Below the pieces are notes generated by a model. It saw only the letters and a program-made list of their open reading frames with translations, did not search any database and was not told the origin of the DNA. Made by a program: the position numbers and the translations under genes. Of a DNA stretch of 64,000 nt, positions 1-64,000 are shown piece after piece; positions within the stretch are counted from its first letter, which is position 1, and every line of letters begins with the position of its first letter. Source of the stretch: Escherichia phage AV112; sequence record OR352942.1. The stretch is one strand, 5' to 3'.

Positions 1-489
1 AGGACGAGTTAGTCCAGAATCTTCAACTTTATTATAGCCATTGATAACAATTTTACCATCTTTATTTGTAATAGCAATTGTATCAATCTGAAGACCACGT
101 GAAACTCGAAGCAATTGTTGAAGGTCTTCAGCTTTAATTTCAGTAATCACAGAAGCCACTGGGAATTGAATTGGTTTATTAGGAAAAACAATGGTGCTCT
201 TGTCAGCGGCAGGCCAATAAACCGTGGAACGTGTATCTGCAATTTTAATATTACCATCGGTGTGCATTGAAATTTCAGCATCATCAGACACTAGACTCAA
301 AATGCTTAAGAAGCTATTCAAATCATAAAGTGCTACGTCAAAATCAATTTCATCGGAGATATTTGCTTCCGCATAAGTGGTGCCATTAACTGCACGAGTC
401 ATAATAAATTTACCTTGACTCAGCAGAATGCCGGAGTTAATAGAGGCAAAGTTTTTCAGAATAGCGATAGTATCTTTAGACAGTTTCAT
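1..489 (-). CDS. 45: gp45 sliding clamp (partial; C-terminal part lies beyond the window start)
   Basis: Manual reverse-complement translation from the ATG at 487-489 gives MKLSKDTIAILKNFASINSGILLSQGKFIMTRAVNGTTYAEANISD..., closely matching T4 gp45 as recalled. Not in the ORF track because it is truncated. Confidence 0.85.
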   Translation of the reverse strand, partial: MKLSKDTIAILKNFASINSGILLSQGKFIMTRAVNGTTYAEANISDEIDFDVALYDLNSFLSILSLVSDDAEISMHTDGNIKIADTRSTVYWPAADKSTIVFPNKPIQFPVASVITEIKAEDLQQLLRVSRGLQIDTIAITNKDGKIVINGYNKVEDSGLTRP

Positions 490-531
490 TTTATTTCCTT
501 TCAAGACAATTCAAAGTTTATAACAAATTTA

Positions 532-948
532 TTACGCAGCAACCATTTGCTTTTTAATAGCTTCAGGCAGTGATTCAATATATTCTGGAATTTTAGAAGC
601 AACAATTTCGCCAGCTGCAATTAGTTGTTCGTCGGCATCAACACAGTAGAAATCTTCCAGACGCTCAGAACCATCTTTATCAAGAACGATTTTTCCGCCG
701 GCTTCAATAGAATCTTTATAGTGCTTACGCATCAGATGAATCCACATATCAGATACATCATTATCAATAAAACCATAAATCATAAAACGAGTTTCTTGTG
801 GCAAAGATTGGAGTTTTTTAGCACTTGCGTCATCACAATGCAGGACCCATGCTTTACGAACACGATTATGGTTATGTGGGTTAGCGTCAGTACGGATAGA
901 AGTAACTTTCAGATCAGCAGCGGTGAAACCTTTAGCAGTAGTAAACAT
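532..948 (-). CDS. rpbA: RpbA-like RNA polymerase-binding protein (assigned by position between 45 and 46)
   Basis: 138-aa ORF in the position T4 rpbA occupies; assignment is positional, sequence not verified. Confidence 0.5.
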   Translation of the reverse strand: MFTTAKGFTAADLKVTSIRTDANPHNHNRVRKAWVLHCDDASAKKLQSLPQETRFMIYGFIDNDVSDMWIHLMRKHYKDSIEAGGKIVLDKDGSERLEDFYCVDADEQLIAAGEIVASKIPEYIESLPEAIKKQMVAA

Positions 949-960
949 ATTATTTCTCTC

Positions 961-1161
961 TTATTCGTAGAAGTCGGTAACTGTCCATGCGGAATTGCGA
1001 TTAGACATTATTTTATTATACTCATCTTTAAAAGCAGATTTGAGCATTTGTTCAGTAACAATATGTTCTTCACCTGAAAACGTATTGGTCAAAACATATT
1101 TTTTAATTTCAGGGACAACGAGAAGATGTTGGCCGGTTGAATACTCCATGTTGTTCTCCAT
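961..1161 (-). CDS. hypothetical small protein (45.2-like by position)
   Basis: 66-aa ORF between rpbA-like gene and gene 46. Confidence 0.4.
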   Translation of the reverse strand: MENNMEYSTGQHLLVVPEIKKYVLTNTFSGEEHIVTEQMLKSAFKDEYNKIMSNRNSAWTVTDFYE

Positions 1162-1203
1162 TTAATTTGATGTGGTCATTATAACCACATCTTGTTAAAG
1201 CGT

Positions 1204-2892
1204 TTATGAAACAGTCATTACCGTAAATCGTCCAACTTTGCTCATTTGAAGATGTTGTCCATAACGTTGAGGGTCATGGTCTCGATGAGAGATAATGAAC
1301 ACATTAGTATTTTGTAAACTTCCAAGAATGGTATCTATAGCCTTAACAGCCTCAGAATCGACAGCACCATCAAAAACCTCATCAAGAATCAGAGTGTTGA
1401 TTTTAACACCAGAGACCTTTTCAGCAATATCTCGCCATGTAAACAACAATGCGATATCGATACGTGCCTTTTCACCTTGACTAAATGAAGCATAACTAAA
1501 ATCTTCACGACCACGTGATTTTATAGATTCATTGAATTCTTCGTCAATAGAAAACACGTAATCAGCTTCCATGATTTTAAGATAATAGTTAATCTGCTTG
1601 TTGAACAGAGGCACATATTTTTTAATGATAGCACCTTTAATACCAGAATCTTTTAACATATCTGTGATAATACCACGATGGTATTTTTCAAGAACGATAT
1701 CAGATTTTGTTTTAATGATTTTATCAAGTTCTTTTTGAAGCAAAGCTATCTCATCAGCATGGTCGATAAATTCCGCCGAGGCTTGTTCTATTGCAGCTTT
1801 AACTTTCTTAGCTTTATCAATAGTGGCAATCATTGCTTGTTTCTTGGTACGAATATCAGATGCAAGGTCCTGTTTAGTCTTAACATTAGCTCTATATTCG
1901 TCCACTAGGACACTCAGATTATCTCTGTGGCATGTAAGTTGCTCGAATGAGTGATTACATTCGTGAAGCTTATCGGTAATCTTAGAGACAATAGGATCAC
2001 CCTGGTGCAACTGCGATGCACAAGTAGGACATGTACCACCATCATGATACATCTTAATAACTTTGTTATATGAGTCGATTTTAGATTTAATCAAGAATGC
2101 TTCTTGTCCGATCTTGTTGAATGCCTCAGTAGGGTCTTCGTCAAGAACGATATTAAGTAGACGCTCATTAGCTTCTTCAATTTCTGCTTTTAATGAACGA
2201 GCTTCTTTGGCTAGGTCGTCATACATATTCTGTAGACGCGCTACATTATCACCAGATAATTTCTTTTGTCGTTCGATATTCTCGTTATAAATCTTAATTT
2301 GTTGGATAACACCATCTTTCTTGGCATCGAGAACTTGTCCCTGGGAATTAAGTTCTCGAACTTGAGACTTATTGATTTTATCCATTTCAGCGAGTGTGCC
2401 GACTTCTAAAAGGTCTTCGACAAGTTTTCTGCGAGCAGGGGTGCTAAGAGCCATGAAAGGGGTATACCCTGCCGTCCCAAGCACAACGATTTGTTTAAAA
2501 GACGCGTATGACATTCCGATGCTGCGTTCAAATTCTTCTTGGAAGTCACGACTGCTGGCAGATTCATCAAGACGAACACCGTCAACGGAGATTTCGAAAA
2601 TATTGGGCTTTTGGCCACGTTTAATGAAGTATTTTTTACCATCGAATTCCATCCAAAGCTCAACTAAGAGCTCTTTCTTGTTCGTGCTATTAATGATTTG
2701 CCCTTTCTTAACATCACGAAATGGTTTACCGAAAAGTCCGAAAGTAATGGCTTCTAACATCGTAGATTTGCCACCACCATTTTTACCAGTGATTAATGTC
2801 TTTTGGACTTTATCTAATTGGATATCGATAAAATTTTGCCCAACAGACATTATATTTTTATAACGAACACGATTTAATTTAAATGTTTTCAC
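1204..2892 (-). CDS. 46: gp46 recombination endonuclease subunit (Rad50/SbcC-like ATPase)
   Basis: 562 aa; Walker A GKNGGGKST near the N-terminus, long coiled-coil middle with CPTC zinc hook, C-terminal LILDEVFDG Walker B/signature region; same length class as T4 gp46. Confidence 0.92.
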   Translation of the reverse strand: MKTFKLNRVRYKNIMSVGQNFIDIQLDKVQKTLITGKNGGGKSTMLEAITFGLFGKPFRDVKKGQIINSTNKKELLVELWMEFDGKKYFIKRGQKPNIFEISVDGVRLDESASSRDFQEEFERSIGMSYASFKQIVVLGTAGYTPFMALSTPARRKLVEDLLEVGTLAEMDKINKSQVRELNSQGQVLDAKKDGVIQQIKIYNENIERQKKLSGDNVARLQNMYDDLAKEARSLKAEIEEANERLLNIVLDEDPTEAFNKIGQEAFLIKSKIDSYNKVIKMYHDGGTCPTCASQLHQGDPIVSKITDKLHECNHSFEQLTCHRDNLSVLVDEYRANVKTKQDLASDIRTKKQAMIATIDKAKKVKAAIEQASAEFIDHADEIALLQKELDKIIKTKSDIVLEKYHRGIITDMLKDSGIKGAIIKKYVPLFNKQINYYLKIMEADYVFSIDEEFNESIKSRGREDFSYASFSQGEKARIDIALLFTWRDIAEKVSGVKINTLILDEVFDGAVDSEAVKAIDTILGSLQNTNVFIISHRDHDPQRYGQHLQMSKVGRFTVMTVS

Positions 2893-3754
2893 TTAAATTT
2901 TTCCTCATGAATTCAGAAACTAAAGCCTGTAAAGAACTTTGTATAGGATATCCTAAATTGACTAAATTTTTAGAAAAAGTCACATATTTAGGTTTGTTCA
3001 TTTTAACCCATTCATCGTAAAGCATATCAAAATTTTCCCAATGATATCCTTTTCTTCTAGATTTCAAATGAGTGTCTCTAACTTTAGGATTTTTCCAACT
3101 GCGTGAAACTCCAGCCGATAATGATTCTCTATATTCGGCTGTTTTAGATATTTTACGACAAGCATCCAAATGTTTTTGTTTATTAATAGGGTCACTAAAC
3201 CACTTTTGGGTCATAATAGAGACGGTTTCTTTAAATTCCTTTGAACTTGTCATAATTCTGTGTTTCTTTAAATTTTCCGGATTTTTAAACCATGCTTTTA
3301 AAGCTTGACTAATCTTAATTCTATTATCCTGATTGGAATAGTATAATGTCATTTTTATAGAATTAACTTTACAAACATTTTCGAATTCTAAAGAATACGC
3401 CTCGGCTATATTATTTAGTTCATGCGTTGTACAATTTAAATTAAATCGCCCGGTATACATTCTTTGAAGCGCGTTAATCATCTTGTGGTTGCCAGTTTTT
3501 GCCAAAATGCTATGTGCAATAAAATGGTTATAATGACTTAAATGACACAAGTTCCATTTACATGTTTTAAAATCTGGAAAAATAGATTTTGGTAGTATAT
3601 GGTGAACCTGAGTCAGTCCTTTTACTTTATTAGTTGAATTAGTTTTTATAAAGTTTAAATACTCATCAAGTCCTTCCCACGAAGGGAAGGAGGTTTTAAG
3701 AATTTTATAAATTTGAGTTTCATAATCAGTCTTCGTCATTATACGCGTCCTCAA
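2879..3754 (-). CDS. free-standing HNH homing endonuclease (Mob-like)
   Basis: 291 aa; HNH-like motif QVHHILPKS...CHLSHYNHFIAH and repeated W-x-NP-x-K-H DNA-binding modules (KAWFKNPENLKKH, KWFSDPINKQKH, SWKNPKVRDTH); overlaps the start of gene 46 by 14 nt. Confidence 0.65.
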   Translation of the reverse strand: MRTRIMTKTDYETQIYKILKTSFPSWEGLDEYLNFIKTNSTNKVKGLTQVHHILPKSIFPDFKTCKWNLCHLSHYNHFIAHSILAKTGNHKMINALQRMYTGRFNLNCTTHELNNIAEAYSLEFENVCKVNSIKMTLYYSNQDNRIKISQALKAWFKNPENLKKHRIMTSSKEFKETVSIMTQKWFSDPINKQKHLDACRKISKTAEYRESLSAGVSRSWKNPKVRDTHLKSRRKGYHWENFDMLYDEWVKMNKPKYVTFSKNLVNLGYPIQSSLQALVSEFMRKNLSENI

Positions 3755-3983
3755 TACACGCTTCAGCCATTTTAAGAATAGAGCCAGGAGTATCGTTGTC
3801 CATTATATTAAAGCTAAATTCAACAGCCCAGTCGGTGCAGACATGAACTGCTTTAACTTCATTACCTTCAACGCGTAATGGCTCAATCCAATACTTGATA
3901 GTGTTCTCGAATCCATCATCATCTTTAACGTCCATTTCAACTTCAAGCCTGAGTCCAGCATTGTTAAATTCATCTAAAGTCAT
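3726..3983 (-). CDS. hypothetical acidic protein
   Basis: 85-aa ORF between the HNH gene and gene 47. Confidence 0.4.
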   Translation of the reverse strand: MTLDEFNNAGLRLEVEMDVKDDDGFENTIKYWIEPLRVEGNEVKAVHVCTDWAVEFSFNIMDNDTPGSILKMAEACIEDAYNDED

Positions 3984-4999
3984 TGTGTTGCCTCAATATA
4001 AAGTTCGTTGGAATATTTGACCAGCGCTTCTCTGTCTTCGTCTGAGATATCTGGAATCGCGTCAATATATTCTTTAATGATATCTTGAAGAGATTTAATC
4101 TCGATTTCCTGGTCGTCATCAGATTCAACACTGTTATCAACTTTAGAAACCATACGAAGAGAGTGAACTACTTTTTCAAGTTCAGATTCAAACTTAGTCA
4201 ACTCTGAATCAATTTCTGATACTATAACACGTACGGCTAGATTAGTATAATCAGAATAATTGATTTTGCCTTTAAACGGATAAGTGATTCGTCGATGCCA
4301 TGTTGTTTCGTTAGGAATAAATTCCATACGTTCAACATCAGTGTCAAATACCCAAAATCCGCGCGGGTCGTTCTCATCACCTGCAGTAAGGGTCCATGGT
4401 GTCCCAATATATTTGACGTTAGCAGCTTCAGAGATTGTGTGGAAGTGGCCGGACCAGACTTGTTTATAGGTCTTTAAGAAATCAGGTTCAAGCCCATGAG
4501 ACTTCATTCCTTTATAGAAATAAAAACCATTCAGTTCCCAGTGCCCAACACAATACGCTGCGGAAGAAGTCTTGATGTGCTCTAAGATTTCACCTGTATT
4601 TTCTTCGCACATCCATGGAACGATATCAATCAGACATCCGTCAAAATCTACAGTAGTTGGATGCTCGTAAATAGTAAAGTTTTCAAATTGAGTTAACAAT
4701 TCAGAAACAGTGTTAGGTGTTATTGTATTCTTAAACGCCATGTCATGGTTTCCTATCGTGACATGAACGTGAATGCCTGCTTTAGAAATCATATCAACGA
4801 TTTCACGATTGAATTCCATTGTACGATGTGTTATTGCTTTACGGACGTCAAACCAATCACCGTACTGAATCCAAGTTTTAATCCCATGTTTCTTAGAGTA
4901 TTCAATTGCTTGACGAATACCATCACGTTGAATATCTTGAACCCATGGGTCGTCTTGTTTGACTCCGATATGGAAGTCGCCTAAGTGCAAAATTTTCAT
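3980..4999 (-). CDS. 47: gp47 recombination endonuclease subunit (Mre11/SbcD-like phosphoesterase)
   Basis: 339 aa; N-terminal MKILHLGDFHIG and GNHD metallophosphatase motifs; same length as T4 gp47. Confidence 0.92.
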   Translation of the reverse strand: MKILHLGDFHIGVKQDDPWVQDIQRDGIRQAIEYSKKHGIKTWIQYGDWFDVRKAITHRTMEFNREIVDMISKAGIHVHVTIGNHDMAFKNTITPNTVSELLTQFENFTIYEHPTTVDFDGCLIDIVPWMCEENTGEILEHIKTSSAAYCVGHWELNGFYFYKGMKSHGLEPDFLKTYKQVWSGHFHTISEAANVKYIGTPWTLTAGDENDPRGFWVFDTDVERMEFIPNETTWHRRITYPFKGKINYSDYTNLAVRVIVSEIDSELTKFESELEKVVHSLRMVSKVDNSVESDDDQEIEIKSLQDIIKEYIDAIPDISDEDREALVKYSNELYIEATQ

Positions 5000-5040
5000 A
5001 TTATTTCCTCATTAGTTAATTCATTCTATCATCCGCTTAT

Positions 5041-5071
5041 AAAGCAAAAAAAGGAACTCCGAAGAGTTCCT
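5041..5071 (-). terminator. rho-independent terminator (8-bp stem, UUCG tetraloop, U-run)
   Basis: Plus strand aggaactc-cgaa-gagttcct preceded by aaagcaaaaa; on the minus strand this is a hairpin followed by UUUUUGCUUU. Confidence 0.55.
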
Positions 5072-5243
5072 ATCCACATAGTACACCATACAGAGGCTCA
5101 TTTGAACTTTTAAATCGAATGGGCTTGTATGTAATAGTTCCTTCGGCTTTAGCTTTATCATAAGACTCTTTAAAACGCCTCATTCTTTCTGCTTTGCCTT
5201 TACGGATTTTATCGAAATTTTCAGAGGTCAGGTCGTTCGTCAT
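5070..5243 (-). CDS. hypothetical small basic protein (57 aa, 47.1-like position)
   Basis: Manual translation MTNDLTSENFDKIRKGKAERMRRFKESYDKAKAEGTITYKPIRFKSSNEPLYGVLCG; GAGGTGA ribosome-binding site upstream; below the track length cutoff. Confidence 0.35.
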   Translation of the reverse strand: MTNDLTSENFDKIRKGKAERMRRFKESYDKAKAEGTITYKPIRFKSSNEPLYGVLCG

Positions 5244-5282
5244 GCATAATCACCTCTCAGAAAATACCTAAATCGATTTCTC

Positions 5283-5504
5283 TCATCGTTTCCACCATTT
5301 CTTAACTTGAAATGAGTCAACCCACACGAGTTGTTTTGGGTCGGCCCTTACAACAGGTGGACAAATTTCTGTAATAGAACTGTCGTGATATTCCTTTTCA
5401 GAGATTTTAACACAAAGAGGACCTCCCAATTTAAGGGTGAACCCTGCGTTCAGCTTAAGACGTTTAAACTTTGTTTGAACTAGCGCCATTAATGATGTCC
5501 TCAA
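5283..5504 (-). CDS. hypothetical protein
   Basis: 73-aa ORF in the interval where T4 carries alpha-glucosyltransferase. Confidence 0.35.
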   Translation of the reverse strand: MRTSLMALVQTKFKRLKLNAGFTLKLGGPLCVKISEKEYHDSSITEICPPVVRADPKQLVWVDSFQVKKWWKR

Positions 5505-5787
5505 TAGCCTGACGAGTAGTAACCCACTGGATTTTAATTAACTTGTCATTATATGGTTGTCGTAGAATATCCCGAGATTTCTTAATAGCATATTCGTAAG
5601 CTTCGAAGTTGTTTTGAATTGCTGCTTCTTGAGCATGAGCATAAAGACGGTTTAGTTCAAAACGATTCTTTTTAAGAATCTTTTCGGATTTTTTACGTGC
5701 TTCAGCTTCATTTTTCTTTTGGATTTCTTGTAGCATTTTAGCTACTGCATCTTCTGCTTCTTTATTTTCAATAATCTCGGTAGTCAT
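5464..5787 (-). CDS. hypothetical coiled-coil protein
   Basis: 107-aa ORF, Lys/Glu-rich. Confidence 0.4.
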   Translation of the reverse strand: MTTEIIENKEAEDAVAKMLQEIQKKNEAEARKKSEKILKKNRFELNRLYAHAQEAAIQNNFEAYEYAIKKSRDILRQPYNDKLIKIQWVTTRQAIEDIINGASSNKV

Positions 5788-5788
5788 A

Positions 5789-5998
5789 TTATCTCATTAA
5801 ATTAAAATAAAAACGTCCATCCTCTTCAATACGGAACTCATACTCAACCGGAGTCCCATTTATCGAAAATGACACGTCATGTGGGTTCAAAGGGTCGATG
5901 TCAAAATTAATTTTAAATTCACGACCCAACAGTTTTACCAAATAAGGGATTGCTTCGTCAAAAGGTTCTTCTAAGTAGTTAGAGATGTCAATTGTCAT
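5789..5998 (-). CDS. hypothetical protein (start uncertain)
   Basis: Track ORF 5789-6082 overlaps the 3' end of gene 55; an internal Met start would reduce the overlap. Confidence 0.3.
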
Positions 5999-6545
5999 CC
6001 TCATATAAAAAATCCAAACTAGGCGAATCGCTAACAACTTCCTTCTTTTCAGCCCCAGGAGCTTTATAAGCGGATTCTTCATAATGCGTCATTTTATCGT
6101 AGATGTCTTGAATAAACGTTTCATCTACCAACGCTACCATATCATCGTCATGACTGTCGTAGACGTTATGAACGAAGTAACTATATTTCTTTGCAACTTC
6201 CTTACGTTCTTTTTTGATACGTTGGACAAAAGCATTAAAACAAGCTCGAGTTATGTATGCATGTGGGTTATTGTACTTAGTTTCGTCGAAATTATGAAGT
6301 CCCTTAATAGAGGCTTCAATCCCATCTGCAATCATCTCCTGCTTCCAAGACTGGGTATATCCTGAAAAGTTGAAACGTTTGGACAGGCCTTCGGCGATAA
6401 GCATAATTGCTAAACCGATGGTATCATTCTGACGAATAATTTTGTTTGGGTCTTTATTATTTAAGAGCTCCTTTTTCCACTCGATTATAGCGGCGAGAAG
6501 CTCTTTATTATTCACATAGTTATTTTTAGGTTTTTGTTCAGTCAT
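5988..6545 (-). CDS. 55: gp55 late-transcription sigma factor
   Basis: 185 aa; near-identical over long stretches to T4 gp55 as recalled ([71 protein letters not shown]). Confidence 0.9.
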
Positions 6546-6574
6546 AAGTACCTCTTAGCTCAATTCATAGGTCT

Positions 6575-6610
6575 ATTATATCATAATATTTAGAGACCTA
6601 TCTTAAAGCA
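6575..6610 (-). promoter_or_regulatory. candidate promoter upstream of gene 55: -10 TATAAT inside an 8-bp inverted repeat, MotA-box-like TGCTTTA upstream
   Basis: Plus strand ataggtct...agacctat flanks attata (minus TATAAT); RC of taaagca is TGCTTTA, but its spacing to this -10 is about 23 nt, longer than I recall for middle promoters. Confidence 0.3.
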
Positions 6611-6700
6611 CGAGATACTACCAAAGATACGTAACTTTCATAAAGTTGTCGACTTAAAATTCACCAAACTTTTATTCGGTTATAGTAATTCGAGATAGTT

Positions 6701-6928
6701 TCATTCTATTTCCTTTGCTGCAAATAAGGCAGCATCCAACGAATCAAATTGGTCAACGAAATCAATATTCAATGCATCGTCATCCGTAGCATATAACCAC
6801 CATTGTTTGAATTCGTATTCTAGAATAAATCCAGGACCTTCAATCTGAGGAAGACCTAGACTATTTGTACTAACTTCATAACCAGCTAGACGCAGGTCAT
6901 TAATCAAAGTTTCTGTTAATACGTTCAT
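6701..6928 (-). CDS. hypothetical protein
   Basis: 75-aa ORF. Confidence 0.35.
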   Translation of the reverse strand: MNVLTETLINDLRLAGYEVSTNSLGLPQIEGPGFILEYEFKQWWLYATDDDALNIDFVDQFDSLDAALFAAKEIE

Positions 6929-7260
6929 TTTACCGCCTTAACAATTTTCAGGTCAACGAATTTTTTCTTACGTTGATTTTTCATACGACGGATAGTCTTT
7001 TCAGAGATTTCATGTTTCTGATAAGCTTTAGATTCAACACCAAATGCAGCAACGTCAAATTCAGAAAGAATATATTGTACTAGAATTTCACGAATAGAAT
7101 TACGTCCAATTTTCTGGTCGTGTTTTTGCATGATTTCATAAAGACGGAATTCCCACGCGTCAAGAACTTGAGGAGTAACAATATTGCCGGATTCAAGAAG
7201 AGCAACAACTTTATCGAAAGCGAAAGAATTAACTACGTTTTTGATTTTAGTAGACATATT
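6925..7260 (-). CDS. hypothetical protein (start moved to internal Met)
   Basis: Track ORF 6925-7296; the Met at 7260 (MSTKIKNV...) follows GAGGAAAATAAT and lies downstream of the promoter repeat at 7276-7321. Confidence 0.4.
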   Translation of the reverse strand, partial: NMSTKIKNVVNSFAFDKVVALLESGNIVTPQVLDAWEFRLYEIMQKHDQKIGRNSIREILVQYILSEFDVAAFGVESKAYQKHEISEKTIRRMKNQRKKKFVDLKIVKAVK

Positions 7261-7275
7261 ATTTTCCTCGGTTAT

Positions 7276-7321
7276 TTTATTATCCAATGAGAGCATTATA
7301 CTCTGCTCTCAAGAGTTTGTA
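7276..7321 (-). promoter_or_regulatory. early promoter/stem-loop cassette, copy A of a 46-bp perfect direct repeat
   Basis: tttattatccaatgagagcattatactctgctctcaagagtttgta is identical to 37920-37965. Minus strand reads TTTACA-17 nt-TATAAT with inverted repeat GAGAGCA/TGCTCTC flanking the -10. Confidence 0.6.
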
Positions 7322-7326
7322 AATCG

Positions 7327-7539
7327 TTATCCGAACTTTTTAGCGCCTTTCCAGCCTTCGTACATAACTGCACAAGTCAGTAATACAGCGTGCTGGCATT
7401 CTTTGTATTTGTAAATCCAGAACCAGCGTAAAAAGTCTTCATCCTCAACACCGTTGAGTTTCATGTTGGCAAAGAATTCGGCACGTTCTTCACGAAGTTG
7501 CCATGACACAATATTTTCAGGATTCATTTTGTGTTCCAA
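7327..7539 (-). CDS. hypothetical protein
   Basis: 70-aa ORF. Confidence 0.35.
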   Translation of the reverse strand: MEHKMNPENIVSWQLREERAEFFANMKLNGVEDEDFLRWFWIYKYKECQHAVLLTCAVMYEGWKGAKKFG

Positions 7540-7751
7540 GCCCCGTTTTCGTCGATGAACTTAATCCAGTCATTTACAGACCATTTAGTTGTATCACCCT
7601 TTAGATTAACATTTAAAGTATATAATCCCTGCTTAAAAAGCATTCGTTTGATATTCATAATTTCCTCAACTGTAACGATAACATTCGTTAGCTTTACGTT
7701 TGGCTTCAGTATGAGAAGTATTATAATCATAATCTTCTTTACTGTAAACAT
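7524..7751 (-). CDS. hypothetical protein
   Basis: 75-aa ORF. Confidence 0.3.
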   Translation of the reverse strand: MFTVKKIMIIILLILKPNVKLTNVIVTVEEIMNIKRMLFKQGLYTLNVNLKGDTTKWSVNDWIKFIDENGAWNTK

Positions 7752-7959
7752 CTTTTTTCAACTTACGAACTTCTTTGCGGAGTTGTCGATTCATTTCGTT
7801 CTTGACTTCAGAATCAACGCCTTTCATACGTTTCCATTTATCCGAGCGGAAAATGTTTTCAACCATGTCTTTGTGGCTAACACCGTCAGGAGCTTTACGT
7901 TTACCAAAATAGTCGTAATCACGAACTTTCAAATCTTTACGACGATACGTTTTACCCAT
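7666..7959 (-). CDS. hypothetical basic protein (start uncertain)
   Basis: Lys/Arg-rich ORF; overlaps neighbours in the track. Confidence 0.3.
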   Translation of the reverse strand: MGKTYRRKDLKVRDYDYFGKRKAPDGVSHKDMVENIFRSDKWKRMKGVDSEVKNEMNRQLRKEVRKLKKDVYSKEDYDYNTSHTEAKRKANECYRYS

Positions 7960-7966
7960 AAGTACC

Positions 7967-8335
7967 TCAGAGGTTGATTGATACAATGCGTTTGATAAAA
8001 TTCACTTCACTTACTGAAAGGTCTTTAAGACCGATTGATTCTAAACGCTGAGTAAGCGTCAACATCGGGATATAGTCCCAATGTGTTTTAGACGTTTGAT
8101 AAGTACGGGCGCCATTAGCAATTTCAACGTTCAAATCAGAAATGGTAATGAATACCAGACGTTCGTTGTTTACATTAAGAGTTAGAACAACTTTCTTCGA
8201 ATTCAGACTAATCATTTTGTTTTCCTCTATAGTAGATGGTTTAATCTTAACACATCTATTGAGGATGTAAACTGTTTTATGAAAATATTTTCGATTTGAG
8301 AGGGGCACAAGGAGATAGTGAAGTGAAGATTCCAA
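7967..8335 (-). CDS. hypothetical protein
   Basis: 122-aa ORF. Confidence 0.4.
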   Translation of the reverse strand: MESSLHYLLVPLSNRKYFHKTVYILNRCVKIKPSTIEENKMISLNSKKVVLTLNVNNERLVFITISDLNVEIANGARTYQTSKTHWDYIPMLTLTQRLESIGLKDLSVSEVNFIKRIVSINL

Positions 8336-8380
8336 TGGATTATATTAGAAATGAGATAAAGAAGACCAGGCGGCACCTGG

Positions 8381-8704
8381 TCAATCTTCTATGATATCAG
8401 AGTCATATCCTAATGAAATCAAGGACTTTTTAAACTCTGCAATATTCTTTTGTTTCTTATCATTTAAAAATATGACAGGATAACGAATATTAAGTGAAGT
8501 GAATCCTGCACGTTTAGCAAGAGATACGATTAAAGGACGGTCATATTCAATCTTACCATTATTAGTGAGGACTTTATAAAATGTATAAGGAGCATTGAGC
8601 TCCTTTAAAAGTTTTGTAACAGTATAACATCCTGGACAACGTCCTACTTCTTCAGGGATGCCATAGATTTCAATCTTGTTCTTTAAGTTCGAGTTTTGTT
8701 CCAC
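8381..8704 (-). CDS. nrdH: NrdH-like glutaredoxin (likely GTG start)
   Basis: KIEIYGIPEEVGRCPGCYTV...GYDSDIIED with a CPGC redox motif. The track ORF extends upstream with no in-frame ATG near the conserved N-terminus; a GTG at 8702-8704 follows AAGGAA. Confidence 0.7.
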   Translation of the reverse strand: MEQNSNLKNKIEIYGIPEEVGRCPGCYTVTKLLKELNAPYTFYKVLTNNGKIEYDRPLIVSLAKRAGFTSLNIRYPVIFLNDKKQKNIAEFKKSLISLGYDSDIIED

Positions 8705-8987
8705 GAGAAATAATTCCTTGGTAAGCCCAATAAGGAGGATTAACAGAATCCTCGCCAGAGTTTTCTTCAGGAAAATAAACCTGGATAACAAATCCAGATT
8801 CATCAAAGGTAAAATAAACTGTAGGTAATTCACCTAACAATTCAGCACGATTATTAATTTCTTCGAGTTCTCGTTCGCATCCAGCCCAAAAACTAGGATT
8901 TAGACTACATTCATAGAAATAATAGTCATTACCGAACATATCAAAACCATTCCAACTCTCAACCACATACCGCTCAAAACTAATCAT
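8670..8987 (-). CDS. hypothetical protein
   Basis: 105-aa ORF whose stop overlaps the nrdH start. Confidence 0.4.
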   Translation of the reverse strand: MISFERYVVESWNGFDMFGNDYYFYECSLNPSFWAGCERELEEINNRAELLGELPTVYFTFDESGFVIQVYFPEENSGEDSVNPPYWAYQGIISRGTKLELKEQD

Positions 8988-8989
8988 AA

Positions 8990-9229
8990 TTAAGCCTTTT
9001 TATCAAGAACAGAATTCAGTTTATTAGTAATTTTGTCCAAACGTTCATTGAATTCGCTGGAAGATAAACCCTTTTCAGGAGAAATTAAACTAATCACGAA
9101 AAATACAACAGTAAAAGGAATAAGAAAAATAGCTCCAACTGCCATAAACAAAAAGAACGTTACAGTTGTAAGAAAATCAGCTAAACCTTTACGAAATTTA
9201 TACATATTTACCCTTAATTGATTAACCAA
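8990..9229 (-). CDS. small membrane protein
   Basis: 79 aa with one long hydrophobic segment FFLFMAVGAIFLIPFTVVFFVISLI. Confidence 0.45.
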   Translation of the reverse strand: MVNQLRVNMYKFRKGLADFLTTVTFFLFMAVGAIFLIPFTVVFFVISLISPEKGLSSSEFNERLDKITNKLNSVLDKKA

Positions 9230-9319
9230 ACATTGATAAACACTAAACTATATTGCGAATAAAATTCTGGACCAAAACGAAAAATCATATCATTTATAGT
9301 ATCCATAGTGTAATTCAAT

Positions 9320-9790
9320 TTAATCATGTTTCCACACCCCGTCGGTATTTGTCCAAAGTCGCTGATTATCTGATCCTCGCCACAGTTTTTTGGTCGGAAG
9401 ATTTTTCTCATACTTCCCATCAATAATAACATCAACATATTTAAGCATTTCTAGTTGTTTAATATCTTCAAACTTATATCCTGTCCACAACCAAATGCTT
9501 TTATTGGGATAAAGTTTTTTTACTGTTTGAACAATGCAATGAACAACATCTTGGTTATCAGGATAGAGAGGGTCTCCTCCAGTTATAGTTAATCCTTCTA
9601 TATAATCATTATTCAAACATTCAATTAATTGTTCCAGCGTTTCACCGGTGAATGGGATACCATTTCTAGCGTTCCATGTTGATTTATTATAACACCCCTC
9701 GCATTTATGCAAACAACCTGTAACGAAAAGAACGACCCTGCAACCGGGGCCATTCACAAAATCGCAAGGATAAAATCTATCATAATTCAT
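9320..9790 (-). CDS. nrdG: anaerobic ribonucleotide reductase activase NrdG (radical SAM)
   Basis: 156 aa; CxxxCxxC-type cluster CLHKCEGC; same length as T4 NrdG. Confidence 0.9.
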   Translation of the reverse strand: MNYDRFYPCDFVNGPGCRVVLFVTGCLHKCEGCYNKSTWNARNGIPFTGETLEQLIECLNNDYIEGLTITGGDPLYPDNQDVVHCIVQTVKKLYPNKSIWLWTGYKFEDIKQLEMLKYVDVIIDGKYEKNLPTKKLWRGSDNQRLWTNTDGVWKHD

Positions 9791-11604
9791 TGGTGTTTAA
9801 CCCTATGCATGATTTCTTTATTTTTGCCGAGATTAAATCCGCGTTCGTTCGGATTTCCAAGATAACCGCATGTTCTTCTTATTGTGTTCATCTTTTTAGG
9901 ATCAGTTTCTCCGCAAACTGAACAAACAAATCCGGTTTCAGTAGGAGTCATTTCATGAGTACTTCCACATGTAAAACATTTATCTACTGGCATATTAACA
10001 CCAAAATAATCTAAATGTTGTGCAGCATAATCCCATACAGCCTCAAGACCTTTTAGGTTATTTTTCATATCAGGAAGTTCAACATAAGAAATGTGACCAC
10101 CAGTCGCAATGAAATGATATGGCGCTTCACGAGAAATCTTTTCAAACGGAGTAATATTTTCTTCTACTGAAACATGGAAACTATTAGTGTACCAGCCTTT
10201 ATCAGTAACATCTTTTACACTTCCATATTTTTCTGTATCAAGTTTACAGAAGCGATAACAAAGGTTTTCAGCAGGAGTAGAATACAAGCTAAAAGCAAAA
10301 CCGGTTCTTTCAGTCCACTGCTTAAGACGAGCATTCATTTTAGTTAAAATTTCTTGCCCAATATCACGTCCGGCAAGAATATTCAATTCGTGAATACCAA
10401 TGTATCCTAAAGACACTGAACTTCTACCGTTTTTAAATAACTCAATTATATCGTCATCAGGTTTAAGACGAACCCCGAATGCACCTTCTTGGTAAAGAAT
10501 AGGAGCAACAGTAGCTTTAACTCCTTTTAAGGAACTAATTCTACACATCAAAGCTTCAAAACACAAATCCATTCGCTCATTGAACAATTCGATAAATTTC
10601 TGTTCATTGAACTGTGTTCCAATATAAGAATCTAACGCAATGCGAGGAAGATTCAGTGTTACAACACCGAGATTATTACGTCCATCAAGAATTTCATTAC
10701 CAGTCGAATCTTTCCATACGCTCAAGAAACTACGGCAACCCATTGGAGAAACAGGAATAGACGAACCAGTGATAGCTTTATTGTTCTTAACTGAAATAAT
10801 ATCAGGATACATTCTTTTGCTTGCGCATTCTAAAGCAAGCTGTTTAATATCATAGTTCGGGTCGTCTTTATAAAGATTAACACCCTCTTCAACGAACATA
10901 ACAAGTTTAGGGAAAATAGGAGTTATTCCATCACGACCAAGGCCTTTAATACGATTTTTCAGAATTGCTTTCTGAATCATTCGTTCAGTCCAGTCAGTTC
11001 CAGTACCAAATGTAATTGTTACAAAAGGCGTTTGTCCGTTTGAACTAAAGAGAGTATTTACTTCGTATTCATACGCTTGGAATGCATCATATACGTCTTT
11101 TTCTGTTTTAGATTGAGCATAATTCAACGCATCAGCGATTTGCCATTTTTCTGCATCTTCAATATGTTTTGCATAGGTGCGTTTAACATAAGGAGAAAGA
11201 ACTTTATCGACATTCGCAAATGTAGTTCCACCATACTGATGCGAAGCAACCTGTGCGGTAATTTGTGCCATAATTGCAGTAGCAACACCAATCGATTTAG
11301 GCGTTTCAATTTGAGCATTGCCTAATTTAAATCCATTCTCAAGCATTCCTTTTAAATCTACTAAACAGCAATTAGTAAAAGGCAATGATATACTGTAATC
11401 TAAATCATGAAAATGAATTAATCCAACATTATGTGCATTTACAATATGACTTGGAAGAATACGACAAGCGATATGTTTAGAAACAATACCGGCCATTAAA
11501 TCTCTTTTTGTTGGAAAGACACGAGAATCTTTGTTGGCGTTTTCGGTATTTAATTCTTTATCTTTATTTGAAATAAAATTTAAAACATCTTTCTCTAAAG
11601 ACAT
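9787..11604 (-). CDS. nrdD: anaerobic ribonucleoside-triphosphate reductase NrdD, uninterrupted
   Basis: 605 aa; C-terminal glycyl-radical motif RRTCGYLG and C-terminal Cys zinc ribbon; continuous ORF. Confidence 0.92.
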   Translation of the reverse strand: MSLEKDVLNFISNKDKELNTENANKDSRVFPTKRDLMAGIVSKHIACRILPSHIVNAHNVGLIHFHDLDYSISLPFTNCCLVDLKGMLENGFKLGNAQIETPKSIGVATAIMAQITAQVASHQYGGTTFANVDKVLSPYVKRTYAKHIEDAEKWQIADALNYAQSKTEKDVYDAFQAYEYEVNTLFSSNGQTPFVTITFGTGTDWTERMIQKAILKNRIKGLGRDGITPIFPKLVMFVEEGVNLYKDDPNYDIKQLALECASKRMYPDIISVKNNKAITGSSIPVSPMGCRSFLSVWKDSTGNEILDGRNNLGVVTLNLPRIALDSYIGTQFNEQKFIELFNERMDLCFEALMCRISSLKGVKATVAPILYQEGAFGVRLKPDDDIIELFKNGRSSVSLGYIGIHELNILAGRDIGQEILTKMNARLKQWTERTGFAFSLYSTPAENLCYRFCKLDTEKYGSVKDVTDKGWYTNSFHVSVEENITPFEKISREAPYHFIATGGHISYVELPDMKNNLKGLEAVWDYAAQHLDYFGVNMPVDKCFTCGSTHEMTPTETGFVCSVCGETDPKKMNTIRRTCGYLGNPNERGFNLGKNKEIMHRVKHQ

Positions 11605-12416
11605 AATTCTAATTTATCCTTTTGAAATTCTTCGTCTAAATATGGGTTCCAACCCATTTTAAACCTTTTGATGAAATTATCAATTCTAAATTTCGGTAAG
11701 TTTAAATCCGCAAAAATAGATGATTTACTTTTAAAATCTGGACCTAAATAATCATATAAAATTTCTGCGTATTTTAACCATAATATACAAGTACCAGATT
11801 TAATTGCGTTCGGAGTTTTCCAAGGTTTTACACCATACATCGGATTTCCACTTCCTTTATGCCTGATAGAAGATGAAATTCCAATTTTAATTTTAGCTTC
11901 CTTTGTATGCGAAAATCCACGATGCGGATTTTCTTTCCAGTATTTTTTAGAAGCTTCTGATATTTTCTTTCTGGCTAAATTAGTATGATGCTTTCCATAA
12001 AATCCATGATTTTTGCCTTTATTACGATTTCTTTTAATCATGGTTATTGATTGCTTTTCTCTAGTTTCTTTAGAAGGAGAAATACCATATGTCGTAAATT
12101 TGCCATCAGCATATGCTAAATTAAAATACTCTTTATTCCATACATCTTTTTCTATATTCTTTTGAAATTCAGCTTCAATGCTAGTTATTTGTTCATCTCC
12201 GACTAATTGAAAATATAATATTTCAACTTTCGGCGTTTCTTTCAATAAGGCTTTTTGAAATTCGGAAGATGACGAAGACGAATAATAAAATTTACCATTT
12301 TTATCAATAATATTCGTTCCATCAAAAGTGCAATTGGTTTTACTTCCAATGTAATAATATGGTGGGGTTTTAGCATTAATTCTATTAATAAATGATAGTT
12401 TATATACTACATTCAT
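11595..12416 (-). CDS. free-standing GIY-YIG homing endonuclease (Seg-like)
   Basis: 273 aa; N-terminal VVYKL...PYYYIGSK GIY-YIG-like motif; NUMOD3-like repeats HTNLARKKISEA and HTKEAKIKIGISS; sits between gene 49 and nrdD, stop overlapping the nrdD start. Confidence 0.65.
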   Translation of the reverse strand: MNVVYKLSFINRINAKTPPYYYIGSKTNCTFDGTNIIDKNGKFYYSSSSSSEFQKALLKETPKVEILYFQLVGDEQITSIEAEFQKNIEKDVWNKEYFNLAYADGKFTTYGISPSKETREKQSITMIKRNRNKGKNHGFYGKHHTNLARKKISEASKKYWKENPHRGFSHTKEAKIKIGISSSIRHKGSGNPMYGVKPWKTPNAIKSGTCILWLKYAEILYDYLGPDFKSKSSIFADLNLPKFRIDNFIKRFKMGWNPYLDEEFQKDKLELCL

Positions 12417-12886
12417 TTTAAACTCTTTCTAAGCTGCTTTTTGAATGAAGCTATTAATTGTGTTTTGGTATCAGATTCATTATATTCAAATCCTCTTTGA
12501 AGCATCTCGGCCATCATTTCCTCTTTACCTAGTCTTGAGAACTCTTTAGTTTTGTCTGGAACAAAATTAGGATGGATATTATTATCAGAATAATCTTGTT
12601 TCAAATAAGCGAGAAGAGCTTCAAGCCATTCGAGGTAGTCGACATCACGTCCTTTAAGACCGGAACGGTTGAACTTATGCTTCATTTGACCTTCTGCTGC
12701 GTTGCACAGATTACAGAGTAATCCACGAACTCTACCGGCTTTTGGCCCGTTTAATTCATGGTCGTGGTCAAGATGGTTACCTTGAACATCAGGGTCTAAT
12801 TCACGGTGGCAAATAGGACACTTACCGTTCTGTGCATCATAAAATTTTTGTTTTTCTTCTTTATATTTTGCGCCTGATAATAACAT
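12413..12886 (-). CDS. 49: gp49 endonuclease VII (Holliday junction resolvase)
   Basis: 157 aa; near-identical to T4 endo VII as recalled (GKCPIC..LDHDHELNGPKAG.VRGLLCNLCNAAEGQMKHKFNRSGLKG). Confidence 0.92.
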   Translation of the reverse strand: MLLSGAKYKEEKQKFYDAQNGKCPICHRELDPDVQGNHLDHDHELNGPKAGRVRGLLCNLCNAAEGQMKHKFNRSGLKGRDVDYLEWLEALLAYLKQDYSDNNIHPNFVPDKTKEFSRLGKEEMMAEMLQRGFEYNESDTKTQLIASFKKQLRKSLK

Positions 12887-12921
12887 GATAAACCCTTACC
12901 TTAAATAGATAAGGGTATTTA

Positions 12922-13347
12922 TTAACTTAAACGTCTTTCTAAATATTCAATGTATTCTGCGGCTGCTTGCATCAGGTTACCTTCATAGCCGTCGTTATTT
13001 TCTTGTCCAGCTAATTTAGCTAATGCATAAGAAATTCGTTCACCTTCGAATTCACCAAGTTTACTACCTAGCACATCCGCAATATCAGCCGAATCAATTT
13101 CTTCGAGTTCATCTATTGAATGGGATTCCCAGAAGCACCAAAGAGAAGTATCACGGTCATAGATGCAAAGTTTCTCACCTGTGTTCAACATCACTTCGAT
13201 AATGCCATGGCCGCCATAACCATCTTCGGTAGTAGTACCAATTACCTTGATGATTGTTCCTTTCTTTAATTCAGGAAACTTGTCTTGTAGTTCTTCATCT
13301 TCTTTAACAATCTTGAACCATTTACCGCGAGTTTCAGAAATATTCAT
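12922..13347 (-). CDS. hypothetical acidic protein
   Basis: 141-aa ORF upstream of gene 49. Confidence 0.4.
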   Translation of the reverse strand: MNISETRGKWFKIVKEDEELQDKFPELKKGTIIKVIGTTTEDGYGGHGIIEVMLNTGEKLCIYDRDTSLWCFWESHSIDELEEIDSADIADVLGSKLGEFEGERISYALAKLAGQENNDGYEGNLMQAAAEYIEYLERRLS

Positions 13348-13647
13348 ATCAATATCCTCTATAAAAGTTGCGATGCGTGCGTTTCGCTTTGCGAAGCTGA
13401 CGTTTAGTTGGTCGAACCGTAAATGGTCGTCCGGAGAAAAAATTTGGTTCAGTTTTAATCAACACATACCAATCGTGTTCGCCACTTTTTAATAAACGGT
13501 ACAATAATTTAACTTGCATAATAATCTCTTCCCATTTCCAAATCAATCATATCGTTTACTGTAGGTTCATCATAACACGTTTCTTTGTCGTTGTAAACTG
13601 TTTCGACGTCTGGCTCGACAGTTTCCCATCGAGCCGAATACCATGGT

Positions 13648-13983
13648 TTAACCCCGGAGTTTATTGAGCTCTTCATAATCAATCCAGGATTCTAGCCCTG
13701 ACGGCAGGTCACATTCAATGTTCCACAGAAGCTCTTCGATGGCTTGTAGGCGATTATATTCTTCAACAGTAATAGTAACCATTGTTTCAGGCTTTTTAAC
13801 CATCATGTCATTCATCAGAATGTACAGGTCTTCACAAACAGCCGGGTCGTCCCATGTCCATATTTCAGCATCTCGAACTAATGAAGTCGGAATCGAATTT
13901 AAAACTTCAAGCTTAGTAGGAGCGTCAGGGCCGAGAAGAGTTGCTACAAATTTATACGCTCTGGCGAAATCAATATCATTCAT
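13648..13983 (-). CDS. hypothetical acidic protein
   Basis: 111-aa ORF. Confidence 0.4.
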   Translation of the reverse strand: MNDIDFARAYKFVATLLGPDAPTKLEVLNSIPTSLVRDAEIWTWDDPAVCEDLYILMNDMMVKKPETMVTITVEEYNRLQAIEELLWNIECDLPSGLESWIDYEELNKLRG

Positions 13984-14243
13984 TTAAAATATTCTCGCAG
14001 TTGGTCGAATCCACCAATGTGACTTCCGTCAGGAGCAAACACTTGAGGCATAGTCAATCCGACTTGTGATTCACGTCCAAGCTTAACCAGAAGCTCAGCA
14101 ATTTTCTCATCATCAAAAACACCTTTTTCTGGCATAACATTAATGAATTCGAATGGCTGTTTCTTAACAGTCAGTAATCGTTTCGCATTATCGCAATAAA
14201 TGCATTTATGAATAGTAGAGTCATACCCGTACACTTTAAACAT
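13980..14243 (-). CDS. nrdC: NrdC thioredoxin/glutaredoxin
   Basis: From the internal Met: MFKVYGYDSTIHKCIYCDNAKRLL...GGFDQLREYFK, CIYC redox motif; near-identical to T4 NrdC as recalled. Confidence 0.9.
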   Translation of the reverse strand: MFKVYGYDSTIHKCIYCDNAKRLLTVKKQPFEFINVMPEKGVFDDEKIAELLVKLGRESQVGLTMPQVFAPDGSHIGGFDQLREYFK

Positions 14244-14649
14244 TATTTTTCCTTTCATCGATTAAATATGCAACGCCAAATACAATACATGTAATAAAAC
14301 CTGTGATACAGATAGAAACCAACAACACTGTACCAAAGAACCAAATCAAGTTATCTTTAGTAGTTTGTTTGATATCCATCTCACGAATTTCTATAGCTAT
14401 TGTATCACCTTTATTCAGAAGCGTATAAAACGACGGTGATACATGCCTGTCAAAAACTCGACCTTGTTCATCTTTATAAACTGCAATAAATTCCAGTTTA
14501 GAATATTTTCCTGTAGATTGACCTGAAATTAATTCCACTACCTCCACAGGAATTACTTTAGTTTCCATGTAAGTATTCTGGCTGTTCCAAATGAATGGAA
14601 TGATGGCAAAAACTAAAGCTACAATAAAACAACGAAGGCTATATCTCAT
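14236..14649 (-). CDS. membrane protein
   Basis: 137 aa; hydrophobic N- and C-terminal segments. Confidence 0.45.
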   Translation of the reverse strand: MRYSLRCFIVALVFAIIPFIWNSQNTYMETKVIPVEVVELISGQSTGKYSKLEFIAVYKDEQGRVFDRHVSPSFYTLLNKGDTIAIEIREMDIKQTTKDNLIWFFGTVLLVSICITGFITCIVFGVAYLIDERKNNV

Positions 14650-14954
14650 TATAATGTTCTCTCAAATTTGTGGAAGCATTTACGGCATTTCAATTTCAAG
14701 TTATCAGTGGTCCAGTTAACCAGTTGGACTTGGATAGTTCCACATTCCGGGCATGGATGTTTTGCTGCCGATTTGGCAGCATTTTCACGTCGTTCAACCA
14801 TTTTCATTATTTCGTTCCATGCCGGAGGAACGAACTCTTCTTCACCGTGGATTTTATCTCGCTGAACAAATTCAATCTTTGAACTATCGTCAATAAACTT
14901 AACCAAGCTGTGATTAGTGCTCATGTCAATATCCTCTAAAAGACGTAGTTTCAT
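14649..14954 (-). CDS. zinc-ribbon protein
   Basis: 101 aa; CPECG ... CRKC paired-Cys motifs. Confidence 0.45.
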   Translation of the reverse strand: MKLRLLEDIDMSTNHSLVKFIDDSSKIEFVQRDKIHGEEEFVPPAWNEIMKMVERRENAAKSAAKHPCPECGTIQVQLVNWTTDNLKLKCRKCFHKFERTL

Positions 14955-15904
14955 TATAAAACCTCAATGGCATTTCGTAAACCATCCGCTTTTGCATTCA
15001 GAGCTTTTAATGATTTAGTTTGTTCTGCAATCTGGGCTTCAACTTCTTTCAGACGAGATTTGAGGTATTCGCGTTCTTCTCTTAAGTTATCAACTTTTTC
15101 TGCTTTAGGCTCTTTAATAGGCTTAGGTTTATACGTATTAGGGTTCTTCAGTTTAATTAGAATGCGTGAACTGTACAGCATTGAACCATTATCTTCGGTT
15201 TCGTCATACATTTCCACTACGTCCATCATCTCCACCATCGTGCAGAGTTTATAAGACAACGAACGAATAGTTTTGTTGTGCTTATTAATTTCTTTAGAGT
15301 TCATGGTGCCTAGATTACGCGAGTAGTAATAAGGAACCTGGATATCAACTGACAATGATGCGTTACCATTGCCAGTTGGTTTGAATACTGCAGTAACCCA
15401 ATCTTTAACATGAACTTTATTTGTACGGCCATCACCGCCAGTGAATAATTTACGAGAATGTTTAAAAAGCATATTCACTTGGTTATTGAATTCACAAGCA
15501 AATTTATCAGCAAATTTAGTTTCAGGAATGGTAGATAACCAATCAGCTAAATGAGTCTTTTTAACATCGTTAATAATAGTAAATTCAACCAAATCAGTTT
15601 TAGATGTCACAGATTTAATAAAGCTCGGCTTCATAAAGTTTTTAATGTTATCGCGAGCTACAGTAGAAGATAATAAACGAGAACGTTTGAACCATTGAAG
15701 CAGTGTCCCTAATGAATGAGAATACGCATTCTGAGTATCTTTACAGATATGATTTTCTTGGCCTGTGTATGTACCAAAATCGCGAAGAATACCGCTTACT
15801 ACAACTCGGTGTGGAACATCAAATCCTAATGAACCAGAAGCACGTTGGGCATGAACGTTAGCGATAAGACCTGCAAAATAATCAATGTAATGTGAACGTG
15901 TCAT
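14954..15904 (-). CDS. hypothetical early protein with C-terminal coiled coil
   Basis: 316 aa; heptad-like tail EEREYLKSRLKEVEAQIAEQTKSLKALNAKADGLRNAIEVL. Confidence 0.5.
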   Translation of the reverse strand: MTRSHYIDYFAGLIANVHAQRASGSLGFDVPHRVVVSGILRDFGTYTGQENHICKDTQNAYSHSLGTLLQWFKRSRLLSSTVARDNIKNFMKPSFIKSVTSKTDLVEFTIINDVKKTHLADWLSTIPETKFADKFACEFNNQVNMLFKHSRKLFTGGDGRTNKVHVKDWVTAVFKPTGNGNASLSVDIQVPYYYSRNLGTMNSKEINKHNKTIRSLSYKLCTMVEMMDVVEMYDETEDNGSMLYSSRILIKLKNPNTYKPKPIKEPKAEKVDNLREEREYLKSRLKEVEAQIAEQTKSLKALNAKADGLRNAIEVL

Positions 15905-15932
15905 AATATTTTCCTCTCGTTAAGATAGAAAG

Positions 15933-15961
15933 ATTATACTCCAACCGTCCTTGGTTGTAAA
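15933..15961 (-). promoter_or_regulatory. sigma70-like early promoter with spacer stem-loop
   Basis: Minus strand TTTACA-17 nt-TATAAT; spacer contains CAACC/GGTTG inverted repeat. Confidence 0.55.
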
Positions 15962-15966
15962 CTGAT

Positions 15967-16899
15967 TTATGATTTTAATGCATTCATTGCGTTAAAAAGT
16001 TTAGAGTACTGCAACTGGAGCTTGGTAACTACTTGTTGAGCATCACGAAGCTTAGCTTGTGCTTTGTCAAGTTCAACAGACAGTTGATCCACAGTGCCTT
16101 TGATTTGATTATAATAGTAATCTTCGGCAGGAAGAAGGCCGTTAGAGATTTCCAGTTTAGTCGTCGGTGTGCCGTTAAACATAACAGGTTGTGCTGAAGC
16201 TGCATTAATCTTACCGATAGTCGGGGCGACAATAATTGACGCTTCGAACGTTGCATTTTCCTTTTTAAGATTTTGATAGTATTCAGAGTCTTTGTGCCAC
16301 CATGGCGCAGGAACCTTTTTACCAATAGATACACGAGCCTGGATAGCGATATGGCCCTTATTCTTGATAACGTCGATAATATTAAGCTCACGAGAATAAA
16401 TTGCTTTAATCTGGTGAATATTATCACCTAACACTTCCAACGCTTGGTGGAATACACGAGCAACGTTATCATTCTTAGGTTTATACGTAAGAGTGAACTC
16501 GTTCTCACTGATAACCATGATTTCTAACTTATCGTAAGTATATTTCAAATGTTTCATGTTAATTGCTTGAGGACGAATACGAGAAGCAATGGCCATCAGA
16601 TTGTTAAGGTTATTCCGGAACTGCTTAGCGAAATATTGTCCTTCACCACCAATACAAAAATTACGAAGTTTCTGTTTGGCTAATAAACGGCTGAACTCAC
16701 CGTTTTTAATGAACTCTTTAACGGGTGTGTTAGTAACGCATTCAAATTGAGTAAACTTACGAGAAGTAATCCCATAATATGAACAGATTTCCTCAATCTC
16801 TTCAGGAGTCTTTACAGGCATACGGATAGGATTAGGACCTGGGGTATATGCGTTCGAGGTAAATTCTTTGATAAGTTCTCTACGTGTAATAGAAGCCAT
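15967..16899 (-). CDS. hypothetical early protein with C-terminal coiled coil
   Basis: 310 aa; C-terminal LSVELDKAQAKLRDAQQVVTKLQLQYSKLFNAMNALKS. Confidence 0.5.
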   Translation of the reverse strand: MASITRRELIKEFTSNAYTPGPNPIRMPVKTPEEIEEICSYYGITSRKFTQFECVTNTPVKEFIKNGEFSRLLAKQKLRNFCIGGEGQYFAKQFRNNLNNLMAIASRIRPQAINMKHLKYTYDKLEIMVISENEFTLTYKPKNDNVARVFHQALEVLGDNIHQIKAIYSRELNIIDVIKNKGHIAIQARVSIGKKVPAPWWHKDSEYYQNLKKENATFEASIIVAPTIGKINAASAQPVMFNGTPTTKLEISNGLLPAEDYYYNQIKGTVDQLSVELDKAQAKLRDAQQVVTKLQLQYSKLFNAMNALKS

Positions 16900-16925
16900 T
16901 TTATATTCCTCATGTTGAAAAATTT

Positions 16926-16954
16926 ATTATACTCCAACCATCCTTGGTTGTACA
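16926..16954 (-). promoter_or_regulatory. sigma70-like early promoter, same cassette type as 15933-15961
   Basis: Minus strand TGTACA-17 nt-TATAAT; spacer shares ccaaccatccttggttg with the neighbouring cassette. Confidence 0.5.
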
Positions 16955-17950
16955 TCATTCCTTAAGAAGTTTTACTACTTGAATAAGATTAGCTCGTTCT
17001 GTTTTATTTTTACCGTTTAAGCCTGCTAATCGTGAGATTTCATCGTCAGTCTGTTGAATAGTTACATTAAGTTCGTTAATCAAAGCTTCAAAGTATTTGA
17101 TTTGCTCAGCATGTTTTGATTCAAATTTCTGAACCGGAATAACGTCTTGGTTTAGTTCATCAATAAGGTCTTTAAGAGCATCTTCTTGATTGATATCATA
17201 TTCAACTTCTTTTATTTCTTCAACGAGCTCGTCTTTATATCTAACGTCTTTTAGTCCTGGTGCTGGTCCTGAAATCTCTTCTTTAAGAGTACAAACATAT
17301 CCAATACGGTATCCAATGCCGTCTCGCTTGATATCAACTTCGTCAATAAATCCACAATGTTTAAGACCAGAGCCGATTAAGTCAAAATATCCTTGACGAC
17401 GTCCTTCAAACGTTACACGAACTACTAAGACAGTTTTACCTGCAACCTTTTGAAGCTCACATTTATAAAAGTTTGTTGAACCTGAATAACGTGGATGAGT
17501 TTTAAAGTTCATCTGACGATCTAGGCCCATTTGTAAGCGTGCTGATACGGCCATAAAACGTGTTTGGTTCTCGTTAAGATGAGCAACAATCCATTTCAAA
17601 GGCATTTTACACTGTTCACGACCGAACAAATCAGTACGTCCTAGATTACGCAGGATGTTGTTAGAGTTAATCATCGACAGAACATTAAGTTTATTCAGCG
17701 CGCTGAAGATTCCATCAGCCATTGATTTTCCGTAACCTTTACACGCTTTAATAAGCGCTCGCGGTAGATTAGCATAGATTTCAGACGGCATATGAAAATC
17801 AAATTTACTAGTCAGTAATTGATGAACTTGGATAGCAATTTGCTCATAATTAAGTGCTCTGCGATCATTATGATCTTTAAACCACACTTTAATCTGTGAA
17901 GCACATAAACCGTTAATTTCATGTTTTACCGCATCAGATGTAATGCTCAT
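16955..17950 (-). CDS. hypothetical early protein with C-terminal coiled coil
   Basis: 331 aa; acidic coiled-coil tail. Confidence 0.5.
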   Translation of the reverse strand: MSITSDAVKHEINGLCASQIKVWFKDHNDRRALNYEQIAIQVHQLLTSKFDFHMPSEIYANLPRALIKACKGYGKSMADGIFSALNKLNVLSMINSNNILRNLGRTDLFGREQCKMPLKWIVAHLNENQTRFMAVSARLQMGLDRQMNFKTHPRYSGSTNFYKCELQKVAGKTVLVVRVTFEGRRQGYFDLIGSGLKHCGFIDEVDIKRDGIGYRIGYVCTLKEEISGPAPGLKDVRYKDELVEEIKEVEYDINQEDALKDLIDELNQDVIPVQKFESKHAEQIKYFEALINELNVTIQQTDDEISRLAGLNGKNKTERANLIQVVKLLKE

Positions 17951-18012
17951 ATCTATTTCCTCAGATTGAATTGGAACTCAAAACCATTATAACCCGTCCT
18001 TGGGTAAAGCGT

Positions 18013-18540
18013 TTATGCGTGAACCGTCTTTAAACGTTCTTCAAATTTCCGAAGAGTACTAATACGTTCTGCTTTCTGTTTTGTATAGTTTGCAATACGT
18101 TCTGAAGTGAGAGCGTATCGTTCGTTTACTGTTTCTTTCATGAAGTCAGGGATTTCACGAGAAGCTTTAATTTCATCAAACTTATCGAGTACTGCCTGGT
18201 CTTCAGCGATTAAATTTTCGTACATCTCGATATCTTTCTTGATGAAGTCGATATCTTCCTGGGTTACTTTGGATAAACGAGATGCTTTATCCTTTTTGTA
18301 TTGCTCGTTAGTTTCACGAGACCAGAATAATGTACGTTTTTTGTTAGTGTTTTTGTAGACTTCCACAATTCCAACTGAATCGATGATAGCAATCCAATTC
18401 CAGCGAGATTTGAAAATCTGACCTCCGTCCACGGTAATCTCGTTACCATAAGCAACATCATTAAAGAACTTGCTTTGTGCTTCAGATTTAAATTTACCGT
18501 CGTTATAATTTACCAGGTTGAAAATATCTTTAGCGTTCAT
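18013..18540 (-). CDS. hypothetical protein
   Basis: 175-aa ORF. Confidence 0.45.
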   Translation of the reverse strand: MNAKDIFNLVNYNDGKFKSEAQSKFFNDVAYGNEITVDGGQIFKSRWNWIAIIDSVGIVEVYKNTNKKRTLFWSRETNEQYKKDKASRLSKVTQEDIDFIKKDIEMYENLIAEDQAVLDKFDEIKASREIPDFMKETVNERYALTSERIANYTKQKAERISTLRKFEERLKTVHA

Positions 18541-18564
18541 GTTTTACCTCCAGTAGTTGATAGG

Positions 18565-18597
18565 TCTATAATAACACAACCATAGACCTTGTAAACA
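18565..18597 (-). promoter_or_regulatory. early promoter with inverted repeat around the -10
   Basis: Minus strand GTTTACA...TGTGTTATTATAG; plus-strand taggtctat...atagacct inverted repeat. Confidence 0.5.
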
Positions 18598-18598
18598 A

Positions 18599-18886
18599 CT
18601 AAAAGAAACTTTTTTCGGTATTTTTTCCACTGAACCAAACCGACTTCGGGACTTTCTGTAATTTTTCGGATTTAAGTTTCTCTTCCTGTTCTTTCTTATA
18701 TGCATCCTTGTCGTACTGGAACAATTCTAAGGCATTCTTTTGTAGACGGTCTAAGGTAATTAAGGCTTTAGTTTTTCCTTTCAAGGAAGAGTCCTGGCGA
18801 ACCTCCTCGCTATATTGCATCGTAGAACTAACCATACGATGAGCATACAGTTCGACTGCGGCTTTAATTTTTTGCATAAAATCCAT
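18599..18886 (-). CDS. hypothetical protein
   Basis: 95-aa ORF. Confidence 0.4.
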   Translation of the reverse strand: MDFMQKIKAAVELYAHRMVSSTMQYSEEVRQDSSLKGKTKALITLDRLQKNALELFQYDKDAYKKEQEEKLKSEKLQKVPKSVWFSGKNTEKSFF

Positions 18887-19024
18887 AACATATCCTCTTT
18901 GATTTGTACACCATTATTTTTAAATATTTCTATGCCCTCAGTAGGTTCCTGGTGTCCTTCTTTGAGGTAAGCCATATGATTATTCATCTTTATGGCTTTT
19001 GTTACCTCAGAACTTCCTATAAGC

Positions 19025-20026
19025 TTATTTCAGTAAAGTAACTTCAGAGATTTCCTCCCAACCATCTTTATCAGTTGAAATAAAATCTGCTACATAAAGA
19101 GCCGTACGTAATGATACATTGCGAAGACGAGATACATTAGCCTTCATCCAGGACAATGCTTTATACGTTTCTGCATCTGTCAGACCACGTTTCTGCATCA
19201 TGTCAGTAGATAATATTACATCTTCAACTCGAACCATAATCTCTTCATTAGAGTGTACTCCAAGGTCGAGATACACTGAACGAGATACTAAAGCTTGAAG
19301 GTGTGGGGCAAGTTTCGAACCGCGTTCTAACTCTTTATCGATATCAACGTTTGTAATGAAAACGATAGTACCTTCAAACTCAAATTCTTTATCAATACCC
19401 TTATCATCGAGATAAGATGACGCAGTGCTCCAACAAACTTTGCGTTTATCTCCAGTATCTAATGCTGCTTTAAGAAGGTTCAAGATGTCCATATCTGAGA
19501 ATACGTCAACGTCGTCGATTAAGAGAACGCTGTCTGCATCACGGTTGAGCCAAAGTTGTTCGTAAAGGCCAATACCGGAGATTTTACCATTAATGCTTTT
19601 GTATTTGATGAAACCATTATCATTAGCGTTATTAAGTGCTTTATCCAGAGAATACGTCTTACCAATACCGGCTGCACCTGAAATAATGAGTGAACGAATT
19701 TTGCCATCGATAATGCCATTCGTCATCATGTTCATTACTTTAAAGCGTTTGTTGATACGAGTTTTCATATCTTCAGTGCTTTCAACAACTGCAACTGGTG
19801 ACGTCTCAACTCCTTCCATTACGATGTCTGATTTGAAGACCCATACTCCACGTTCAGACCCATCAATCATAACGAAAATTTTACCATCACCTAAGTGGGA
19901 ACATTCAGGATTAAGCTTTGCTGGGAACCATGTCTTTGTGGCAACATAAGAACCAGAGATTTCGTTATTACGATAAATACCTTTTTTGATTTGAACGTTG
20001 AACATTTTATTCTCCAATTTACTCAT
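19025..20026 (-). CDS. P-loop NTPase (AAA-like ATPase)
   Basis: 333 aa; Walker A ISGAAGIGKTYS and Walker B VLLIDDVD. Confidence 0.6.
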   Translation of the reverse strand: MSKLENKMFNVQIKKGIYRNNEISGSYVATKTWFPAKLNPECSHLGDGKIFVMIDGSERGVWVFKSDIVMEGVETSPVAVVESTEDMKTRINKRFKVMNMMTNGIIDGKIRSLIISGAAGIGKTYSLDKALNNANDNGFIKYKSINGKISGIGLYEQLWLNRDADSVLLIDDVDVFSDMDILNLLKAALDTGDKRKVCWSTASSYLDDKGIDKEFEFEGTIVFITNVDIDKELERGSKLAPHLQALVSRSVYLDLGVHSNEEIMVRVEDVILSTDMMQKRGLTDAETYKALSWMKANVSRLRNVSLRTALYVADFISTDKDGWEEISEVTLLK

Positions 20027-20039
20027 TTCGTTTCGATAG

Positions 20040-20072
20040 GTCTATAATAACATGTTTAAAGCAAAAGTAAAC
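20040..20072 (-). promoter_or_regulatory. early promoter (GTTTAC, 17-nt spacer, extended -10 TGT-TATTAT)
   Basis: RC reads GTTTAC-TTTTGCTTTAAACATGT-TATTAT, about 40 nt upstream of the ATPase start. Confidence 0.55.
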
Positions 20073-20074
20073 AA

Positions 20075-20293
20075 TTATTTGCGACGAGATTTTTTGGTAA
20101 GAGGTTGAAAGAACACTGCTTTACCTGCTGGGGTTAAGGTGACTCGTAATGCATTACCGATTCCTAAGGATGCTTTAACTAGACCTTTAGCTTTCAGTTC
20201 ACCGAATGCTTGACGTTGGTCTGCATCACGAGTGTTAACCATAAGACCTTTATCACCTGCTTCACGAATCATTTCTAACATTTTGGTTTTCAT
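20075..20293 (-). CDS. hypothetical small basic protein (start moved to internal Met)
   Basis: MKTKMLEMIREAGDKG... preceded by GAGGAG; the longer track ORF would run through the promoter. Confidence 0.45.
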   Translation of the reverse strand: MKTKMLEMIREAGDKGLMVNTRDADQRQAFGELKAKGLVKASLGIGNALRVTLTPAGKAVFFQPLTKKSRRK

Positions 20294-20379
20294 TTTGTTC
20301 TCCTCTTGTTTTGATAGGTCTATAATAACATATCCTAAAAGCATGTACACTACTTTTTAAAAATATTTTAACCCCCTAA

Positions 20380-20395
20380 AGGGACCCGAAGGTCC
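20380..20395 (-). terminator. hairpin GGGACC-UUCG-GGUCCC just after the stop of 20402-20683
   Basis: Plus strand gggaccc-gaag-gtcccc; minus-strand UUCG tetraloop hairpin followed by UUUAGGGGG rather than a clean U-run. Confidence 0.35.
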
Positions 20396-20401
20396 CCACA
20401 T

Positions 20402-20683
20402 TTACTTATCGCACTTAGCAACATAATTAGGCATATCACAGAATACGGAGCGAGTAACTACTCGGCCCTTTGACCATGCTTCAGTTGCTTGTCCGGCTGT
20501 GCTATTAATATAGCTTGATCTAATGTTCTCAATACCCTGAGAATGTGATGCATTTACCGAACCATTAGAAGACCCAGAAGACTGGTTACCACCAGCTCCT
20601 GCGCTACCGCTGGCTGCACCCGTGGTAGCACCAACAGAGAATGCCATCATTACTGCGAATAAACCAATTACTATTTTTTTCAT
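20402..20683 (-). CDS. small secreted Gly/Ser-rich protein
   Basis: 93 aa; N-terminal signal-peptide-like MKKIVIGLFAVMMAFSVGA, then a Gly/Ser/Asn-rich low-complexity stretch. Confidence 0.5.
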   Translation of the reverse strand: MKKIVIGLFAVMMAFSVGATTGAASGSAGAGGNQSSGSSNGSVNASHSQGIENIRSSYINSTAGQATEAWSKGRVVTRSVFCDMPNYVAKCDK

Positions 20684-20714
20684 ATTTACCTCAAGTTAAT
20701 GGTTATTTATCTAC

Positions 20715-21704
20715 TTATTTATAGTAAGAATTATGATTTTCGAGATAGACTTGTTCAAGGAAGTCATCCCAGAAACTCATATCTACTTTTTGTTGCATAC
20801 CGTTCTTGGCAGCTTGTTCTGATGCATGTTCAACTTGGTCAACGATATCTTCTAGGAATTCTTGTACAGTTTTAAACGTATGTTTACCAAGCTTAACATC
20901 GAGAATAAATGGAGCATCCTGAAGTGGGTAAACCAGGTCGCCGGTTTTATAAATTTCTAATAGTTGAAGTCCACCACGACATGCATGACTCAATGCTTTC
21001 CAGTCAATACCTTCGTTAGCTTCTGCCTTACGAGCACGTTCACCATAGTTCTCTTCCAGTTTAACCAGGATGGCATTGAACTCTTTATTGGTTAACGTGT
21101 CTTGGAATTTACGGTCTAACAGATTATAGAATGTTTGCTTACCTGTTTTCTCGTTTTCAGTTTCAACCCACGAAGCAAATTCACCTACAGGCAGAACATT
21201 CTTCATATGTGATAAACGAATTACTGCACCATTATCAAAGTATTGTCCCCATTCATTAGAACGTTTAAGGGCTTGACGAAGAACAGCCAGTCGAGAACCC
21301 TTGACACCGTATTTAGAAGCTTGTTTACGGACATACCCTAAATAAGATTTCATGTTAGTGGTATAGAAACGAGACCTGTTATCTTGAATATACTTCCATA
21401 CATCAGGCAAATCGGATTTAACTACTAAACTTGGTGGAGTGTGAAGCATATCTAATGCGACGGTTTCGCCATCTGCAGCTAGTTTAAAGAAATATTTGAG
21501 ACTATACAACTCATGGTCCACGTCGTCTTTTGTGTTCTTAGAAGATGTGTTATTTGTGTTCTTGCTCATATGTTCTTTAACGTTACCGGTCAAGATATCA
21601 CGAGCATGAGGGACATAAATTTCTTTAAAATCGACGTCAGATTCAGGAGTAGACGTTCCATAAAGGTGGCTACCAAAGTAGCCTTTCATAATTGTTTTCA
21701 TCAT
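20715..21704 (-). CDS. Pol-beta-superfamily minimal nucleotidyltransferase
   Basis: 329 aa; N-terminal GSHLYGTSTPESDVDF fits the hG[GS]-x(9-13)-D-x-[DE] nucleotidyltransferase signature. Confidence 0.55.
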   Translation of the reverse strand: MMKTIMKGYFGSHLYGTSTPESDVDFKEIYVPHARDILTGNVKEHMSKNTNNTSSKNTKDDVDHELYSLKYFFKLAADGETVALDMLHTPPSLVVKSDLPDVWKYIQDNRSRFYTTNMKSYLGYVRKQASKYGVKGSRLAVLRQALKRSNEWGQYFDNGAVIRLSHMKNVLPVGEFASWVETENEKTGKQTFYNLLDRKFQDTLTNKEFNAILVKLEENYGERARKAEANEGIDWKALSHACRGGLQLLEIYKTGDLVYPLQDAPFILDVKLGKHTFKTVQEFLEDIVDQVEHASEQAAKNGMQQKVDMSFWDDFLEQVYLENHNSYYK

Positions 21705-22174
21705 TTGGCCTTATATTCGAGAGTAGGACAGATTTTTTCTTTACGAGCTTTAAGGTATTCACCTATTAATGATTTCTTACGTTCAATAGGCTCAAGACCA
21801 TTTTTAATTCGTTCTTGGTTTTGTGCAATGAGCTCAATTTCTTTATAATATTTTCTGTCGTTATATTTGTCTAACAACCAAGACGGACCAATTACCAACC
21901 CGGTAGCAATAAAAGCCATGACTGCTACCATTAAAATGCCTACACCAATTGAGGCCGGAACTAATGTCCATAGACTGCTAAAAACAAAGAATCTAGTTAA
22001 AATTTCCTGGCCAATGATTACTACTGCTGCTAAAATAGCAAATCCAATAATTGAAACAGACAATACTGGGATTAACGTTTTCCAAAAATAAGCACACAAC
22101 GTTTTCGGGCGATTCCATGTACTATTGAACGCGGCATAAATTTTAAAGTGCCAAGAGTTTTCATTGATAATCAT
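21701..22174 (-). CDS. membrane protein (multiple TM segments)
   Basis: 157 aa; several hydrophobic segments; stop overlaps the nucleotidyltransferase start. Confidence 0.5.
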   Translation of the reverse strand: MIINENSWHFKIYAAFNSTWNRPKTLCAYFWKTLIPVLSVSIIGFAILAAVVIIGQEILTRFFVFSSLWTLVPASIGVGILMVAVMAFIATGLVIGPSWLLDKYNDRKYYKEIELIAQNQERIKNGLEPIERKKSLIGEYLKARKEKICPTLEYKAK

Positions 22175-22183
22175 AATAATTCC

Positions 22184-22714
22184 TTATTTCAAAGTCGGGA
22201 TAATAGAATCAAGATAAGCTTTAAGAGCAACTGCTTCATCTTTGTCTAATGTAATGATATGTTGACGAAGGTCATCAATTTGACGAATAACTACGACATC
22301 GCCATCTTCATAAGAAGGATTAACGCCTAAGACCGTTGTAGAGTCAGGGTTGGCCGGATTTGTAATAAAAGCATTACGGCATTTAGCCCATTGAAGTTTG
22401 GCCTTTTTGGCTGTTTCAGATTCCACGAATTCTTTCACCTTAGTGACGAATGTTTTCCAATTATTAATAGAAAAACATTCGTCTTCAGTTTCGATATTAA
22501 CCCCACTATAAAGTCCATGATAAAAACGAACTTGAAGGTCTTCGTCAATGTTAATTACAGATGCATGGCCCGGTGGATTGAGTTTCAAAATCTTGTCCAG
22601 TTCCATAGGAAGAATAGTAGCAGCATCATCTTCTTGTGTCAGAACATACACATAACCACGTTTTTCGATACATAAATCACCAAACAACTCGGTTGTTTCA
22701 ATTACAGTTTTCAT
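22184..22714 (-). CDS. hypothetical protein
   Basis: Track ORF 22184-22726; likely start at MKTVIETT (ATG at 22712-22714). Confidence 0.45.
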   Translation of the reverse strand: MKTVIETTELFGDLCIEKRGYVYVLTQEDDAATILPMELDKILKLNPPGHASVINIDEDLQVRFYHGLYSGVNIETEDECFSINNWKTFVTKVKEFVESETAKKAKLQWAKCRNAFITNPANPDSTTVLGVNPSYEDGDVVVIRQIDDLRQHIITLDKDEAVALKAYLDSIIPTLK

Positions 22715-22715
22715 A

Positions 22716-22895
22716 TTATTCACCAATTAAAGTTTCAACAAAATTCACCAAAGCATTCTGGCAAGCATCAACCTGATTTTCATAAAAGTCTCCGTTATCA
22801 TTTACCGCATGATAAGCTACATCATTCAAATCTGAATCGGCTTCACGTAAGTCACGGATAAGGTCCATCAATTTATTAGCTTGTTCACGGGTCAT
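22716..22895 (-). CDS. hypothetical small protein (59 aa, below track cutoff)
   Basis: Manual translation MTREQANKLMDLIRDLREADSDLNDVAYHAVNDNGDFYENQVDACQNALVNFVETLIGE; stop abuts the next start. Confidence 0.3.
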   Translation of the reverse strand: MTREQANKLMDLIRDLREADSDLNDVAYHAVNDNGDFYENQVDACQNALVNFVETLIGE

Positions 22896-23020
22896 TTTAC
22901 CATACTCGTTTCAATAAGATTCACTATGCCGTTTACCATGTTATAAGTAAACATCGGATAATTGTATTGTACTACAACATAAGCGATAAGCAAAAGTTTC
23001 ATTTTGTTCTCCATTTGTTT

Positions 23021-23060
23021 TGGTAGGATTACTATATCATAGTCCTACCAAGACGTAAAC
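23021..23060 (-). promoter_or_regulatory. early promoter with inverted repeat (gtagga...tcctac)
   Basis: RC reads GTTTAC-N18-TATAGT; the -10 is flanked by a 6-bp inverted repeat. Confidence 0.45.
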
Positions 23061-23293
23061 TACCGATTGTGTTTTAAATGTTGATAAAGTTCTTCAACTT
23101 GTTTAGGGTCCAAAACAATTAAGTCATTTTCTTGGCGAAGATAAATCCATCCCTTATCCCCAGGGCCATTTTTACAAAACATCACCACCGTATCATCATC
23201 TTCAGCGCTTTCAGGTAAAAGTTCAAGTACACCGTCTTCAGATTTTCCAGTATAATCGTAAAGCATAATGTCCTCACATAATCTCGTTAACAT
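23060..23293 (-). CDS. hypothetical acidic protein
   Basis: 77-aa ORF. Confidence 0.4.
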   Translation of the reverse strand: MLTRLCEDIMLYDYTGKSEDGVLELLPESAEDDDTVVMFCKNGPGDKGWIYLRQENDLIVLDPKQVEELYQHLKHNR

Positions 23294-23492
23294 ACATTTG
23301 TAATTCGGTGTGGGCTTCGGCCATCTTTTTCATAGCTTTGTTAATGTCGATGTCTCCATCTTCGCATCCATGAGCATTTTCCCAATCAGATACCGCATTA
23401 GCGTACTCTTCAATCAAAAACATTAACTTAGAAATTTTTTCTTTACGTGTCATAACGTTCTCCTCTAGTAAGTAAAGACTACTATAACACAA
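23274..23492 (-). CDS. hypothetical protein
   Basis: 72-aa ORF. Confidence 0.4.
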   Translation of the reverse strand: MCYSSLYLLEENVMTRKEKISKLMFLIEEYANAVSDWENAHGCEDGDIDINKAMKKMAEAHTELQMYVNEIM

Positions 23493-23509
23493 CCTGAGGA
23501 GAAGTAAAC
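23477..23509 (-). promoter_or_regulatory. early promoter GTTTAC-17 nt-TATAGT
   Basis: RC of gactactataacacaacctgaggagaagtaaac. Confidence 0.5.
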
Positions 23510-23519
23510 TGCTAAACGC

Positions 23520-23547
23520 AAAAAAGCCCCAACCATAAGGAAGGGGC
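23520..23547 (-). terminator. rho-independent terminator, copy 1 of a conserved GCCCC...GGGGC hairpin
   Basis: Plus strand aaaaaagcccc-aaccataaggaa-ggggc; minus-strand hairpin followed by UUUUUU, directly after the rI stop. Confidence 0.6.
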
Positions 23548-23554
23548 TAGTAAA

Positions 23555-23857
23555 TTAGATAGATGTAGGCTCTAATTTTATTTTCATGAACTCGGCAAAT
23601 TGTCTGGCAGTTTTTATGCCTTGTTCATGACATTCAAATGCATCATCACAGGGGCTATTTTTGTAATGCTTTGCCATATACTTATAGAATTTTTCAGAAT
23701 TCTCGACATTTTGAATTTCAAACAAAGTATATACGTTTTTAATCCCTGATTCCATAAAGTTATCAAAATATGGGTCGGTATACGCAGTACCAACGTTAGG
23801 AGTTGTTGCTGCAAAAAACCCCAGCATCGCCATGACAGCTATCGCTCTTAAGGCCAT
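23555..23857 (-). CDS. rI: RI lysis-inhibition regulator (periplasmic antiholin)
   Basis: 100 aa; MALRAIAVMAMLGFFAATTP signal/SAR-like N-terminus, then DPYFDNFMESGI...YKNSPCDD.FEC...MKIKLE, resembling T4 RI as recalled; sits next to tk as in T4. Confidence 0.7.
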   Translation of the reverse strand: MALRAIAVMAMLGFFAATTPNVGTAYTDPYFDNFMESGIKNVYTLFEIQNVENSEKFYKYMAKHYKNSPCDDAFECHEQGIKTARQFAEFMKIKLEPTSI

Positions 23858-23869
23858 ATAGGCCTCCTG

Positions 23870-24082
23870 TTAATTTTGGCCAGTATTTATTTTTCGCCTT
23901 TGGACGGCCTTAACATCTGTGAGGTATTTTTCCAGCTTGCGCTTGCGTGTATAATCAGCTTTAGAACCAGTTTGACGGATATCCTCGTTTAAATGAGAAA
24001 TAGAATGTCCTAATTCTCTTCGGATTTCATCCAATTGGGTTACAGTAAGATTACGAAGTTGTCTTTCGTTTAATTGCTGCAT
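23870..24082 (-). CDS. hypothetical basic protein
   Basis: 70-aa ORF between rI and tk. Confidence 0.4.
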
Positions 24083-24109
24083 ATATACCTCTTGGTTAGA
24101 TATTAGTAT

Positions 24110-24691
24110 TTATAACAACCCTGTCAAATCATTCCAATGCTTCCGGCATAATGACACATATCTATCAGTATCACCAATTTCAATTTGACTGCCATCTGTA
24201 ATTGGAAGTCCGTCTTCCGTGACTCTAGCTACCATTGTGGCCTTTTTACCACAGTGACAGACACCTTTAAGTTCAACAAGCTTATCAGCAATAGCCATTA
24301 ACGCTTGAGAACCTTCAAATAGATTACCTTTAAAATCTGTTCGTAGTCCATATGCCATTACCGGCACATTGTATACGTCAACAATACGACTAAGTTGATA
24401 CACCTTTTCAGTAGTTAAGAACTGAGCTTCGTCAACAAATACACAATGAATATCCTTTTGTGCTGCAGCCCATTTATAGAATTCAAAGATATCCATGTCT
24501 TTTGTAATTATATTGGCGTCCTGACGAATACCAATACGAGAGACTATTTCACCTTTTGAATCACGAGTATCAATAGCCGGTTTAAGAACTAATACACCCA
24601 TGCCACGTTCTTTATAGTTATGTGCGGCAGTAAGTAATGAAGCAGACTTACCAGCGTTCATAGCGGCATATGTAAAAATTAAACTAGCCAT
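24110..24691 (-). CDS. tk: thymidine kinase
   Basis: 193 aa; P-loop AAMNAGKSASLL, VFVDEAQF Walker B, C-terminal CHCGKKAT...CRKH zinc motif. Confidence 0.92.
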   Translation of the reverse strand: MASLIFTYAAMNAGKSASLLTAAHNYKERGMGVLVLKPAIDTRDSKGEIVSRIGIRQDANIITKDMDIFEFYKWAAAQKDIHCVFVDEAQFLTTEKVYQLSRIVDVYNVPVMAYGLRTDFKGNLFEGSQALMAIADKLVELKGVCHCGKKATMVARVTEDGLPITDGSQIEIGDTDRYVSLCRKHWNDLTGLL

Positions 24692-24692
24692 T

Positions 24693-24881
24693 TTAATCCT
24701 TAGTTAAATTTTCTAAATATGTTTTTAAATCATTTTCAGCTTTATCGATAGATTTTACTAATTCGTAATATGTTTCGGCATCTCCATATTCAGAAGATAA
24801 TTCAAAAGACAAATCCTTTTCTAAACTAATAATTTCACCAACTAAAAATAATATTTCGTTCTTTTGTTCGCGAGTAATCAT
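24693..24881 (-). CDS. small acidic protein, tandem paralogue 1
   Basis: 62 aa; similar N-terminal pattern to the adjacent 63-aa ORF (REQKNEILFLVGEI vs KEQKDKLFSLIHEV). Confidence 0.45.
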   Translation of the reverse strand: MITREQKNEILFLVGEIISLEKDLSFELSSEYGDAETYYELVKSIDKAENDLKTYLENLTKD

Positions 24882-25069
24882 AAGGAATTTATATAATCAA
24901 TGAGTTCTTGTTCTTTATTATCGAATTCTTTAGAAAGTTCTTCGTACTCGTTTGCACTAAAAGGACCGCATTCATTACAAACTTTTTCCAATTCACTATT
25001 TTTATCCATAACTTCATGGATAAGAGAAAAGAGTTTGTCTTTTTGTTCTTTACTTAAACTCATAACCAT
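24878..25069 (-). CDS. small acidic protein, tandem paralogue 2
   Basis: 63 aa; see previous. Confidence 0.45.
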   Translation of the reverse strand: MVMSLSKEQKDKLFSLIHEVMDKNSELEKVCNECGPFSANEYEELSKEFDNKEQELIDYINSL

Positions 25070-25287
25070 GTCACCTTTAAGCAGTATTCTTCTACATGCT
25101 GTTTACGACCTTTCTTATCAATAAAGGTATATTCAACGAATGTTCCGATGTAGTCTTTATCTACATCATGTGGACTATTAATTGGACATTTGGTACGACA
25201 AATGCGTTCCCATTGACGAATAATTACTGCCTTATTCTTTGGGTCATATGGATGTGGATAATGTATATTCATAATAATGGTTCCCAA
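25060..25287 (-). CDS. hypothetical protein
   Basis: 75-aa ORF. Confidence 0.4.
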   Translation of the reverse strand: MGTIIMNIHYPHPYDPKNKAVIIRQWERICRTKCPINSPHDVDKDYIGTFVEYTFIDKKGRKQHVEEYCLKVTWL

Positions 25288-25766
25288 TCAACAATCACAA
25301 TTTCTAGTTTAGTGGAATACGTATCTAAAATCTCTTCGATGACATCCCAGTTTCCACCACCGATACCTGCACCAATTCTTGGCATATAAATTACAGGCTT
25401 TGTTATCTTATTCTTTCCGAATTCATTTAATTCTATTATACAATTCATTAAAGCATAGTACTCAAAATTAGGTCCAGGCTCAAACTGTGTATAAAGATTA
25501 AAGCAATAAGCTTTATGGGTCTTAAAATATTTTTCATAAACCGAATAAGTCCCGAGTTTAGACTCGTCTCCGAATTCGGTTTGAAGTTTATCGGCTTCTA
25601 AAATTTTTGGATAAGCCTTTGCTAATTGTCCTGCCACACCAGCGCCCATTGTATGAAAACAATTACACCCATGAGCAATATTATTACCTTTAGAAAACAG
25701 GGCGACAATATCGCCCTTGATATAGTTTTTAATCACTTGCTGCAAGTCCTCTAGTATAAGAGTCAA
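25269..25766 (-). CDS. macro domain protein (ADP-ribose binding/hydrolase fold)
   Basis: 165 aa; macrodomain-like Gly-rich motifs HGCNCFHTMGAGVAGQL and PRIGAGIGGGNW. Confidence 0.6.
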   Translation of the reverse strand: MTLILEDLQQVIKNYIKGDIVALFSKGNNIAHGCNCFHTMGAGVAGQLAKAYPKILEADKLQTEFGDESKLGTYSVYEKYFKTHKAYCFNLYTQFEPGPNFEYYALMNCIIELNEFGKNKITKPVIYMPRIGAGIGGGNWDVIEEILDTYSTKLEIVIVDWEPLL

Positions 25767-26076
25767 CTAGACGGTCCACCATAGAATTGCATGCTGCCTT
25801 ATCTTTAGGTTCCGCCACCGAGCATTCTAATATTTGCCATTTTTTATAGTATCTTTTAATTAAGGTAGACGCCTTGAACCTACTAGTCGCCCCATCTTTT
25901 TCTCCGTCTTTATACGCATATAACAATTTTTGTGAAAAATCTACTTTACACTCTTGACTTTTACCACAATAATCAGACGCTGTTCTGTTTGTATACTCCG
26001 TTACATCAGTATATGTAGTATTAGCAAGAGCGTTAAATGAAACCAAGCCAACTATTAAAGCCAACATTTTGGTCAT
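25729..26076 (-). CDS. secreted/periplasmic protein
   Basis: 115 aa; signal peptide MTKMLALIVGLVSFNALA. Confidence 0.45.
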   Translation of the reverse strand: MTKMLALIVGLVSFNALANTTYTDVTEYTNRTASDYCGKSQECKVDFSQKLLYAYKDGEKDGATSRFKASTLIKRYYKKWQILECSVAEPKDKAACNSMVDRLVDSYTRGLAASD

Positions 26077-26615
26077 TCTTTTATTTCCAGTAGTTTGTTT
26101 GATTTAAGGTAATTAGCCTTTTCTAGGACTTCAGAAGCATATTTACTTCCAGCACTTGTCTTCCATCCCGCATTATATGAGGATATAGCTTTTCTTATAT
26201 CCCCGTTATGTATATTTAACCAATAAGAAAATTCGATATAAGCCCATCTGGCTGAATTAGACCGCTTAGATAGCATTTTCTTAATTTGGGCATCAGTCAT
26301 ATTATAACCAAGCTGGTTAATTCTTGCCCTCATTGTTGGTAGATAATTTTGGAACATTCCATACGCATGGTGACCTTTCTTATCTTTAAGATTAATACCG
26401 GCAGATGATTCCTGCCATAGTATTGCGGCCATTATGTATCCAAGTCCTTTCTTATGCATGTTTTCATGCGTTTTAAATTTTCCATCCTTAGAAAACTGTT
26501 CCCCAAACTGATAAGCATAATTCAAGTTATCGAGTTGGACATTACTAAAAGTATGCTCGGAGCTATGTGCTGATAATGAAAGAGCAAATAGACCAGCGAG
26601 TAGTGCTTTTCTCAT
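26073..26615 (-). CDS. secreted lytic transglycosylase-like (SLT domain) protein
   Basis: 180 aa; signal peptide MRKALLAGLFALSLSAHS; SLT-like motifs ILWQESSAG, GMFQ, SYNAG. Confidence 0.6.
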   Translation of the reverse strand: MRKALLAGLFALSLSAHSSEHTFSNVQLDNLNYAYQFGEQFSKDGKFKTHENMHKKGLGYIMAAILWQESSAGINLKDKKGHHAYGMFQNYLPTMRARINQLGYNMTDAQIKKMLSKRSNSARWAYIEFSYWLNIHNGDIRKAISSYNAGWKTSAGSKYASEVLEKANYLKSNKLLEIKE

Positions 26616-26623
26616 GTTTACCT

Positions 26624-27082
26624 CTAGATTTTAATCACTGCTTTAGAAGCTTTTCCTGGTAGTCGTTTACTGTTAATAATAGCCATTCTGCATTGAAGAG
26701 TCTTCATTTTGAACGCTGGATTTTCGCGACAAACTGTAAGTCCTAACCAAAGATTTCCGTCAGTTATTTCTAAACGGCCTGGGCGATATTCGACACCTTC
26801 GACAAAATCTTCATCAACATCTGGACGTGCCGGCATTGATAAAAATTCTGTAACTTCTTTAACATGATTTTTTACTTTACGAAATAATTCAAAAACGTAG
26901 TTCTCATCTATTTCTCTCTGGATGGCACGATCTAAGAGATGTTGAGAATACTTGATATGAAAGCCTGGTAGTCCAAGAGACTTTGCAGCATCTTTTATAC
27001 CGGCATTTATTTTGCGGAACTCCGTTTCAAAGATTCGACGGAGTTTATTACGGCGGATAAAAACGTCAGAATTGATAGTCAT
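26624..27082 (-). CDS. regB: RegB endoribonuclease
   Basis: 152 aa; closely matches T4 RegB as recalled (MTIN..VFIRRNKLRR.FE.EFR...KYSQHLLDRAIQREIDE.YVFELF...ITDGNLWLG.TVC...CRMAIINS.RLPGKASKAVIK). Confidence 0.85.
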   Translation of the reverse strand: MTINSDVFIRRNKLRRIFETEFRKINAGIKDAAKSLGLPGFHIKYSQHLLDRAIQREIDENYVFELFRKVKNHVKEVTEFLSMPARPDVDEDFVEGVEYRPGRLEITDGNLWLGLTVCRENPAFKMKTLQCRMAIINSKRLPGKASKAVIKI

Positions 27083-27104
27083 TTTTTATTTCTCCTCTAG
27101 TTGA

Positions 27105-27141
27105 CAGGTCTATAGTAACACATCTAGAGGAGAAGTAAACT
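27105..27141 (-). promoter_or_regulatory. early promoter with flanking inverted repeat CCTCTAG/CTAGAGG
   Basis: RC reads GTTTAC-N17-TGTTACTATAG; the -10 is enclosed by a 7-bp inverted repeat. Confidence 0.5.
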
Positions 27142-27144
27142 ACT

Positions 27145-27360
27145 TTATTGATAAAATGGAGTTAAAGCCCAAGATTCTTTAGATACCATATCGGCGAAAT
27201 GCCTCATCTCTTCGATTTGGCGACGACGCTGGTCAGCATAGTCTTCTTCGCCTTCTTCCTTACAATCTTCAAGGTCTTCTTCAAGATACTTTAAGTATTC
27301 ACTACAAATTTTGTTGATCTTTTCTTGAAAGTCCAATAACCCTGTAATAGTAGAAGCCAT
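27145..27360 (-). CDS. hypothetical acidic protein
   Basis: 71-aa ORF. Confidence 0.4.
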   Translation of the reverse strand: MASTITGLLDFQEKINKICSEYLKYLEEDLEDCKEEGEEDYADQRRRQIEEMRHFADMVSKESWALTPFYQ

Positions 27361-27626
27361 TAGTATTTTTCCTCAGGTCGAAATACTGCACGACACGCCC
27401 ACATGCTGGCTTCTTTTAGATGTTGCTTAGCATACTTAAGAGCCTGCACTGCATCCATATCTTCTTTGGTTTGTTGCTCTGATTCATTTTCTTTCAAGAT
27501 ATATGCTTCTTCAATCAGAGCATCAAACATCAATCCAAGACGGACTTCTGCATCTTTAATAGCGTTCACTTTACTGATTTTATCATCGGTATGCGGCTTG
27601 TAGCCTTTGATGTCTTCAATCGACAT
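27360..27626 (-). CDS. hypothetical protein (start moved to internal Met)
   Basis: Track ORF 27360-27794 overlaps the upstream ORF; MSIEDIKGYKP... is the likely start. Confidence 0.35.
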   Translation of the reverse strand: MSIEDIKGYKPHTDDKISKVNAIKDAEVRLGLMFDALIEEAYILKENESEQQTKEDMDAVQALKYAKQHLKEASMWACRAVFRPEEKY

Positions 27627-27840
27627 AAGGAATTTCCTCATCGGTGGCAAGGTCATATTCGACCAATTGGATAGGCTCATTAATACCGTATCCGCGTACA
27701 GTGATATCGGTTGACGGATATTTTCCAGTAATATCACCAATTCTAAATGATTCAATGAATGATTGCTCGCCTGAGCAACTAAACCAGGCGGCAAAACATT
27801 TTAAAACATCTTCAGACCCTTCTATAATCAATTTAGCCAT
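27616..27840 (-). CDS. hypothetical protein
   Basis: 74-aa ORF. Confidence 0.35.
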   Translation of the reverse strand: MAKLIIEGSEDVLKCFAAWFSCSGEQSFIESFRIGDITGKYPSTDITVRGYGINEPIQLVEYDLATDEEIPYVD

Positions 27841-28202
27841 TATAGGCTCTCAGTAAAGGTACGAGCGATAACGTCGCGCTGCTGTTCCGGAGTCAGAGAG
27901 TTAAAGCGAACTGCATAACCGGATACACGGATGGTCAGCTGTGGATATTTTTCCGGATGCTTAACTGCATCTTCCAGAGTTTCACGACGCAGAACGTTAA
28001 CGTTCAGGTGTTGACCACCTTCAATTTTAACTTTAGGTTGATGTTCAATTTCAATTTCACGGGCATTCAAACCGTAGAAAATTTCTGGGTCTACAATAGC
28101 GTCTTCTTTAAAAGTCTTAGAGACAATAATCCGGGCTTGAGCACCGTCTTCAAAATAAATAGTGCCTTTATGTACACCTTCAAGAATTTGATATGCTTTC
28201 AT
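27840..28202 (-). CDS. grcA: autonomous glycyl-radical cofactor (GrcA/YfiD-like; T4 Y06I-like)
   Basis: 120 aa; C-terminal [61 protein letters not shown] matches E. coli GrcA as recalled, including the glycyl-radical RVSGYAV motif. Confidence 0.8.
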
Positions 28203-28208
28203 ATAACC

Positions 28209-28565
28209 TCAATTAGAAAATAAATTTATCCAAGATTTTTCTTTAATCAAAAATGGGTCGGAATTAAACGCCATTAAACTTTGGGTGATTAATCCCTTAA
28301 ATGGTCCATCAATAAATTCCATTTTGAAATGTGGAATACTAGTCATCAACCGTGCATTAGGAGCAGTACAAAGAACCTGCTGACCTGCGAACGGACCTTT
28401 AGTCAAACGATATCGTTTAGGTTTAAAATGGTAAATCTCGTAATTTTCTACAAGAGCCCTTTTATTGCATACTGGGCTGTTATAACAATACTCAAAAACT
28501 TCAATAGTGGTCATCATTGCATTCCAATCACAAAAAATTGAGGACGAGCAATACCGCCGATGCAA
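28209..28565 (-). CDS. hypothetical protein
   Basis: 118-aa ORF, Cys-rich N-terminus. Confidence 0.35.
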   Translation of the reverse strand: MHRRYCSSSIFCDWNAMMTTIEVFEYCYNSPVCNKRALVENYEIYHFKPKRYRLTKGPFAGQQVLCTAPNARLMTSIPHFKMEFIDGPFKGLITQSLMAFNSDPFLIKEKSWINLFSN

Positions 28566-29053
28566 TATTTGCTTTTGCAGCAGTGCTGTATTGCTTTAAT
28601 ATGGACATTGTAAATCTTATCCATATCAGGAGCTTTAATAGGCTCGTCAATTATATACAGAATACGAGAAAGCGTTAATCCACGGAATTTAGAACCTTCA
28701 TTACCAATAAAACTACGGACAGAATCAGTAAATAAACGGAATCGAATATCATCGCTAGAATAACGTGAAAATTCTTTTTTAATGTTGCCAGCAGAAATTT
28801 TAGCATAAGCTGAAGTATTAGAAAGAACAATAACTGTTCCACCATCGAGCAGCCAATTAGCGGCAAAATTAGTTACTGCGGTAGATTTACCAGATTGTCT
28901 GCCACCGTCTAAACGAAGTGTACAGTACTGCTTGAGTACGTCTTCAAATGGTGGGGCACAACCGTTCTTACAAATTTCTTCTACTCTAGCATCAGAATGG
29001 TGTGTAAAAGCATTCATCAGGGATAGATAAGGTCCAGTTAAAAATGTTCTCAT
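28514..29053 (-). CDS. P-loop NTPase
   Basis: Walker A GGRQSGKST and Walker B ILYIIDEP; start placed at MRTFLTGPY. Confidence 0.5.
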   Translation of the reverse strand: MRTFLTGPYLSLMNAFTHHSDARVEEICKNGCAPPFEDVLKQYCTLRLDGGRQSGKSTAVTNFAANWLLDGGTVIVLSNTSAYAKISAGNIKKEFSRYSSDDIRFRLFTDSVRSFIGNEGSKFRGLTLSRILYIIDEPIKAPDMDKIYNVHIKAIQHCCKSKYCIGGIARPQFFVIGMQ

Positions 29054-29294
29054 ATTATTTCTCTTAAGGTTTGGGCCATTCCATGGCACATGTTAGGTCC
29101 TTCGATTCGCTATGTAAACCCATTACCGCACTTGGGCTCGACCTTATTACAGGTTGGCGGGAATCCCTCATAGAATCATGAGGTCCAGGTTGTTCCCATG
29201 TTATTTGAATGTAAATATTTTTGCCGTAATACTTATACCAGTGTGGCTTCGTTAAAATTTTTTCATCGAGTCATTTTACCTCTCCAAGTAATTA

Positions 29295-29328
29295 TGAATA
29301 TACTATCACAATTTTAGGAGAAAGTAAA
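29295..29328 (-). promoter_or_regulatory. early promoter upstream of the structured leader 29090-29294
   Basis: RC reads GTTTAC-N18-TAGTAT. Confidence 0.4.
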
Positions 29329-29331
29329 CTG

Positions 29332-29634
29332 TTATTTACCTTTAATTACTTTAGCTGCTTCGATAGCCGCTTGCTGAAGGTCATCCATCGACATACCGAA
29401 TTTAGAAGCAAAGTTATCAATTTTCTTTTCGACAGCATTCAAAGGCTTGGCCTGTTTACCTTCATTAGCGCCAGGAAGAGCGAGAATACGCTCTTTGTCA
29501 ATATAAAGGCTTACAAGTTTCTTACGGTCTTTATCGGACAAATCATGAAATGAATGGGCCTTTTTATTTATAGCGGCTTCTAATTTACCTGCACTCACTC
29601 GCGCTTCAGTAATAAATTCTTGATATGTTTTCAT
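29332..29634 (-). CDS. ipII: internal protein with capsid-targeting sequence (IPII-like)
   Basis: 100 aa; N-terminus MKTYQEFITEA matches the T4 internal-protein capsid-targeting sequence MKTYQEFIAE; same length as T4 IPII. Confidence 0.7.
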   Translation of the reverse strand: MKTYQEFITEARVSAGKLEAAINKKAHSFHDLSDKDRKKLVSLYIDKERILALPGANEGKQAKPLNAVEKKIDNFASKFGMSMDDLQQAAIEAAKVIKGK

Positions 29635-29675
29635 ATGTTTCCTTTAAATGTAAATAGGCCTAAATATAGGCCTTA

Positions 29676-30254
29676 TTAATTACCACGGGCTGCATTAGCA
29701 ACGGCGTAAGCGTACTGAACATTAGCGTCTTTAAACGTACCTTTAGAGGTATCTAGTTCTGCCTTAAAGCCACCTTTAGCCATAACATCGGCAAATTCTT
29801 TACGGAAGGCCATTGCATCAAGACCTTTCCATGATGATTTGTGCTTGGCGAATTCAAGACCAGCGTAGTTGACAGCCTTAGCTAATTTATTATCAATGAC
29901 CCATTTACCGGCTTTAGGCACAAACACCGGGCCTTTCTGTTTAGAGAATAGTTTTAAATTCCAGCGACGAAGATCACTGTCGGCTTTAACAAAAGCTGCG
30001 TCTAAGTTACTAGCAACAACATCTTGAATATGGCCAAATTTAAGCCCATCAACTTCAATATTTAAATCGGTACGCCAGCGAAGTCCTTCCCAAGCGAAGG
30101 CTTTAAAATCAGAAGCTTTTGTGGCTAGATATCGTTCAAGTGGAGCAGTTTTAGGGTCAAAGCCGTTACCGCCACGATAAGTCCACTCGTCCTTATTAAT
30201 GCCTTGAGCTTTTCCTGCAAAGGCCTCGGCGATAAATTCTTTATATGTTTTCAT
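29676..30254 (-). CDS. ipIII: internal protein with capsid-targeting sequence (IPIII-like)
   Basis: 192 aa; N-terminus MKTYKEFIAEA; length similar to T4 IPIII. Confidence 0.7.
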   Translation of the reverse strand: MKTYKEFIAEAFAGKAQGINKDEWTYRGGNGFDPKTAPLERYLATKASDFKAFAWEGLRWRTDLNIEVDGLKFGHIQDVVASNLDAAFVKADSDLRRWNLKLFSKQKGPVFVPKAGKWVIDNKLAKAVNYAGLEFAKHKSSWKGLDAMAFRKEFADVMAKGGFKAELDTSKGTFKDANVQYAYAVANAARGN

Positions 30255-30277
30255 TTTTGTTTCCTTGTTTGTTTTGA

Positions 30278-30314
30278 TAGAGTAATTATACCATATTAAT
30301 ACTTAAGCGTAAAC
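30278..30314 (-). promoter_or_regulatory. early promoter GTTTAC-N18-TATAAT
   Basis: RC of gatagagtaattataccatattaatacttaagcgtaaac. Confidence 0.5.
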
Positions 30315-30317
30315 TGT

Positions 30318-30578
30318 TTAAGCTTTACCGCCGGAAATAATTCCGAAGTTGTTAAAATCGTATCCAATATCGTCAACATCTACTTTAGGACTTGTAGCAA
30401 CATAAGCAATTTCACTACGTTTTGCATAGGTGTTGATTTCTTTACCATCGCCACCTAAGAAAAAATACCCATTACGTTTTAATGAGCCAAAGTCTTCCGC
30501 ATCACCAATGAAAGCTTTAACTTTAAATTTAGGACCTTTGGCATCTGCTTCAGCGATAAATTCTTGATACATTTTCAT
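30318..30578 (-). CDS. internal-protein-like small protein with capsid-targeting sequence
   Basis: 86 aa; N-terminus MKMYQEFIAEA. Confidence 0.6.
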   Translation of the reverse strand: MKMYQEFIAEADAKGPKFKVKAFIGDAEDFGSLKRNGYFFLGGDGKEINTYAKRSEIAYVATSPKVDVDDIGYDFNNFGIISGGKA

Positions 30579-30584
30579 TTTTCC

Positions 30585-30998
30585 TTAGTAAATTGATTTA
30601 CCATAGTATTTGTACCAAGTAGGACGTTGAGCAATTTTTTCATCTAAGCGTGCTTGACTTATCGCAATGGACGCTTCGGACGGGACATAATTATTACGAA
30701 ATTCGGCAGGGATGTCGGAAATATCCTGGACAGTCGTGTCCTTGATTTTGAAACCACGTTTCAAGCATTCAGCGATTAGCTCGATTTGTCGTAAACGTAA
30801 AAATTCGAGTTTGTCGTAAAAGAATGTTACGTGGCCGGTGCCTAAGATAAATGTTGGAGAGATTTTAAAATCCTTTACACGTTTACCATTTTGAACATGT
30901 TTACGGACTGCACCGAATACACGAGGTAATTCACGATACTCAGCCATAAGATGTTGGTCGGTCAGTTCAGAAACAAGTGTTAAATTGATACGGGTCAT
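30585..30998 (-). CDS. denV: DenV endonuclease V (pyrimidine-dimer DNA glycosylase)
   Basis: From the internal Met: [92 protein letters not shown], near-identical to T4 DenV as recalled. Confidence 0.92.
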
Positions 30999-31003
30999 AA
31001 TTT

Positions 31004-31055
31004 CCTCCAAGTAGTTGATGAATGTATAGTATCAAAACCCTTGGAGGAAGTAAAC
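31004..31055 (-). promoter_or_regulatory. early promoter enclosed by 8-bp inverted repeat CCTCCAAG/CTTGGAGG
   Basis: Plus strand cctccaag...tgtatagtatca...cttggagg-aagtaaac; minus -35 GTTTAC, -10 in the loop. Confidence 0.45.
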
Positions 31056-31056
31056 A

Positions 31057-31338
31057 CTATTTTTCTGAAGCGCCTGAAATATATTTTTCAAGACGTTGTT
31101 TCATCAGCGAGCCGTTCTTAGCGATTTCTTCCGGTTTATCGCACATACGCAACAAGGCTTCAAGCTTAACGATATCACTGGTGCGTTCAAATTTGCGAGT
31201 ATCTATCTTACTAGCAAGTTCAGAAATACGTGCTAATAGACTTTCGGCTTCAACCAAAGCTGCACCTAGCTTAGTTGCAAATGTGTCAGTAGCTTCGTTA
31301 AGAATAGATTCTGATAAAAATTCACTATATGTTTTCAT
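31057..31338 (-). CDS. internal-protein-like protein with divergent capsid-targeting sequence
   Basis: From the internal Met: [16 protein letters not shown]..., a diverged match to MKTYQEFIAE. Confidence 0.5.
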
Positions 31339-31823
31339 ATATACGCTTTCCAAGTTCCTGTTTTAAATGTTGAGATTACGCGTTTCGCGCGATTAGGTGT
31401 CTGACGATACCATTTAGATTGGGCTAGATTTACTGCCGCTTCGTCCCAACGTTTCTGTTGAAGCATACGAAGAGAATTAGTAAAACCGGCGACGCCTGCT
31501 ACACCCATTTGGAAGACCATATTGACCAGTGCACATCGACGAACCGCATCTAAAGAATCGTATACCGGTTTAAGTTTAGCATTACCCAAGATTCCGCGAA
31601 CGGCTTTATCAACGTCTTCATTAAATAACTTTTCAGCCTCATCAAGGGTAATTGTACCGTTGCATTTACGTCCGATCATTCTGTCAAGTTCAGCTTTAGC
31701 TACGGTTAAAGACGGGTTCTTTGTTACTAAATGACCTATGCCAATCGTCCAAAAGCCTTCAGTGTCTTTGTATAAAGTCAGTCTAAGACCTTCGTCATTA
31801 CGAAGCATTTCAAATATATTCAT
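31335..31823 (-). CDS. e: lysozyme e (endolysin, T4 lysozyme family)
   Basis: From the internal Met: [88 protein letters not shown], near-identical to T4 lysozyme as recalled. Confidence 0.93.
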
Positions 31824-31850
31824 AATACCTCCCACGTTTATAGGAGGTAT
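31824..31850 (-). promoter_or_regulatory. hairpin sequestering the lysozyme e ribosome-binding site
   Basis: Plus strand cctcc(31828-31832)-cacgtttata-ggagg(31843-31847); on the mRNA the GGGAGG site pairs with upstream CCUCC, and the loop carries a TATAAA late-promoter-like element, as in the classical T4 e arrangement. Confidence 0.6.
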
Positions 31851-31857
31851 TTATTAC

Positions 31858-32331
31858 TTATAGGAGGGTAGTGAGCACCTTATATAATGATTTGCCCATT
31901 ACATATTCCCATTGAGAAGGTTTAATTAAAGCGAATGCATCAAATTCAGGAATCTGACGTCCGTCTTGGAATGTATGATAGGAATTACAAACACTGTTTC
32001 TGAATTGCTCGTGCTCTACAGGGATGGTATATAGGAACAGATGAATATTCTTATTGTCTGAGTAATGATGTTCACCTAGGTCTTTCAGGAAGGCAGGGTC
32101 ATATTGTGTAAACCCAGTTTCTTCTTCGCATTCACGAACAGCGGCTTCGATAGGAGATTCACCTGGCTCGACACGGCCTTTAGGAATATCCCACCGATGA
32201 GCTAAAGAACCTTTAGGACGAGAACCAGTTACACGCCCCATGAATAATTCTTTATCTTCGGTAAGGAAAATAATACCGGCTGATAGTTCTTTCACTTTAT
32301 TTTTCTTACTCATCATCTCAAATTCCTGCAT
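31858..32331 (-). CDS. nudE: Nudix hydrolase NudE
   Basis: 157 aa; Nudix box GRVEPGESPIEAAVRECEEETGF. Confidence 0.85.
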   Translation of the reverse strand: MQEFEMMSKKNKVKELSAGIIFLTEDKELFMGRVTGSRPKGSLAHRWDIPKGRVEPGESPIEAAVRECEEETGFTQYDPAFLKDLGEHHYSDNKNIHLFLYTIPVEHEQFRNSVCNSYHTFQDGRQIPEFDAFALIKPSQWEYVMGKSLYKVLTTLL

Positions 32332-32804
32332 TCGGTAATAAAACGTTCAACTTCATTATTCTTGGCCTTTATCTTGTCTTTACGTTCCTGTAAACTACTT
32401 TTAACAAGATTAATAATGATGGCGGCGGTACCGCCGCCAATGATGCCACCAACAACACTTATGATACTAGATGCTAATAAGATAGCAATAATATCAACAA
32501 AACCGAAAGAACTCACCTTAGTACTGAAAAACCATATAGACGGCACAAATATAATCCATCCTGTTATCCATTGGCACTTATTGAAAAACTTTTCAAGCTC
32601 AGCTTGAGTTGTTCGTATTACTTCATCGATAGGTTTATATCCATTAATGTATCTGTTCACGATAATACCTGCTGGCTGGTCGATTTTAAATTCTTGGCAA
32701 ATATGTTTAACTAAGTAGGATGGACATCCTGTCCAATCTACTGAATAGTATGAAATACCTTCATTGCCATCGTCTATATTAGACCAATATGTTTTGTTAA
32801 TCAT
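32313..32804 (-). CDS. membrane protein with C-terminal xFIxECR tail
   Basis: 163 aa; hydrophobic segments; ends ...NNEVERFITECRNLR. Confidence 0.5.
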   Translation of the reverse strand: MINKTYWSNIDDGNEGISYYSVDWTGCPSYLVKHICQEFKIDQPAGIIVNRYINGYKPIDEVIRTTQAELEKFFNKCQWITGWIIFVPSIWFFSTKVSSFGFVDIIAILLASSIISVVGGIIGGGTAAIIINLVKSSLQERKDKIKAKNNEVERFITECRNLR

Positions 32805-33475
32805 TACCAGCCTTCCATAGGGAATTCCAGATAAACTTGAGCATTGACACGAATTTCATTGGTAATCTTTTTAACTCGGTCTGTATTACGAGATACACGT
32901 CCGAACCAACGCCATCCATTACTAATTGCACGAGAACCAGTGTGCCATGTTTGCCAATCAAACTGAAGAAGAGTACGATCTGGAGCTTCCCATTTCTCTA
33001 GTTCACCTTTTTCGATTTTTTCGAGGACTTCTTTGTGCCACTGGCGATAGATAAGTTCGCCATCAGGAATCTGACTGAACTCTGCAGTTCCTGTTGCAAA
33101 ATGAGTAGGACACACATCAGCGTTAACAAGACCAAGAATATGTTCAGAATGGTAACGAGGGTTGTCATAGTCAGGTTGTCCTGCAGTAATAAAGTGTTGA
33201 CCAACTGGAATATCAGGGCGTGGTACGTCATCATGGTGATAGCCTGGGATTGCAGGATACCAACCAGGCATCAGCATGTGGACTCGTGAATCAAATACAA
33301 CCTGGTCGGTGTTCCAATCATCAGGAAGATTTTGGATAAAGCTACGAGTAATTGGGCCACCATTATCAAAAGCAAAATTCAAATCGCAGTTAAAGAACAT
33401 AGGCTCGTTTTTAATCTGGTTGTTTTTAATCTCATGAGCAAAACCACCTACTGCACGAGCTTGGCTATTAAACAT
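32804..33475 (-). CDS. hypothetical protein (His/Asp-rich)
   Basis: 223 aa; motifs GYHHDD and YHSEH suggest metal binding; no secure family assignment. Confidence 0.4.
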   Translation of the reverse strand: MFNSQARAVGGFAHEIKNNQIKNEPMFFNCDLNFAFDNGGPITRSFIQNLPDDWNTDQVVFDSRVHMLMPGWYPAIPGYHHDDVPRPDIPVGQHFITAGQPDYDNPRYHSEHILGLVNADVCPTHFATGTAEFSQIPDGELIYRQWHKEVLEKIEKGELEKWEAPDRTLLQFDWQTWHTGSRAISNGWRWFGRVSRNTDRVKKITNEIRVNAQVYLEFPMEGW

Positions 33476-33491
33476 ATTATTTTCCTCGATA

Positions 33492-33797
33492 TTATTTTCC
33501 TCGGCATTCTTTAATGAAATTTTCTAGATTGGTAGATTCAATAGCTTTTTTACGAGCTTCTGCGTGTTCTTCTTCAGACAATTTACATTTATAATTGACC
33601 CAGGCATTATGGTCGAAACTAGTCGTGGCATATAATAACAATGCTCCGACGAATAATAAAAACGGTGATAAGAATACAAAACCAGGAACACCATCCATAT
33701 CGTAAGCCTTTTGTAATACTGCAACAGAAAGGGCCGCGTAAAAAGGTGATGCAAATATTGTTAAAAGACCAATTCGGTTGGTTTCTGTTAATTTCAT
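33492..33797 (-). CDS. membrane protein with C-terminal xFIKECR tail
   Basis: 101 aa; two hydrophobic helices; ends ...NLENFIKECRGK. Confidence 0.5.
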   Translation of the reverse strand: MKLTETNRIGLLTIFASPFYAALSVAVLQKAYDMDGVPGFVFLSPFLLFVGALLLYATTSFDHNAWVNYKCKLSEEEHAEARKKAIESTNLENFIKECRGK

Positions 33798-33826
33798 ATT
33801 ATTCTCCTCATGTTTTAATAGGACTA

Positions 33827-33854
33827 CTATAACATAGTCCTATCATGTTGTAAA
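33827..33854 (-). promoter_or_regulatory. early promoter/stem-loop cassette (palindrome ataggactactataacatagtcctat)
   Basis: Minus strand TTTACA-17 nt-TATAGT with the -10 inside a 9-bp inverted repeat; near-identical copies at 35112-35150 and 41876-41915. Confidence 0.55.
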
Positions 33855-33867
33855 CAGTTTTGTGAAG

Positions 33868-34824
33868 TTATTTGAAAGGTTTCACCATATGAAAATTTTC
33901 TTTAAACCGTTTGATGTAATCATTTTTGCCGAGCTTATGATACATAGCCACTACTTCATAATAGTTCTCGTATGCGTACTCACGGAACCAACCAGAGGTG
34001 ATGCTTGTACAGACCTTTTCCAATGCCATCATGAAACTGGCTTCAGGGTTAATTTTAAAGTCATTAGGAATCTGAGAACGTTCTAATGCTAGTACACATG
34101 ATTCTTCGTATACACCGGCCAATTTGACCATTTCTGGTAATGATTCGAACTTCTCTCGTGAGGTCATGACTTCAGAACCGTCTTTCATATAAAATGTATA
34201 CGCTGGACGGTCTGTTAGCGCAATGGCTTCATGAATAGTATCATGGTCATATGTATAGATGTCATCTTTAAAGAACGCACTTTTAGAAGTGTCAAGAACT
34301 GGGTGAGCATAGTTCAAGGTTTCTTTCTGGCGTTTCAGCATAATTTCAGTAAGTTCATCGTTCAGTGTAACACCTTTACCGCGAAGATACTGAATATGGT
34401 TCATAGTCTTTAAAAAGAATGGATTATTTTTCTTGAAACGATGAGACATCTTAATTGCAAGACACATCTCAGGAGTTGCCCAGTAAAACCCGTTCAAACG
34501 GTCTTTAGTCAAATTTTTCTTGGCGTATTTTAAAAGGTCATAAGAAGACGTGAAATCTTCAGGAGTGAGTTCACCGACTAATTCACGGACATTAGTGATT
34601 GCCGGAACAATATATGCTTCAAAATGAGTTTCGCGTCCGTTATGGAAACATTTGAAAACTTGGACACCAGGGTTATCTTGATGAACGTATACACCCATCA
34701 TTTGATTTTTGAATGCATTCCAAGAACCTTGGTCTGCAATAAAGTCCCAGTCACTATTTTTGATAGCGTTAGAATCAATAAGACCGTGATAGTGAAGTGC
34801 ACGAGAACCAATAACTAACATCAT
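33868..34824 (-). CDS. hypothetical protein (318 aa)
   Basis: N-terminal VIGSRALHYHG...SDWDF vaguely nucleotidyltransferase-like but spacing atypical; no secure assignment. Confidence 0.4.
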   Translation of the reverse strand: MMLVIGSRALHYHGLIDSNAIKNSDWDFIADQGSWNAFKNQMMGVYVHQDNPGVQVFKCFHNGRETHFEAYIVPAITNVRELVGELTPEDFTSSYDLLKYAKKNLTKDRLNGFYWATPEMCLAIKMSHRFKKNNPFFLKTMNHIQYLRGKGVTLNDELTEIMLKRQKETLNYAHPVLDTSKSAFFKDDIYTYDHDTIHEAIALTDRPAYTFYMKDGSEVMTSREKFESLPEMVKLAGVYEESCVLALERSQIPNDFKINPEASFMMALEKVCTSITSGWFREYAYENYYEVVAMYHKLGKNDYIKRFKENFHMVKPFK

Positions 34825-34852
34825 AATATTTTCCTCGGATTAATTCATTAAC

Positions 34853-35104
34853 TTAAATTTCACGACATGCGATATCATATTCATCCCATAGGTCATCGTG
34901 TGAAGCCTCTACTAATGGAACGATTGTACCATTTATGTCTTCATTATAAGGGCAAATTGTACAGTGTGCATCTTCGAATCGGATGCCTTTGTGTTCAGAT
35001 TTTTTATAACGCATATCGAATATCTTTGCAAACTTTTCACGAGTAATGGTTTTAGCAACCACTTTGGTTCCAACACTTTCGTAATAAATCATTGTGGACT
35101 CCAT
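34853..35104 (-). CDS. hypothetical Cys/His-containing protein
   Basis: 83-aa ORF. Confidence 0.4.
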   Translation of the reverse strand: MESTMIYYESVGTKVVAKTITREKFAKIFDMRYKKSEHKGIRFEDAHCTICPYNEDINGTIVPLVEASHDDLWDEYDIACREI

Positions 35105-35111
35105 TTAATTT

Positions 35112-35150
35112 GATAGGACTACTATAACATAGCCCTATCTTGTTGTAAAC
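35112..35150 (-). promoter_or_regulatory. early promoter/stem-loop cassette (copy)
   Basis: gataggactactataacatagccctatcttgttgtaaac; RC TTTACA-17 nt-TATAGT. Confidence 0.55.
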
Positions 35151-35154
35151 TGTT

Positions 35155-35352
35155 TTAGCAAGAATAACTAGATGATACCCAGCCTTGAACAGTAATACTA
35201 TTATTTGATACCGAGATTGCATTCTGGAGATTCAAACCTGCATTATCTTCAATCCACAATGTAACTTCTTCGCGTTCTTCTGTTGCAATTTGGAACAGGT
35301 TTTCTAGGGCAGCTACTGCCGTACGTACAGCACAATCCAATTCACGAGACAT
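35155..35352 (-). CDS. small protein, C-terminal W-V-S-S-S-Y-S-C tail family, member 1
   Basis: 65 aa ending ...ITVQGWVSSSYSC. Confidence 0.45.
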   Translation of the reverse strand: MSRELDCAVRTAVAALENLFQIATEEREEVTLWIEDNAGLNLQNAISVSNNSITVQGWVSSSYSC

Positions 35353-35361
35353 GTAGTTTCC

Positions 35362-35634
35362 TTAGCAAGTGTGAGAAGATGCAATCCAACCACCAGTTTC
35401 AAGGCTCAGGTTGTAGTCGTATTGGTAAACGTCAGCCCATTCAGCATAGCCGTTTTTTGTACAACGTTCAAGATCGGCTTTAAGTTGTCCGGGTGAATGA
35501 TATGTTCCACCCATACCATAAGCTGGATACAAGTCGAATGTTGTGTTTTGTTTATCAGCAATTTCTTTGGCAGCCTCAATAGCTGCATAGATTTTTGCTA
35601 CGGCTTCAGCCAGTTCGGTTTGTTCTTTAGACAT
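35362..35634 (-). CDS. small protein, C-terminal W-I-A-S-S-H-T-C tail family, member 2
   Basis: 90 aa ending ...LETGGWIASSHTC. Confidence 0.45.
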   Translation of the reverse strand: MSKEQTELAEAVAKIYAAIEAAKEIADKQNTTFDLYPAYGMGGTYHSPGQLKADLERCTKNGYAEWADVYQYDYNLSLETGGWIASSHTC

Positions 35635-35643
35635 AATGATTCC

Positions 35644-35949
35644 TTAGCACAACGCAGAAGACGAAACCCAAGCACCTTCAGTAATAACGTAACCATTACC
35701 TTCACGCTTAACATCGCCACCATTATTTTCAATTTCATCTTTCATCCACTGGGATACGATTTCACCCTTAGGATAATAAGTACGACCGCTACCATAATCA
35801 CCTACAGAAAATGATACGGCGTATTGGTCTGCGATCTTTGTTGCTTCTTCTTCGATACGTTCAGCTTGATTCAGAAGTTTATAAATTGCATCTGAAGCGG
35901 ATTTGGCATCATTAAACTCTGGTACTTTAATTTCAATAATCTTACTCAT
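35644..35949 (-). CDS. small protein, C-terminal W-V-S-S-S-A-L-C tail family, member 3
   Basis: 101 aa ending ...ITEGAWVSSSALC. Confidence 0.45.
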   Translation of the reverse strand: MSKIIEIKVPEFNDAKSASDAIYKLLNQAERIEEEATKIADQYAVSFSVGDYGSGRTYYPKGEIVSQWMKDEIENNGGDVKREGNGYVITEGAWVSSSALC

Positions 35950-36305
35950 TTTCTACATTCCTTAATAAAGTTTTCGATTGTTTCATTTTCACGTCTAGCT
36001 AGGAGTTCATTATAACTAATCATTTGAGAAGCGTAAACCTTTTTATTTTTCTTGTTATGGTTTATAAAATCGTAGTAAAAATAGACTACAGTACAAAATG
36101 ATGCGATGGATGCAAAGGCTTGGGTATACCGTAAGTCCTGCCATTGGTCTGTGAATCCACCAGTGTTCCCTATAAATCCTAACACAACGCCGTCAATAAG
36201 AAATCCAACTAATCCAAAGGCAAATCCCATGCCAATACTCATAATAAAAATTAGAATGTTCTCACCAAGAGAAGGCCATACGGTTAAGAGTTGAGGCTTT
36301 TGCAT
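35946..36305 (-). CDS. membrane protein with C-terminal xFIKECR tail
   Basis: 119 aa; hydrophobic core; ends ...ENETIENFIKECRK. Confidence 0.5.
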   Translation of the reverse strand: MQKPQLLTVWPSLGENILIFIMSIGMGFAFGLVGFLIDGVVLGFIGNTGGFTDQWQDLRYTQAFASIASFCTVVYFYYDFINHNKKNKKVYASQMISYNELLARRENETIENFIKECRK

Positions 36306-36709
36306 CTTATTTCCTTAACGAATTCCATAGCTTCTTCATATTCGTACTTTTTAACAGCTTCATCATACTGAGCTTGGGCTTTTGCGCACTGAACTTTCCA
36401 TTCTCTTAATCGGGCTCTATAATGACGTCCTTGGTGCCAATATCCTACCCAATTAATAGGCATTAATAAAAACGGTACAATAAGTGGTGCGACGAACATT
36501 AATGAAAATGCTGCATCAGACGATATAACTTCACTAGAATCTAAAACAGCTCCTATAATCGTAAAGATTAAAAATGCTAAAGCTAAAATAGGGCCAAATA
36601 GTACTTCGTTTGGGATTAATTTACGCTTGTATTCATACGCCCAGGGCTTAATTGGCATGTATAGGGTTGGCTTTGACATATTCTCTACATTCCATAATAA
36701 ATTGCTCAA
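36284..36709 (-). CDS. membrane protein with related C-terminal tail (EFVKEIRCK)
   Basis: 141 aa; hydrophobic segments; ends ...EEAMEFVKEIRCKSLNS; start probably an internal Met. Confidence 0.45.
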   Translation of the reverse strand: MSNLLWNVENMSKPTLYMPIKPWAYEYKRKLIPNEVLFGPILALAFLIFTIIGAVLDSSEVISSDAAFSLMFVAPLIVPFLLMPINWVGYWHQGRHYRARLREWKVQCAKAQAQYDEAVKKYEYEEAMEFVKEIRCKSLNS

Positions 36710-37265
36710 GGATTAAATTGTTAGTGAAATTAGGACTAACAACCATGGTTTCATAAAGCGCATCAATAGCACTTAAAGCATCAACTCTTTTAAGCAAAGG
36801 CTTGCCTTCATACATAGTTTCAGAATCGACGATTAACGTAAAGTAATATTTTTTATTATTGACCAGAACTTCTGTATCAATATAAAACATGTTAGATCTT
36901 AAAAGCTTATCTCTAAAACCATAATAATCTTCAGAGCGTTCGCTGATATATTCCAATTCAGTGTTTAAACAACAAACAGACCACGTAGGAGCAACGAAAT
37001 CAGTGAATCTAATATCATGGTCTGCAACTAGTTTAGCAATAGCTCCGATATCATGAATCATAATACCTGGGGCTAATAAAGATTTTCGGTTATTTGCATA
37101 TTCAGTTGTCTCATAAGAAGACGACCAGTACCATTTACGTCCAGTTGCAACATATCGTAATGAATCAACTAAAGACGTAGGTGGATTTACCTTATTTCGG
37201 AACTCTTCGAACATTGAGTCAATATCATTATTTTGGTTTCGCATGTTAACTCCTTTATTATCCAA
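36648..37265 (-). CDS. soluble protein with xFIMECR motif near the C-terminus
   Basis: 205 aa; ...NNLILEQFIMECREYVKANPIHAN. Confidence 0.45.
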   Translation of the reverse strand: MDNKGVNMRNQNNDIDSMFEEFRNKVNPPTSLVDSLRYVATGRKWYWSSSYETTEYANNRKSLLAPGIMIHDIGAIAKLVADHDIRFTDFVAPTWSVCCLNTELEYISERSEDYYGFRDKLLRSNMFYIDTEVLVNNKKYYFTLIVDSETMYEGKPLLKRVDALSAIDALYETMVVSPNFTNNLILEQFIMECREYVKANPIHAN

Positions 37266-37293
37266 AAGGAGGACCGGAGTCCTCCGTATTATT

Positions 37294-37887
37294 TTATTTC
37301 AAAGAGTTAATATATTCTTGTACATCAGCAGAAGTGGTTTCGACACCAGCTGGAGTGCCATTGAACGTTTCAACACGAGTCAGAGTGTCTTCGATATCAA
37401 CCTTAGTCAGTGCAGCGATTTCAATTACATCGTCAGCCGTAGAGATACCAAGGGCATTGGCTGCTCGAGTTTCACGAATGTATTCGAGTTTGATTGCCAG
37501 GTTCTGACGAGCATCGTCAAGTTCAACCACCTTACGAGCAATTTCAATTCGCATAGCAGCGTACCCGTCAGCTTTTGTATTAAGTTGTTCGGCGGTTCGA
37601 CGATACAGAAGACCAAGCTTAGCATGCATGGTAACATCTTGTCCTTCAGCCAGGAGCTTACGAATTTCAAGTTCCTTAGAAGCGGCTTGCTTATTCTTTT
37701 CATTAACAAGTTCGCGAATACGTTTTTCTTCATTAATAGATTTAACAGAAGCCGTTTTTAGTTCTTTGATTTGGGTAATCAACTTATCTGCGGCTGCGTT
37801 ATACTGTTCTTCGACAGTCAGATTTTTAGCCATAGCAGTACCCAGTTTAGTGCGGATGAATTCAACAAGTTTCTTCAGTGTGTTCAT
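37294..37887 (-). CDS. coiled-coil protein (possibly PspA/IM30-like)
   Basis: About 197 aa from MNTLKKL; long predicted helices; the PspA-like call rests on composition only. Confidence 0.4.
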
Positions 37888-37919
37888 ATTATTACCTTTC
37901 AATTGGTGGTTTATTATCC

Positions 37920-37965
37920 AATGAGAGCATTATACTCTGCTCTCAAGAGTTTGTACACTTATTTG
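37920..37965 (-). promoter_or_regulatory. early promoter/stem-loop cassette, copy B of the 46-bp perfect direct repeat
   Basis: Identical to 7276-7321. Confidence 0.6.
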
Positions 37966-38240
37966 TACGAATTAATAATCTCTTCCATTTTATCCAGAAC
38001 ATGGATATCGATTATACGAGGAAGTGCCGAAAGATTAGAACCGTCGAAAGATTTAAGGTCTTCCAAAATAATATTTTCAATGGCCTTTAAAGCTTCCGCA
38101 GATTCTGATGCAGAATTAAATTCAGGAATTTCTCCAAAAAGACGTAAGAATGAACCAAAGTATTCTGCGGCGATTTCTTTAGCTTGTTCGATATCAGACT
38201 TAAACATTTTGTTTTCCTCATTTGTTGGTGGAGTAATCAT
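37959..38240 (-). CDS. hypothetical acidic protein
   Basis: 93-aa ORF. Confidence 0.4.
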   Translation of the reverse strand: MITPPTNEENKMFKSDIEQAKEIAAEYFGSFLRLFGEIPEFNSASESAEALKAIENIILEDLKSFDGSNLSALPRIIDIHVLDKMEEIINSYK

Positions 38241-38264
38241 ATCACCATCCTTGGCGTTTGTACA

Positions 38265-38768
38265 TCATTTATTTTTAATTTTGCAAATTTTTTCTGCTTC
38301 AGCAATTGCAGCGTCAATGATGCTTTGTGCAATTTTATTACTAGTTGACCTGGCAATCACACTAAGAACAATTTCTTTTTCTTCACCACCCCAACCCCAA
38401 GTCCTTTGTTCGTGGGTACCTTTAACTACAGCTGAAACTTCAACAGAACGTCCACCATCAGAAGTTTTAACATCTACAACCCAATCACCATCTTTCTCTT
38501 CTACCCTTGATTTATCCCAAGAAATACTAATATATGATTCGTTGTCAATAGAAGTCGCCGGGTTTTTCTCTACCGTAAGACCTTCACTTTCCAGCCATTC
38601 AATAGTATTTGCGCATAAATCGGAGGAACACCTCATCGGGAACCGGCAAGATTTTTCACCTTTAGATGCGGCGTTATACATCTTTTCTAAAATACGCTTT
38701 TGCACGTTTTTAAAAATAGTTTCAGCAGATTCTTCAGATTTTTTATTCAGTTCAGTATAAAGACTCAT
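38265..38768 (-). CDS. hypothetical protein
   Basis: 167-aa ORF. Confidence 0.45.
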   Translation of the reverse strand: MSLYTELNKKSEESAETIFKNVQKRILEKMYNAASKGEKSCRFPMRCSSDLCANTIEWLESEGLTVEKNPATSIDNESYISISWDKSRVEEKDGDWVVDVKTSDGGRSVEVSAVVKGTHEQRTWGWGGEEKEIVLSVIARSTSNKIAQSIIDAAIAEAEKICKIKNK

Positions 38769-38789
38769 AACATTTTCCTATGTTGTTGA

Positions 38790-38825
38790 TAAGTCTATAG
38801 TATCATGTCCTTAGAAGAAGTAAAC
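38790..38825 (-). promoter_or_regulatory. early promoter (gataagtctatagtatcatg...gtaaac)
   Basis: RC shows GTTTAC then TATAC/TATAGA -10-like element. Confidence 0.4.
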
Positions 38826-38857
38826 ATCTTTATGAAATATTTTTATGCCCTAGATAC

Positions 38858-38885
38858 CAAAAAGCCCCAACCGTAAGGAAGGGGC
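38858..38885 (-). terminator. rho-independent terminator, copy 2 of the conserved GCCCC...GGGGC hairpin
   Basis: aaaaagcccc-aaccgtaaggaa-ggggc; U-run on the minus strand. Confidence 0.6.
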
Positions 38886-38891
38886 ATTCTA

Positions 38892-39356
38892 TTATTTAAT
38901 TTGTTTAGCAGACCAGATACGGTCTTTAATAAGTTTTTGGATATCTTCAACATACTCAAGGCTATGAGCGTGAGGATTATCTTTGAAGCTATGTGCTCGT
39001 GCCAGTTTCTGGCCTTCTGTTTTGATTACTAAAAGCTCTTTAAGAATTGCTTCATACTTAGAAATAATTCCTTTGGCGATATTTTTTTCTTGAGCGGCTT
39101 TAGGGTCCGCTTTTGGCGCAGGTGCTTTACCTGTAGCTTTCTGGAACAATTCACCTGATGCAGCTAGGCTTTTAAAAACTCGGCTAACAGTATTAGCATT
39201 AGTAAAACCTTCGGCTTTAAAATCTCTAATAAAACGGAAACGTTCTTCATCAGAGGCGTCTTTGTAAGAATATTTACCTGCTCTAATTGCTGCAATCGCA
39301 GCGGCTTTTACATCTGAACTAGATTGTTCAGTCAAAAATTCAGCGTATGATTTCAT
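38892..39356 (-). CDS. internal-protein-like protein with capsid-targeting-sequence-like N-terminus
   Basis: 154 aa; N-terminus MKSYAEFLTEQ, a diverged MKTYQEFIAE. Confidence 0.5.
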   Translation of the reverse strand: MKSYAEFLTEQSSSDVKAAAIAAIRAGKYSYKDASDEERFRFIRDFKAEGFTNANTVSRVFKSLAASGELFQKATGKAPAPKADPKAAQEKNIAKGIISKYEAILKELLVIKTEGQKLARAHSFKDNPHAHSLEYVEDIQKLIKDRIWSAKQIK

Positions 39357-39400
39357 GTTGCTTTTCCTAAGTTAATTAACTTATCTATTTATTATTATGC

Positions 39401-39428
39401 AAAAAAGCCCCAACCTTTCGGAAGGGGC
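39401..39428 (-). terminator. rho-independent terminator, copy 3 (GNRA-loop variant), downstream of the tRNA/stable-RNA unit
   Basis: aaaaaagcccc-aacctttcggaa-ggggc; on the minus strand a GAAA-loop hairpin then UUUUUU. Confidence 0.6.
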
Positions 39429-39479
39429 TATGCCTTGCGGCAACCTTGTCGGGGTTCCACCTGCTAAGGCAAGTGTTTG

Positions 39480-39740
39480 TACGAAACGCCGGGATTCGAA
39501 CCCGGTTATTAAGCAGTTGACGCTACTCAATATTTTTAAAAGGCCATATCTCGACCATATCCGAACGTTCCGTCAAAAACGCTACTCGGCTTACGGCAAA
39601 GATATTTCCTCGAATCGATAATTCTGTGCGCCGTTTCAGCTGTGATAGTAAAGAACCAGAACACAGTAAAACTGTGGGAGGAACTATACTCCAGGGAACA
39701 TCAGTCCGACGACTTACCGGTAGCGACCCGGTTTCTTGTT
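39480..39740 (-). ncRNA. probable stable small RNA(s) with tRNA-like 3' domain (T4 species 1/2-like)
   Basis: No ORF; minus strand contains a T-arm CCGGG-TTCGAAT-CCCGG followed by an acceptor-like strand CGTTTCG that could pair with CGGAACG about 85 nt upstream, but the D/anticodon region is not canonical. Confidence 0.35.
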
Positions 39741-39816
39741 TGGTCGAGACAGTAGGGGTCGAACCTACGACCTAGGACTTAGAAGGTCCTTGCTCTTCCT
39801 TCTGAGCTATGCCTCG
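39741..39816 (-). tRNA. tRNA-Arg (anticodon TCT), CCA encoded
   Basis: Manual fold: acceptor CGAGGCA/TGTCTCG, D-arm GCTC..GAGC, anticodon loop CTTCTAA, T-arm GTAGG-TTCGACC-CCTAC. Confidence 0.8.
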
Positions 39817-39820
39817 GATT

Positions 39821-39895
39821 TGGCGGACATGCATGGATTCGAACCATGGACCAATTGATTAACAGTCAACTGCTCTACCACTGAGCTACACATCC
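39821..39895 (-). tRNA. tRNA-Asn (anticodon GTT), CCA encoded
   Basis: Manual fold: acceptor GGATGTG/CATGTCC, D-arm GCTC-AGTGGTA-GAGC, anticodon loop CTGTTAA, T-loop TTCGAAT. Confidence 0.75.
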
Positions 39896-39899
39896 AAAT

Positions 39900-39986
39900 T
39901 GGTTGGGAGTGATGGAGTCGAACCACCTGAGTCGCAATGACAATGGATTTACAGTCCACACCGCTACCTCTACGGGATAACTCCCC
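39900..39986 (-). tRNA. tRNA-Tyr (anticodon GTA), long variable arm, CCA encoded
   Basis: Manual fold: anticodon stem GTGGA/TCCAT, loop CTGTAAA, about 15-nt variable arm, T-arm GGTGG-TTCGACT-CCATC; pair 1:72 appears as G-A, so the 5' end is uncertain by 1 nt. Confidence 0.6.
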
Positions 39987-39995
39987 AAATTAATT

Positions 39996-40070
39996 TGGTG
40001 GCCCTGGGTGGAATTGAACCACCATCTGGCGATTATGAGTCGCTTGCTTGAACCTTCCAGCTACAGGGCC
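39996..40070 (-). tRNA. tRNA with anticodon CAT (Ile2/lysidine type or elongator Met), CCA encoded
   Basis: Manual fold: acceptor GGCCCTG/CAGGGCC (1:72 paired, so not initiator), anticodon loop CTCATAA, T-arm GGTGG-TTCAATT-CCACC. Confidence 0.7.
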
Positions 40071-40071
40071 T

Positions 40072-40147
40072 TGGTGCTGATTGACGGAATTGAACCACCG
40101 ACCTTCTCATTACAAGTGAGTTGCTCTACCTACTGAGCTAAATCAGC
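40072..40147 (-). tRNA. tRNA-Thr (anticodon TGT), CCA encoded
   Basis: Manual fold: acceptor GCTGATT/AATCAGC, D-arm GCTC-AGTAGGTA-GAGC, anticodon loop CTTGTAA. Confidence 0.8.
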
Positions 40148-40152
40148 AAAAC

Positions 40153-40242
40153 TGGCGGAGGCGATAGGATTTGAACCTATGAGTCGCCGGAGCGACTGCC
40201 GGTTTTCAAGACCGGTGCATTAAACCACTCTGCCACGCCTCC
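40153..40242 (-). tRNA. tRNA-Ser (anticodon TGA), type II, CCA encoded
   Basis: Manual fold: acceptor GGAGGCG/CGCCTCC, anticodon stem CCGGT/ACCGG, loop CTTGAAA, long variable arm, T-arm ATAGG-TTCAAAT-CCTAT. Confidence 0.8.
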
Positions 40243-40244
40243 AG

Positions 40245-40318
40245 TCTCCATACAAGGATTTGAACCTTGGACCTCCTGATCCCAAATCAGGCGCTCTACC
40301 AAACTGAGCTACACGGAG
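40245..40318 (-). tRNA. tRNA-Pro (anticodon TGG), no encoded CCA; 2 nt upstream of tRNA-Ser
   Basis: Manual fold: acceptor CTCCGTG/TATGGAG, D-arm GCTC-AGTTTGGTA-GAGC, anticodon loop TTTGGGA, T-arm CAAGG-TTCAAAT-CCTTG. Confidence 0.8.
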
Positions 40319-40328
40319 TAAATTAAAT

Positions 40329-40402
<74 letters not shown>

Positions 40403-40407
40403 AAATT

Positions 40408-40494
40408 TGGTGCGAGAAGTGGGACTCGAACCCACAAGGAAATCATTCCGCAGCATTTTAAGTGCTGTGCCTTTACCAATTTGACCATTCTCGC
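40408..40494 (-). tRNA. tRNA-Leu (anticodon TAA), type II, CCA encoded
   Basis: Manual fold: acceptor GCGAGAA/TTCTCGC, anticodon stem CAGCA/TGCTG, loop CTTAAAA, long variable arm, T-arm GTGGG-TTCGAGT-CCCAC. Confidence 0.8.
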
Positions 40495-40495
40495 G

Positions 40496-40568
40496 CTGGG
40501 AATAAAGGACTCGAACCTTTGCATCCTGGAATCAAAATCCAGTGCCTTACCAACTTGGCTAATTCCCA
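40496..40568 (-). tRNA. tRNA-Gln (anticodon TTG), no encoded CCA; 1 nt upstream of tRNA-Leu
   Basis: Manual fold: acceptor TGGGAAT/ATTCCCA, anticodon stem CTGGA/TCCAG, loop TTTTGAT, T-arm AAAGG-TTCGAGT-CCTTT. Confidence 0.8.
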
Positions 40569-40665
40569 ATTATTAACAAAGGCTCTCAAGCAAGAACCCT
40601 TGATGATAGAGGGTATTAATCAGTGCGATATGAGTTAATAATAACAAATAATTCTTAAAGCATAT

Positions 40666-40959
40666 TTACCATTTATGATAATACATATTTACGATGCATT
40701 CAAGACCCAAAGGATTCTTGAAAATATCATATTCAAGAGGACCTTTTTCCGTTTCAATAAAGAAATCAAAGTTAACTGTGTTAAATTTACGGTCTTCCTT
40801 TACTAATTTAACTTGAGAAGATGAACGGTCAATGTAAACCTTTTCAACTTCAAAACATGTTAAAATGCCATAATCATCAATCAAGGCTTTAGCCGCATCT
40901 TGATCATATTTATATCCATTTTCAATGGATGATACTTTCGCATAAAGAATCATTATCAA
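40666..40959 (-). CDS. hypothetical protein
   Basis: 97-aa ORF upstream of the tRNA array. Confidence 0.45.
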   Translation of the reverse strand: MIMILYAKVSSIENGYKYDQDAAKALIDDYGILTCFEVEKVYIDRSSSQVKLVKEDRKFNTVNFDFFIETEKGPLEYDIFKNPLGLECIVNMYYHKW

Positions 40960-41375
40960 CCTTCATCAACAATAGTATGCGTATTGGCATTTACAATTTG
41001 CCACCAATCAAAGCGATTAGAACCATACATCAGTTTGTTTTCATTTTCTTTGATAATATCACGGAGTTCATCTTCAGTGGCGGCTTTCGCGATTAAATCA
41101 GCATATCCACCACGAGGATAATAATTATCACCTGCAAAAAGTAAAAAGTTTGGTTTAATGTTATTGAACTCTTCAAGAGTAATAACTTTTCCTGACGGTT
41201 GAACAATCTCTACATATTTATATCCCAATTTTTGAGCAGCATCTACTGCTTCAAGCAAAGTATCATGAGCCCATCCAATTTGACAACCTGGCTTTTCAGA
41301 TGGATTAGCCTGATAATCCGCATACACTTTGTACATTCTATTCACCTTTAGAAATTTTATCCATAACGATAGCAA
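40956..41375 (-). CDS. hypothetical protein
   Basis: 139-aa ORF. Confidence 0.45.
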   Translation of the reverse strand: MLSLWIKFLKVNRMYKVYADYQANPSEKPGCQIGWAHDTLLEAVDAAQKLGYKYVEIVQPSGKVITLEEFNNIKPNFLLFAGDNYYPRGGYADLIAKAATEDELRDIIKENENKLMYGSNRFDWWQIVNANTHTIVDEG

Positions 41376-41523
41376 TTAAACCAATTAAAAATGCTACTAC
41401 AAGTGAAAACACATTTTCTGCTGTAGTTAATAATCCGCATATAAATCCAACAAACATTGAAAAACTAAAAGCGGAAGCAGAAATTGCAATAGCAACATTT
41501 CGAATTAATTCACAACGTTTCAT
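41338..41523 (-). CDS. small membrane protein
   Basis: 61 aa; two hydrophobic segments. Confidence 0.4.
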   Translation of the reverse strand: MKRCELIRNVAIAISASAFSFSMFVGFICGLLTTAENVFSLVVAFLIGLIAIVMDKISKGE

Positions 41524-41581
41524 TTTATTCTCCTCTGTAGTTGATAGGGTAATAGTATCACTACCCCATCTAAAAGTAAAC

Positions 41582-41854
41582 TCATTTTAAATAAATTGCG
41601 TATTTTTTATAGCCACCAGGCTCGTGTCGAAGACCCTTATCATTAGCAAAACGCTCAATGTTGTTAATTTGATTCTGGTCAAGTTCAGAGATGTCAAACA
41701 CGAAATAGTTACGTTTGTTACCAACTGTTACATAGTCAGTTAAATCAATACCATATAGGTAATTGATGTCAGCAATCATAGTCTTGACAGCTTTGCTAAT
41801 TTTTACTTTTTCGTTAAAAGTAGCTTCATTGATAAATTCTTTAAATGTTTTCAT
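41582..41854 (-). CDS. internal-protein-like protein with capsid-targeting sequence
   Basis: 90 aa; N-terminus MKTFKEFINEA. Confidence 0.6.
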   Translation of the reverse strand: MKTFKEFINEATFNEKVKISKAVKTMIADINYLYGIDLTDYVTVGNKRNYFVFDISELDQNQINNIERFANDKGLRHEPGGYKKYAIYLK

Positions 41855-41875
41855 TTTATTTTCTTAATTAATTTT

Positions 41876-41915
41876 GATAGGACCTACTATAACATAGTCC
41901 TATCAACATGTAAAC
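41876..41915 (-). promoter_or_regulatory. early promoter/stem-loop cassette (copy)
   Basis: gataggacctactataacatagtcctatcaacatgtaaac; RC TTTACA-17 nt-TATAGT inside an inverted repeat. Confidence 0.55.
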
Positions 41916-41917
41916 TA

Positions 41918-42181
41918 TTAAATACCTGCTTCGCGCTTAACATAAGCAACATAAGCTTCGATAGCTTTCTTGCTGGTAATTTTTACCTGACCGCGTCCGT
42001 TGCCTTCTTTAGAGTTTTTCTTAACAACTACATTACCATCTTTAACACCCCATACATGGACATAAGTACCGATGTTTCGGTCGTAGAACATTGCATGGTC
42101 GTTGTTGTAAGAGAATGATTCGTAGTTCTCTGTCAGAGTAGAAGATTGAGATTCAGCGATAAATTCTTTATACGTTTTCAT
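41918..42181 (-). CDS. internal protein with capsid-targeting sequence (IPI-like by position)
   Basis: 87 aa; N-terminus MKTYKEFIAES; sits between the tRNA region and 57B, where T4 carries ipI. Confidence 0.6.
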   Translation of the reverse strand: MKTYKEFIAESQSSTLTENYESFSYNNDHAMFYDRNIGTYVHVWGVKDGNVVVKKNSKEGNGRGQVKITSKKAIEAYVAYVKREAGI

Positions 42182-42206
42182 TTTATTTCCTTGAGGTCGT
42201 TTATTT

Positions 42207-42245
42207 GATAGGATGATAGTAACACACCATCATCCTTATGTAAAC
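42207..42245 (-). promoter_or_regulatory. early promoter with inverted repeat aggatgatag...catcatcct
   Basis: RC reads GTTTAC-N17-TGTTACTATC. Confidence 0.45.
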
Positions 42246-42257
42246 TGTTTTGTGAAA

Positions 42258-42943
<686 letters not shown>

Positions 42944-42947
42944 TTTA

Positions 42948-43682
42948 TTACCTTAAGATTGTTTCAATTTTAGAATAAAGCTCTTCTAAAGAGCCGTCGT
43001 TTGTAATAACTAAATCGCCTTCTTCAATAGGCAATCCAGCTTCTGTAATATGTTTATCAGTGGATTCCGTACCAGAGCGAACCACATGAATAACTGTAGC
43101 ACCCATCGCTCTAGCGGTTTCCATTTCATGGACTTGGCGTGTATCGGTTACAACATAGTAATCGAAATCACTTCCAATATAATCCATATAGTTTAATGCA
43201 AAAAGTTTAACCCAATACATACGGTCAAATAAATTAACGACAACATCCGTACCGAGGGCTTGCATAAGACGGCGGATTGACCATGTGTCGTTGATATTAT
43301 TTATAGCTTCACGCAGTGCTTCATATGGTTTAATATCTAGATATGAATACCCACCTTCTAATGATGATAATACTTTAACATTATTAATTGGTAAATATTG
43401 ACTTTGTAAATAAATTAGCGCTTCTTCAATTAATTCAATAACATCCAACTTATTGATATTTAATGGTGTTTCACGGTCATATCCAATACCTTCAAAGTAT
43501 TCATATTTCAACTCAGTGAATACAGCAGGGTTTTCGGCGTGTCTACGTCCCCAGGCTATTGCTAGAGCGTCTTTAATCGGATATGCCAATTGGTATTTTA
43601 CGGATTTAAAGTTTGAATTGATGTAATCAGCAGTAGTGTCTTTACCACTACGTTTGATGCCGCTTAAAAAGATTAGCTCCAT
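42948..43682 (-). CDS. 1: gp1 deoxynucleoside monophosphate kinase
   Basis: 244 aa; N-terminal P-loop FLSGIKRSGKDTTAD and extensive similarity to T4 gp1 as recalled. Confidence 0.9.
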   Translation of the reverse strand: MELIFLSGIKRSGKDTTADYINSNFKSVKYQLAYPIKDALAIAWGRRHAENPAVFTELKYEYFEGIGYDRETPLNINKLDVIELIEEALIYLQSQYLPINNVKVLSSLEGGYSYLDIKPYEALREAINNINDTWSIRRLMQALGTDVVVNLFDRMYWVKLFALNYMDYIGSDFDYYVVTDTRQVHEMETARAMGATVIHVVRSGTESTDKHITEAGLPIEEGDLVITNDGSLEELYSKIETILR

Positions 43683-43735
43683 AGGTTTTCCTCATATAAT
43701 TTATGAGTGATTATAACATACGGAGCTAGAAGCGA

Positions 43736-44320
43736 TTAACGCAAGGAAGGGTGTCTAGAAATGGAGTTAGATTCGACTGCTTGACGTGGTTGTTGAGATA
43801 CAATGACCTCGCCATCCTTTTCTATCGTCATATACGCGTAGTGAATAGTTGCTACGCACGTAACGGCAGGGTCAGAGTCTTCGGTGTAACTAAATTCAAT
43901 TTCACTCAAATCAGAAATCCATGGTTTATAGAAATTTGCTGTCAAAACTACTTCGGTCTTATTGTTGTTTAAAATGTGCAAAGTAACAAACTCAGGACCA
44001 TCGGAGTGGGCCGTATTATGTCCGGTTATATAGTTATTAGTGCTGAGCATCCATTTATACATGTTCATCCAGGACGTCATGTCTTCATCAACTATAAATC
44101 GTACAACAAAAGGGTCGTATTCAAATGTGGTGCCTGCACGCATTGCACGTCCTAGCCCCATTGTGCCTGTCACAGTTTCAACAACAGGAATTCTCACACC
44201 TGGTAATGGAGCCGTTTGGGCATTGAGCACAAAACCTGAAGTTCGTGTACTATCTGGGATATCCACAACAAAGTTTGTTATATTTGTTTGGTTAAAAATC
44301 TGTCTCGCTGGACGAGTCAT
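43736..44320 (-). CDS. 3: gp3 tail completion / sheath stabiliser (by position)
   Basis: ORF between genes 1 and 2; ATG at 44318-44320 follows GAGGTG (the track start appears to be a GTG 6 nt upstream). Confidence 0.6.
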   Translation of the reverse strand: MTRPARQIFNQTNITNFVVDIPDSTRTSGFVLNAQTAPLPGVRIPVVETVTGTMGLGRAMRAGTTFEYDPFVVRFIVDEDMTSWMNMYKWMLSTNNYITGHNTAHSDGPEFVTLHILNNNKTEVVLTANFYKPWISDLSEIEFSYTEDSDPAVTCVATIHYAYMTIEKDGEVIVSQQPRQAVESNSISRHPSLR

Positions 44321-44422
44321 AAGCACCTCAAAAACGCTTTAATAAAAATGCAGTATAATGGTTTTAGGTCTCTTCCATTAATCTGGTTCAACAGAATATC
44401 AGAAGAACGGAAGAGAATAGAA

Positions 44423-45244
44423 TTAAGATTTCCAAACAGTATTCGCAGAGAAACGTTTTCCTTTTGACATAAACTGCTGAGTAGGTAACATGATTATGTT
44501 AGCCCAGTCTTTAGGAGCTATTTCTGTTATTGTTCCTCTAATGTGGCCTGGCAGGTATGCTTTAATCATTTTGTCAGCACCTTGAAATCCTTTCACCTTG
44601 CTCCAGTCTATCTTCAACTTTGTGTTATTAGTAATAGTAGTTGTGCTAGCATATTGCTTCAGCAATTCTTCAAGAAACTGTTGACGTGCTTTAGGTGGGA
44701 TATAGTGCAAGTTTAACCCATACATCAAATTATGTTTACCTAATCCTAAATAAATAATCAAAGGATATCGGTCCCAGTATGGCAGAGTATCTTTATGTTT
44801 AGCATCATACACGTAGGTATAAATTTTGCCTGGCGTAGGCTTGACTACTTTATGACCTTTTACACTTTTCTTAATTGTTTCAACAAACCACTTAGATGAT
44901 TTGTTGTTTACTGCTGCACCTTCATTTCTAATCTTTTCTCGTATTGAACTGCGAAACGAGTTTATCATCAGAAGTTGACGTTCTTGCTTATTTAGTTTAT
45001 TTTTAGGTTTAGATTCAAGCGTTTCAATTTTCTGTTCAGTTTTAATAGCTGATGCATATTTAGACATTGCAGACTTAAACGTCGAGTATTTTATTCCTTT
45101 TGATTCTGCAAATGCTTTTGCAGTGATTCCTTTCTCTTTAGCTTTCTTGTACTCTAATCCTACCTTAATCCATTTTCTTTCGTTAATAGACCTTGCGATC
45201 TTAACTACTTGCACCCCTTCAGATATAACTTGGAATATACTCAT
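44423..45244 (-). CDS. 2: gp2 DNA end-protector protein
   Basis: 273 aa, basic; length and position match T4 gp2. Confidence 0.75.
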
Positions 45245-45246
45245 AA

Positions 45247-45696
45247 TTACCCCTTGTATCCGAGTTTTCTAAGACCATCTTCGGTTAGAACTCGGAATTT
45301 TATATTTCTCTTTTCAGCAACAGCTGAGGCAGCTTTCCATTTGTCGCAGTTCACAGACCAGGTATATATTTCATTCATATAACGTTTCTTTGCTGCAGTC
45401 GTAAGATTTGCAGGCTTAATAGGTGGTTGAGTTTCTTTCTTTGGTTTTATTTCTACAAAGAACTCTTGACCTGATGCATCTTTCATCCATATGTCCATAA
45501 AGTATCGACGTTTCTTACCTTCAGCATTACAAAAATATGGAATTACTGCCGTTTCGCTGCCCCATGCAATAATTTCTGGATTTTTATCTAACCATTCGAA
45601 AAAGAATTTTTCCCAGTTTGAACGATACGTTATTTTGGTATGGTCTCCACGGTATTTTTTTAAATTTTTTGGGACCCATTTACCAGAGTAGGCCAT
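45247..45696 (-). CDS. 4: gp4 head completion protein
   Basis: From the internal Met [19 protein letters not shown]..., 149 aa; the longer track ORF would run through the divergent late-promoter region. Confidence 0.75.
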
Positions 45697-45707
45697 GTTG
45701 TCCTCCT

Positions 45708-45715
45708 TATAAATA
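45708..45715 (+). promoter_or_regulatory. T4-type late promoter TATAAATA upstream of gene 53
   Basis: Exact TATAAATA about 43 nt upstream of the gene 53 start. Confidence 0.7.
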
Positions 45716-45722
45716 GTATTAT

Positions 45723-45730
45723 TATTTATA
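45723..45730 (-). promoter_or_regulatory. T4-type late promoter TATAAATA (minus strand) upstream of genes 4 and 2
   Basis: Plus strand tatttata is TATAAATA on the minus strand, about 27 nt upstream of the gp4 start; divergent with the gene 53 promoter. Confidence 0.65.
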
Positions 45731-45757
45731 CCAATTTCATATTGGAAGGAGACTATC

Positions 45758-46333
45758 TTGTTATTTACATTCTTCGACCCAATAGGATATAGTGCTAAAA
45801 CAGTTAATAAGAATGCACCTACTATTCCTATGACAGACATATTTCGTAACTATAAAGAGTACTTTAAACGTGTTGCTGCCAATTATAGATTACGTTCTTA
45901 TTACATTAAAGGCTCTCCGCGTCCTGAAGAACTAGCAAACATAATTTATGGCAACCCTCAATTATACTGGGTCCTTTTGATGTGTAATGACAACTATGAT
46001 CCGTATTATGGCTGGATTACATCTCAGGAAGCAGCGTATCAAGCTTCTATTCAGAAATATGCTAATGCCGGCGGCGACCAAGTTCTTTATCATATTAATG
46101 AAAATCATGAGAAATTTTACAATTTGGTTTCATATCCGGACGAGCCTTTAGTGTGGTACGATAAAGGTGATGAAGCTCGTAAGTATCCGCAATATAAAGG
46201 ACCTTTAGCTGCAGTAGATACTTATGAAGCGGCAGTATTAGATAATGAAAAACTTCGTAAAATAAAAATTGTTGCAAAAGAAGATATAAACTCGTTTATC
46301 ACAGATTTGATTCGTGAGATGGAGATTGCATAA
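45758..46333 (+). CDS. 53: gp53 baseplate wedge protein
   Basis: 191 aa; MLFTFFDPI..AKTVNKNAPTIPMTDIFRNYK.YFKR matches T4 gp53 as recalled. Confidence 0.9.
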   Translation: MLFTFFDPIGYSAKTVNKNAPTIPMTDIFRNYKEYFKRVAANYRLRSYYIKGSPRPEELANIIYGNPQLYWVLLMCNDNYDPYYGWITSQEAAYQASIQKYANAGGDQVLYHINENHEKFYNLVSYPDEPLVWYDKGDEARKYPQYKGPLAAVDTYEAAVLDNEKLRKIKIVAKEDINSFITDLIREMEIA

Positions 46334-48066
46334 TGGAAATGATTAGCAGTAGCCTTAATTGGTTCGTTGGTGTTGTCGAGGACAGAATGGACCCATTAAA
46401 ACAAGGGCGAGTTCGAGTTCGAGTCGTTGGTCTTCATCCGGCGCAGAGAACACAAGGTGATGTACAAGGTATTCCTACAGAAAAACTTCCATGGATGACT
46501 GTTATTCAACCTATTACGTCTGCATCAATGTCAGGTATTGGTGGTTCTGTTACAGGTCCTGTTGAAGGAACTCGAGTATATGGTCATTTCTTAGACAAAT
46601 GGAAAACAAACGGGATTGTACTTGGTACATACGGTGGAATAGTACGTGAAAAGCCTAATAGACTTGAAGGTTTTTCAGACCCGACAGGCCAGTATCCGCG
46701 ACGTTTAGGTAATGATACGAACGTACTAAACCAAGGTGGTGAAGCTGGTTATTATTCGAACTCTAACGTAATTCAAGATAACAACTTAGATTATGGTATA
46801 AACCCAGACGATACAGATTTAGCAAATATTCCAGAAGATGATGACCCTAATTTTACAATAACAGAAATGTTACGTCGTGACGAAGGTCTTCGTGATAAAG
46901 TGTATTGGGACCATCTAGGGTATCCTACAGTAGGTATTGGACACCTTATCGTAATGGAAAAGACCCGAGACATGACTCGAATTAATAAATTGTTATCCGA
47001 TCAAGTAGGGCGTGAAGTAACAGGAAATCCGGGAACTATTACATTAGAAGAAGCAACAGCGTTATTTGAGAAGGACCTTGCTAAGATGCAGAAAGACATT
47101 CGTTCTAATTCTAAAGTAGGTCCTGTTTATGCTAAAATGAACAGATCTCGCCAAATGGCATTAGAAAACATGTGCTTCCAGATGGGCGTTGGCGGTGTAG
47201 CAAAATTCAATACTATGCTTAAAGCAATGGCCACAGGCGATTGGAAAACCGCATACAAATCTGGGCGCGATTCGTTATGGTTCCAACAGACTAAAGGGCG
47301 TGCTTCACGTGTAACAACAATTATTTTAACTGGTAACATGGAATCATATGGCGTTCCTGTTAAAACACCACCTTCACCAGGAGTTGGTGCCGATTTAGTT
47401 ACTAGAAATACCGATCCAGAAGACCCAGCTGGTCCTCCTGTTCCGTTAGATTCACGTATCCTTTTTAAAGAACCGGAATCAAGTTATCGTGGTGAGTATC
47501 CATATGTTCATGCTATGGAAACAGAAAGCGGTCATATCCAAGAATTTGACGATACTCCAGGTAATGAACGTTATCGCTTAGTTCATCCAACAGGGTCATA
47601 TGAGGAAGTTTCTCCGTCTGGGCGTCGTACTCGTAAAACTGTAGAAGACCTTTTTGACATCACTAATGGCGACGGGAACTTCTTGATTTCTGGTGATAAA
47701 CTTGTTAACGTTGGTGCTAATGAAATATATTATAATATGGCAGACCGCCTCCATCAAATAGACGGCAATGACACAATCTTTATTCGTGGTAACCAATCTA
47801 AAACTGTTGAAGGTGATGGAACTCTTTACGTTAAGGGTAATATCAAAATAGTCGTTGACGGAAATGCAGATATTCTTGTTAAAGGTGATGCTAAAACTCA
47901 GGTCGAAGGGAATCATGATTACACCGTCAACGGAAACGTTAAATGGACTGTTAATGGTAATGTTGATATGACTGTTGCTGGGGATTGGGCAGAAACAATG
48001 TCTACAATGAGCTCAGTAGCTTCAGGACAATACACTGTTGACGGATCTCGTATTGATATTGGGTAA
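46333..48066 (+). CDS. 5: gp5 baseplate hub / tail lysozyme (needle)
   Basis: 577 aa; N-terminal MEMIS..LNWFVGVVED, central lysozyme domain (DEGLRDKVYWDHLGYPTVGIGHLI) and C-terminal VxGxxxxxV beta-helix repeats. Confidence 0.93.
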   Translation: MEMISSSLNWFVGVVEDRMDPLKQGRVRVRVVGLHPAQRTQGDVQGIPTEKLPWMTVIQPITSASMSGIGGSVTGPVEGTRVYGHFLDKWKTNGIVLGTYGGIVREKPNRLEGFSDPTGQYPRRLGNDTNVLNQGGEAGYYSNSNVIQDNNLDYGINPDDTDLANIPEDDDPNFTITEMLRRDEGLRDKVYWDHLGYPTVGIGHLIVMEKTRDMTRINKLLSDQVGREVTGNPGTITLEEATALFEKDLAKMQKDIRSNSKVGPVYAKMNRSRQMALENMCFQMGVGGVAKFNTMLKAMATGDWKTAYKSGRDSLWFQQTKGRASRVTTIILTGNMESYGVPVKTPPSPGVGADLVTRNTDPEDPAGPPVPLDSRILFKEPESSYRGEYPYVHAMETESGHIQEFDDTPGNERYRLVHPTGSYEEVSPSGRRTRKTVEDLFDITNGDGNFLISGDKLVNVGANEIYYNMADRLHQIDGNDTIFIRGNQSKTVEGDGTLYVKGNIKIVVDGNADILVKGDAKTQVEGNHDYTVNGNVKWTVNGNVDMTVAGDWAETMSTMSSVASGQYTVDGSRIDIG

Positions 48067-48069
48067 CAT

Positions 48070-48585
48070 ATGGCACAAATACTTCCTTTAAATACCGACT
48101 TAGGAGAAGACATGGAAGGGGCGTCTATTGACGTCCTTTTTACTCCACAGTTAGAAACAACCGAAACTTTAGTGTCAATAAATATAACAGATTATGAACC
48201 GACACAAGGCATTACGGTAGATGGTAATCGTTTATATGGAACATATGAAAGTGTGTTTAGCTTTTCTTCGGATGCATTGAAATACCGATTAAATGACGAT
48301 TTTGAAACCGCATCTTCATGGGACGATTTACCAAAAGATGAATCCACACAGTTATATTTGTGGAGAGCTCCTCAGAATCTTCGTAAAGTGTTTAGTTATA
48401 CGGTTGAAATGATTTATAACTACCAAGAAGAAAGTTCATCAGGCGGCTCTAGAAGTGACTCTGGTACAGAACCTCCACCGGCTCCAGTACAAAAAACTCT
48501 TACTAAGGTTTATACAAAAACTATAGTAGGAAATTGGAGCAAATGGGCTCGACAATTACGAAACTATGTTTATGTGAGGCCGTGA
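48070..48585 (+). CDS. 5.1: gp5.1-like protein
   Basis: 171-aa ORF directly after gene 5. Confidence 0.6.
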
Positions 48586-48587
48586 AA

Positions 48588-48881
48588 ATGTCTGGCTTAA
48601 GTTACGACAAGTGCGTTACAGCAGGTCATGAAGCATGGCCTCCTACTGTAATAAATGCTTCCCAATCTAAAGTGTTCACCGGTGGTATTCCTGTTCTTGT
48701 GGCAGGAGACCAAATAACACCTCATACAGAAACTAAAAAACCATACGAGACTCATGGAGGTGTTACTGAACCTCGTACATCTAAAGTATACGTCACCGGT
48801 AAAAAGGCCGTTCAAATGGCCGACCCAATTTCATGCGGGGATACTGTTTCTCAGGCCTCGTCAAAAGTCTTTATAAAATAG
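48588..48881 (+). CDS. 5.4: gp5.4 PAAR-repeat spike-tip protein
   Basis: About 97 aa from [14 protein letters not shown]...; Cys/His metal ligands typical of PAAR proteins. Confidence 0.75.
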
Positions 48882-48889
48882 GAATTAAA

Positions 48890-50863
48890 ATGGCAAACAC
48901 TCCTGTAAATTATCAATTAACCCGAACAGCGAATGCTATTCCCGAGATTTTTATCGGGGGCACATTTGCCGAAATCAAACAGAACATTATCGAATGGCTC
49001 AATGGACAGAATGAATTTCTTGATTATGATTTTGAAGGTTCGCGTTTAAACGTATTGTGTGACCTTTTAGCATATAACACTCTTTACATCCAACAGTTCA
49101 GTAATAGTGCAGTGTATGAAAGTTTTATGCGTACTGCAAACTTGCGTAGTTCTGTTGTACAAGCGGCTCAAGATAACGGATATCTGCCTTCATCTAAATC
49201 AGCAGCACAAACAGAAATTATGCTCACATGTACGGATGCATTAAATAGAAACTATATCACCATTCCACGCGGCACTCGTTTCTTAGCATACGCTAAAGAT
49301 ACTTCTGTTAACCCGTATAACTTTGTTTCTACTGAAGATGTCATTGTAGTTAAAGACAAAAATAACCAATATTTTCCACGTCTTCGATTAGCTCAAGGAC
49401 GTATTGTTCGCACTGAATTAACATTTGATAGATTAAAACCTATCATTATTCGTGATAAGAATATTGACCGTAATTTGGTTAAGTTGTATGTTGACGGAGC
49501 AGAATGGATTAACTGGACTCGTAAGTCGATGGTTCACGCTGGTTCTACGTCAACAATCTATTATATGCGTGAAACAGTTGATGGGAACACTGAATTTTAT
49601 TTTGGTGAAGGCGAAATTTCTATTAACACATCAGAAGGTGCGTTAACATCTAACTATATTGGTGGCCTTAAACCTGTTCAGGGTTCTAAAATTGTAATTG
49701 AGTATATTTCTACTAACGGCGCAGATGCTAACGGTGCTGTAGGATTTTCTTATGCCGATACATTAGCTAATATCACGGTAATCGGTATTAACGAGAACCC
49801 TAGCAATAACCCAGACTTTGTTGGGGCTGATGGTGGTGGCGACCCTGAAGATATTGAACGTATCCGCGAATTAGGCACAATTAAACGCGAAACTCAACAA
49901 CGTTGTGTAACTGCTTCCGACTATGACACATTCGTCTCTGAGCGGTTTGGTTCTATTATTCAAGCGGTTCAAACATTCACAGATTCATCTAAGCCTGGGT
50001 ACGCATTTATTGCTGCTAAACCTAAGTCTGGGTTGTATTTGACTTCTGTTCAACGTGATGATATCAAAAACTATTTAAATGATTATAACTTAGGGACTAT
50101 TACACCTGTTGTTATTTCGCCTGATTATTTGTTTATCAAAATGAATATCAAAGTTACGTACGCGTTGAATAAACTCCAAGAATCAGAACAATATCTTGAA
50201 GGGCAGATTATTAATAAAATAGACCGTTATTATATTGAAGATGTAGAAATTTTTAACTCATCATTTGCAAAATCTAAAATGCTAACTTATGTCGATGATG
50301 CAGATATTTCTATTATTGGTTCTTCAGCTACTATTCAAATGGTTCGCGAAGTACAAAACTTCTATAAAACGCCTGAGGCCGGTATTAAATACAATAATCA
50401 GATTAAAGATAGATCGATGGAATCTAATATATTCTCGTTTGATTCACACAGACCTAATCCAGAAAATGCAAACGAAACTATTAAATATGGTGTTCGCATA
50501 GTATCTTCTGACCGTAATGACCGTGGCATAGGTCAAGTTATTATTGGTCCATTTGCAGACGGCGATGTTGTTGAAAACGAAAATATACAACCTTATACAG
50601 GTAATGATTTTAATAAACTTACTGTTACTGACGGACGAAACAAATACTATTCAATTGGTGAAGTGAATTATCCTGCCGATTCGATTTATTGGAACATTGC
50701 TAAAATTGACCTCACTTCAGACCGTTTTGAAGTTCAAACAATTGAACTTTATTCCGACCCTGCAGATGATATTATTTTTACAAAGGATGGTTCTTTAATC
50801 GTATTCGAAAATGACTTACGTCCTCAGTACTTAACTATAGATTTGGAGCCTATTTCACAATGA
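48890..50863 (+). CDS. 6: gp6 baseplate wedge protein
   Basis: From MANTPVNYQLTRTANAIPEIF..., matching the T4 gp6 N-terminus as recalled; the track start lies upstream in the gp5.4 overlap. Confidence 0.9.
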   Translation: MANTPVNYQLTRTANAIPEIFIGGTFAEIKQNIIEWLNGQNEFLDYDFEGSRLNVLCDLLAYNTLYIQQFSNSAVYESFMRTANLRSSVVQAAQDNGYLPSSKSAAQTEIMLTCTDALNRNYITIPRGTRFLAYAKDTSVNPYNFVSTEDVIVVKDKNNQYFPRLRLAQGRIVRTELTFDRLKPIIIRDKNIDRNLVKLYVDGAEWINWTRKSMVHAGSTSTIYYMRETVDGNTEFYFGEGEISINTSEGALTSNYIGGLKPVQGSKIVIEYISTNGADANGAVGFSYADTLANITVIGINENPSNNPDFVGADGGGDPEDIERIRELGTIKRETQQRCVTASDYDTFVSERFGSIIQAVQTFTDSSKPGYAFIAAKPKSGLYLTSVQRDDIKNYLNDYNLGTITPVVISPDYLFIKMNIKVTYALNKLQESEQYLEGQIINKIDRYYIEDVEIFNSSFAKSKMLTYVDDADISIIGSSATIQMVREVQNFYKTPEAGIKYNNQIKDRSMESNIFSFDSHRPNPENANETIKYGVRIVSSDRNDRGIGQVIIGPFADGDVVENENIQPYTGNDFNKLTVTDGRNKYYSIGEVNYPADSIYWNIAKIDLTSDRFEVQTIELYSDPADDIIFTKDGSLIVFENDLRPQYLTIDLEPISQ

Positions 50864-53800
50864 CAGTAAAAGCGCCAGCAGTCACAAGTCTCAGAATATC
50901 CAAGTTGTCCGCTAACCAAGTTCAAATACGCTGGGATGACGTTGGTGCTAATTTCTACTATTTCGTAGAAATCGCTGAGACTAAAACGTCAGACGGGGAA
51001 ATAATTCCACCTGCCAACTACAGATGGGTAAATTTAGGATATACTCCTAATAGCAACTGGTTCGAAAATAGCTTAGACCCATTAACTTCTTATATTATTC
51101 GTGTATCAACTGCCGCCGAAGGCTTCGAGAGATCTGATTGGGTATATACCGAAATATTTGAATCATTTCAGACCAACGCGTATACATTTCAACATATGAT
51201 TGAAATGCAATTGGCTAACAGTTTTATTAGAGAAAAATTTACAAATAACAACATGGCTTATGTCGATTTTAATAACGACACTATAATGGCAGCTCTAATG
51301 AATGAATCGTTCCAATTTAGCCCTGCTTATGCGGATATTTCATCTATTAAAAATTTCATTATTGGCGAAAATGAGTATCATGAAATTCAAGGTTCGATTC
51401 AACAGGTGTGTCATGATATAAACCGTGTTTATTTGATGGAATCCGAAGGAATTCTTTATTTGTTTGAACGGTATCAGCCTGTGGTTAAAGTCTCTAATGA
51501 TAAGGGACAAACCTGGAAATCGGTTAAATTGTTTAATGACCGTGTAGGGTACCCTGTATCAAGAACAGTGTATTACCAGACGGATCACACCACGTATGTT
51601 CTTGGGTATGATAAATTATTTTACGGCCGTAAATCAACCGACGTTCGTTGGTCTGCCGATGATGTGAGATTTAGTTCTCAAGATATAACATTTGCTAAAA
51701 TTGGCGACCAATTAAATTTAGGATTTGATGTAGAAATATTTGGTAACTACGCATCATTACCTGCTAACGTATCACGTATTGCAGAAGCTATCGTTTGCAA
51801 TGACGATTATGTATACGTTGCTGCTCGAGATAAAGTTCGTTTTATTAAAACTAGTAATGCCCCTATTGATTCGGACCCGTTATCTCCGACATATTCCGAA
51901 CGTTTGTTTGAACAAGAAACATTTAACATCACAGGTAACCCTAAGGCAGTTTGCTATAAAATGGATTCTGTCGGTGGTAAAATATTTGCACTGATTGTCG
52001 GTGAAGTTGTTAATCTTAATGACGACCCGAGGACCACTCCTATTGTTGATTCTGCTGATAAGGGTGTTTACGTTCTAGACCATGATGCTGGCACATTTAA
52101 ACGTGTGTTTGGTAATACTGAAGAAGAACGCCGTCGTATTGAACCTGGGTACACCAGTATGTCTACTGATGGTGTTGAGTTATCTATTTCATCTAGTAAT
52201 TTTAAATTTTTAGAATCAGATATTGTTGATGACCAAAAAACACAAGTCAAGTACGGTTTAAACGGTGCTGTTAAATACGAGTATCCTCGCGAATGGTTGG
52301 CTGATAAACATTATCATATGATGTCATTTATTTCAACTGAAGACTCTCAATGGGAATCGTTCACTCCTCAACCGATGGAATACTATGCTGAGCCATTCTT
52401 TAGTTATTCTAGAAAGTCTGGTACTCGTTGTTGGATTAATAACTCAGACAAGGCCGTTGTAATTTATTCTGATTTACTTTACACTAAGGTTATTGAGAGT
52501 CATCCACTTAGTTCTCCAGACCGTGAAGTTCATGAATATTGGAAGGACGGTGACTGTACAATAGTGATGCCTAACGTAGATTTCACCGGATTTAAAAAAT
52601 ATGCATCTGGCATGATTTTCTATAAAGCATCAGGTGAGATTATTTCTTATTATGATTTTAGTTACCGTGTTAGAGATAATGTTTCTATAATTTGGAAGCC
52701 TACTAATGTATTCTTAACAGCATCGTTACAAAACCAAGAAAAAGATACCACATGGTCTCCTGTGGAAGAGAACGGTATTGCGGACCCAGATTTACGACCA
52801 TTGCTCACTACAATGATGCCGGAGTCTTATCTTTTAGATAATACAAACTTCGAAGCATTCTGCGAGGCTTATATTCAGTATCTTTCTGACGGCTATGGGA
52901 CCCATTATAACAACCTTTTAAATCTTATTAAAAATCAATATCCGCGAGAAGAACATGCGTGGGAATATTTATGGTCTGAGATTTATAAACGAAACATTTA
53001 CTTAAACGCCGAAAAACGCGATTTAGTGTCTCGTTTCTTTGAATCAAGAAGTTATGACTTCTATTCAACTAAAGGAACTGAAGCATCATATAAATTCTTG
53101 TTTAAAGTGCTTTATAATGAAGATGTTGAAATTGAAATTGAATCTAGTTCCGGGACCGAATATGATATCATCATTGAATCTGATTCGTTGACAGAAGATT
53201 TGGTCGGACAAACCATATACACCGCTACAGGACGTTGTAATGTGACGTATATCGAGAGAAGTTACTCTAAAGGTAAATTACAATGGGCTGTAACAATTCA
53301 CAACCTCTTAGGTCGTTTAATCCAAGGACAGGAAGTTAAAGCTGAAAGACTCCCTGGTTTTGAAGGTGAAATTGTTCGTGGTATTAAAGGTAAGGAGCTT
53401 TCTCAGAACAACATCGATTACATAAATCGTGGTAGAGCATACTACGTAATGAAGATTAAATCTAAACTTCCATCATCTCGTTGGAAATCAGACGTATTAC
53501 GTTTTGTTCATCCGGTTGGATTTGGATTTATCGCAATTACCCTTCTCACAATGTTTATTAACACCGGATTAACACTTAAACATGTTGAAACCATTATTAA
53601 TAAATACAAAAACTATAAGTGGGATTCTGGATTACCGACTAAATATGCAGACCGAGTGGCTAAATTAGACCCACAAGGAAATGTTGAGTTTAACCCTATT
53701 ACAGGTGAAGCGATATATGAAATAGGCCCTATGGCTGGTCAAGATTATCCATTGCCTGAAGATTATAACGCTGAAAACAATAACTCCATATTTCAAGGTC

Positions 53801-53958
53801 AACTTCCATCGGAACGACGTAAACTGATGAGCCCATTATTTGATGCGTCCGGAACAACATTCTCTAGATTTAGAGATTTGGTTGAACAACGGTTAATCGA
53901 TAATGTAGGAAATCCAAGAGACCCCGTGAATCCACCACAGGTTAAATTAGATGAATGA
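50860..53958 (+). CDS. 7: gp7 baseplate wedge protein
   Basis: 1032 aa, same length as T4 gp7; ATGA-type overlap with gene 6. Confidence 0.9.
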   Translation: MTVKAPAVTSLRISKLSANQVQIRWDDVGANFYYFVEIAETKTSDGEIIPPANYRWVNLGYTPNSNWFENSLDPLTSYIIRVSTAAEGFERSDWVYTEIFESFQTNAYTFQHMIEMQLANSFIREKFTNNNMAYVDFNNDTIMAALMNESFQFSPAYADISSIKNFIIGENEYHEIQGSIQQVCHDINRVYLMESEGILYLFERYQPVVKVSNDKGQTWKSVKLFNDRVGYPVSRTVYYQTDHTTYVLGYDKLFYGRKSTDVRWSADDVRFSSQDITFAKIGDQLNLGFDVEIFGNYASLPANVSRIAEAIVCNDDYVYVAARDKVRFIKTSNAPIDSDPLSPTYSERLFEQETFNITGNPKAVCYKMDSVGGKIFALIVGEVVNLNDDPRTTPIVDSADKGVYVLDHDAGTFKRVFGNTEEERRRIEPGYTSMSTDGVELSISSSNFKFLESDIVDDQKTQVKYGLNGAVKYEYPREWLADKHYHMMSFISTEDSQWESFTPQPMEYYAEPFFSYSRKSGTRCWINNSDKAVVIYSDLLYTKVIESHPLSSPDREVHEYWKDGDCTIVMPNVDFTGFKKYASGMIFYKASGEIISYYDFSYRVRDNVSIIWKPTNVFLTASLQNQEKDTTWSPVEENGIADPDLRPLLTTMMPESYLLDNTNFEAFCEAYIQYLSDGYGTHYNNLLNLIKNQYPREEHAWEYLWSEIYKRNIYLNAEKRDLVSRFFESRSYDFYSTKGTEASYKFLFKVLYNEDVEIEIESSSGTEYDIIIESDSLTEDLVGQTIYTATGRCNVTYIERSYSKGKLQWAVTIHNLLGRLIQGQEVKAERLPGFEGEIVRGIKGKELSQNNIDYINRGRAYYVMKIKSKLPSSRWKSDVLRFVHPVGFGFIAITLLTMFINTGLTLKHVETIINKYKNYKWDSGLPTKYADRVAKLDPQGNVEFNPITGEAIYEIGPMAGQDYPLPEDYNAENNNSIFQGQLPSERRKLMSPLFDASGTTFSRFRDLVEQRLIDNVGNPRDPVNPPQVKLDE

Positions 53959-54955
53959 TTCAAGTGTTATCTATCGTGCAATAGTTACATCAAAATTTAG
54001 AACAGAGAAAATGCTGAATTTTTATAATTCAGTCGGGGATGGAGATGATAAGAACTCCATTTATATTACGTTTGGACGTTCAGAGCCTTGGGCGTCAAAT
54101 GAAAATGAGGTGGGCTTCGCCCCACCTTATCCTACAGATTCTGTTCTTGGTGTTACTGATATGTGGACCCATATGATGGGTACCGTTAAAGTTTTACCTT
54201 CAATGTTAGATTCTGTTATTCCTAGACGTGATTGGGGAGATGTGCGATATCCAGACCCTTACACGTTTAGAATTAACGATATAGTCGCATGTAATACTGC
54301 TCCGTACAACGCGACAGAAGTTGGAGCTGGTTGGTTAATTTACCGTTGTTTAGATGTCCCTGACGTAGGGCTCTGTTCAATAGAATCTTTAGATAATAAA
54401 GATGAATGTCTTAAATTAGGTGGTAAATGGACTCCGTCTGTTCGTTCTATGTCTCCTCCTGAAGGCAGAGGCGATGCTAATGGGGTTATCGAAACTGGTG
54501 ATGGATATATTTGGGAATACCTTTATGAGATTCCTGCCGATGTGTCAATTAACCGTTGCACTAATGAATATCTTGTAGTTCCATGGCCGGAAGAAATTAA
54601 AGAAGACCCAACCCGTTGGGGATATGAAAATAACTTAACTTGGCAACAAGACGACTATGGCTTGATTTACCGTGTTAAAGCCAATACGATGCGGTTTAAA
54701 GCATATTTTGATTCTGTTTATTTCCCTGAGGCAGCTTTGCCTGGTAACAAGGGTTTTAGGCAGATATCAATTATCGCAAACCCGTTAGAAGCTAAGAAAA
54801 ATCCAAATGACCCTAATGTTAAAGCAGAAAAAGATTATTACGACCCTAGAGACCTGCAGCGTCATTCCGGTGAAATGATTTATATGGAAAACCGACCACC
54901 TGTTATTATGGCAATGGACCAAACAGAAGAAATTAACATTTTGTTTATGTTTTAA
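53951..54955 (+). CDS. 8: gp8 baseplate wedge protein
   Basis: 334 aa, same length as T4 gp8. Confidence 0.88.
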   Translation: MNDSSVIYRAIVTSKFRTEKMLNFYNSVGDGDDKNSIYITFGRSEPWASNENEVGFAPPYPTDSVLGVTDMWTHMMGTVKVLPSMLDSVIPRRDWGDVRYPDPYTFRINDIVACNTAPYNATEVGAGWLIYRCLDVPDVGLCSIESLDNKDECLKLGGKWTPSVRSMSPPEGRGDANGVIETGDGYIWEYLYEIPADVSINRCTNEYLVVPWPEEIKEDPTRWGYENNLTWQQDDYGLIYRVKANTMRFKAYFDSVYFPEAALPGNKGFRQISIIANPLEAKKNPNDPNVKAEKDYYDPRDLQRHSGEMIYMENRPPVIMAMDQTEEINILFMF

Positions 54956-54958
54956 TTA

Positions 54959-54983
54959 GGGAGCCTTCGGGCTCCCATTTTTG
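54959..54983 (+). terminator. rho-independent terminator after gene 8
   Basis: gggagcc-ttcg-ggctccc followed by atttttg. Confidence 0.7.
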
Positions 54984-54987
54984 TATC

Positions 54988-54995
54988 TATAAATA
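54988..54995 (+). promoter_or_regulatory. T4-type late promoter TATAAATA upstream of gene 9
   Basis: Exact TATAAATA about 33 nt upstream of the gene 9 start. Confidence 0.7.
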
Positions 54996-55027
54996 GAATA
55001 TAATATCGGACAACAAAAGGCAGAATT

Positions 55028-55900
55028 ATGGCATTTTTTAAGCAAACTCCTAAACAATTAATCGATACCGGCGAAATTGGTAATGCCTCAACAGGTGATA
55101 TCTTATTCGACGGTGGTAATAAAATAAATGACGATATCAACGCTATTTACAATGCATTTGGCGATCAACGTAAAATGGCTGTAGCAGATGGAACCGGACC
55201 TACAGGTCAAACTATTCATGCCACAGGTTATTATCAAAAAGGAAAGGCGGTCGATTATCAAACTCCTATTAAACCCGGCACCATGCATGATATTGATGCT
55301 TCTGATGGTGGTGTGATTGTTATTATTGACCGTCCTGAATTAGGTGACTCTGTAGAATTCATAAACTCTAATGGGTCTATTTCTGTTAACAATCCTTTAA
55401 GTATCCAAGTAACCGATGGTTCAATTAAAGGCGTTCTTAATAATCTTGTTATTTCCACCCCTTATACCCATGTTGTTCTTCGTTGTATTGAACTTAATGG
55501 GACAACTTCAGTATGGAATTATTCTACTGATAGCATGTTTGGGCAGAAAGAATCTCCTGTCGATGGGACCTGGAGTCTTACAGGAAACACAGTTTCTATT
55601 CCTCTGTTTTATCGCACAGATTATAACATGGCTAAATTGCTTGTTACATGTCAATCCGCCGACGGTAGAAAAATAAAAACATGCGAAATAAATATTCTAA
55701 TAGATACAATTAACTCAGAAGTTCTTTCTACCGAATTTGCAGTAATGCGAGTTGGTAATGTAGATGAAACCGACGAGATTGCTAATATTAGCTTTAGTAT
55801 TATTAACAACTTTGTTACTATGACGATTACATCTGATATTATTGGATTACGTTCAGCAGTTAAAATTATCTCAACTCAGAAAATTGGGGTCGCTCAATAA
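55028..55900 (+). CDS. 9: gp9 baseplate protein (long-tail-fibre socket)
   Basis: 290 aa; LIDTGEIGNASTGDILFDGGNKIN...AIYNAFGDQRKMAV matches T4 gp9 as recalled. Confidence 0.9.
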   Translation: MAFFKQTPKQLIDTGEIGNASTGDILFDGGNKINDDINAIYNAFGDQRKMAVADGTGPTGQTIHATGYYQKGKAVDYQTPIKPGTMHDIDASDGGVIVIIDRPELGDSVEFINSNGSISVNNPLSIQVTDGSIKGVLNNLVISTPYTHVVLRCIELNGTTSVWNYSTDSMFGQKESPVDGTWSLTGNTVSIPLFYRTDYNMAKLLVTCQSADGRKIKTCEINILIDTINSEVLSTEFAVMRVGNVDETDEIANISFSIINNFVTMTITSDIIGLRSAVKIISTQKIGVAQ

Positions 55901-57705
55901 TGAAACAAAATATTAAAATTGGTAACGTCGTTGATGACGGACAAGGCGATTACCTTCGTCGAGGTGGTGAAAAAATAAATGAGAACTTTGACGAAATCTA
56001 TTATGAATTAGGTGATGGTGAAGTTCCTTATTCCGCTGGTGCATGGAAGACTTATGATGCGGCTGATGGTCTTAATCTTAATGCTGCTTGGGGTAAATCT
56101 TATGCAATTAATACTACTTCTGGGCGAGTTTCGGTAAATCTTCCTAAAGGGACAATTGCAGACTATAATAAAGTTATTCGTGCTCGTGACGTATTTGCAA
56201 CTTGGAACATTAACCCTGTTACTTTAATTCCGGCAAACGGAGACACGATTAAAGGTTCTTCATCTCCGGTAGAAATTAACGTTCAGTTCTCTGATTTAGA
56301 ATTAGTTTATTGTGCTCCTGGACGTTGGGAATATATCAAGAACAAACAAATTGATAAAATAGTTAGCTCTGACATTAGTAATGTTGCTCGTAGAGAATAT
56401 CTGGTTGAAACCCAAGGTCAGACCGATTTCATGGATGTTTTTAACGGGACCTCTTATAACGTTAACAACATTCGTGTAAAACATCGTGGCAACGAATTGT
56501 ATTATGGTGATGTATTCAGCGATAATAGTGATTTTGGTTCTCCAGGCGCTAATCCTGGTGAACTGGTTGCACTTGATGGATTTAATATTAGATTACGCCA
56601 ACCATGTAATGTTGGGGACACTGTACAAATTGAGACATTCTTAGATGGTGTTTCTCAGTGGCGCAGTTCATATACTCGTCGCCAAGTTCGCATTTTAGAT
56701 AGTAAATTGACCGCTAAAAAGTCTATTGATGGAAGTATTTACGTCACTGATTTGAGTACGTTCCGGTCTATTCCATTTACAGCATTTGGTATTAATCCTA
56801 CGGAACCACCTAACCCGAATTCGTTAGAAGTTCGCTTCAATGGTATTCTCCAAGAATTAGCTGGTACTGTTGGAACTCCTATTTTCCGTTGTGAAGGTGT
56901 GGATGCTGATTCTGAAGAGACATGCGCTAATCTCGGTGGGACATGGACTCAATCATATACAGATTATGCGATTGAATATACTGATAATATCCCTAGCGCA
57001 ATTTTGTTTGACCGTCAATTTGAAGACCAAGACATTATTACCATCACATGGTTTAATAACGATTTAGGAACTCTTCTTGAAATGGAAGAAATCCTTGATG
57101 TCGCTGATGAGAAATATGTTTCTCAAGGGTCTAACATTGAAATTACTGGTGACGTTGCATTAACCGATTTCGATAAAATTGGATGGCCTAATGTAGAACC
57201 TGTTCCTAAGTATGAACGTGAATTCTCGACTATCTCAGCAATATTTGATACAATTTATCCTGTCGGGACTATTTACGAAAATGCGGTTAACCCTAATAAT
57301 CCGGCAACTTATTTAGGTTTTGGTTCGTGGAAAATTTGGGGACAAGGCAAAGTATTAGCAGGTTGGAATGATGACGCGTCAGATCCTAATTTTGCATTAA
57401 ATAATAATGACCTTGACGTCAATGGTAACCCTACTCATACCGCAGGTGGGACCGTTGGTGTAACAACCATCACATTAGAAAATGCTGATTTACCAGCTAC
57501 ACAAACCGATGAAAAGGTTCTTATTTCTGATGATAATGGTACAGTAATTATAGGCGGTTGCCAATATGACCCAGATGAAGAAGGTCCTATTTACACTAAA
57601 TATCGTGAAGACCATGCAAAGACTAATGGATCTCATGTTCCAGCGCGTTCTATAACTAATATTCAGCCATCTATAACTGTATACCGTTGGGTAAGGATTG
57701 CATAA
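55900..57705 (+). CDS. 10: gp10 baseplate wedge protein
   Basis: 601 aa (T4 gp10 about 602); N-terminal GD-x-L-x-x-GG-x-KIN motif shared with gp9. Confidence 0.9.
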
Positions 57706-58364
57706 TGACTGTACTTAATACAAAGGCGGGAGTTATTTCCCGTCATGCTGATTTTTTGAATTACAGAAAAAATCCAGCTCAAATTGATGTTTTAAACAAC
57801 CAAGCTGTAGGTTCCGTGACTATTTCTCAGTTAGCTCGCGGTTTTTATGATGCCAACGTAGAATCTGCAATAAATGATGTCCATAATATGGCACGAGCTG
57901 ATATTGGTACTGTTGTCACAAACACTTCAGGCGTATCGCCTGAAGGTGCAGCACAAGTTGATTATTGGACTTTTTCCGGTGATGTTCTCGACGATACTTT
58001 GGACACTGGAACGCCAGTCGTTATTAACGTATTTGGACTTGCCGTTAAAGCAACAATCGGTATGACTGATAACGAATTAACGGCACAAGTTCGTATAGCT
58101 TTACAAGAAGCCATTGCTAATCAAATCGCTATTTCTTCTTATAAAGACCATCCGTCCGAAGGTAATAAACTTCAGGTGACATATTTAGATAACCAACGTC
58201 ATGTGTTGCCAACATATGCTTCGTTTGGTGTAACAATTTCGCAAGAAATTTTGTCTGAAGCAAAATCCGGATACGGAACATGGAATTTATTGGGTGCCCA
58301 AACGGTTACTCTTGATAACCATAGCACTCCTACCGTTTTCTACCACTTTGTGAGAGCCTCATGA
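57705..58364 (+). CDS. 11: gp11 baseplate wedge / short-tail-fibre connector
   Basis: From [18 protein letters not shown]..., matching T4 gp11 as recalled; start overlaps the gp10 stop. Confidence 0.9.
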
Positions 58365-59944
58365 GTAATAACAATACATACCAACACGTTTCAAACAAAT
58401 CCATTTACGTTGAATTCGACCCCGTAGGGTCGAATTTTCCAGATACAGTCACTAATGTCCAAGCCGCATTAGCTGCTATTTCTCCTTCAGGTGTTAATGG
58501 CGTACCGGAAGCAACAACTACTACACCAGGAATTATTCAAATAGCTACTCCACAAGAAGTTATTGATGGATTAGATAATAGTAAAGCTGTTACTCCGGCA
58601 ACACTGAATGCTCGTCTACAATATCCTAATGCAACCGAAACTCAATACGGCTTAACTCGTTATGCTACTGAAGATGAAGCAGTAACCGGAGCTATTGACG
58701 ATGCATCAATTACTCCGCTTAAATTGAATCAAAAAATAGACAATGTATTTCAGACAAAAGTGTCAACAGAAGCAACAAATGGTGTAATTAAAATTTCAAC
58801 TTCTGCCGCGGCATTAGCTGGTTCTGACGATACAACGGCAATGACTCCGTTAAAAACGCAACAATTAGCAATTAAACTTATTTCGCAAATTGCTCCAAAT
58901 AATAGTGACGCCACCGAATCTATTACAGGTGTTGTTCGTTTGGCTACAGTTGCTCAAGCACAGCAAGGCACCCTGCGTGAAGGATATGCAATTTCACCTT
59001 ATACCTTTATGAATTCAGTAGCGTCAGAAACTAATAAAGGTGTCGTTAAACTAGGGACACAGACTGAAGTAAATAGTAACAACTCTTCAGTTGTAGTGAC
59101 CGGTGCAACATTAAACGGGCGTGGGGCTACAACTTCTTTACGTGGAGTTGTTCGTTTAACTACACAAGCTGGTAGTCAATCAGGTGGTGATGGTTCTTCT
59201 GCCCTTGCTTGGAATGCTGATGTTATCCACCAACGAGGTGGACAAACTATTAACGGCACGCTTCGCATTAATAATACGTTGACGGTTGGTTCTGGTGGAG
59301 CTAATATAACTGGTAATGTCAATATGACAGGTGGTTATATTCAAGGCAATCGTATTGTGACTCAAAATGAATTAGACCGAATTCTTCCAGTTGGCGCTAT
59401 TACAATGTGGGCTGCGGATAGTTTACCGAGTTCTGACTGGCGCTTCTGTCACGGTGGGACTGTTTCTGCTTCAGAATGTCCGGTATATGCTTCCAGAATT
59501 GGGACACGATATGGTGGTAGTTCTTCTAACCCGGGCTTGCCTGATATGCGTGGATTATTTGTTCGCGGCTCAGGTCGTGGTACCCATTTAACTAACCCTA
59601 ATGTTAATGGTAATGACCAATTCGGTAAGCCTCGTCTGGCGGTAGGTTGTACCGGTGGATATGTTGGTGAAGTGCAAAAACAACAGATGTCATATCATAA
59701 GCATGCTGGTGGTTTTGGCGAGCATGACGATTCCGGTGCATTTGGTAATACTCGTCGTTCAAACTTTGTTGGTACTCGTAAAGGACTTGACTGGGATAAC
59801 CGTTCGTATTTTACTAACGAGGGATATGAAATTGATCCAGCGTCTCAGCGTAACTCTAAATATACCATGAATCGTCCAGAATTAATTGGAAATGAAACTC
59901 GCCCATGGAATATTTCTTTAAACTATATCATTAAGGTAAAATAA
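58361..59944 (+). CDS. 12: gp12 short tail fibre
   Basis: 527 aa, same length as T4 gp12; N-terminal [11 protein letters not shown] and repetitive Thr/Gly-rich fibre sequence. Confidence 0.9.
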
Positions 59945-61392
59945 TGACTGATATAACTCTGGTAGATTTACCATATGTTGACGGCCCACCAGACGCGGGT
60001 CAGAGTCGTATTGAATGGATTAAAAACGATGAAGAAATAACAGGTGCTGACACAAAATACGGTTCTGAAGGTGTAATGAACCGTCCTATTGTTGAAGTTC
60101 AACGTAACGTAGAAGCGTTAGATGTTAATATTAAAACTATAGCATCTTCTCTGAATACAGCCAATGAAGATATCAAAGTTATTCAAGGTATTTTAGATGT
60201 TTCTGGGGATGTTGATGCTCTTGCACAGATAGGCCAGAACACCCAAGATATCGATGTCATTAAAGTCACAGTTCAAACCCATGCTAGTGAATTGAATGAT
60301 TTGAATGAACATATTGATGCGAATACTGATGATATTGGTGTTTATAATCAGGAAACAGATTCAGTTTATAGAACTGTTCGTAACGACCTGCTTTGGATTA
60401 AAAATGAATTAGGACAATATACGGGTCAAGATATTAACGGGGTTCCTACTCCAGGAAATGATAGCACCGGTATGAAACGCCGTATTATGACTAATAGCTC
60501 CGTGATTGTTGACCACGGTGTTCGATTAACTGATTTAGAAACTAAATTTGCTGATTCTGACGTCGGCTCTTTAACTAATGAAGTCGAACACTTACGCGAA
60601 GAAATGGGACCTCGCACTTCTTTCACTACTCCAGTATTTAGTCGTCTTTCCGGTATTGATTTAACTTTGTCGCGTCAAAATGCTGACTTAGATGGCATTA
60701 AACAGTCTATTGGGTATCCTAATACGACTTCTATTATCACTACCACTAATGCAAATAGTTCAGCAATAAACGACATTAATCTTGAGCTCAATCAATCGGG
60801 TGGTATTAAACCTCGTTTGACTACAGTAGAAACTGCCATCGGCACCGATGATTTGCCTACTACAATCCAAGGACGTATTAAACTCAATACTGATGCTATC
60901 GGAGCATTGAACACTGTTGTCGGCTCTGATTCTTCGTCAGGATTGCGTTTTAATGTGTCATGGTTAAATAACGTAGTTGGTGTTGACGCTTCAGGTGGGA
61001 AACCGGAACCAGACGGCTCTTTGCTTTATCGTACTCGAGTGCTTGAAGGATCTATCAGTGAGATGAGTAATGACATTCAGAACGTTCAAACTGATGTTGG
61101 GACTAATACCACAGGAATTAAGGGTTCTGTAAACACATTAAATACTCTTATAAACGGCACCAACCCAAATGGTTCGACTGTTGAAGAACGTGGTATATTG
61201 CCTACAGTTAAAAGTCATGATACGACAATTAATGGTTTAACTTCTAGAATTGCTACTCTTGAAACTGATTTGGCCGCTGCAGAAGCTGAAATCCAAACTC
61301 TTAAGGACGCTGGATATATTGAAGATGCTCCTTCAGACGGTAAATTCTATGTTCGCAAAGATGGTGCATGGGTTGAACTTCCTACAGCTTAA
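59944..61392 (+). CDS. wac: fibritin (whisker antigen control, Wac)
   Basis: 482 aa; long coiled-coil repeats and C-terminal foldon-like GYIEDAPSDGKFYVRKDGAWVELPTA. Confidence 0.9.
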   Translation: MTDITLVDLPYVDGPPDAGQSRIEWIKNDEEITGADTKYGSEGVMNRPIVEVQRNVEALDVNIKTIASSLNTANEDIKVIQGILDVSGDVDALAQIGQNTQDIDVIKVTVQTHASELNDLNEHIDANTDDIGVYNQETDSVYRTVRNDLLWIKNELGQYTGQDINGVPTPGNDSTGMKRRIMTNSSVIVDHGVRLTDLETKFADSDVGSLTNEVEHLREEMGPRTSFTTPVFSRLSGIDLTLSRQNADLDGIKQSIGYPNTTSIITTTNANSSAINDINLELNQSGGIKPRLTTVETAIGTDDLPTTIQGRIKLNTDAIGALNTVVGSDSSSGLRFNVSWLNNVVGVDASGGKPEPDGSLLYRTRVLEGSISEMSNDIQNVQTDVGTNTTGIKGSVNTLNTLINGTNPNGSTVEERGILPTVKSHDTTINGLTSRIATLETDLAAAEAEIQTLKDAGYIEDAPSDGKFYVRKDGAWVELPTA

Positions 61393-61398
61393 TGAAAA

Positions 61399-61412
61399 GG
61401 GCCTTCGGGCCC
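61399..61412 (+). terminator. hairpin GGGCC-UUCG-GGCCC after wac (weak U-tract)
   Basis: gggccttcgggccc immediately after the wac stop; followed by taaaggattt rather than a clean T-run. Confidence 0.4.
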
Positions 61413-61424
61413 TAAAGGATTTAT

Positions 61425-62351
61425 ATGTCAGGTTATAATGCACAAAACCCTAAAGAATTAAAGGACGTAATATTACGTCGTTTAGGCGCTCCTATTGTAA
61501 ATGTTGAATTAACTACAGATCAAATTTATGATTGTATTTCACGAGCGTTAGAACTTTATGGCGAATACCATTTTGACGGGTTGAATAAAGGTTTCCATGT
61601 ATTTTTTGTTGATGACGAAGAAAAATACCGTCACGGCGTATTTGATATGCGTGGTTCTAACGTATTTGCTGTAACAAGAATTATAAGAACAAACGTTGGC
61701 TCTATTACTTCAATGGACGGTAATGCAACTTATCCATGGTTCACTGATTTCCTTTTAGGAATGGCCGGTGTTTCAGGTGGTATGGGTAGTAATTGTGGTA
61801 AATTCTACGGCCCAAACGCTTTCGGCGCTGATCTCGGGTATTATTCTCAATTAGTATCTTATATGGGTATGCTTCAAGATATGATTGCTCCTCTTCCAGA
61901 TTTTTGGTTTAACTCTGCAAACGAGCAATTAAAAGTAATGGGTAACTTTAGACAGAAAGATGTAATTATCGTTGAATCGTATGTTCGCTCTTATATCGAG
62001 ACCCATAAGATGGTAGGAAATACAGTAGGGTACGGTCAAGTAGGTCCTCGTGATTCATGGTCTATTTCTGAACGTTATGATAATCCAGACCATAATTTGG
62101 TCGGACGTCGAGTTGGTGAAGATCCTGCAACTAAACAAGGCGCATATAACAACCGCTGGGTTAAAGATTATGCAACTGCATTAGCTAAAGAGCTTAATGG
62201 ACAAATTCTTGCTAAACATCAAGGTATGATGTTACCGGGTGGCGTCACTGTTGACGGTGTTCGATTAATTGAAGAAGCTCGTTTAGAGAAAGAAGCTTTA
62301 CGAGAAGAGTTATATTTACTGGACCCTCCTGCAGGTATTTTGGTAGGTTAA
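61425..62351 (+). CDS. 13: gp13 neck protein
   Basis: 308 aa (T4 gp13 about 309), position after wac. Confidence 0.85.
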
Positions 62352-62352
62352 T

Positions 62353-63117
62353 ATGGCAACTTATGATAAAAATCTTTTCGCCAAACTAGAAAATCGTGGT
62401 GGGTATTCTCAGACAAATGAGACCGAAATCCTCAATCCATTTGTCAATTTTAATAACTATGAGAATAGTCAGACATTAGCTGATGTTCTAGTGGCAGAAA
62501 GCATACAGATGCGCGGTATTGAATGTTTTTATGTTCCACGTGAATATGTTGCTGTGGACCTTATCTTTGGTGAGGACCTTAAAAATAAATTTACTAAAGC
62601 ATGGAAATTTGCTGCATATCTGAACTCATTTGAAGGTTATGAAGGAGCGAAATCGTTCTTCAGCAACTTCGGAATGCAAGTTCAAGACGAAGTTACATTA
62701 TCTATTAACCCAGGTCTTTTCAAACACCAGGTCAACAATCAGGAGCCCAAGGAAGGTGATTTAATATACTTCCCAATGGACAACAGTTTGTTTGAGATTA
62801 ACTGGGTTGAACCATATGACCCATTCTATCAAGTAGGTAAAAATGCGATTCGTAAAATTACTGCAGGCAAGTTTATTTACTCTGGCGAAGAAATCAATCC
62901 GGTGCTTCAGAAAAATGAAGGTATCAATATACCTGAATTTAGTGACTTGGAACTTAACCCTGTTAGAAATCTTGACGGTATCCATGACATTAATATCGAT
63001 GAATATTCTGAAGTTGAGCAAATCAATTCAGAGGCAAGTGAATATGTTGAGCCGTACGTAGTAGTTAACAACCGTGGTAGACAAAATTCACCATTTGACG
63101 ATGGGTTTATGAATTAA
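62353..63117 (+). CDS. 14: gp14 neck protein
   Basis: 254 aa (T4 gp14 about 256). Confidence 0.85.
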
Positions 63118-63166
63118 TAAATAGATAAGATAAAGCAAACACCGGTCGAAAGGCCGGTTAGGAGAA

Positions 63167-63991
63167 ATGATGTTTGGTTATTTTTACAACTCGTCGTTCA
63201 GGCGATATATCACAATGATGGGCGATTTGTTTTCAAATATCCAAGTTAACCGTCAATTGTCTACAGGCAATAAATTAATTAGAGTTCCTATTACGTATGC
63301 ATCTAAAGAGCACTTTATGATGAAACTTAATAAATGGACCTCTATAAACTCACAAGAAGATGTGGCTAAAGTCGAAACTATTCTACCACGTATAAATCTC
63401 CAAATGGTAGATTTCGTTTATAACCCAACGTTTAAAACGAATATATTGAATAACTCTCTTTTGAGTAAATCGACTAAGGATATTGTAGACCAATACAACC
63501 CATCACCAATTAAAATGATTTTTGAACTGAGCATCTTTACTCGTTATGAAGATGATATGTTCCAAATCGTTGAGCAAATTATTCCATATTTTCAGCCGCA
63601 TTTTAATACGACTATGATTGAGCAATATGGGCAGGATATTCCATTTGAAAGGGATATTAAAGTCGTATGGATGTCAGCAGCAATGGATGAACAAATAGAC
63701 GGCGATAATTTATCCCGTCGACGTTTAGAGTGGTCATTAACATTTGAAGTAAATGGATGGATGTATCCTCCGGTAGGCGCAGCAGAAGGCCTTATTAAAA
63801 CGACTTATCTTGATTTTCATGCTAATGAACGAGACCTTCAATCAGCCGCCAGCGTTTTTGAATCAGTTGATACAGAAATTAAACCGAGAGACGTTGAAGC
63901 ACAAGATTGGAATGGCGAAGTTGAACAAACTTATACTCATGATATTCCAATCCCGACTCCACCAACCCCTCCTGGTCCTAGAAAACAATAA
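63167..63991 (+). CDS. 15: gp15 tail sheath stabiliser / tail terminator
   Basis: 274 aa (T4 gp15 about 272), position after gene 14. Confidence 0.85.
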   Translation: MMFGYFYNSSFRRYITMMGDLFSNIQVNRQLSTGNKLIRVPITYASKEHFMMKLNKWTSINSQEDVAKVETILPRINLQMVDFVYNPTFKTNILNNSLLSKSTKDIVDQYNPSPIKMIFELSIFTRYEDDMFQIVEQIIPYFQPHFNTTMIEQYGQDIPFERDIKVVWMSAAMDEQIDGDNLSRRRLEWSLTFEVNGWMYPPVGAAEGLIKTTYLDFHANERDLQSAASVFESVDTEIKPRDVEAQDWNGEVEQTYTHDIPIPTPPTPPGPRKQ

Positions 63992-64000
63992 GAGGTAAAT

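Follow-up and report, generated by a model that had tools for sequence, protein, structure and literature searches.

Our analyses of a 64,000-nucleotide stretch of phage DNA (the window), which is compared here under the name AV113 and belongs to Mosigvirus, have identified a free-standing Seg-type gene (seg) that, as judged from comparisons with related genomes, has moved between T4-like phage lineages along with a re-coded start of the adjoining gene nrdD. The product of this gene is probably a homing endonuclease that acts independently of introns and belongs with the Seg enzymes of the T-even phages; it would cut the nrdD gene of phages lacking seg and co-convert the immune 5' end of the donor nrdD. 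The parts of this reading that we infer are that the protein is active as a nuclease, where it cuts, and that the linked allele is immune. The genes and junctions concerned are as follows:

12413..12886, minus strand: gene 49 (endonuclease VII), the upstream neighbour (Pfam; windowed identities)
12413..12416, minus strand: ATGA shared by the end of gene 49 and the start of seg (sequence)
11595..12416, minus strand: predicted free-standing Seg-type homing endonuclease gene (seg), 273 aa plus stop; PHROG 7504
11595..11604, minus strand: 10-nt overlap of the seg 3' end and the nrdD start (sequence)
9787..11604, minus strand: nrdD, 605 codons, intron-less (Pfam NRDD and Gly_radical; T4 alignment)
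9320..9790, minus strand: nrdG, overlapping the nrdD stop (Pfam NrdG)

The seg reading frame is intact, extending over 273 aa on the minus strand from an ATG start to a TAG stop, and it matches PHROG 7504, homing endonuclease (E 1e-33). The gene is located between gene 49 and nrdD, all three being encoded on one strand with each stop overlapping the next start, and it is outside any intron or intein and co-oriented with both of its neighbours. An earlier note on this DNA had described a 273-aa reading frame in this position whose stop overlaps the nrdD start, and this description is borne out, with the nrdD ATG at 11604..11602 and the seg stop at 11597..11595. At the opposite end, the seg ATG overlaps the TGA of gene 49 in the tetranucleotide ATGA, and an identical ATGA joins gene 49 to nrdD in seg-minus phages, the two genes being annotated in T4 as overlapping by 4 nt. 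Seg-plus and seg-minus phages alike show almost no variation over the final ~70 nt of gene 49 and the ATGA junction. The flanking genes are readily recognised: gp49 contains the Endonuclease_7 and T4 dimerisation domains (Pfam) and NrdD matches PF13597 (E 3.6e-171), while the endonuclease slot at the nrdD/nrdG junction (mobC in T4) is empty in AV113.

The predicted ribosome-binding site of nrdD, AAGGA, sits within seg. A scan for sigma-70 promoters gave 15 sites where 17.2 are expected and the exact T4 late-promoter sequence TATAAATA was not found near seg; hence no dedicated seg promoter is claimed. An RNA fold at the seg AUG is unconvincing (z -1.8, with 11 of 200 shuffles equally good), and no fold signal was seen around the nrdD AUG. 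The nine seg alleles compared are all intact, with dN/dS values of 0.05-0.35, for which reason a chance reading frame is rejected, and none of the 13 variable residues falls at a conserved catalytic position. The encoded protein is divided into the following regions:

12099..12416, minus strand: N-terminal catalytic domain, aa 1-106, GIY-YIG fold, SegG-like subfamily
11958..12029, minus strand: NUMOD3 DNA-binding repeat, aa 130-153 (Pfam PF07460)
11829..11924, minus strand: second, weaker NUMOD3-like repeat, aa ~165-196, HRGFSHTKEAKIKIG...GSGNPMYG (homologue alignment only)
11598..11828, minus strand: C-terminal region, aa 197-273, presumably the part that recognises the specific target DNA, without family match

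The conserved residues of the catalytic domain are Y5, R12, Y22, G24, K26, Y44, E81 and N99, and the domain has the alpha/beta organisation of the GIY-YIG fold. The first motif tyrosine (Y6 in I-TevI) is present as Y5 of the sequence VVY, which is invariant in 20 subfamily sequences and located on a predicted beta-strand (E2-8), and the second motif, Tyr-x-Gly (Y17/G19 in I-TevI), is represented by YYIGS, in which Y22 and G24 are invariant and which aligns with VYVGS of I-TevI. The catalytic Glu and Asn are likewise present as the invariant E81 and N99, aligning with E75 and N90 of I-TevI (hmmsearch against 1ln0/1mk0; hhalign). The canonical GIY-YIG arginine (R27 in I-TevI) has no counterpart at the aligned position, where seg reads CTFDGTNIID, and a serine stands for the usual glycine in its Y-x-G-S-S motif. 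In the 20-sequence subfamily alignment, T4 SegG included, no invariant or near-invariant Arg column was found besides the invariant R12, which is located between the two motif strands. In the predicted secondary structure the R27-bearing helix appears to be replaced in seg by a beta-hairpin insertion. The SegG-like subfamily could conceivably possess a rearranged active site in which R12, from an insertion between the two motif strands, replaces the canonical arginine.

The relationship of this domain to canonical GIY-YIG enzymes is a distant one. The Pfam GIY-YIG models PF01541 and PF19835 do not match seg at E <= 0.1, the TIGR01453 score is 22 bits against a cut-off of 56, a phmmer search of the protein against the PDB returned nothing relevant, and a sequence profile restricted to the SegG-like subfamily likewise found no solved GIY-YIG structure. 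An hhalign comparison of this subfamily with canonical GIY-YIG sequences gives a weak match over half the domain (probability 35%, E 4e-4); more distant homologues from the seg search do carry PF01541 or PF19835. The NUMOD3 repeat is better defined, its PF07460 match (E 6.3e-7) scoring 29.7 bits against a cut-off of 20.4, and the homologue alignment, when used as a profile, gives a match to the NUMOD3 region of the I-TevI DNA-binding domain (1i3j; E 1.5e-6), whereas the second repeat by itself is below significance in Pfam. The model confidence for aa 197-273 is low; this region is colinear and conserved in a 58%-identical homologue at the identical locus of metagenomic contig L013. The GIY-YIG-like N-terminus with NUMOD3 repeats that was proposed in the earlier note is retained, one repeat being recognised by Pfam and the other by alignment only. 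The note had counted missing catalytic residues as evidence against its reading, and this applies in part: Y5, Y22, G24, E81 and N99 are in place, but no Arg aligns with R27, and T4 SegG likewise shows none across the corresponding stretch of its pairwise alignment with seg.

T4 SegG, whose listing in PMC2988022 gives it as active and names the adjacent gene 32 as its target, provides the closest comparison. The catalytic domains are 40% identical over aa 1-126 and have in common the motifs MNxVY, R12, PPYYYIGSK, Y-x-G/S-S-S, E81 and YFN; both genes stand free, lack a promoter and run in the direction of their neighbours. However, SegG is located between genes 59 and 32 and seg at 49/nrdD, the similarity ends at aa ~126, and SegG is a protein of 210 aa in comparison to 273 aa, with NUMOD3 repeats, for seg. 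In view of the absence of similarity beyond aa ~126 and the different size, seg is a paralogue with another DNA-binding half and presumably another target. Orthology to SegG, as implied by the label in the record of Shigella phage JK42, is rejected because the locus is wrong and nothing beyond aa ~126 is similar; a genuine homologue of SegG by position (P0004) is found between gp59 and gp32, and the 'SegG' label in the JK42 GenBank record is a mislabelled paralogue. I-TevI differs from seg in being intron-encoded (td intron; structures 1LN0/1MK0 and 1I3J), and its identity with seg is only ~21%. The seg gene is best described as a promoter-less cassette set exactly at the 49/nrdD junction, with a presumed C-terminal DNA-binding region of its own.

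Full-length seg is present in 48 records at >=96.6% nt identity, in all of them between gene 49 and nrdD, the comparison set consisting of ~740 T-even-type records with gene 49 and nrdD 5' sequence (709 of these at a coverage of >=80%), of which about 700 lack the gene. In the listed seg-minus records gene 49 and nrdD are contiguous, a direct junction being seen in T4, AV117 and OLB35. Gene 49 is near-identical in AV113 (seg-plus) and AV117 (seg-minus); both of these phages were isolated on E. coli ESBL153. Between AV113 and the Tequatrovirus phages Lutter or G8, seg is 94-100% identical per 100-nt window (95-100% for the gene between the two genera), whereas the adjoining gene 49 is 68-83% identical (about 80%); gene 49 tracks the genus phylogeny and it therefore delimits the mobile tract on its left side. 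Scans of IMG/VR and JGI metagenomes for diverged homologues retrieved three copies only, all of them near-identical. An endonuclease gene at 49/nrdD is not described in the literature covered by our full-text searches.

The mobile tract continues to the right of seg into nrdD, where the following feature is observed:

11377..11604, minus strand: seg-linked nrdD 5' haplotype, nrdD nt 1-228, the co-converted tract and presumed immunity allele

Over nrdD nt 1-228, AV113 differs from seg-minus AV117 of the same genus at 84 of 228 nt (36.8%) and by 28 aa, in comparison to 4.5% divergence over the rest of nrdD, whereas it differs from seg-plus Lutter of the other genus at 2 of 228 nt (0.9%); the divergence of this segment between seg-minus phages across genera is 4.4%. 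The tract is carried by 49 records, viz. all 48 seg-plus records and OLB35, and the remaining records are at most ~82% identical over part of it. Its right-hand end varies, being reached before nt ~279 in Lutter, AV121, SF5 and Lv5cm and later in G8, which indicates that several independent recombination events have occurred. Since the tract is 37% diverged and internal recombination is possibly blocked, linkage alone cannot place the cut. The order of genes in L013 is gene 49, a 55-codon remnant of a resident nrdD, the 58%-identical seg homologue and a complete nrdD. The 165-nt nrdD stub to the left of seg suggests that the ancestral break or junction was at or beyond nrdD nt ~165, bearing in mind that L013 is a lone and short contig from a metagenome, that its seg is frameshifted by 1 nt, and that its arrangement could have arisen in another way.

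The intron-independent homing that was suggested in the earlier note fits the patchy presence, the cross-genus transfer and the co-converted flank of seg. By analogy with SegF and SegG, infection of one cell by a seg-plus phage and a seg-minus relative would allow the enzyme to break both strands of the competitor nrdD towards the 5' end of that gene, most likely around nt 165-280. The break would be mended from the seg-plus genome, the repair copying seg and at least ~228 nt from the start of the donor nrdD. The incoming seg would take the ATGA start used by nrdD in seg-minus phages and its own 3' end would give nrdD a new ribosome-binding site, and the donor tract, which is 37% different from the seg-minus allele, would shield seg-plus genomes from self-cleavage. 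In T4, the cuts made by free-standing endonucleases lie at distances of hundreds of bp or more from the genes encoding them, and the flanks are co-converted (PMC2988022). In T4 x T2 crosses, SegF, SegE and SegB show intronless homing and marker exclusion, the cut being distant and the endonuclease gene being copied along with flanking donor markers (PMC2988022). The seg-linked nrdD tract would be a population-level trace of the same process, the difference being that crosses and cleavage mapping are available for those enzymes and seg is known from comparative sequence. The natural population data for seg are unusually clean: taken together, the linked nrdD tract, the OLB35 scar and the FL18 deletion described below, and the nrdD stub in L013 leave a stretch of about 100 bp in which the cut would be sought.

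It could alternatively be proposed that the recognition site spans the 49/nrdD junction, as is seen for intron and intein enzymes, in which case the insertion of seg would destroy the site and the diverged tract would be a passenger from the donor. The nearly invariant 3' end of gene 49 (~70 nt) would, with the ATGA, make a well-conserved target half-site, and a tract that is only 63% identical would block internal crossovers, which would explain its linkage to seg without a role in immunity. However, those free-standing endonucleases of T4 that have been characterised cut away from their own genes, a break at the junction would not readily leave the 165 nt of resident nrdD that precede seg in L013, and 28 aa changes in a conserved enzyme are many for a neutral passenger. 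We consequently regard a junction target as unlikely.

Products of loss or decay are also found at this locus. OLB35 retains the nrdD tract and, as the scar of a seg deletion, the first 22 nt of seg, and FL18 has a deletion that removes nrdD. Together with the frameshift in L013, the missing R27 equivalent, the serine in the Y-x-G-S-S motif and the lack of a Pfam GIY-YIG match, these cases could be taken to indicate that seg no longer homes, being either catalytically dead and tolerated or kept as a regulator of nrdD or a general nuclease against competitors, and the translation-initiation region that seg gives to nrdD would favour its retention whatever its activity. Such a loss of homing is nonetheless quite improbable, as the low dN/dS over the whole protein and the full length of all 48 copies point to a selected protein function, SegG is listed as active and likewise has no Arg across the aligned stretch, the cross-genus identity far above that of the flanks needs recent mobility, and the PADLOC defence models do not match seg.

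The reading in which seg homes by cutting within the 5' part of nrdD has also been considered in relation to the group I intron of T4 nrdD, the position of which is given below:

11066..11067, minus strand: counterpart of the insertion site of the T4 nrdD group I intron, uninterrupted (alignment with T4, G8 and Lv5cm)

The first exon of T4 nrdD is 538 nt long and the intron of 1033 nt lies between nt 538 and 539 (alignment and frame check). In AV113, nrdD reads straight across nt 538/539 in a single 605-codon frame, and the uninterrupted 605-aa nrdD of the earlier note is confirmed by alignment with T4, the allele being intron-minus at this site. The further suggestion of that note, that intron-less alleles are targeted, is not supported, in view of the distance of ~300 nt between the seg-linked tract and nt 538/539 and of the coexistence of seg and the intron in at least three phages (viz. 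G8, Manna and Lv5cm), from which it follows that the two elements assort independently; seg-minus AV117 is likewise intron-less and T4 has the intron without seg. MobE/I-TevIII and F-CphI/psbA resemble the present case in that a free-standing endonuclease lies beside a gene able to carry a group I intron, but the cut in those systems is at or near the intron insertion site. Collaborative or trans homing of this kind, aimed at the insertion site of intron-less nrdD, is scarcely tenable for seg and is rejected, for although seg adjoins a gene whose T4 version contains a mobile intron and which is a known target of several endonuclease families (PMC2988022), and intron-less and intron-plus alleles differ just 3' of the insertion site, the tract ends at nt ~228-280 and so falls short of that site by about 260-310 nt on the upstream side, the identity of AV113 and seg-minus AV117 around the site is 98%, there is no dependence of seg on the intron, and seg has no sequence similarity to I-TevII (E 1.1).

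Other endonuclease genes flank nrdD on its opposite side. MobC of T4 is also free-standing and is located at the nrdD/nrdG junction, and it is an HNH enzyme. A 276-aa Seg-type protein at the same junction shows NUMOD-level similarity to seg only (E 0.006). This latter gene is presumably the SegH of Sandegren et al. 2005. The nrdD/nrdG junction is a recognised endonuclease hotspot (PMC2988022). A break made by seg could lie within recombination distance of the I-TevII intron, ~300 nt downstream, and the nrdD/nrdG slot and drag those elements, or their absence, into competitors; taken jointly with the active-site reading of R12, this is a doubtful proposition, and if true it would constitute trans homing at a three-element hotspot.

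The table of T4 endonucleases in PMC2988022 does not contain a 49/nrdD site, and this junction represents a new insertion site in the T-even Seg repertoire for what is otherwise a well-known kind of element. Under the homing reading favoured here, the mosaicism of the nrdD region in therapeutic T4-like coliphages would be driven by a selfish element.

The 273-aa open reading frame referred to here as seg, which we read as a free-standing homing endonuclease gene, is located between gene 49 and nrdD in AV113 (OR352943.1; the name used for the phage of the window), a member of the genus Mosigvirus (Tevenvirinae) from wastewater, isolated on E. coli ESBL153, which is 100% identical to the window over 3.6 kb around seg. 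The genes of this locus are all on the minus strand of the window:

Genes of the seg locus
12413..12886, minus strand: gene 49, upstream of seg; Pfam Endonuclease_7 and T4 endo VII dimerisation domain
11595..12416, minus strand: seg, 273-aa ORF with an ATG start
9787..11604, minus strand: nrdD, downstream of seg; 605 aa; PF13597, E 3.6e-171
9320..9790, minus strand: nrdG, the next gene after nrdD

As the earlier note had described, seg is a free-standing frame overlapping the nrdD start, in this case by its last 10 nt, and its ATG overlaps the stop of gene 49 in the motif ATGA. Because gene 49 and nrdD of T4 overlap directly through an identical ATGA, seg represents an exact insertion at the 49/nrdD junction. 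It starts at the site used by T4 nrdD and supplies nrdD with a new ribosome-binding site (AAGGA).

The last ~70 nt of gene 49 (window 12413..12486, minus strand) are 95-100% identical across Mosigvirus and Tequatrovirus, both in phages with seg at this junction (seg-plus) and in those without it (seg-minus), whereas the remainder of the gene shows only ~68-84% identity between the two genera; its conservation may reflect a role in initiating translation of the following gene or in regulating it, or repeated homing may have homogenised this 3' end as a recombination arm. A sigma-70-like site (TTGATA-16-TAAAAT, 10/12 matches; window 11656..11683, minus strand) is located within the 3' end of seg, ~50 nt before nrdD begins. 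Promoters for a downstream gene embedded in an endonuclease gene are a theme in T4, which this site would match, but such matches are no more frequent in this region than in shuffled sequence.

A DNA search returned 48 phage records with seg, 96.6-100% identical (including 6 phages counted twice as GenBank/RefSeq pairs) and a truncated copy in phage FL18, and every copy found is at the 49/nrdD junction. A query of gene 49 plus the nrdD 5' end matched ~740 records (709 with at least 80% coverage), and gene 49 and nrdD are contiguous in the seg-minus records among those listed. The gene is carried by both Mosigvirus (AV113 and JK42) and Tequatrovirus (Lutter, G8, AV121, and Lv5cm), its dN/dS values are 0.05-0.35, and 9 of 9 alleles are intact.

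Comparison of these phages revealed a mosaic structure in which seg is linked to a heavily diverged nrdD 5' end (nt 1-228; the nrdD tract).

Identity in 100-nt windows, and gap-free codon-by-codon comparison of nrdD nt 1-228
Gene 49, AV113 versus Tequatrovirus carriers: 68-84% identity
Gene 49, AV113 versus seg-minus Mosigvirus AV117: 96-100% identity
seg, AV113 versus Tequatrovirus carriers: 93-100% identity
nrdD first two windows, AV113 versus Tequatrovirus carriers: 94-100% identity
nrdD first two windows, AV113 versus AV117: 61-78% identity
nrdD first two windows, Lutter versus T4: 59-79% identity
nrdD nt 1-228, AV113 versus AV117 (same genus, seg-plus versus seg-minus): 84/228 differ (36.8%), 28 amino-acid changes
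nrdD nt 1-228, AV113 versus Lutter (both seg-plus, different genera): 2/228 differ (0.9%)
nrdD nt 1-228, AV117 versus T4 (both seg-minus, different genera): 10/228 differ (4.4%)

Beyond nt 228, nrdD of AV113 and AV117 differs by just 4.5%. Database records either have the whole tract or lack it: matches of at least 95% come from 49 records, exactly the 48 seg-plus records and OLB35, and the remaining records reach at most ~82%, restricted to its conserved middle. Its right end is variable, the sequence being T4-like again by ~nt 279 in Lutter, AV121, Pu-Krd-SF5 (SF5), and Lv5cm and later in G8, which argues against one clonal inheritance.

By analogy, seg may act like the T4 Seg endonucleases that perform "intronless homing", which cut an endonuclease-lacking genome some distance from the insertion site, repair then copying the endonuclease gene with flanking donor markers (PMC2988022). 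The cut in a seg-minus nrdD would be at roughly nt 165-280, because all carriers share at least nt 1-228, the tract ends soon after in several of them, and an nrdD stub in the metagenomic contig L013 ends at ~nt 165; the re-coded tract would represent an immunity allele. The main alternative is that the cleavage site is at the 49/nrdD junction and the diverged tract is a non-recombining passenger.

Natural derivatives of the locus were also identified. In Escherichia phage OLB35 (MH992122, 2971..3060; homologous to window 11580..12416) seg is absent except for its first 22 nt (ATGAATGTAGTATATAAACTAT), which form the start of nrdD and run in frame into the seg-type 5' end of that gene, giving the NrdD N-terminus MNVVYKLLYFISNKDK. 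This junction is a deletion scar from seg loss, and OLB35, whose record carries an UNVERIFIED flag, is the sole seg-minus record with the nrdD tract. In Escherichia phage FL18 (PP400780, 3001..4492) a ~1.95-kb deletion has removed the stretch between seg nt ~608 and the last ~60 nt of nrdD, creating a fused ORF of 222 aa that is directly followed by a Seg-type endonuclease gene and nrdG; since nearly all of nrdD is deleted, FL18 lacks NrdD and apparently does without anaerobic ribonucleotide reductase. L013 (4.7 kb, Logan SRR27536177; locus 1718..4712), from a diverged T4-like phage, carries gene 49, then an ORF of 55 codons that aligns colinearly with residues 1-55 of NrdD, next a full-length, colinear seg homologue (58% identical) broken by a 1-nt frameshift, either a pseudogene or an assembly error, and finally a complete nrdD. 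The stub left of seg would be the expected product of one-sided illegitimate repair, known from T4 intron homing (PMC2988022), of a break beyond nrdD nt ~165. The L013 junction coincides with ATT ATG AAA (codons 53-55) of T4 nrdD, a sequence that may provide ATGAA microhomology with the seg start.

The uninterrupted 605-aa nrdD reported in the earlier note was borne out by alignment with T4: the frame reads straight through (...QAYEYEVNTLF...) the point between nt 538 and 539 at which the 1033-nt T4 intron, encoding I-TevII, is inserted. The proposed targeting of intron-less alleles found no support, because the tract stops ~260-310 nt short of the insertion site, around which AV113 shares 98% identity with seg-minus AV117, and because seg and the intron occur together in G8, Manna, and Lv5cm, and T4 has the intron without seg.

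There are three independent endonuclease slots at nrdD: 49/nrdD is the slot of seg, nt 538/539 that of the intron (I-TevII type), and nrdD/nrdG that of HNH mobC in T4 (2907..3539) or a 276-aa Seg-type gene in SF5 (3608..4438), Lv5cm, and FL18, whose protein has NUMOD3 and an I-TevI-like DNA-binding domain and resembles seg only at the NUMOD level. All three are occupied in Salmonella phage Lv5cm (986..5483) and only the first in AV113, in which nrdD/nrdG is vacant. The Lv5cm intron and its endonuclease ORF (2343..3454) are strongly diverged throughout from those of T4/G8, and on this comparison appear to be a second intron/I-TevII lineage at the same insertion site. Directly 3' of this site (nrdD nt 538-568; window 11037..11067, minus strand), 7 of 7 intron-less alleles examined, both seg-plus and seg-minus, read TAC GAA GTA AAT ACT CTC TTT (one, from JK42 or OLB35, with a single T substitution), whereas intron-carrying T4 and G8 read TAT GAA GTG AAC ACG TTA TTC. 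This synonymous cluster, located in what we take to be the I-TevII recognition/cleavage region, could have arisen when the intron co-converted the flanking exon, or could make intron-less alleles resistant.

The GIY-YIG and NUMOD3 assignment of the seg protein was upheld in part. NUMOD3 (aa 130-153, E 6.3e-7) is its sole Pfam match, the GIY-YIG model giving none, and aa 1-125 match PHROGs family 7504 "homing endonuclease" (E 1e-33). Among characterised proteins it is closest to T4 SegG, to which aa 1-126 are 40% identical (pairwise E 4e-27), with the remainder showing no similarity; I-TevII shows no similarity. Residues Y5, R12, P19, Y22, G24, S25, K26, Y44, S47, E81, N99, and A103 are invariant in the SegG-like subfamily alignment (n=20). 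A profile of this subfamily plus canonical GIY-YIG proteins matches the I-TevI catalytic domain (1ln0, E 1e-8), aligning E81 with E75 and N99 with N90, and the NUMOD3 region of the I-TevI DNA-binding domain (1i3j, E 1.5e-6). The subfamily-only profile reached no solved structure and matched the canonical GIY-YIG alignment weakly (hhalign probability 35%, E 4e-4), and NCBIfam TIGR01453 "group I intron endonuclease" gave a colinear but sub-threshold match to the seg protein (E 1.3e-4). Nothing in the seg protein aligns with the canonical Arg (I-TevI R27), whose helix seems to be replaced by a small beta-hairpin. SegG, which is entered as an active endonuclease (PMC2988022), likewise has no Arg across the aligned stretch; we therefore take the absence as a probable subfamily trait rather than a sign of inactivity. 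No family matches the C-terminal 75 residues, which are modelled at low confidence.

The table of T4 endonucleases in the same review lists none at 49/nrdD (PMC2988022), and full-text literature searches found no description of one there. GenBank records already name seg "homing endonuclease", and in Shigella phage JK42 (MK962756, 985..1806) "SegG homing endonuclease"; the latter is a paralogue mislabel, since SegG is similar in its catalytic half only, differs in its C-terminal half, and lies at another locus. We conclude that seg is a new, uncharacterised endonuclease of an already known kind. The same catalytic subfamily is found at other T4 loci, between gp59 and gp32 (P0004; the SegG site) and adjoining gp5 (P0003), which shows that modules of these enzymes have been shuffled in the usual way.

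Follow-up and report, generated by a model that had tools for sequence, protein, structure and literature searches.

A T-even gene triad between nrdC.8 and nrdC.2 of Escherichia phage AV112 and its possible role in countering host immunity

Introduction

Among the relatives of the genes considered here, T4 NrdC.5 is the one with a described activity: it acts against Dsr1, a SIR2 defence protein. When supplied on a plasmid, T4 nrdC.5 allows a T4 deletion mutant to plate again on dsr1 cells, and nrdC.5 was called an early gene in the same study (Srikant et al. 2022, PMC9391042). T4 nrdC.3, nrdC.4, nrdC.5 and nrdC.6 were all non-essential in a transposon screen, and neighbouring T4 genes are anti-defence genes, with nrdC.1 acting against Septu and gp49.2 against OLD. 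The main text of the HIDEN-SEQ preprint names nrdC.1, not nrdC.3-.6, as a new anti-defence factor. With the pairs gp49.2/OLD, NrdC.1/Septu and NrdC.5/Dsr1, this T-even segment is emerging as an anti-defence island. Outside this island, the small phage protein DSAD1 binds the sensor region of DSR2, also a SIR2 defence protein, and thereby neutralises it (PMC11087589). For the DNA between such genes, the described counterpart is the PeSL (promoter-early stem-loop), a cassette of ~60 nt that is repeated in the hyperplastic regions of T4-like phages (Arbiol 2010, PMC2839356; Comeau 2014, PMC4122927).

We analysed a stretch of 64,000 nt from Escherichia phage AV112 (OR352942.1), referred to as the window. 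An earlier note, made from the sequence alone, had singled out three consecutive early genes, here g1, g2 and g3 in order of increasing coordinate, and had proposed that dissimilar N-terminal domains are carried on a common coiled-coil stalk.

Results

Over its whole length the window matched Escherichia phage AV113 (Mosigvirus, OR352943) at 100% identity, and g1, g2 and g3 are annotated as coding sequences there as well. The description of three consecutive ORFs of similar size was confirmed: g1 (14954-15904), g2 (15967-16899) and g3 (16955-17950) encode 316, 310 and 331 aa, and all three start with ATG and lie on the minus strand. Upstream of g3 on the same strand is the NrdC.8 orthologue (18013-18540; 82% to T4), and downstream of g1 is the NrdC.2 orthologue (14649-14954, minus strand; 52% to T4), the ATG of which overlaps the g1 stop codon (TATAATG). 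The earlier note had assigned none of the genes to a known T4 function from sequence alone. Sequence comparison assigns all three to T4 genes and identifies them as the Mosigvirus copies of a T-even triad between nrdC.8 and nrdC.2, with g3 of the NrdC.6 type, g2 of the NrdC.5 type (DUF7235) and g1 of the NrdC.3/4 type, specifically NrdC.3. Clear homology to T4 nrdC-region proteins of established function would have spoken against the modular family proposed earlier; homology was clear for all three, but a function is available for NrdC.5 only, and the evidence for it is genetic only. The gene order.6/.5/.4-or-.3 is common to T4, SP18 (Gaprivervirus) and Bp7 (Dhakavirus), and g2 occupies the same position as in these phages, i.e. 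downstream of nrdC.8 and between the NrdC.6-type and NrdC.3/4-type genes. No copy of NrdC.4 was found in AV112 by comparison with T4 proteins. A related-locus search of IMG/VR returned just 8 loci with NrdC.8 and 3 with the DUF7235 alignment. The label "thioredoxin" that the AV113 record gives to these ORFs is spurious, as Pfam gave no thioredoxin match; it was propagated from the nrdC.x gene names.

The g1 protein is an orthologue of T4 NrdC.3 and shares architecture and locus with T4 NrdC.3/NrdC.4. BLASTP gave 56% identity to T4 NrdC.3 over the full length (316 columns, E 3e-119), g1 matched phrog_1435 (E 7e-106), and the precomputed Pfam family PF26897 was present in 33/33 homologue clusters. 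NrdC.3 was also the top match when the g1 model was used in a BFVD fold search. The next BFVD matches (in Serratia PS2, in Acinetobacter Acj61, and two proteins with the adjacent accession numbers E5EYP0 and E5EYP1) were full-length but with low TM values of 0.17-0.26, and are leads only. A Foldseek search of the PDB with the same model gave no match at E < 0.02. Proteins that appear to be of the NrdC.3/4 type, with heptad tails, were seen in Klebsiella JY1 (324 aa, HHalign 85%) and Salmonella S16 (gp52.4, 19%). Neighbouring 260-aa proteins and ORFs of Acinetobacter AB-Navy1 were considered as well, and do not look like members of this type with heptad tails.

Identification of g2 as an NrdC.5 family member (Pfam DUF7235, phrog_2351) was based on BLASTP and on a match to PF23882 of 373 bits (cut-off 30, E 1.3e-111) that covered profile positions 1-307; T4 NrdC.5 scored 420 bits on the same profile (E 5e-126). 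Direct BLASTP between g2 and T4 NrdC.5 gave 24% identity over 308 aa, and the RB69 homologue of g2 carries the name NrdC.5. The two proteins share the full-length PF23882 match, the position in the locus, the C-terminal heptad helix and the type of gene (early, non-essential). However, g2 lacks the ~30-aa insertion of the T4 protein and has a different N-terminal extension. The g2 subtype formed a single cluster at 50% identity that was confined to Mosigvirus-type phages. With the g2 alignment as query, an exhaustive HMMER search over 1.84 billion representatives recovered only this cluster and one fragment, and no added diversity.

For g3, the NrdC.6 family (phrog_2257; precomputed Pfam PF26899) was identified by BLASTP, tblastn and the PHROG match (E 7e-127). 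Identity to the 295-aa NrdC.6 of T4-like phages was 32% over 305 aa (E 3e-32), and tblastn matched T4 nrdC.6 and 741 phage records. Architecture and locus are shared with T4-type NrdC.6, whereas the body is strongly diverged (22-26%). Like NrdC.3 and NrdC.4, NrdC.6 ranks as a conserved hypothetical protein.

The presence of a coiled coil at each C-terminus was examined with an ad hoc heptad a/d score that was compared with 1000 shuffles. The score was high for residues 265-316 of g1 (z 5.7; 0/1000 shuffles as high) and residues 264-310 of g2 (z 3.8; 0/1000), as well as for residues 281-309 of g3 (z 3.2; 5/1000). In g3 these heptads are followed by a G-rich break and then by a short terminal helix-like stretch. 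No such signal was obtained with the same score for the neighbouring nrdC.2-,.7-,.9- and.10-like proteins. AlphaFold2 predicted one terminal helix in g1 (275-315; pLDDT about 75-85 there, 61.2 for the whole model) and, at low confidence, a terminal helix in g2 (258-309; model pLDDT 41.6, from a shallow alignment). The tails also gave weak, sub-threshold matches to coiled-coil families. From these data we place heptad helices at residues ~272-316 of g1 (14957-15091) and ~258-310 of g2 (15970-16128), and a C-terminal helical region at residues ~276-331 of g3 (16958-17125), all on the minus strand. The C-terminal coiled coils proposed earlier are thus borne out by the heptad score in all three proteins, and by the predicted terminal helices of g1 and g2.

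The helix was better conserved than the body in each case. Identity in helix vs body was 71% vs 54% for g1 against T4 NrdC.3, 39% vs 25% for g2 against T4 NrdC.5, and 57-59% vs 22-26% for g3 against NrdC.6 of other genera. The C-terminal region of g3 is nearly invariant in close homologues, and a terminal motif, SKL-x-NA-x-NAL, is common to g2 and T4 NrdC.5. An end motif, [RK]-x-x-L-x-x-[AV]-[LIMV]-x-[LAV]-[LI]-K, is similar across all four families, and alignments of the C-terminal profiles were always better than those of reversed controls. This similarity, together with the fact that Tequatrovirus, Mosigvirus, Dhakavirus and Gaprivervirus all retain one member of each lineage in one conserved order, would be consistent with assembly of the C-terminal helices into a hetero-oligomeric coiled coil, such that the functional unit would be one complex with three heads. 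We consider such co-assembly quite improbable. Statistical support for the helix similarity is weak (best E 9e-4), the reference T4 record contains an NrdC.6 without the helix, the SP18 copy of the NrdC.5-like gene is split, and Klebsiella and Salmonella T4-like phages have the NrdC.3/4-type member only. Moreover, T4 nrdC.5 alone on a plasmid rescued the mutant (PMC9391042), a phage in which the other paralogues may or may not have been retained.

All three proteins are built alike, with a body of ~260 aa that diverges fast, then a linker rich in indels and in Pro/Lys, and at the C-terminus a heptad helix of 30-50 aa that is better conserved. The N-terminal domains had been described as dissimilar, and pairwise BLASTP agreed (E > 1 among the three), but g1 and g2 aligned at the profile level. 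NrdC.3 and NrdC.4 are paralogous (HHalign 98%, E 9e-14). After removal of the coiled coil, NrdC.4 aligned with NrdC.5 (83%, E 9e-6) and, with the extended family, the NrdC.3/4 and NrdC.5 lineages aligned at 94-95% (E 2e-7 to 2e-8). The N-terminal motif TR-x-E-[LY]-I-K-x-F is common to the g1 and g2 bodies, and the AlphaFold2 models of the two proteins, which are weak, showed a similar order of elements (alpha-beta3-alpha-beta2-linker-long-helix). We conclude that the NrdC.3/4 and NrdC.5 lineages are probably whole-length paralogues, with the g1 and g2 bodies as diverged homologues. Alignment of NrdC.6 with NrdC.3/4 and NrdC.5 reached at most 7% for the bodies alone, and 14% and 56%, depending on direction, with the extended family; these values link g3 only weakly to the other two. 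The idea of a variable head on a common stalk fits the shared build and the greater conservation of the helix, but homology between the bodies of g1 and g2 is more probable than the grafting of unrelated modules.

Each gene had also been credited with its own TTTACA-N17-TATAAT promoter cassette. The exact sequence was found upstream of g1 (15933-15961, minus strand), and the g2 cassette (16926-16954, minus strand) is canonical except for one mismatch in the -35 element (TGTACA-N17-TATAAT). The g3 cassette (17986-18008, minus strand) is a shortened one, TTTACC-N11-TATAAT, that was absent from the promoter-scan output; it is not a canonical sigma-70 promoter because the 11-nt spacer does not fit. 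Each cassette contains a hairpin: CAACC-AAGGAC-GGTTG in the g1 spacer (15942-15957; -6.2 kcal/mol, z -2.9), a hairpin at 16935-16950 in the g2 spacer (-6.9 kcal/mol), and ACCC-AAGGAC-GGGT in the g3 cassette (17992-18005). Across the 64 kb, the spacer core CCAAGGAYGGKT occurs without mismatch in these three cassettes and nowhere else, and the cassettes sit 26-35 nt upstream of a Shine-Dalgarno sequence and ATG. Homologous cassettes precede NrdC.4 in Dhakavirus and Gaprivervirus, and the short form seen at g3 has a conserved counterpart, TTTATA-CCAAGGATGG-TATAAT with an extended -10 element (TGG-TATAAT), which T4, Dhakavirus and Gaprivervirus all carry downstream of nrdC.8. It is this placement, the common spacer core and the conservation in other genera that support the cassettes, not the number of promoter-like matches, which was not in excess across the region (18 vs 20.1 in shuffles).

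The cassettes resemble PeSLs in that an early promoter of the T4/PST type (TTTACW-N17-TAYWAT), a Shine-Dalgarno sequence and a start codon precede consecutive accessory genes (g1 and g2). The g3 cassette resembles the "degraded", mis-spaced copy reported for PST/T4. However, PeSLs have a terminator stem-loop just upstream of the promoter, whereas none precedes the -35 element here; the only hairpin is the small covarying one in the spacer between the -35 and -10 elements. A scan of the minus strand from 14954 to 18540 found nothing that resembles a terminator. The promoter of the NrdC.8 orthologue (TTTACA-N16-TATTAT, 18595-18568, minus strand) would be the likely source of read-through into g3.

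Another explanation is that the three genes are unrelated and that the shared tail arose by convergence or by constraint at the DNA level; the conserved 3' ends would then represent the promoter or UP element of the following gene, overlapping the final codons. In favour of it, the g3 stop codon (16955-16957) adjoins the -35 element of the g2 cassette, the g2 stop codon is 5 nt from the -35 element of the g1 promoter, and a TTTACG-N17-TATAAT match lies within the last codons of g1. The weak HHalign support for g3 against the others also fits. We judge this explanation very improbable, as the heptads span 30-50 residues, far beyond the promoter-proximal stretch. In addition, NrdC.3 has the same type of tail without a following intergenic promoter, and the bodies of g1 and g2 align outside the tail.

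Searches of PDB sequences, NCBIfam and PADLOC matched nothing meaningful for the triad. The DUF7235 alignment compared with all PDB chains up to E 5 did not return DSAD1, the DSR2-DSAD1 complex being assumed present in the PDB set; it gave only weak, sub-threshold hits at E of at least 0.5 (two to a BAP31 coiled-coil domain, one to a hemagglutinin and one to a haloacid dehalogenase-like hydrolase). Domain and fold searches gave no pointer to an inhibitor, which speaks for the alternative that the three proteins are accessories for host takeover or housekeeping with no part in immunity, e.g. scaffolds docked to a host machine by the coiled coil, with the effect of NrdC.5 on Dsr1 being indirect. 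Many T4 early genes modify host processes, a second point for this explanation. A third is that the Dsr1 result is a genetic one only (PMC9391042). We consider it unlikely nonetheless: in the laboratory host the phage can do without these genes, they are extremely variable between genera, neighbouring genes have demonstrated anti-defence activity, and the reported phenotype of T4 nrdC.5 is defence-specific (PMC9391042).

Discussion

In our view there is about an even chance that the triad, assigned to the NrdC.6, NrdC.5 and NrdC.3/4 families, encodes early, oligomeric inhibitors of host immunity. Their synthesis would fall within the first minutes of infection, driven by the promoters of the three genes and by read-through transcription that starts at the promoter of nrdC.8, and the proteins would inhibit host immunity proteins stoichiometrically. 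The variable body would recognise the target, and the C-terminal helix would drive formation of an oligomer, providing avidity or a match to an oligomeric target. For T4 NrdC.5 we assume direct binding. DSAD1 would be a functional analogue of this proposed role, but its target is DSR2 as opposed to DSR1 for NrdC.5. The triad sequences diverge to an extreme extent between genera; both this divergence and the split copy in SP18 fit genes engaged in an arms race. By analogy with T4 NrdC.5, g2 would most probably target a protein of the Dsr1-like SIR2 NADase class. Since g2 and T4 NrdC.5 share only 24% identity, the anti-Dsr1 activity is not confidently transferable and specificity may differ.

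In a broader reading, to which we give a low but appreciable probability, NrdC.3/4, NrdC.5 and NrdC.6 would constitute one T-even-specific superfamily of coiled-coil-tethered inhibitors of immune sensors. Its paralogues would be tuned to different defence proteins, their helices would form homo- or mixed oligomers, and heads would be swapped via the repeated promoter cassettes, which would make the triad a compact anti-defence array primed for recombination. Dsr1 and Avs7 belong to the TPR-sensor group, other members of which are example targets in this broader reading.

One T4 relative, NrdC.5, disarms an immune enzyme of bacteria, and we therefore regard the trio as a lead for studies of anti-defence and not as a system of a new kind. 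Should NrdC.3/4 and NrdC.6 have both ancestry and build in common with NrdC.5, they would be obvious candidates for the inhibition of further defence systems. An experimental handle is offered by the conserved coiled-coil tail, through truncation, oligomer analysis and pull-downs, and the Mosigvirus NrdC.5 variant is a natural test of how specificity evolves. Such information is relevant to the choice or engineering of T4-like therapy phages against E. coli strains with differing defence repertoires. The expression test for protection against defence systems that the earlier note had proposed agrees with the published result for T4 NrdC.5 (PMC9391042).

Gene content and family membership of the locus

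The three ORFs of the earlier note were reproduced exactly, all on the minus strand: g1 (14954-15904, 316 aa), g2 (15967-16899, 310 aa) and g3 (16955-17950, 331 aa). Over this 4-kb stretch, in which every gene lies on the minus strand, identity is 100% to Escherichia phage AV113 (Mosigvirus, RB69-like T-even) and 96-98% to many other relatives. One flank is an NrdC.8 orthologue (18013-18540, minus; 82% to T4) and the other an NrdC.2 orthologue (14649-14954, minus; 52% to T4); nrdC itself, the thioredoxin gene, occupies 13980-14258 (minus). Between nrdC and nrdC.2, the place of nrdC.1 in T4, is a gene for an NrdC.7-like predicted membrane protein (14236-14649, minus; 39% to T4 NrdC.7), whereas T4 has nrdC.7 flanked by nrdC.8 and nrdC.6. 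The ORFs compared from nrdC to nrdC.10 included no T4 nrdC.1 counterpart. As the order nrdC.8,.6-type,.5-type,.4-/.3-type, nrdC.2 is common to T4, Shigella phage SP18 (Gaprivervirus) and phage Bp7 (Dhakavirus), we conclude that the triad is conserved across Tevenvirinae genera infecting E. coli and Shigella.

The earlier note could assign none of the three to a known T4 function from sequence alone; BLASTP, Pfam and tblastn identified g1, g2 and g3 as NrdC.3-, NrdC.5- and NrdC.6-type genes, respectively. BLASTP aligned g1 with T4 NrdC.3 over its full length (56% identity, E 3e-119), and by sequence g1 is the T4 NrdC.3 orthologue. The whole length of g2 matched Pfam DUF7235 (PF23882; E 1.3e-111), as did T4 NrdC.5 (E 5e-126). 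Direct comparison of g2 with T4 NrdC.5 gave only 24% identity over 308 residues, and the RB69 homologue of g2 carries the annotation NrdC.5. Alignment of g3 with the 295-aa NrdC.6 of T4-like phages gave 32% identity over 305 residues (E 3e-32), and T4 nrdC.6 was also recovered with g3 by tblastn; on these alignments g3 is a full-length NrdC.6 relative.

Positional naming as nrdC.3,.4 and.5 would be wrong, as the phage has NrdC.6-, NrdC.5- and NrdC.3-type genes without NrdC.4. In the AV113 record (OR352943), at least 10 consecutive ORFs of the nrdC region, g1-g3 among them, are named 'thioredoxin'; the name is justified only for the nrdC product (87 to 92 aa), a thioredoxin/glutaredoxin, and the other labels appear to have been propagated from nrdC.x gene names.

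A C-terminal coiled coil common to the triad

The C-terminal coiled coils proposed in the earlier note stood up to an ad hoc heptad scoring. Windows of 28 residues were scored for hydrophobic a/d and polar surface positions and compared with 1000 self-shuffles per protein. Scores exceeded the 99% null at residues 265-316 of g1 (z 5.7), 264-310 of g2 (z 3.8) and 281-309 of g3 (z 3.2), with 0, 0 and 5 of 1000 shuffles as high. T4 NrdC.3, NrdC.4 and NrdC.5 and the 295-aa NrdC.6 behaved in the same way, and the signal was absent from the neighbours nrdC.2,.7,.9 and.10. AlphaFold2 predicted a single unbroken terminal helix in g1 (275-315, pLDDT about 75-85) and, in a low-confidence model, in g2 (258-309); the g3 tail is interrupted by a G-rich break, AGLNGKNK. 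The weak sub-threshold database matches of the tails were to coiled-coil families in every case.

Tails alone gave marginal profile scores (best HHalign E 9e-4), which beat reversed-sequence controls in every case, and a similar terminal motif, [RK]-x-x-L-x-x-[AV]-[LIMV]-x-[LAV]-[LI]-K, recurs in all four families. Convergence or a DNA-level constraint would be an alternative explanation for a common tail.

The T4 reference nrdC.6 (NC_000866, 10067-10894) encodes a 275-aa product without the C-terminal heptad helix, and two tblastn pieces were needed to recover it. In other T4 records and in HIDEN-SEQ T4, NrdC.6 has about 296 aa and includes the helix; a frameshift or a sequencing difference in the reference would account for the shortening.

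Relationship and divergence of the N-terminal bodies

The N-terminal domains had been described as dissimilar. This held for pairwise BLASTP of g1, g2 and g3 (E > 1) but not for profiles of the g1 and g2 lineages (HHalign 83-95%). NrdC.3 and NrdC.4 matched with a probability of 98% (E 9e-14). NrdC.4 matched the NrdC.5 family when the last 55 residues were removed (83%, E 9e-6, 139 columns), and the NrdC.3/4 family with Klebsiella JY1 and Salmonella S16 proteins matched it at 94-95% (E 2e-7 to 2e-8). Both lineages share an N-terminal motif (TRRELIKEF in g2, TRNEYIKSF in NrdC.4), and the AlphaFold2 models of g1 and g2 have a common order of helices, three strands, helix, two strands, linker and long helix. 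These results are most simply explained if g1 and g2 are paralogues that diverged over their whole length. The g3 family is only weakly linked to the others: with bodies alone the probability was at most 7%, and against the extended family it was 14% in one direction and 56% in the other.

Inside each family the tail is more conserved than the body of about 260 aa: 71% versus 54% identity for g1 and T4 NrdC.3, 39% versus 25% for g2 and T4 NrdC.5, and 57-59% versus 22-26% for g3 and NrdC.6 of other genera. Indels concentrate in the linker. The g2 subtype formed one 50%-identity cluster in a search of 1.84 billion representatives and is present in 132 Mosigvirus-type phage records; NrdC.6-type genes were found in 741 records and NrdC.4 in 554.

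The SP18 NrdC.5-type gene is split (4038-4550 and 4565-4942; E 7e-39 for the front and 1e-31 for the back against the family profile) and is possibly a pseudogene. A Foldseek search of BFVD with the g1 model returned full-length matches of 304-370 aa from distant T4-like phages (E 5e-5 to 1e-3, TM 0.17-0.26): E5EYP0, E5EYP1 and E5E4A2 (Acinetobacter phage Acj61) and A0A023W506 (Serratia phage PS2). The accession numbers of two of them are adjacent, so these two may be encoded in tandem. Judged from these matches, the architecture may reach beyond Tevenvirinae.

Promoter cassettes and spacer hairpins

A TTTACA-N17-TATAAT cassette had been reported before each gene. It is exact for g1 (15961..15933, minus); g2 has TGTACA-N17-TATAAT (16954..16926, minus), and g3 has a related but shortened cassette, TTTACC-N11-TATAAT (18008..17986, minus), which cannot provide normal sigma-70 promoter function. 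Each of the g1 and g2 cassettes is separated from its start codon by 26-28 nt that include a Shine-Dalgarno GAGG. Promoter-like matches in the region were not above chance (18 versus 20.1 ± 4.5 in shuffles). The case for these three sites is instead made by their placement, shared spacer core and conservation in other genera: the core CCAAGGAYGGKT is common to all three, with zero-mismatch copies only there in 64 kb, and T4, Dhakavirus and Gaprivervirus retain the same cassette both downstream of nrdC.8 and 5' of NrdC.3/4-type genes. The cassettes are equivalent to the promoter portion of PeSL elements of T4-like hyperplastic regions (T4/PST consensus TTTACW-N17-TAYWAT; PMC4122927; PMC2839356) but are without the defining upstream terminator stem-loop.

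No terminator-like hairpin was found on the minus strand from nrdC.8 to nrdC.2, and the g3 stop codon is immediately adjacent to the -35 hexamer of g2. Transcripts starting at the nrdC.8 promoter (18595..18568, minus) thus probably read through, and they may supply most of the g3 mRNA.

Between -35 and -10, each spacer contains a hairpin of the form NNNCC-AAGGAY-GGNNN (15942-15957, 16935-16950 and 17992-18005, minus). The hairpin is also present 5' of T4 nrdC.3, nrdC.4 and nrdC.7 and in the comparison records L006, L007, L014 (SP18) and L015. Its stems covary (CAACC/GGTTG, CATCC/GGATG, AGCC/GGCT, CCACA/TGTGG, TATACC/GGTATA, ACCC/GGGT): in a set of only 9 copies, with motif and structure picked by eye from those same sequences, 93% of cells were paired versus 62% in shuffles and 12 versus 4.9 were double-change cells, values attained by 0 of 500 shuffles. 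RNA folding energies were -4.9 to -8.2 kcal/mol, and only 4 of the 16 T4-type early promoter matches in the window (7323, 37957, g1 and g2) have spacer hairpins of at least 5 bp. A DNA recombination signal and a processing or structure element in the read-through RNA are both possibilities; the loop AAGGAU and following GGAG presumably resemble RegB-type cleavage sites.

A fourth CCAAGGATGG cassette, TGTACA-AACGCCAAGGATGGTGA-TATGAT (about 38210-38260, minus), precedes a small ORF within 37959-38240 that is outside the coiled-coil family. A second repeated promoter cassette consists of two early-type promoters far apart in the window (-35 starts 7323 and 37957, minus) that have an identical 17-nt spacer, AACTCTTGAGAGCAGAG, with a 5-bp hairpin (ACTCT/AGAGT). 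Finally, a TTTACG-N17-TATAAT match (14953-14981, minus) is inside the last g1 codons. As its -10 overlaps the g1 stop/nrdC.2 start junction TATAATG, its transcript would start inside nrdC.2; the match may have arisen by chance or may serve the genes downstream as an internal promoter.

Predicted role in countering host defence

The observation in the earlier note was largely right and its interpretation partly so. The genes belong to T4 families that are known but for the most part uncharacterised, and the novelty is modest, lying in their common architecture and in the probable shared origin of the NrdC.3/4 and NrdC.5 lineages. Pfam, PDB, profile and fold searches revealed neither a known domain nor a relative of solved structure for the g1-g3 families, and no fold match was convincing. 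The only experimental lead on function is published: a T4 deletion mutant regained plating on cells with ECOR17 dsr1, a SIR2-domain defence gene, when T4 nrdC.5 was supplied from a plasmid (PMC9391042). The Dsr1 sensor is reported to be a TPR domain recognising major capsid proteins (2026 preprint, PMC12803255). Of the neighbouring genes, T4 nrdC.1 encodes a reported anti-Septu factor and gp49.2 is an anti-OLD factor, and T4 nrdC.3,.4,.5 and.6 were classed as non-essential in a transposon screen (supplement, bioRxiv 10.1101/2025.11.20.689424).

We propose that the g1, g2 and g3 products would be early-made, stoichiometric inhibitors of host immune proteins, with specificity provided by the variable body and oligomerisation by the coiled coil; g2 would be the candidate for a Dsr1-like target. 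Alternatively, the three proteins could be joined in one mixed complex via their tails, or could serve a role other than immunity. The common architecture and the probable common origin lead to a testable prediction, namely that NrdC.3/4- and NrdC.6-type proteins would also be anti-defence factors.

Nearby, an NrdC.10-like P-loop NTPase (19025-20026, minus) has a Walker A motif, GAAGIGKT, and weak AAA and STAND Pfam matches. It is conserved far more widely than its neighbours (1311 phage records), among them T4-like phages of Vibrio, Aeromonas and Acinetobacter as well as jumbo phages, for example RaK2 and 121Q.

What the first reader, a model, noticed from the sequence alone, without database searches (positions are those of the whole stretch)
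15933..42245. Family of early promoters embedded in short palindromes, in near-identical copies through the accessory regions
At least 18 minus-strand sites show GTTTAC(A), about 17 nt, then an extended -10 (TGn-TAT[AT][AG]T), with the -10 flanked by or embedded in an inverted repeat, for example 18565-18597, 20040-20072, 23477-23509, 27105-27141, 30278-30314, 31004-31055. Three copies (33827-33854, 35112-35150, 41876-41915) share the core ataggac(c)tactataacatag(t/c)cctatc almost exactly, and 15933-15961 and 16926-16954 share ccaacc(g/a)tccttggttg. They punctuate the hyperplastic regions so that nearly every accessory gene or pair has its own promoter. Beyond transcription, the palindromes could be recombination hotspots or nuclease/regulator binding sites.
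Basis: partly seen in the sequence, partly recalled or inferred. Interest (0 to 1): 0.5.

Follow-up and report, generated by a model that had tools for sequence, protein, structure and literature searches.

The report
T4-type early promoter cassettes (PeSLs)
The repeated motifs are the strong early promoters of a T4-like (RB69-type) phage, each packed with a small hairpin into a ~60-base cassette between accessory genes; this kind of element is already published as the "PeSL", so the finding is real but largely ordinary.

Summary
The window is Escherichia phage AV113 (Mosigvirus, RB69-like). Eighteen minus-strand sites between 15.9 and 42.3 kb match GTTTAC-N17/18-(TGn)TAnnnT. All sit just upstream of minus-strand genes, 27-35 nt before the start codon, and fill 18 of the 23 intergenic gaps of at least 40 bp. 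Fourteen of the 18 carry a hairpin whose 5' arm lies in the promoter spacer.

These are T4-type sigma-70 early promoters. Orthologues in T4 itself (regB, denV, ipII) have the same anatomy. Together with their stem-loops they match the published PeSLs (promoter-early stem-loops; Arbiol 2010, Comeau 2014), including the link with indels: 14 of 43 breakpoint clusters against six close relatives fall in cassettes that cover 4.4% of the DNA.

What I add:
- Across 241 promoters from 43 T4-like loci, spacer/downstream complementarity is promoter-specific (33% versus 2.7% in chimeric controls).
- It favours the sense strand.
- In about a quarter of promoters it buries the downstream Shine-Dalgarno sequence, but only in read-through transcripts. 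This is the logic known for T4 genes e and 49.

Recombination follows cassette homology, not the palindromes. A regulator or nuclease binding site is not supported. No transcript data exist.

The parts
42179..42245 (-). Early promoter cassette (-35 G at 42245 to the ATG) for the IP-like gene 41918-42181. Type A hairpin AGGATGAT/ATCATCCT, with the -10 in the loop.
   Evidence: (z=-3.5). Breakpoint at 42213.
41852..41915 (-). Early promoter cassette for the IP-like gene 41582-41854. Type A hairpin GATAGGACTA/TAGGTCCTATC around the -10. Member of the near-identical D5 family.
   Evidence: (z=-3.5). Breakpoint at 41902.
41521..41581 (-). Early promoter cassette for gene 41338-41523. Type A hairpin with a G.U pair on the sense strand.
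   Evidence: z=-3.4; sense -16.3 versus antisense -10.0 kcal/mol. Breakpoint at 41581.
38766..38825 (-). Early promoter cassette for gene 38265-38768. No hairpin. Preceded by the intrinsic terminator at 38850-38885.
   Evidence: z=+0.85; D9. Breakpoint at 38831.
37885..37958 (-). Promoter cassette with a weak -35 (GTGTAC) for gene 37294-37887. Type A hairpin TGAGAGC/GCTCTCA. Its 46-nt core is 100% identical to 7276-7321.
   Evidence: z=-2.2; D11. Breakpoint at 37964. The downstream genes are unrelated.
35090..35150 (-). Early promoter cassette for gene 34853-35092. Type A hairpin with one G.U pair. D5 family.
   Evidence: (z=-5.0).
33795..33855 (-). Early promoter cassette for gene 33492-33797. 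Type A hairpin. Reference copy of the D5 family.
   Evidence: (z=-3.9). Breakpoint at 33843-33855.
30996..31055 (-). denV early promoter cassette. Type B: spacer TTCCTCCAAG pairs with CTTGGAGGAA, which contains the Shine-Dalgarno sequence.
   Evidence: z=-5.2; SD opening cost 10.3 kcal/mol in read-through RNA versus 0.3 in the promoter's own transcript.
30252..30314 (-). ipIII early promoter cassette. Best match to the consensus. No hairpin.
   Evidence: z=-0.6. Breakpoint at 30278.
29273..29329 (-). Orphan cassette: a T4-type denV promoter with an SD-pairing spacer plus only the first 8 nt of denV (ATGACTCG, then TGA). It sits at the T4-syntenic position downstream of ipII and is followed by ~180 bp of non-coding DNA.
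   Evidence: near-identical to the T4-like denV promoter in L005; T4 gene order. Breakpoints at 29092-29275.
27080..27140 (-). regB early promoter cassette. Type B: TTCTCCTCTAG pairs with CTAGAGGAGAA (Shine-Dalgarno).
   Evidence: z=-4.2; T4 regB promoter has the same design; 15.6 versus 0.2 kcal/mol. Breakpoint at 27144.
23451..23509 (-). Early promoter cassette for gene 23274-23453. Type B (TTCTCCTC/GAGGAGAA). Preceded by the terminator at 23512-23547.
   Evidence: 10.5 versus 0.7 kcal/mol; D9.
23012..23060 (-). Early promoter cassette for the 40-aa gene 22892-23014. Type A hairpin GGTAGGACTA/TAATCCTACC, a compensated variant of the D5 core.
   Evidence: (z=-4.2). Breakpoint at 23040.
20291..20350 (-). 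Promoter cassette (GTGTAC -35) for gene 20075-20293. No hairpin. Left repeat of a cassette-flanked gene.
   Evidence: Gene 20075-20344 is absent from L002, L045 and L046, with a 65-bp junction overlap.
20003..20072 (-). Early promoter cassette for gene 19025-20005. No hairpin. Right repeat of the same indel.
   Evidence: z=+1.0. Breakpoint at 20063.
18538..18596 (-). Early promoter cassette for gene 18013-18540. Type A hairpin AGGTCTAT/ATAGACCT.
   Evidence: Orthologues in other phages pair the spacer with the SD instead.
16897..16955 (-). Promoter cassette with a degenerate -35 (ATGTAC). Short hairpin CAACC/GGTTG wholly inside the spacer (type C). Twin of 15962.
   Evidence: z=-2.7; D15, 96%.
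15902..15962 (-). Early promoter cassette for gene 14954-15904. Type C spacer hairpin.
   Evidence: The downstream genes of the twin are not paralogues.
8213..8272 (-). Type B cassette for gene 7967-8215.
   Evidence: z=-3.6; 7.0 kcal/mol. Breakpoint at 8212-8215 in three relatives.
7255..7324 (-). Twin of 37958 (ATTTAC -35), type A.
   Evidence: z=-3.3; D11. Breakpoint at 7317-7324.
13517..13598 (-). Promoter for gene 13349-13519. No hairpin.

Best explanation
Each site is a compact, ~60-bp T4-type early gene cassette. Its order is: upstream stop codon, A-rich tract, GTTTAC (-35), a 17-18 nt spacer ending in TGn, TAnnnT (-10), CCTATC start region, a ~20-nt leader, the Shine-Dalgarno sequence, then ATG.

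Host sigma-70 RNA polymerase fires these promoters immediately after infection. This is inferred from the consensus and from orthology to T4 early promoters.

The cassettes are the published PeSL elements. Because the same ~50-65 bp recur between unrelated accessory genes, the phage's homologous recombination machinery uses them as joints. Genes are gained, lost or swapped cassette by cassette. The comparative part is shown here; the mechanism comes from Arbiol 2010.

The hairpins most likely act in RNA. The 5' arm always lies upstream of the predicted start site, so only transcripts reading through from an upstream promoter contain both arms.
- In type B cassettes (regB, denV, 23453, 8215 and the 29329 relic) the 3' arm is the Shine-Dalgarno sequence. 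Read-through mRNA is then closed to ribosomes, while the promoter's own transcript is open. This is the same logic as T4 genes e, soc, 49 and I-TevI, but with an early promoter.
- In type A cassettes (nine in this window) the stem encloses the -10 and ends at about +3. Its role in read-through RNA is unresolved. Candidates are an attenuator, a 3' stabiliser of the upstream cistron, or a block to re-initiation.
For: - Identity of the window: 100% match to phage AV113, genus Mosigvirus.
- Promoter family: strand, position and consensus statistics. In 43 T4-like loci there are 278 sense hits against 4 antisense. [quoted passage not shown] 57 early promoters were predicted in RB69, with C preferred at -3 to -1 (PMC1524935).
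- PeSL definition: it includes stem-loops between -35 and -10 or overlapping the -10, with G-T pairs, location in hyperplastic regions, and association with indels (PMC2839356; PMC4122927).
- Recombination joints: 14 of 43 breakpoint clusters lie in cassettes covering 4.4% of the DNA (p=2e-9). One gene is flanked by two cassettes and missing in three relatives with a 65-bp overlap. Near-identical cassettes precede unrelated genes. There is a relic denV cassette.
- Hairpins are selected: a spacer/downstream duplex of -14 kcal/mol or stronger occurs in 33% of 241 promoters against 2.7% of chimeras. Within-class, non-homologous chimeras give 89% versus 6% (type B) and 80% versus 1.4% (type A). 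Orthologous regB (13/15) and denV (16/16) promoters keep the SD paired using different arm sequences and positions.
- RNA or sense strand: sense beats antisense 64:27 (p=1e-4), and 34:14 by cluster.
- SD opening cost of at least 8 kcal/mol: 24.7% of read-through RNAs, 4.6% of chimeras, 0% of own transcripts.
- Positive control: the same metric picks out gene e and gene 49 among the 59 genes without an early promoter.
- Read-through context: hairpins occur in 52% of promoters whose -35 abuts the upstream stop codon, against 19% otherwise (p=6e-6).
Against: - There are no transcript 5' ends, no expression data and no recombination assay for this phage. Start sites are assumed to lie 7 nt after the -10.
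- Related promoters are not independent, so the p-values are optimistic.
- A simple 'is the SD paired in the MFE fold' measure did not separate real promoters from chimeras (54% versus 52%). Only stability-weighted measures do.
- In this window most hairpins are type A, which leave the SD free (opening cost 0.4-1.4 kcal/mol). The translational explanation therefore covers only 4-5 of about 14 hairpins here.
- Column-wise covariation could not be scored, because the arms slide between orthologues.
- Sense-strand preference would also fit a hairpin in non-template single-stranded DNA.
- The PeSL authors showed terminator-like activity for one RB49 stem-loop.
Confidence: 0.8

Rival explanations
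1. The stem-loops are transcription terminators or attenuators. They would stop transcription coming from upstream so that each cassette is transcriptionally insulated. This is the function proposed by the PeSL authors.
For: - One RB49 PeSL stem-loop reduced lacZ expression as much as the rrnB T1 terminator (PMC2839356).
- Hairpins are commoner where the upstream gene abuts the promoter. This fits any role in read-through.
- Type A stems do not touch the SD.
Against: - None of the type A or type B stems is followed by a T-run. They are followed by A-rich leaders. The terminator scan did not list any of them, while it did find 37268-37285.
- The window has separate canonical terminators (GCCCC...GGGGCTTTTT) upstream of two cassettes.
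- This rival does not explain why the 3' arm is so often exactly the SD, or why orthologues move the 5' arm while still covering the SD.
Confidence: 0.25
2. The palindromes themselves are the recombination hotspots or nuclease targets. They would act as double-stranded DNA cruciforms, cut for example by endonuclease VII.
For: - Breakpoints are strongly enriched at the cassettes.
- The phage encodes endonuclease VII and several homing endonucleases.
Against: - Four of the five cassettes without any hairpin (20072, 20350, 30314, 38825) are also breakpoints, against 10 of 16 with hairpins.
- Junctions show up to 65 bp of shared cassette sequence, as expected for homologous exchange.
- G.U-type mismatches favour one strand, which weakens a cruciform.
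- Stems are only 6-11 bp, with loops of 8-24 nt.
Confidence: 0.1
3. The palindromes are operators for a dimeric phage or host DNA-binding protein, for example the unknown factor that shuts off T4 early promoters.
For: - The mechanism of early-promoter shut-off is still unknown (PMC2988021; PMC3014915).
- The dyads are centred on or near the -10.
- One core (GATAGGACTA...TAGTCCTATC) recurs four times.
Against: - Arm sequences are almost unrelated between promoters (GATAGGAC, GAGAGC, AGGTCTAT, GGATGAT, TTCTCCTC and others). In other phages the orthologous promoters use still other arms. The dyad centre and arm spacing vary from 8 to more than 24 nt.
- Pairing tolerates G.U on the sense strand only.
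- Four strong promoters lack any dyad.
Confidence: 0.05
4. The inverted repeats are a by-product of the promoter and ribosome-binding-site consensus, or of chance.
For: - A pyrimidine-rich spacer start (TTCTCC) and a purine-rich SD are generically complementary. Chimeric RNAs also often show weak SD pairing (52%).
Against: - Stable pairing is 7-57 times commoner in real promoters than in chimeric ones, including within the same class and excluding homologues.
- z-scores reach -5 against dinucleotide shuffles.
- Pairing extends beyond the SD core through promoter-specific bases (CTAG, CAAG, ATAGATG).
Confidence: 0.02

Closest known systems
PeSLs (promoter-early stem-loops) of T4-type phages: Arbiol et al. 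2010 (RB49/phi1) and Comeau et al. 2014 (PST/T4, nt-1/KVP40)
   Same: - The composite element is the same: AT-rich tract, sigma-70-type -35 and -10, a stem-loop, SD and ATG within about 100 bp or less.
- The elements concentrate in the hyperplastic regions and sit next to ORFans.
- They coincide with insertions, deletions and replacements between close relatives.
- Stems lie between -35 and -10 or overlap the -10, with G-T pairs, as in RB49/phi1.
- Degraded 'half' elements occur (the 29329 relic).
   Different: - PeSLs have not been described for RB69-like phages (Mosigvirus).
- The PST/T4 paper places the stems just upstream of the promoter, whereas here (and in T4's regB, denV and ipII promoters) they span the -10.
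- The papers interpret the stems as terminators. They do not note that the 3' arm is frequently the Shine-Dalgarno sequence, or that the start site lies inside the hairpin.
- Mini-circles were not tested here.
T4 early promoters (consensus of Liebig and Rueger, and Wilkens and Rueger; RB69 predictions of Nolan et al. 2006)
   Same: - GTTTAC at -36 to -31, the TGn extended -10, TAnnnT, an upstream A-tract, and C-rich -3 to -1.
- The sites lie upstream of the same genes as in T4 (regB, denV, ipII/ipIII, nrdC.x).
- All are co-oriented with the early genes.
   Different: The consensus descriptions I could read treat the promoters only as RNA polymerase binding sites and do not mention hairpins. 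The -10 here is more often TATAGT, TACTAT or TATTAT than TATAAT.
Promoter-inside-hairpin translational control of T4 genes e, soc, 49 and I-TevI
   Same: - The 5' arm of an SD-sequestering hairpin lies upstream of a proximal promoter's start site. Long transcripts are therefore closed and proximal transcripts are open.
- My SD-opening metric recovers e (15.2 kcal/mol) and 49 (8.9) in this window, alongside regB (15.6), denV (10.3) and gene 23453 (10.5).
   Different: - The known cases use late (or middle) promoters, to delay translation until late in infection.
- Here the embedded promoter is an early one, so the effect would be to restrict translation to the immediate-early burst or to the gene's own transcript.
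- This has not been tested experimentally for any early promoter, as far as the literature available to me shows.
Morons of lambdoid phages (gene with its own promoter and terminator)
   Same: Single accessory genes carry their own expression signals and are inserted between resident genes.
   Different: Morons are not flanked by a conserved repeated cassette and are thought to arrive by illegitimate recombination. Here the repeated promoter cassette itself supplies the homology.

Membership tests
PeSL (promoter-early stem-loop) | A sigma-70-like early promoter (-35 and -10 at 16-18 nt) oriented towards a downstream gene | tested here: met
   22 strict minus-strand hits against 0 on the plus strand. 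All cassettes lie 27-35 nt upstream of a start codon.
PeSL (promoter-early stem-loop) | A stable stem-loop within the element, in one of five positions relative to -35 and -10 | tested here: met
13 of 21 window cassettes have z<-2. Family-wide enrichment over chimeras is shown.
PeSL (promoter-early stem-loop) | An AT-rich tract upstream of -35, and SD plus ATG at the 3' end | tested here: met
   The consensus is aaAA.aGTTTAC. The upstream 20 nt are 69% AT, against 63% overall, which is a modest difference. SD and ATG sit at a fixed distance.
PeSL (promoter-early stem-loop) | Preferential location in hyperplastic (accessory) regions | tested here: met
   18 cassettes lie in 15.9-42.3 kb (nrdC to 57B accessory genes). 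3 more lie in the 55-nrdC accessory stretch. None lies in the 46-64 kb baseplate block.
PeSL (promoter-early stem-loop) | Association with indels or replacements between closely related phages | tested here: met
   14 of 43 breakpoint clusters fall in 4.4% of the sequence (p=2e-9). Cassette-flanked genes are present or absent between relatives.
PeSL (promoter-early stem-loop) | Demonstrated promoter and terminator activity; formation of mini-circles | not testable with these tools
   Needs reporter assays and inverse PCR on infected cells.
T4-type early promoter | GTTTAC -35, TGn extended -10, TAnnnT, upstream A-tract | tested here: met
   Consensus. TGn is present in 16 of 22 strict hits.
T4-type early promoter | Transcription start about 7 nt downstream, active within the first minutes, independent of phage protein synthesis | not testable with these tools
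   No transcript data for AV113 or RB69 were found. Orthology to the T4 regB early promoter is the only indirect support.
Promoter-in-hairpin translational control (e/soc/49/I-TevI type) | SD and/or AUG sequestered in a stable helix in long transcripts | tested here: met
   Met for the regB, denV, 23453, 8215 and 29329-relic cassettes only (opening cost 7-15.6 kcal/mol). Not met for the nine type A cassettes (0.4-1.4 kcal/mol).
Promoter-in-hairpin translational control (e/soc/49/I-TevI type) | The proximal promoter starts inside the structure, so its transcript lacks the 5' arm | tested here: inconclusive
   Met if the start site is 7 nt after the -10. In that case the own-transcript SD opening cost is at most 3.5 kcal/mol in every case, and 0% reach 5 kcal/mol among 223 promoters. 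The start sites are predicted, not mapped.
Promoter-in-hairpin translational control (e/soc/49/I-TevI type) | Measured translational repression of the long transcript | not testable with these tools
   Requires reporter or ribosome-profiling experiments.
Intrinsic (Rho-independent) terminator | GC-rich stem immediately followed by a U-run | tested here: not met
   Type A and type B stems are followed by A-rich leaders, and none was listed by the terminator scan. True terminators occur separately at 23512-23547, 38850-38885, 39393-39428 and 37268-37285.

The most novel reading that the evidence does not exclude
A general rule of T4-like phages, not stated in the PeSL or T4 literature I could read: the spacer or discriminator of an early promoter is selected to pair with sequence downstream of its own start site, very often the Shine-Dalgarno sequence of the gene it serves.

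Under this rule every immediate-early gene would be translated (or exposed to RegB) only from its own promoter's transcript. It would be silent on read-through, delayed-early or middle transcripts. That would be a built-in post-transcriptional 'off switch' contributing to the unexplained rapid shut-off of early protein synthesis. The type A hairpins would be a second, still unexplained, read-through-specific RNA signal placed at the cistron boundary.
Probability: 0.4. Interest if true: 0.5.

Novelty: new member of a known kind. Interest (0 to 1): 0.3.

Why it matters
For genome annotation, these cassettes mark the true transcription units and several true start codons of an RB69-like phage. 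They also explain where accessory genes are swapped between therapeutic-phage candidates.

For phage biology, the main picture is already published: early promoters that double as recombination linkers.

The only part that could add something is the quantitative evidence that the hairpins are selected on the mRNA strand. In about a quarter of promoters across T4-like phages they hide the ribosome binding site in read-through transcripts only. That would extend the classic gene e / gene 49 mechanism to the early class, and it bears on how early protein synthesis is switched off.

Tried and rejected
- RNAalifold on a MAFFT alignment of 20 orthologous regB promoters gave no consensus structure. 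The arms sit in different registers in different phages. I therefore used per-sequence folding with chimeric controls instead of column covariation.
- The measure 'SD paired in the MFE structure with a partner upstream of the start site' did not discriminate real promoters from chimeras (54% versus 52%). I replaced it with the ensemble cost of opening the SD.
- The generic sigma-70 scan is uninformative in this AT-rich genome (74 hits against 63 expected). Only the T4-specific pattern is specific.
- My first sense-versus-antisense comparison was biased, because cases had been selected on the sense energy. I redid it with symmetric selection and with clusters.
- Rfam at gathering thresholds finds only the ten tRNAs.
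- The T4 RefSeq record carries no promoter features. The Miller 2003 T4 genome review is not held. I found no global start-site map for T4 or RB69.
- Tandem gene duplication as the source of the near-identical cassettes is rejected. The downstream proteins show no similarity (blastp).
- A protein-binding operator and chance were both considered and rejected (see rival explanations).

Full report
**What the window is.** Bases 15000-35000 match Escherichia phage AV113 (OR352943.1) at 100% identity. AV113 belongs to Straboviridae, Tevenvirinae, genus Mosigvirus, the RB69-like phages. The window is the last 64 kb of that record. Genes run on the minus strand from gene 45 down to genes 2 and 4 at ~45.7 kb; plus-strand baseplate genes follow. 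A better-annotated relative (S143_2) shows that 14-43 kb is the accessory stretch nrdC.x - rI - tk - vs - regB - ipII/ipIII - denV - e - nudE - e.x - tRNAs - internal proteins - 57B. This is one of the classical hyperplastic regions of T-even phages.

- The exact pattern GTTTAC-N14-19-TATAAT occurs 5 times, against 0.18 expected.
- A graded scan gives 22 high-scoring minus-strand hits and none on the plus strand.
- Seventeen of the 22 lie in the 7.6% of the sequence that is intergenic (p=2e-15).
- Between 15.9 and 42.3 kb, 18 of the 23 intergenic gaps of at least 40 bp contain one.
- The -10 ends 27-35 nt before the start codon, and most of these intergenic gaps are only 55-76 bp long. The cassette therefore fills the whole gap.
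- The consensus of 21 cassettes is aaAA.aGTTTAC-N17/18(TGn)-TAnnnT-a..CcTATCaAa.
- The repeat finder independently returns the cassettes as the largest repeat families (D1, D2, D5, D7). It also adds a 46-nt, 100% identical twin at 7276-7321 and 37910-37955.
- Folding each region from -35 to ATG gives z<-2 against dinucleotide shuffles in 13 of 21 cassettes.

**Anatomy of the palindromes.**
- Type A: the 5' arm is in the spacer, the -10 hexamer is in the loop, and the 3' arm is the start region (..CCTATC), ending at about +3. Sites: 42245, 41915, 41581, 37958, 35150, 33855, 23060, 18596 and 7324.
- Type B: the start of the spacer (TTCTCCTC...) pairs with the Shine-Dalgarno sequence (..GAGGAGAA) ~30 nt downstream, so the -10 and the start site sit in a large loop. 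Sites: regB 27140, denV 31055, 23509, 8272 and the relic at 29329.
- Type C: a 5-bp hairpin wholly inside the spacer. Sites: 15962 and 16955.
- In every type the 5' arm lies upstream of the predicted start site.

**What they are.** They are T4-type early promoters.
- Nolan et al. predicted 57 such promoters in RB69, many in front of novel ORFs, and noted the C-rich -3 to -1 region. They do not mention hairpins (PMC1524935).
- The combination of early promoter, stem-loop, SD and ATG, clustered in hyperplastic regions and coinciding with indels, is the PeSL of Arbiol et al. 2010 and Comeau et al. 2014.
[quoted passage not shown] It says these are the commonest positions, and it marks G-T pairs.

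**Do relatives break at these sites?** I compared 5-46 kb with six close relatives: S143_2, mogra, ZQ3 and three IMG/VR contigs, at 93-98% identity.
- Of 43 breakpoint clusters, 14 fall inside cassettes that cover 4.4% of the region (p=2e-9).
- This is still roughly twice the share expected if any gene boundary were equally likely. That figure is my rough count; no formal test was run.
- Clean example: gene 20075-20344 is flanked by the similar cassettes 20072 and 20350. It is missing in three relatives, with 65 bp of overlap at the junction.
- Conversely, relatives carry extra genes flanked by duplicated cassette sequence at 30226-30278, 41518-41581 and 42149-42213.
- Near-identical cassettes precede unrelated proteins, so the similarity comes from the cassette, not from gene duplication.
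- A relic tells the same story. At 29329 there is a T4-type denV promoter followed by only ATGACTCG and a stop, at the place where denV sits in T4. The functional denV is now 1.3 kb away behind a different cassette.
- Cassettes without hairpins are breakpoints as often as those with hairpins (4 of 5 versus 10 of 16). The palindrome itself is therefore not what recombines.

**Are the hairpins selected, and at what level?** I collected 42 T4-like loci around tk and found 278 sense and 4 antisense promoter hits, 241 of them unique.
- Chimeric control: a spacer-to-downstream duplex of -14 kcal/mol or stronger occurs in 33% of real promoters. It occurs in 2.7% of chimeras that join the spacer of one promoter to the downstream part of another (Mann-Whitney p=3e-18).
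- Stricter control: within one hairpin class and excluding homologues, the contrast stays at 89% versus 6% (type B) and 80% versus 1.4% (type A).
- Orthologues: regB and denV promoters from different phages use quite different arms and keep pairing. Examples are TTCTCCTCTAG, TTTTCCTCTTGACTG, ATCTCCTGTAAG, ATCCTCATTTG and GCCTCCTTT. In half of the denV variants the 5' arm has moved from the spacer to the -10/discriminator. The SD is still paired in 13 of 15 regB variants and 16 of 16 denV variants.
- Strand: with symmetric selection, the sense strand folds better than the antisense strand in 64 cases against 27 (p=1e-4). By cluster the count is 34 against 14. The chimeric baseline is 222 against 187. 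Mismatches are therefore preferentially G.U on the mRNA strand.
- SD accessibility: opening the SD costs at least 8 kcal/mol in 24.7% of read-through RNAs, 4.6% of chimeras, and 0% of transcripts starting at the predicted start site.
- Positive control: among the 59 window genes without an early promoter, only gene e (15.2 kcal/mol) and gene 49 (8.9) exceed 8 kcal/mol. These are two of the textbook T4 cases of hairpin-sequestered initiation regions. regB (15.6), gene 23453 (10.5) and denV (10.3) are in the same range.
- Context: hairpins occur in 52% of promoters whose -35 lies within 15 nt of the upstream stop codon, and in 19% of the others (p=6e-6; p=0.02 for the best-scoring promoters). 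This fits a role in read-through RNA.

**Most likely mechanism.**
- Inferred from consensus, position and orthology: sigma-70 polymerase starts ~7 nt after each -10 immediately after infection.
- Shown comparatively, with the mechanism taken from the literature: the repeated cassette is the homology used to insert, delete and exchange accessory genes.
- Inferred from the controls: the hairpins act in transcripts that enter the cassette from upstream. In type B cassettes these transcripts cannot load ribosomes on the downstream gene, or can do so only in coupling with the upstream ribosome, and their GGAG is shielded. The cassette's own transcript lacks the 5' arm and is open.
- Unresolved: the role of type A hairpins, which are the majority in this window. 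They leave the SD free. They are not followed by a U-run, so they are not canonical terminators. Possible roles are an attenuator as proposed for RB49, a 3' protective hairpin for the upstream cistron, or a barrier to re-initiation.

**Rivals.**
- A terminator or attenuator role cannot be excluded for type A (about 0.25).
- Cruciform or nuclease hotspots, and protein operators, are unlikely for the reasons above.
- Chance or a consensus artefact is excluded by the chimeric controls.

**Novelty and verdict.**
- The finding is real and correctly read as an early-promoter family. It is a new set of members, in an RB69-like phage, of a known kind (T4 early promoters / PeSLs).
- 'Every gene or pair has its own promoter' is overstated. 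There are 18 promoters for 58 genes. The number of genes each promoter heads before the next one is 1,1,4,2,7,2,6,2,2,6,10,2,6,1,2,2,1,1.
- The modest added value is the evidence that the hairpins are under sense-strand selection and often act as anti-Shine-Dalgarno elements with the start site inside the loop. I did not find this stated in the papers I could read.
- Everything about activity rests on sequence. No transcript or reporter data were available.

Noticed in passing
window 29090-29331 (minus strand): A ~240-bp stretch with no gene. It begins with an orphan T4-type denV promoter plus the first 8 nt of denV (ATGACTCG, then TGA), at the position denV occupies in T4. Phage mogra lacks 29092-29275. 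It looks like the scar of a cassette-mediated relocation of denV.
   Followed up: partly
window 7276-7321 and 37910-37955: A 46-nt, 100% identical promoter core (weak -35, TATAAT in the loop of TGAGAGC/GCTCTCA) lies 30 kb apart in front of unrelated genes. Both upstream edges are breakpoints in relatives. This suggests recent conversion or transfer of the cassette alone.
   Followed up: partly
window 23512-23547, 38850-38885, 39393-39428 (minus strand): Three copies (78-86% identical) of one intrinsic terminator, GCCCCTTCC(N4)GGTTGGGGCTTTTT(T). Two lie directly upstream of early promoter cassettes, and one lies after the tRNA/small-RNA region.
   Followed up: no
window 29634, 30254, 30578, 31338, 41854, 42181 (gene starts, minus strand): Six small genes begin with the same ~10 residues (MKTY(K/Q)EFI(A/T)E), which is the capsid-targeting sequence of T4 internal proteins. 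This gives a second repeated module next to the promoter cassette. Several breakpoints (42149-42159, 30226, 41849) fall in it.
   Followed up: partly
window 11595-12416: A homing-endonuclease gene between nrdD and gene 49 is absent from S143_2, mogra and ZQ3 (breakpoints at 11545 and 12412). This indel is unrelated to promoter cassettes.
   Followed up: no
window 31818-31880 and ~12886-12945 (minus strand): Gene e (lysozyme) and gene 49 have strongly sequestered Shine-Dalgarno sequences (opening cost 15.2 and 8.9 kcal/mol). The e hairpin ACCTCC...GGAGGT encloses a late-promoter-like TATAAA. These are the known T4 arrangements, conserved here, and they served as positive controls.
   Followed up: partly
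window ~17985-18010 and ~40625-40655 (minus strand); also 6560-6620: MotA-box middle-promoter-like sites occur in gaps that lack an early promoter: CGCTTTAC-N12-TATAAT, and ATGCTTTA-N12-TATTAT upstream of the tRNA cluster. The region upstream of gene 55 has TGCTTTA plus a hairpin ATAGGTCT/AGACCTAT around a TATAAT, i.e. a type A stem on a probable non-early promoter.
   Followed up: no
window 39357-39743 (minus strand): A 387-bp non-coding stretch downstream of the ten tRNA genes contains a tRNA-like T-arm/acceptor end (GGGTTCGAATCCCGGCG) and ends in a terminator. It may be the counterpart of T4 stable RNAs C and D. There is no Rfam hit at gathering thresholds.
   Followed up: no
window 13980-21701, 20075-20344 and 6925-7296 (annotation of OR352943.1): There appear to be annotation problems in the public record. 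Nine genes in 13980-21701, most of them nrdC.x-type accessory genes, are labelled 'thioredoxin'. The annotated starts at 20344 and 7296 lie inside the promoter; the SD-preceded ATGs at 20293 and 7257 are the likely true starts.
   Followed up: partly
window 32420-32439: A perfect GC-rich 8-bp-stem palindrome, TGGCGGCGGTACCGCCGCCA, lies inside gene 32313-32804. The equivalent spot is annotated as a repeat_region in phage mogra.
   Followed up: no
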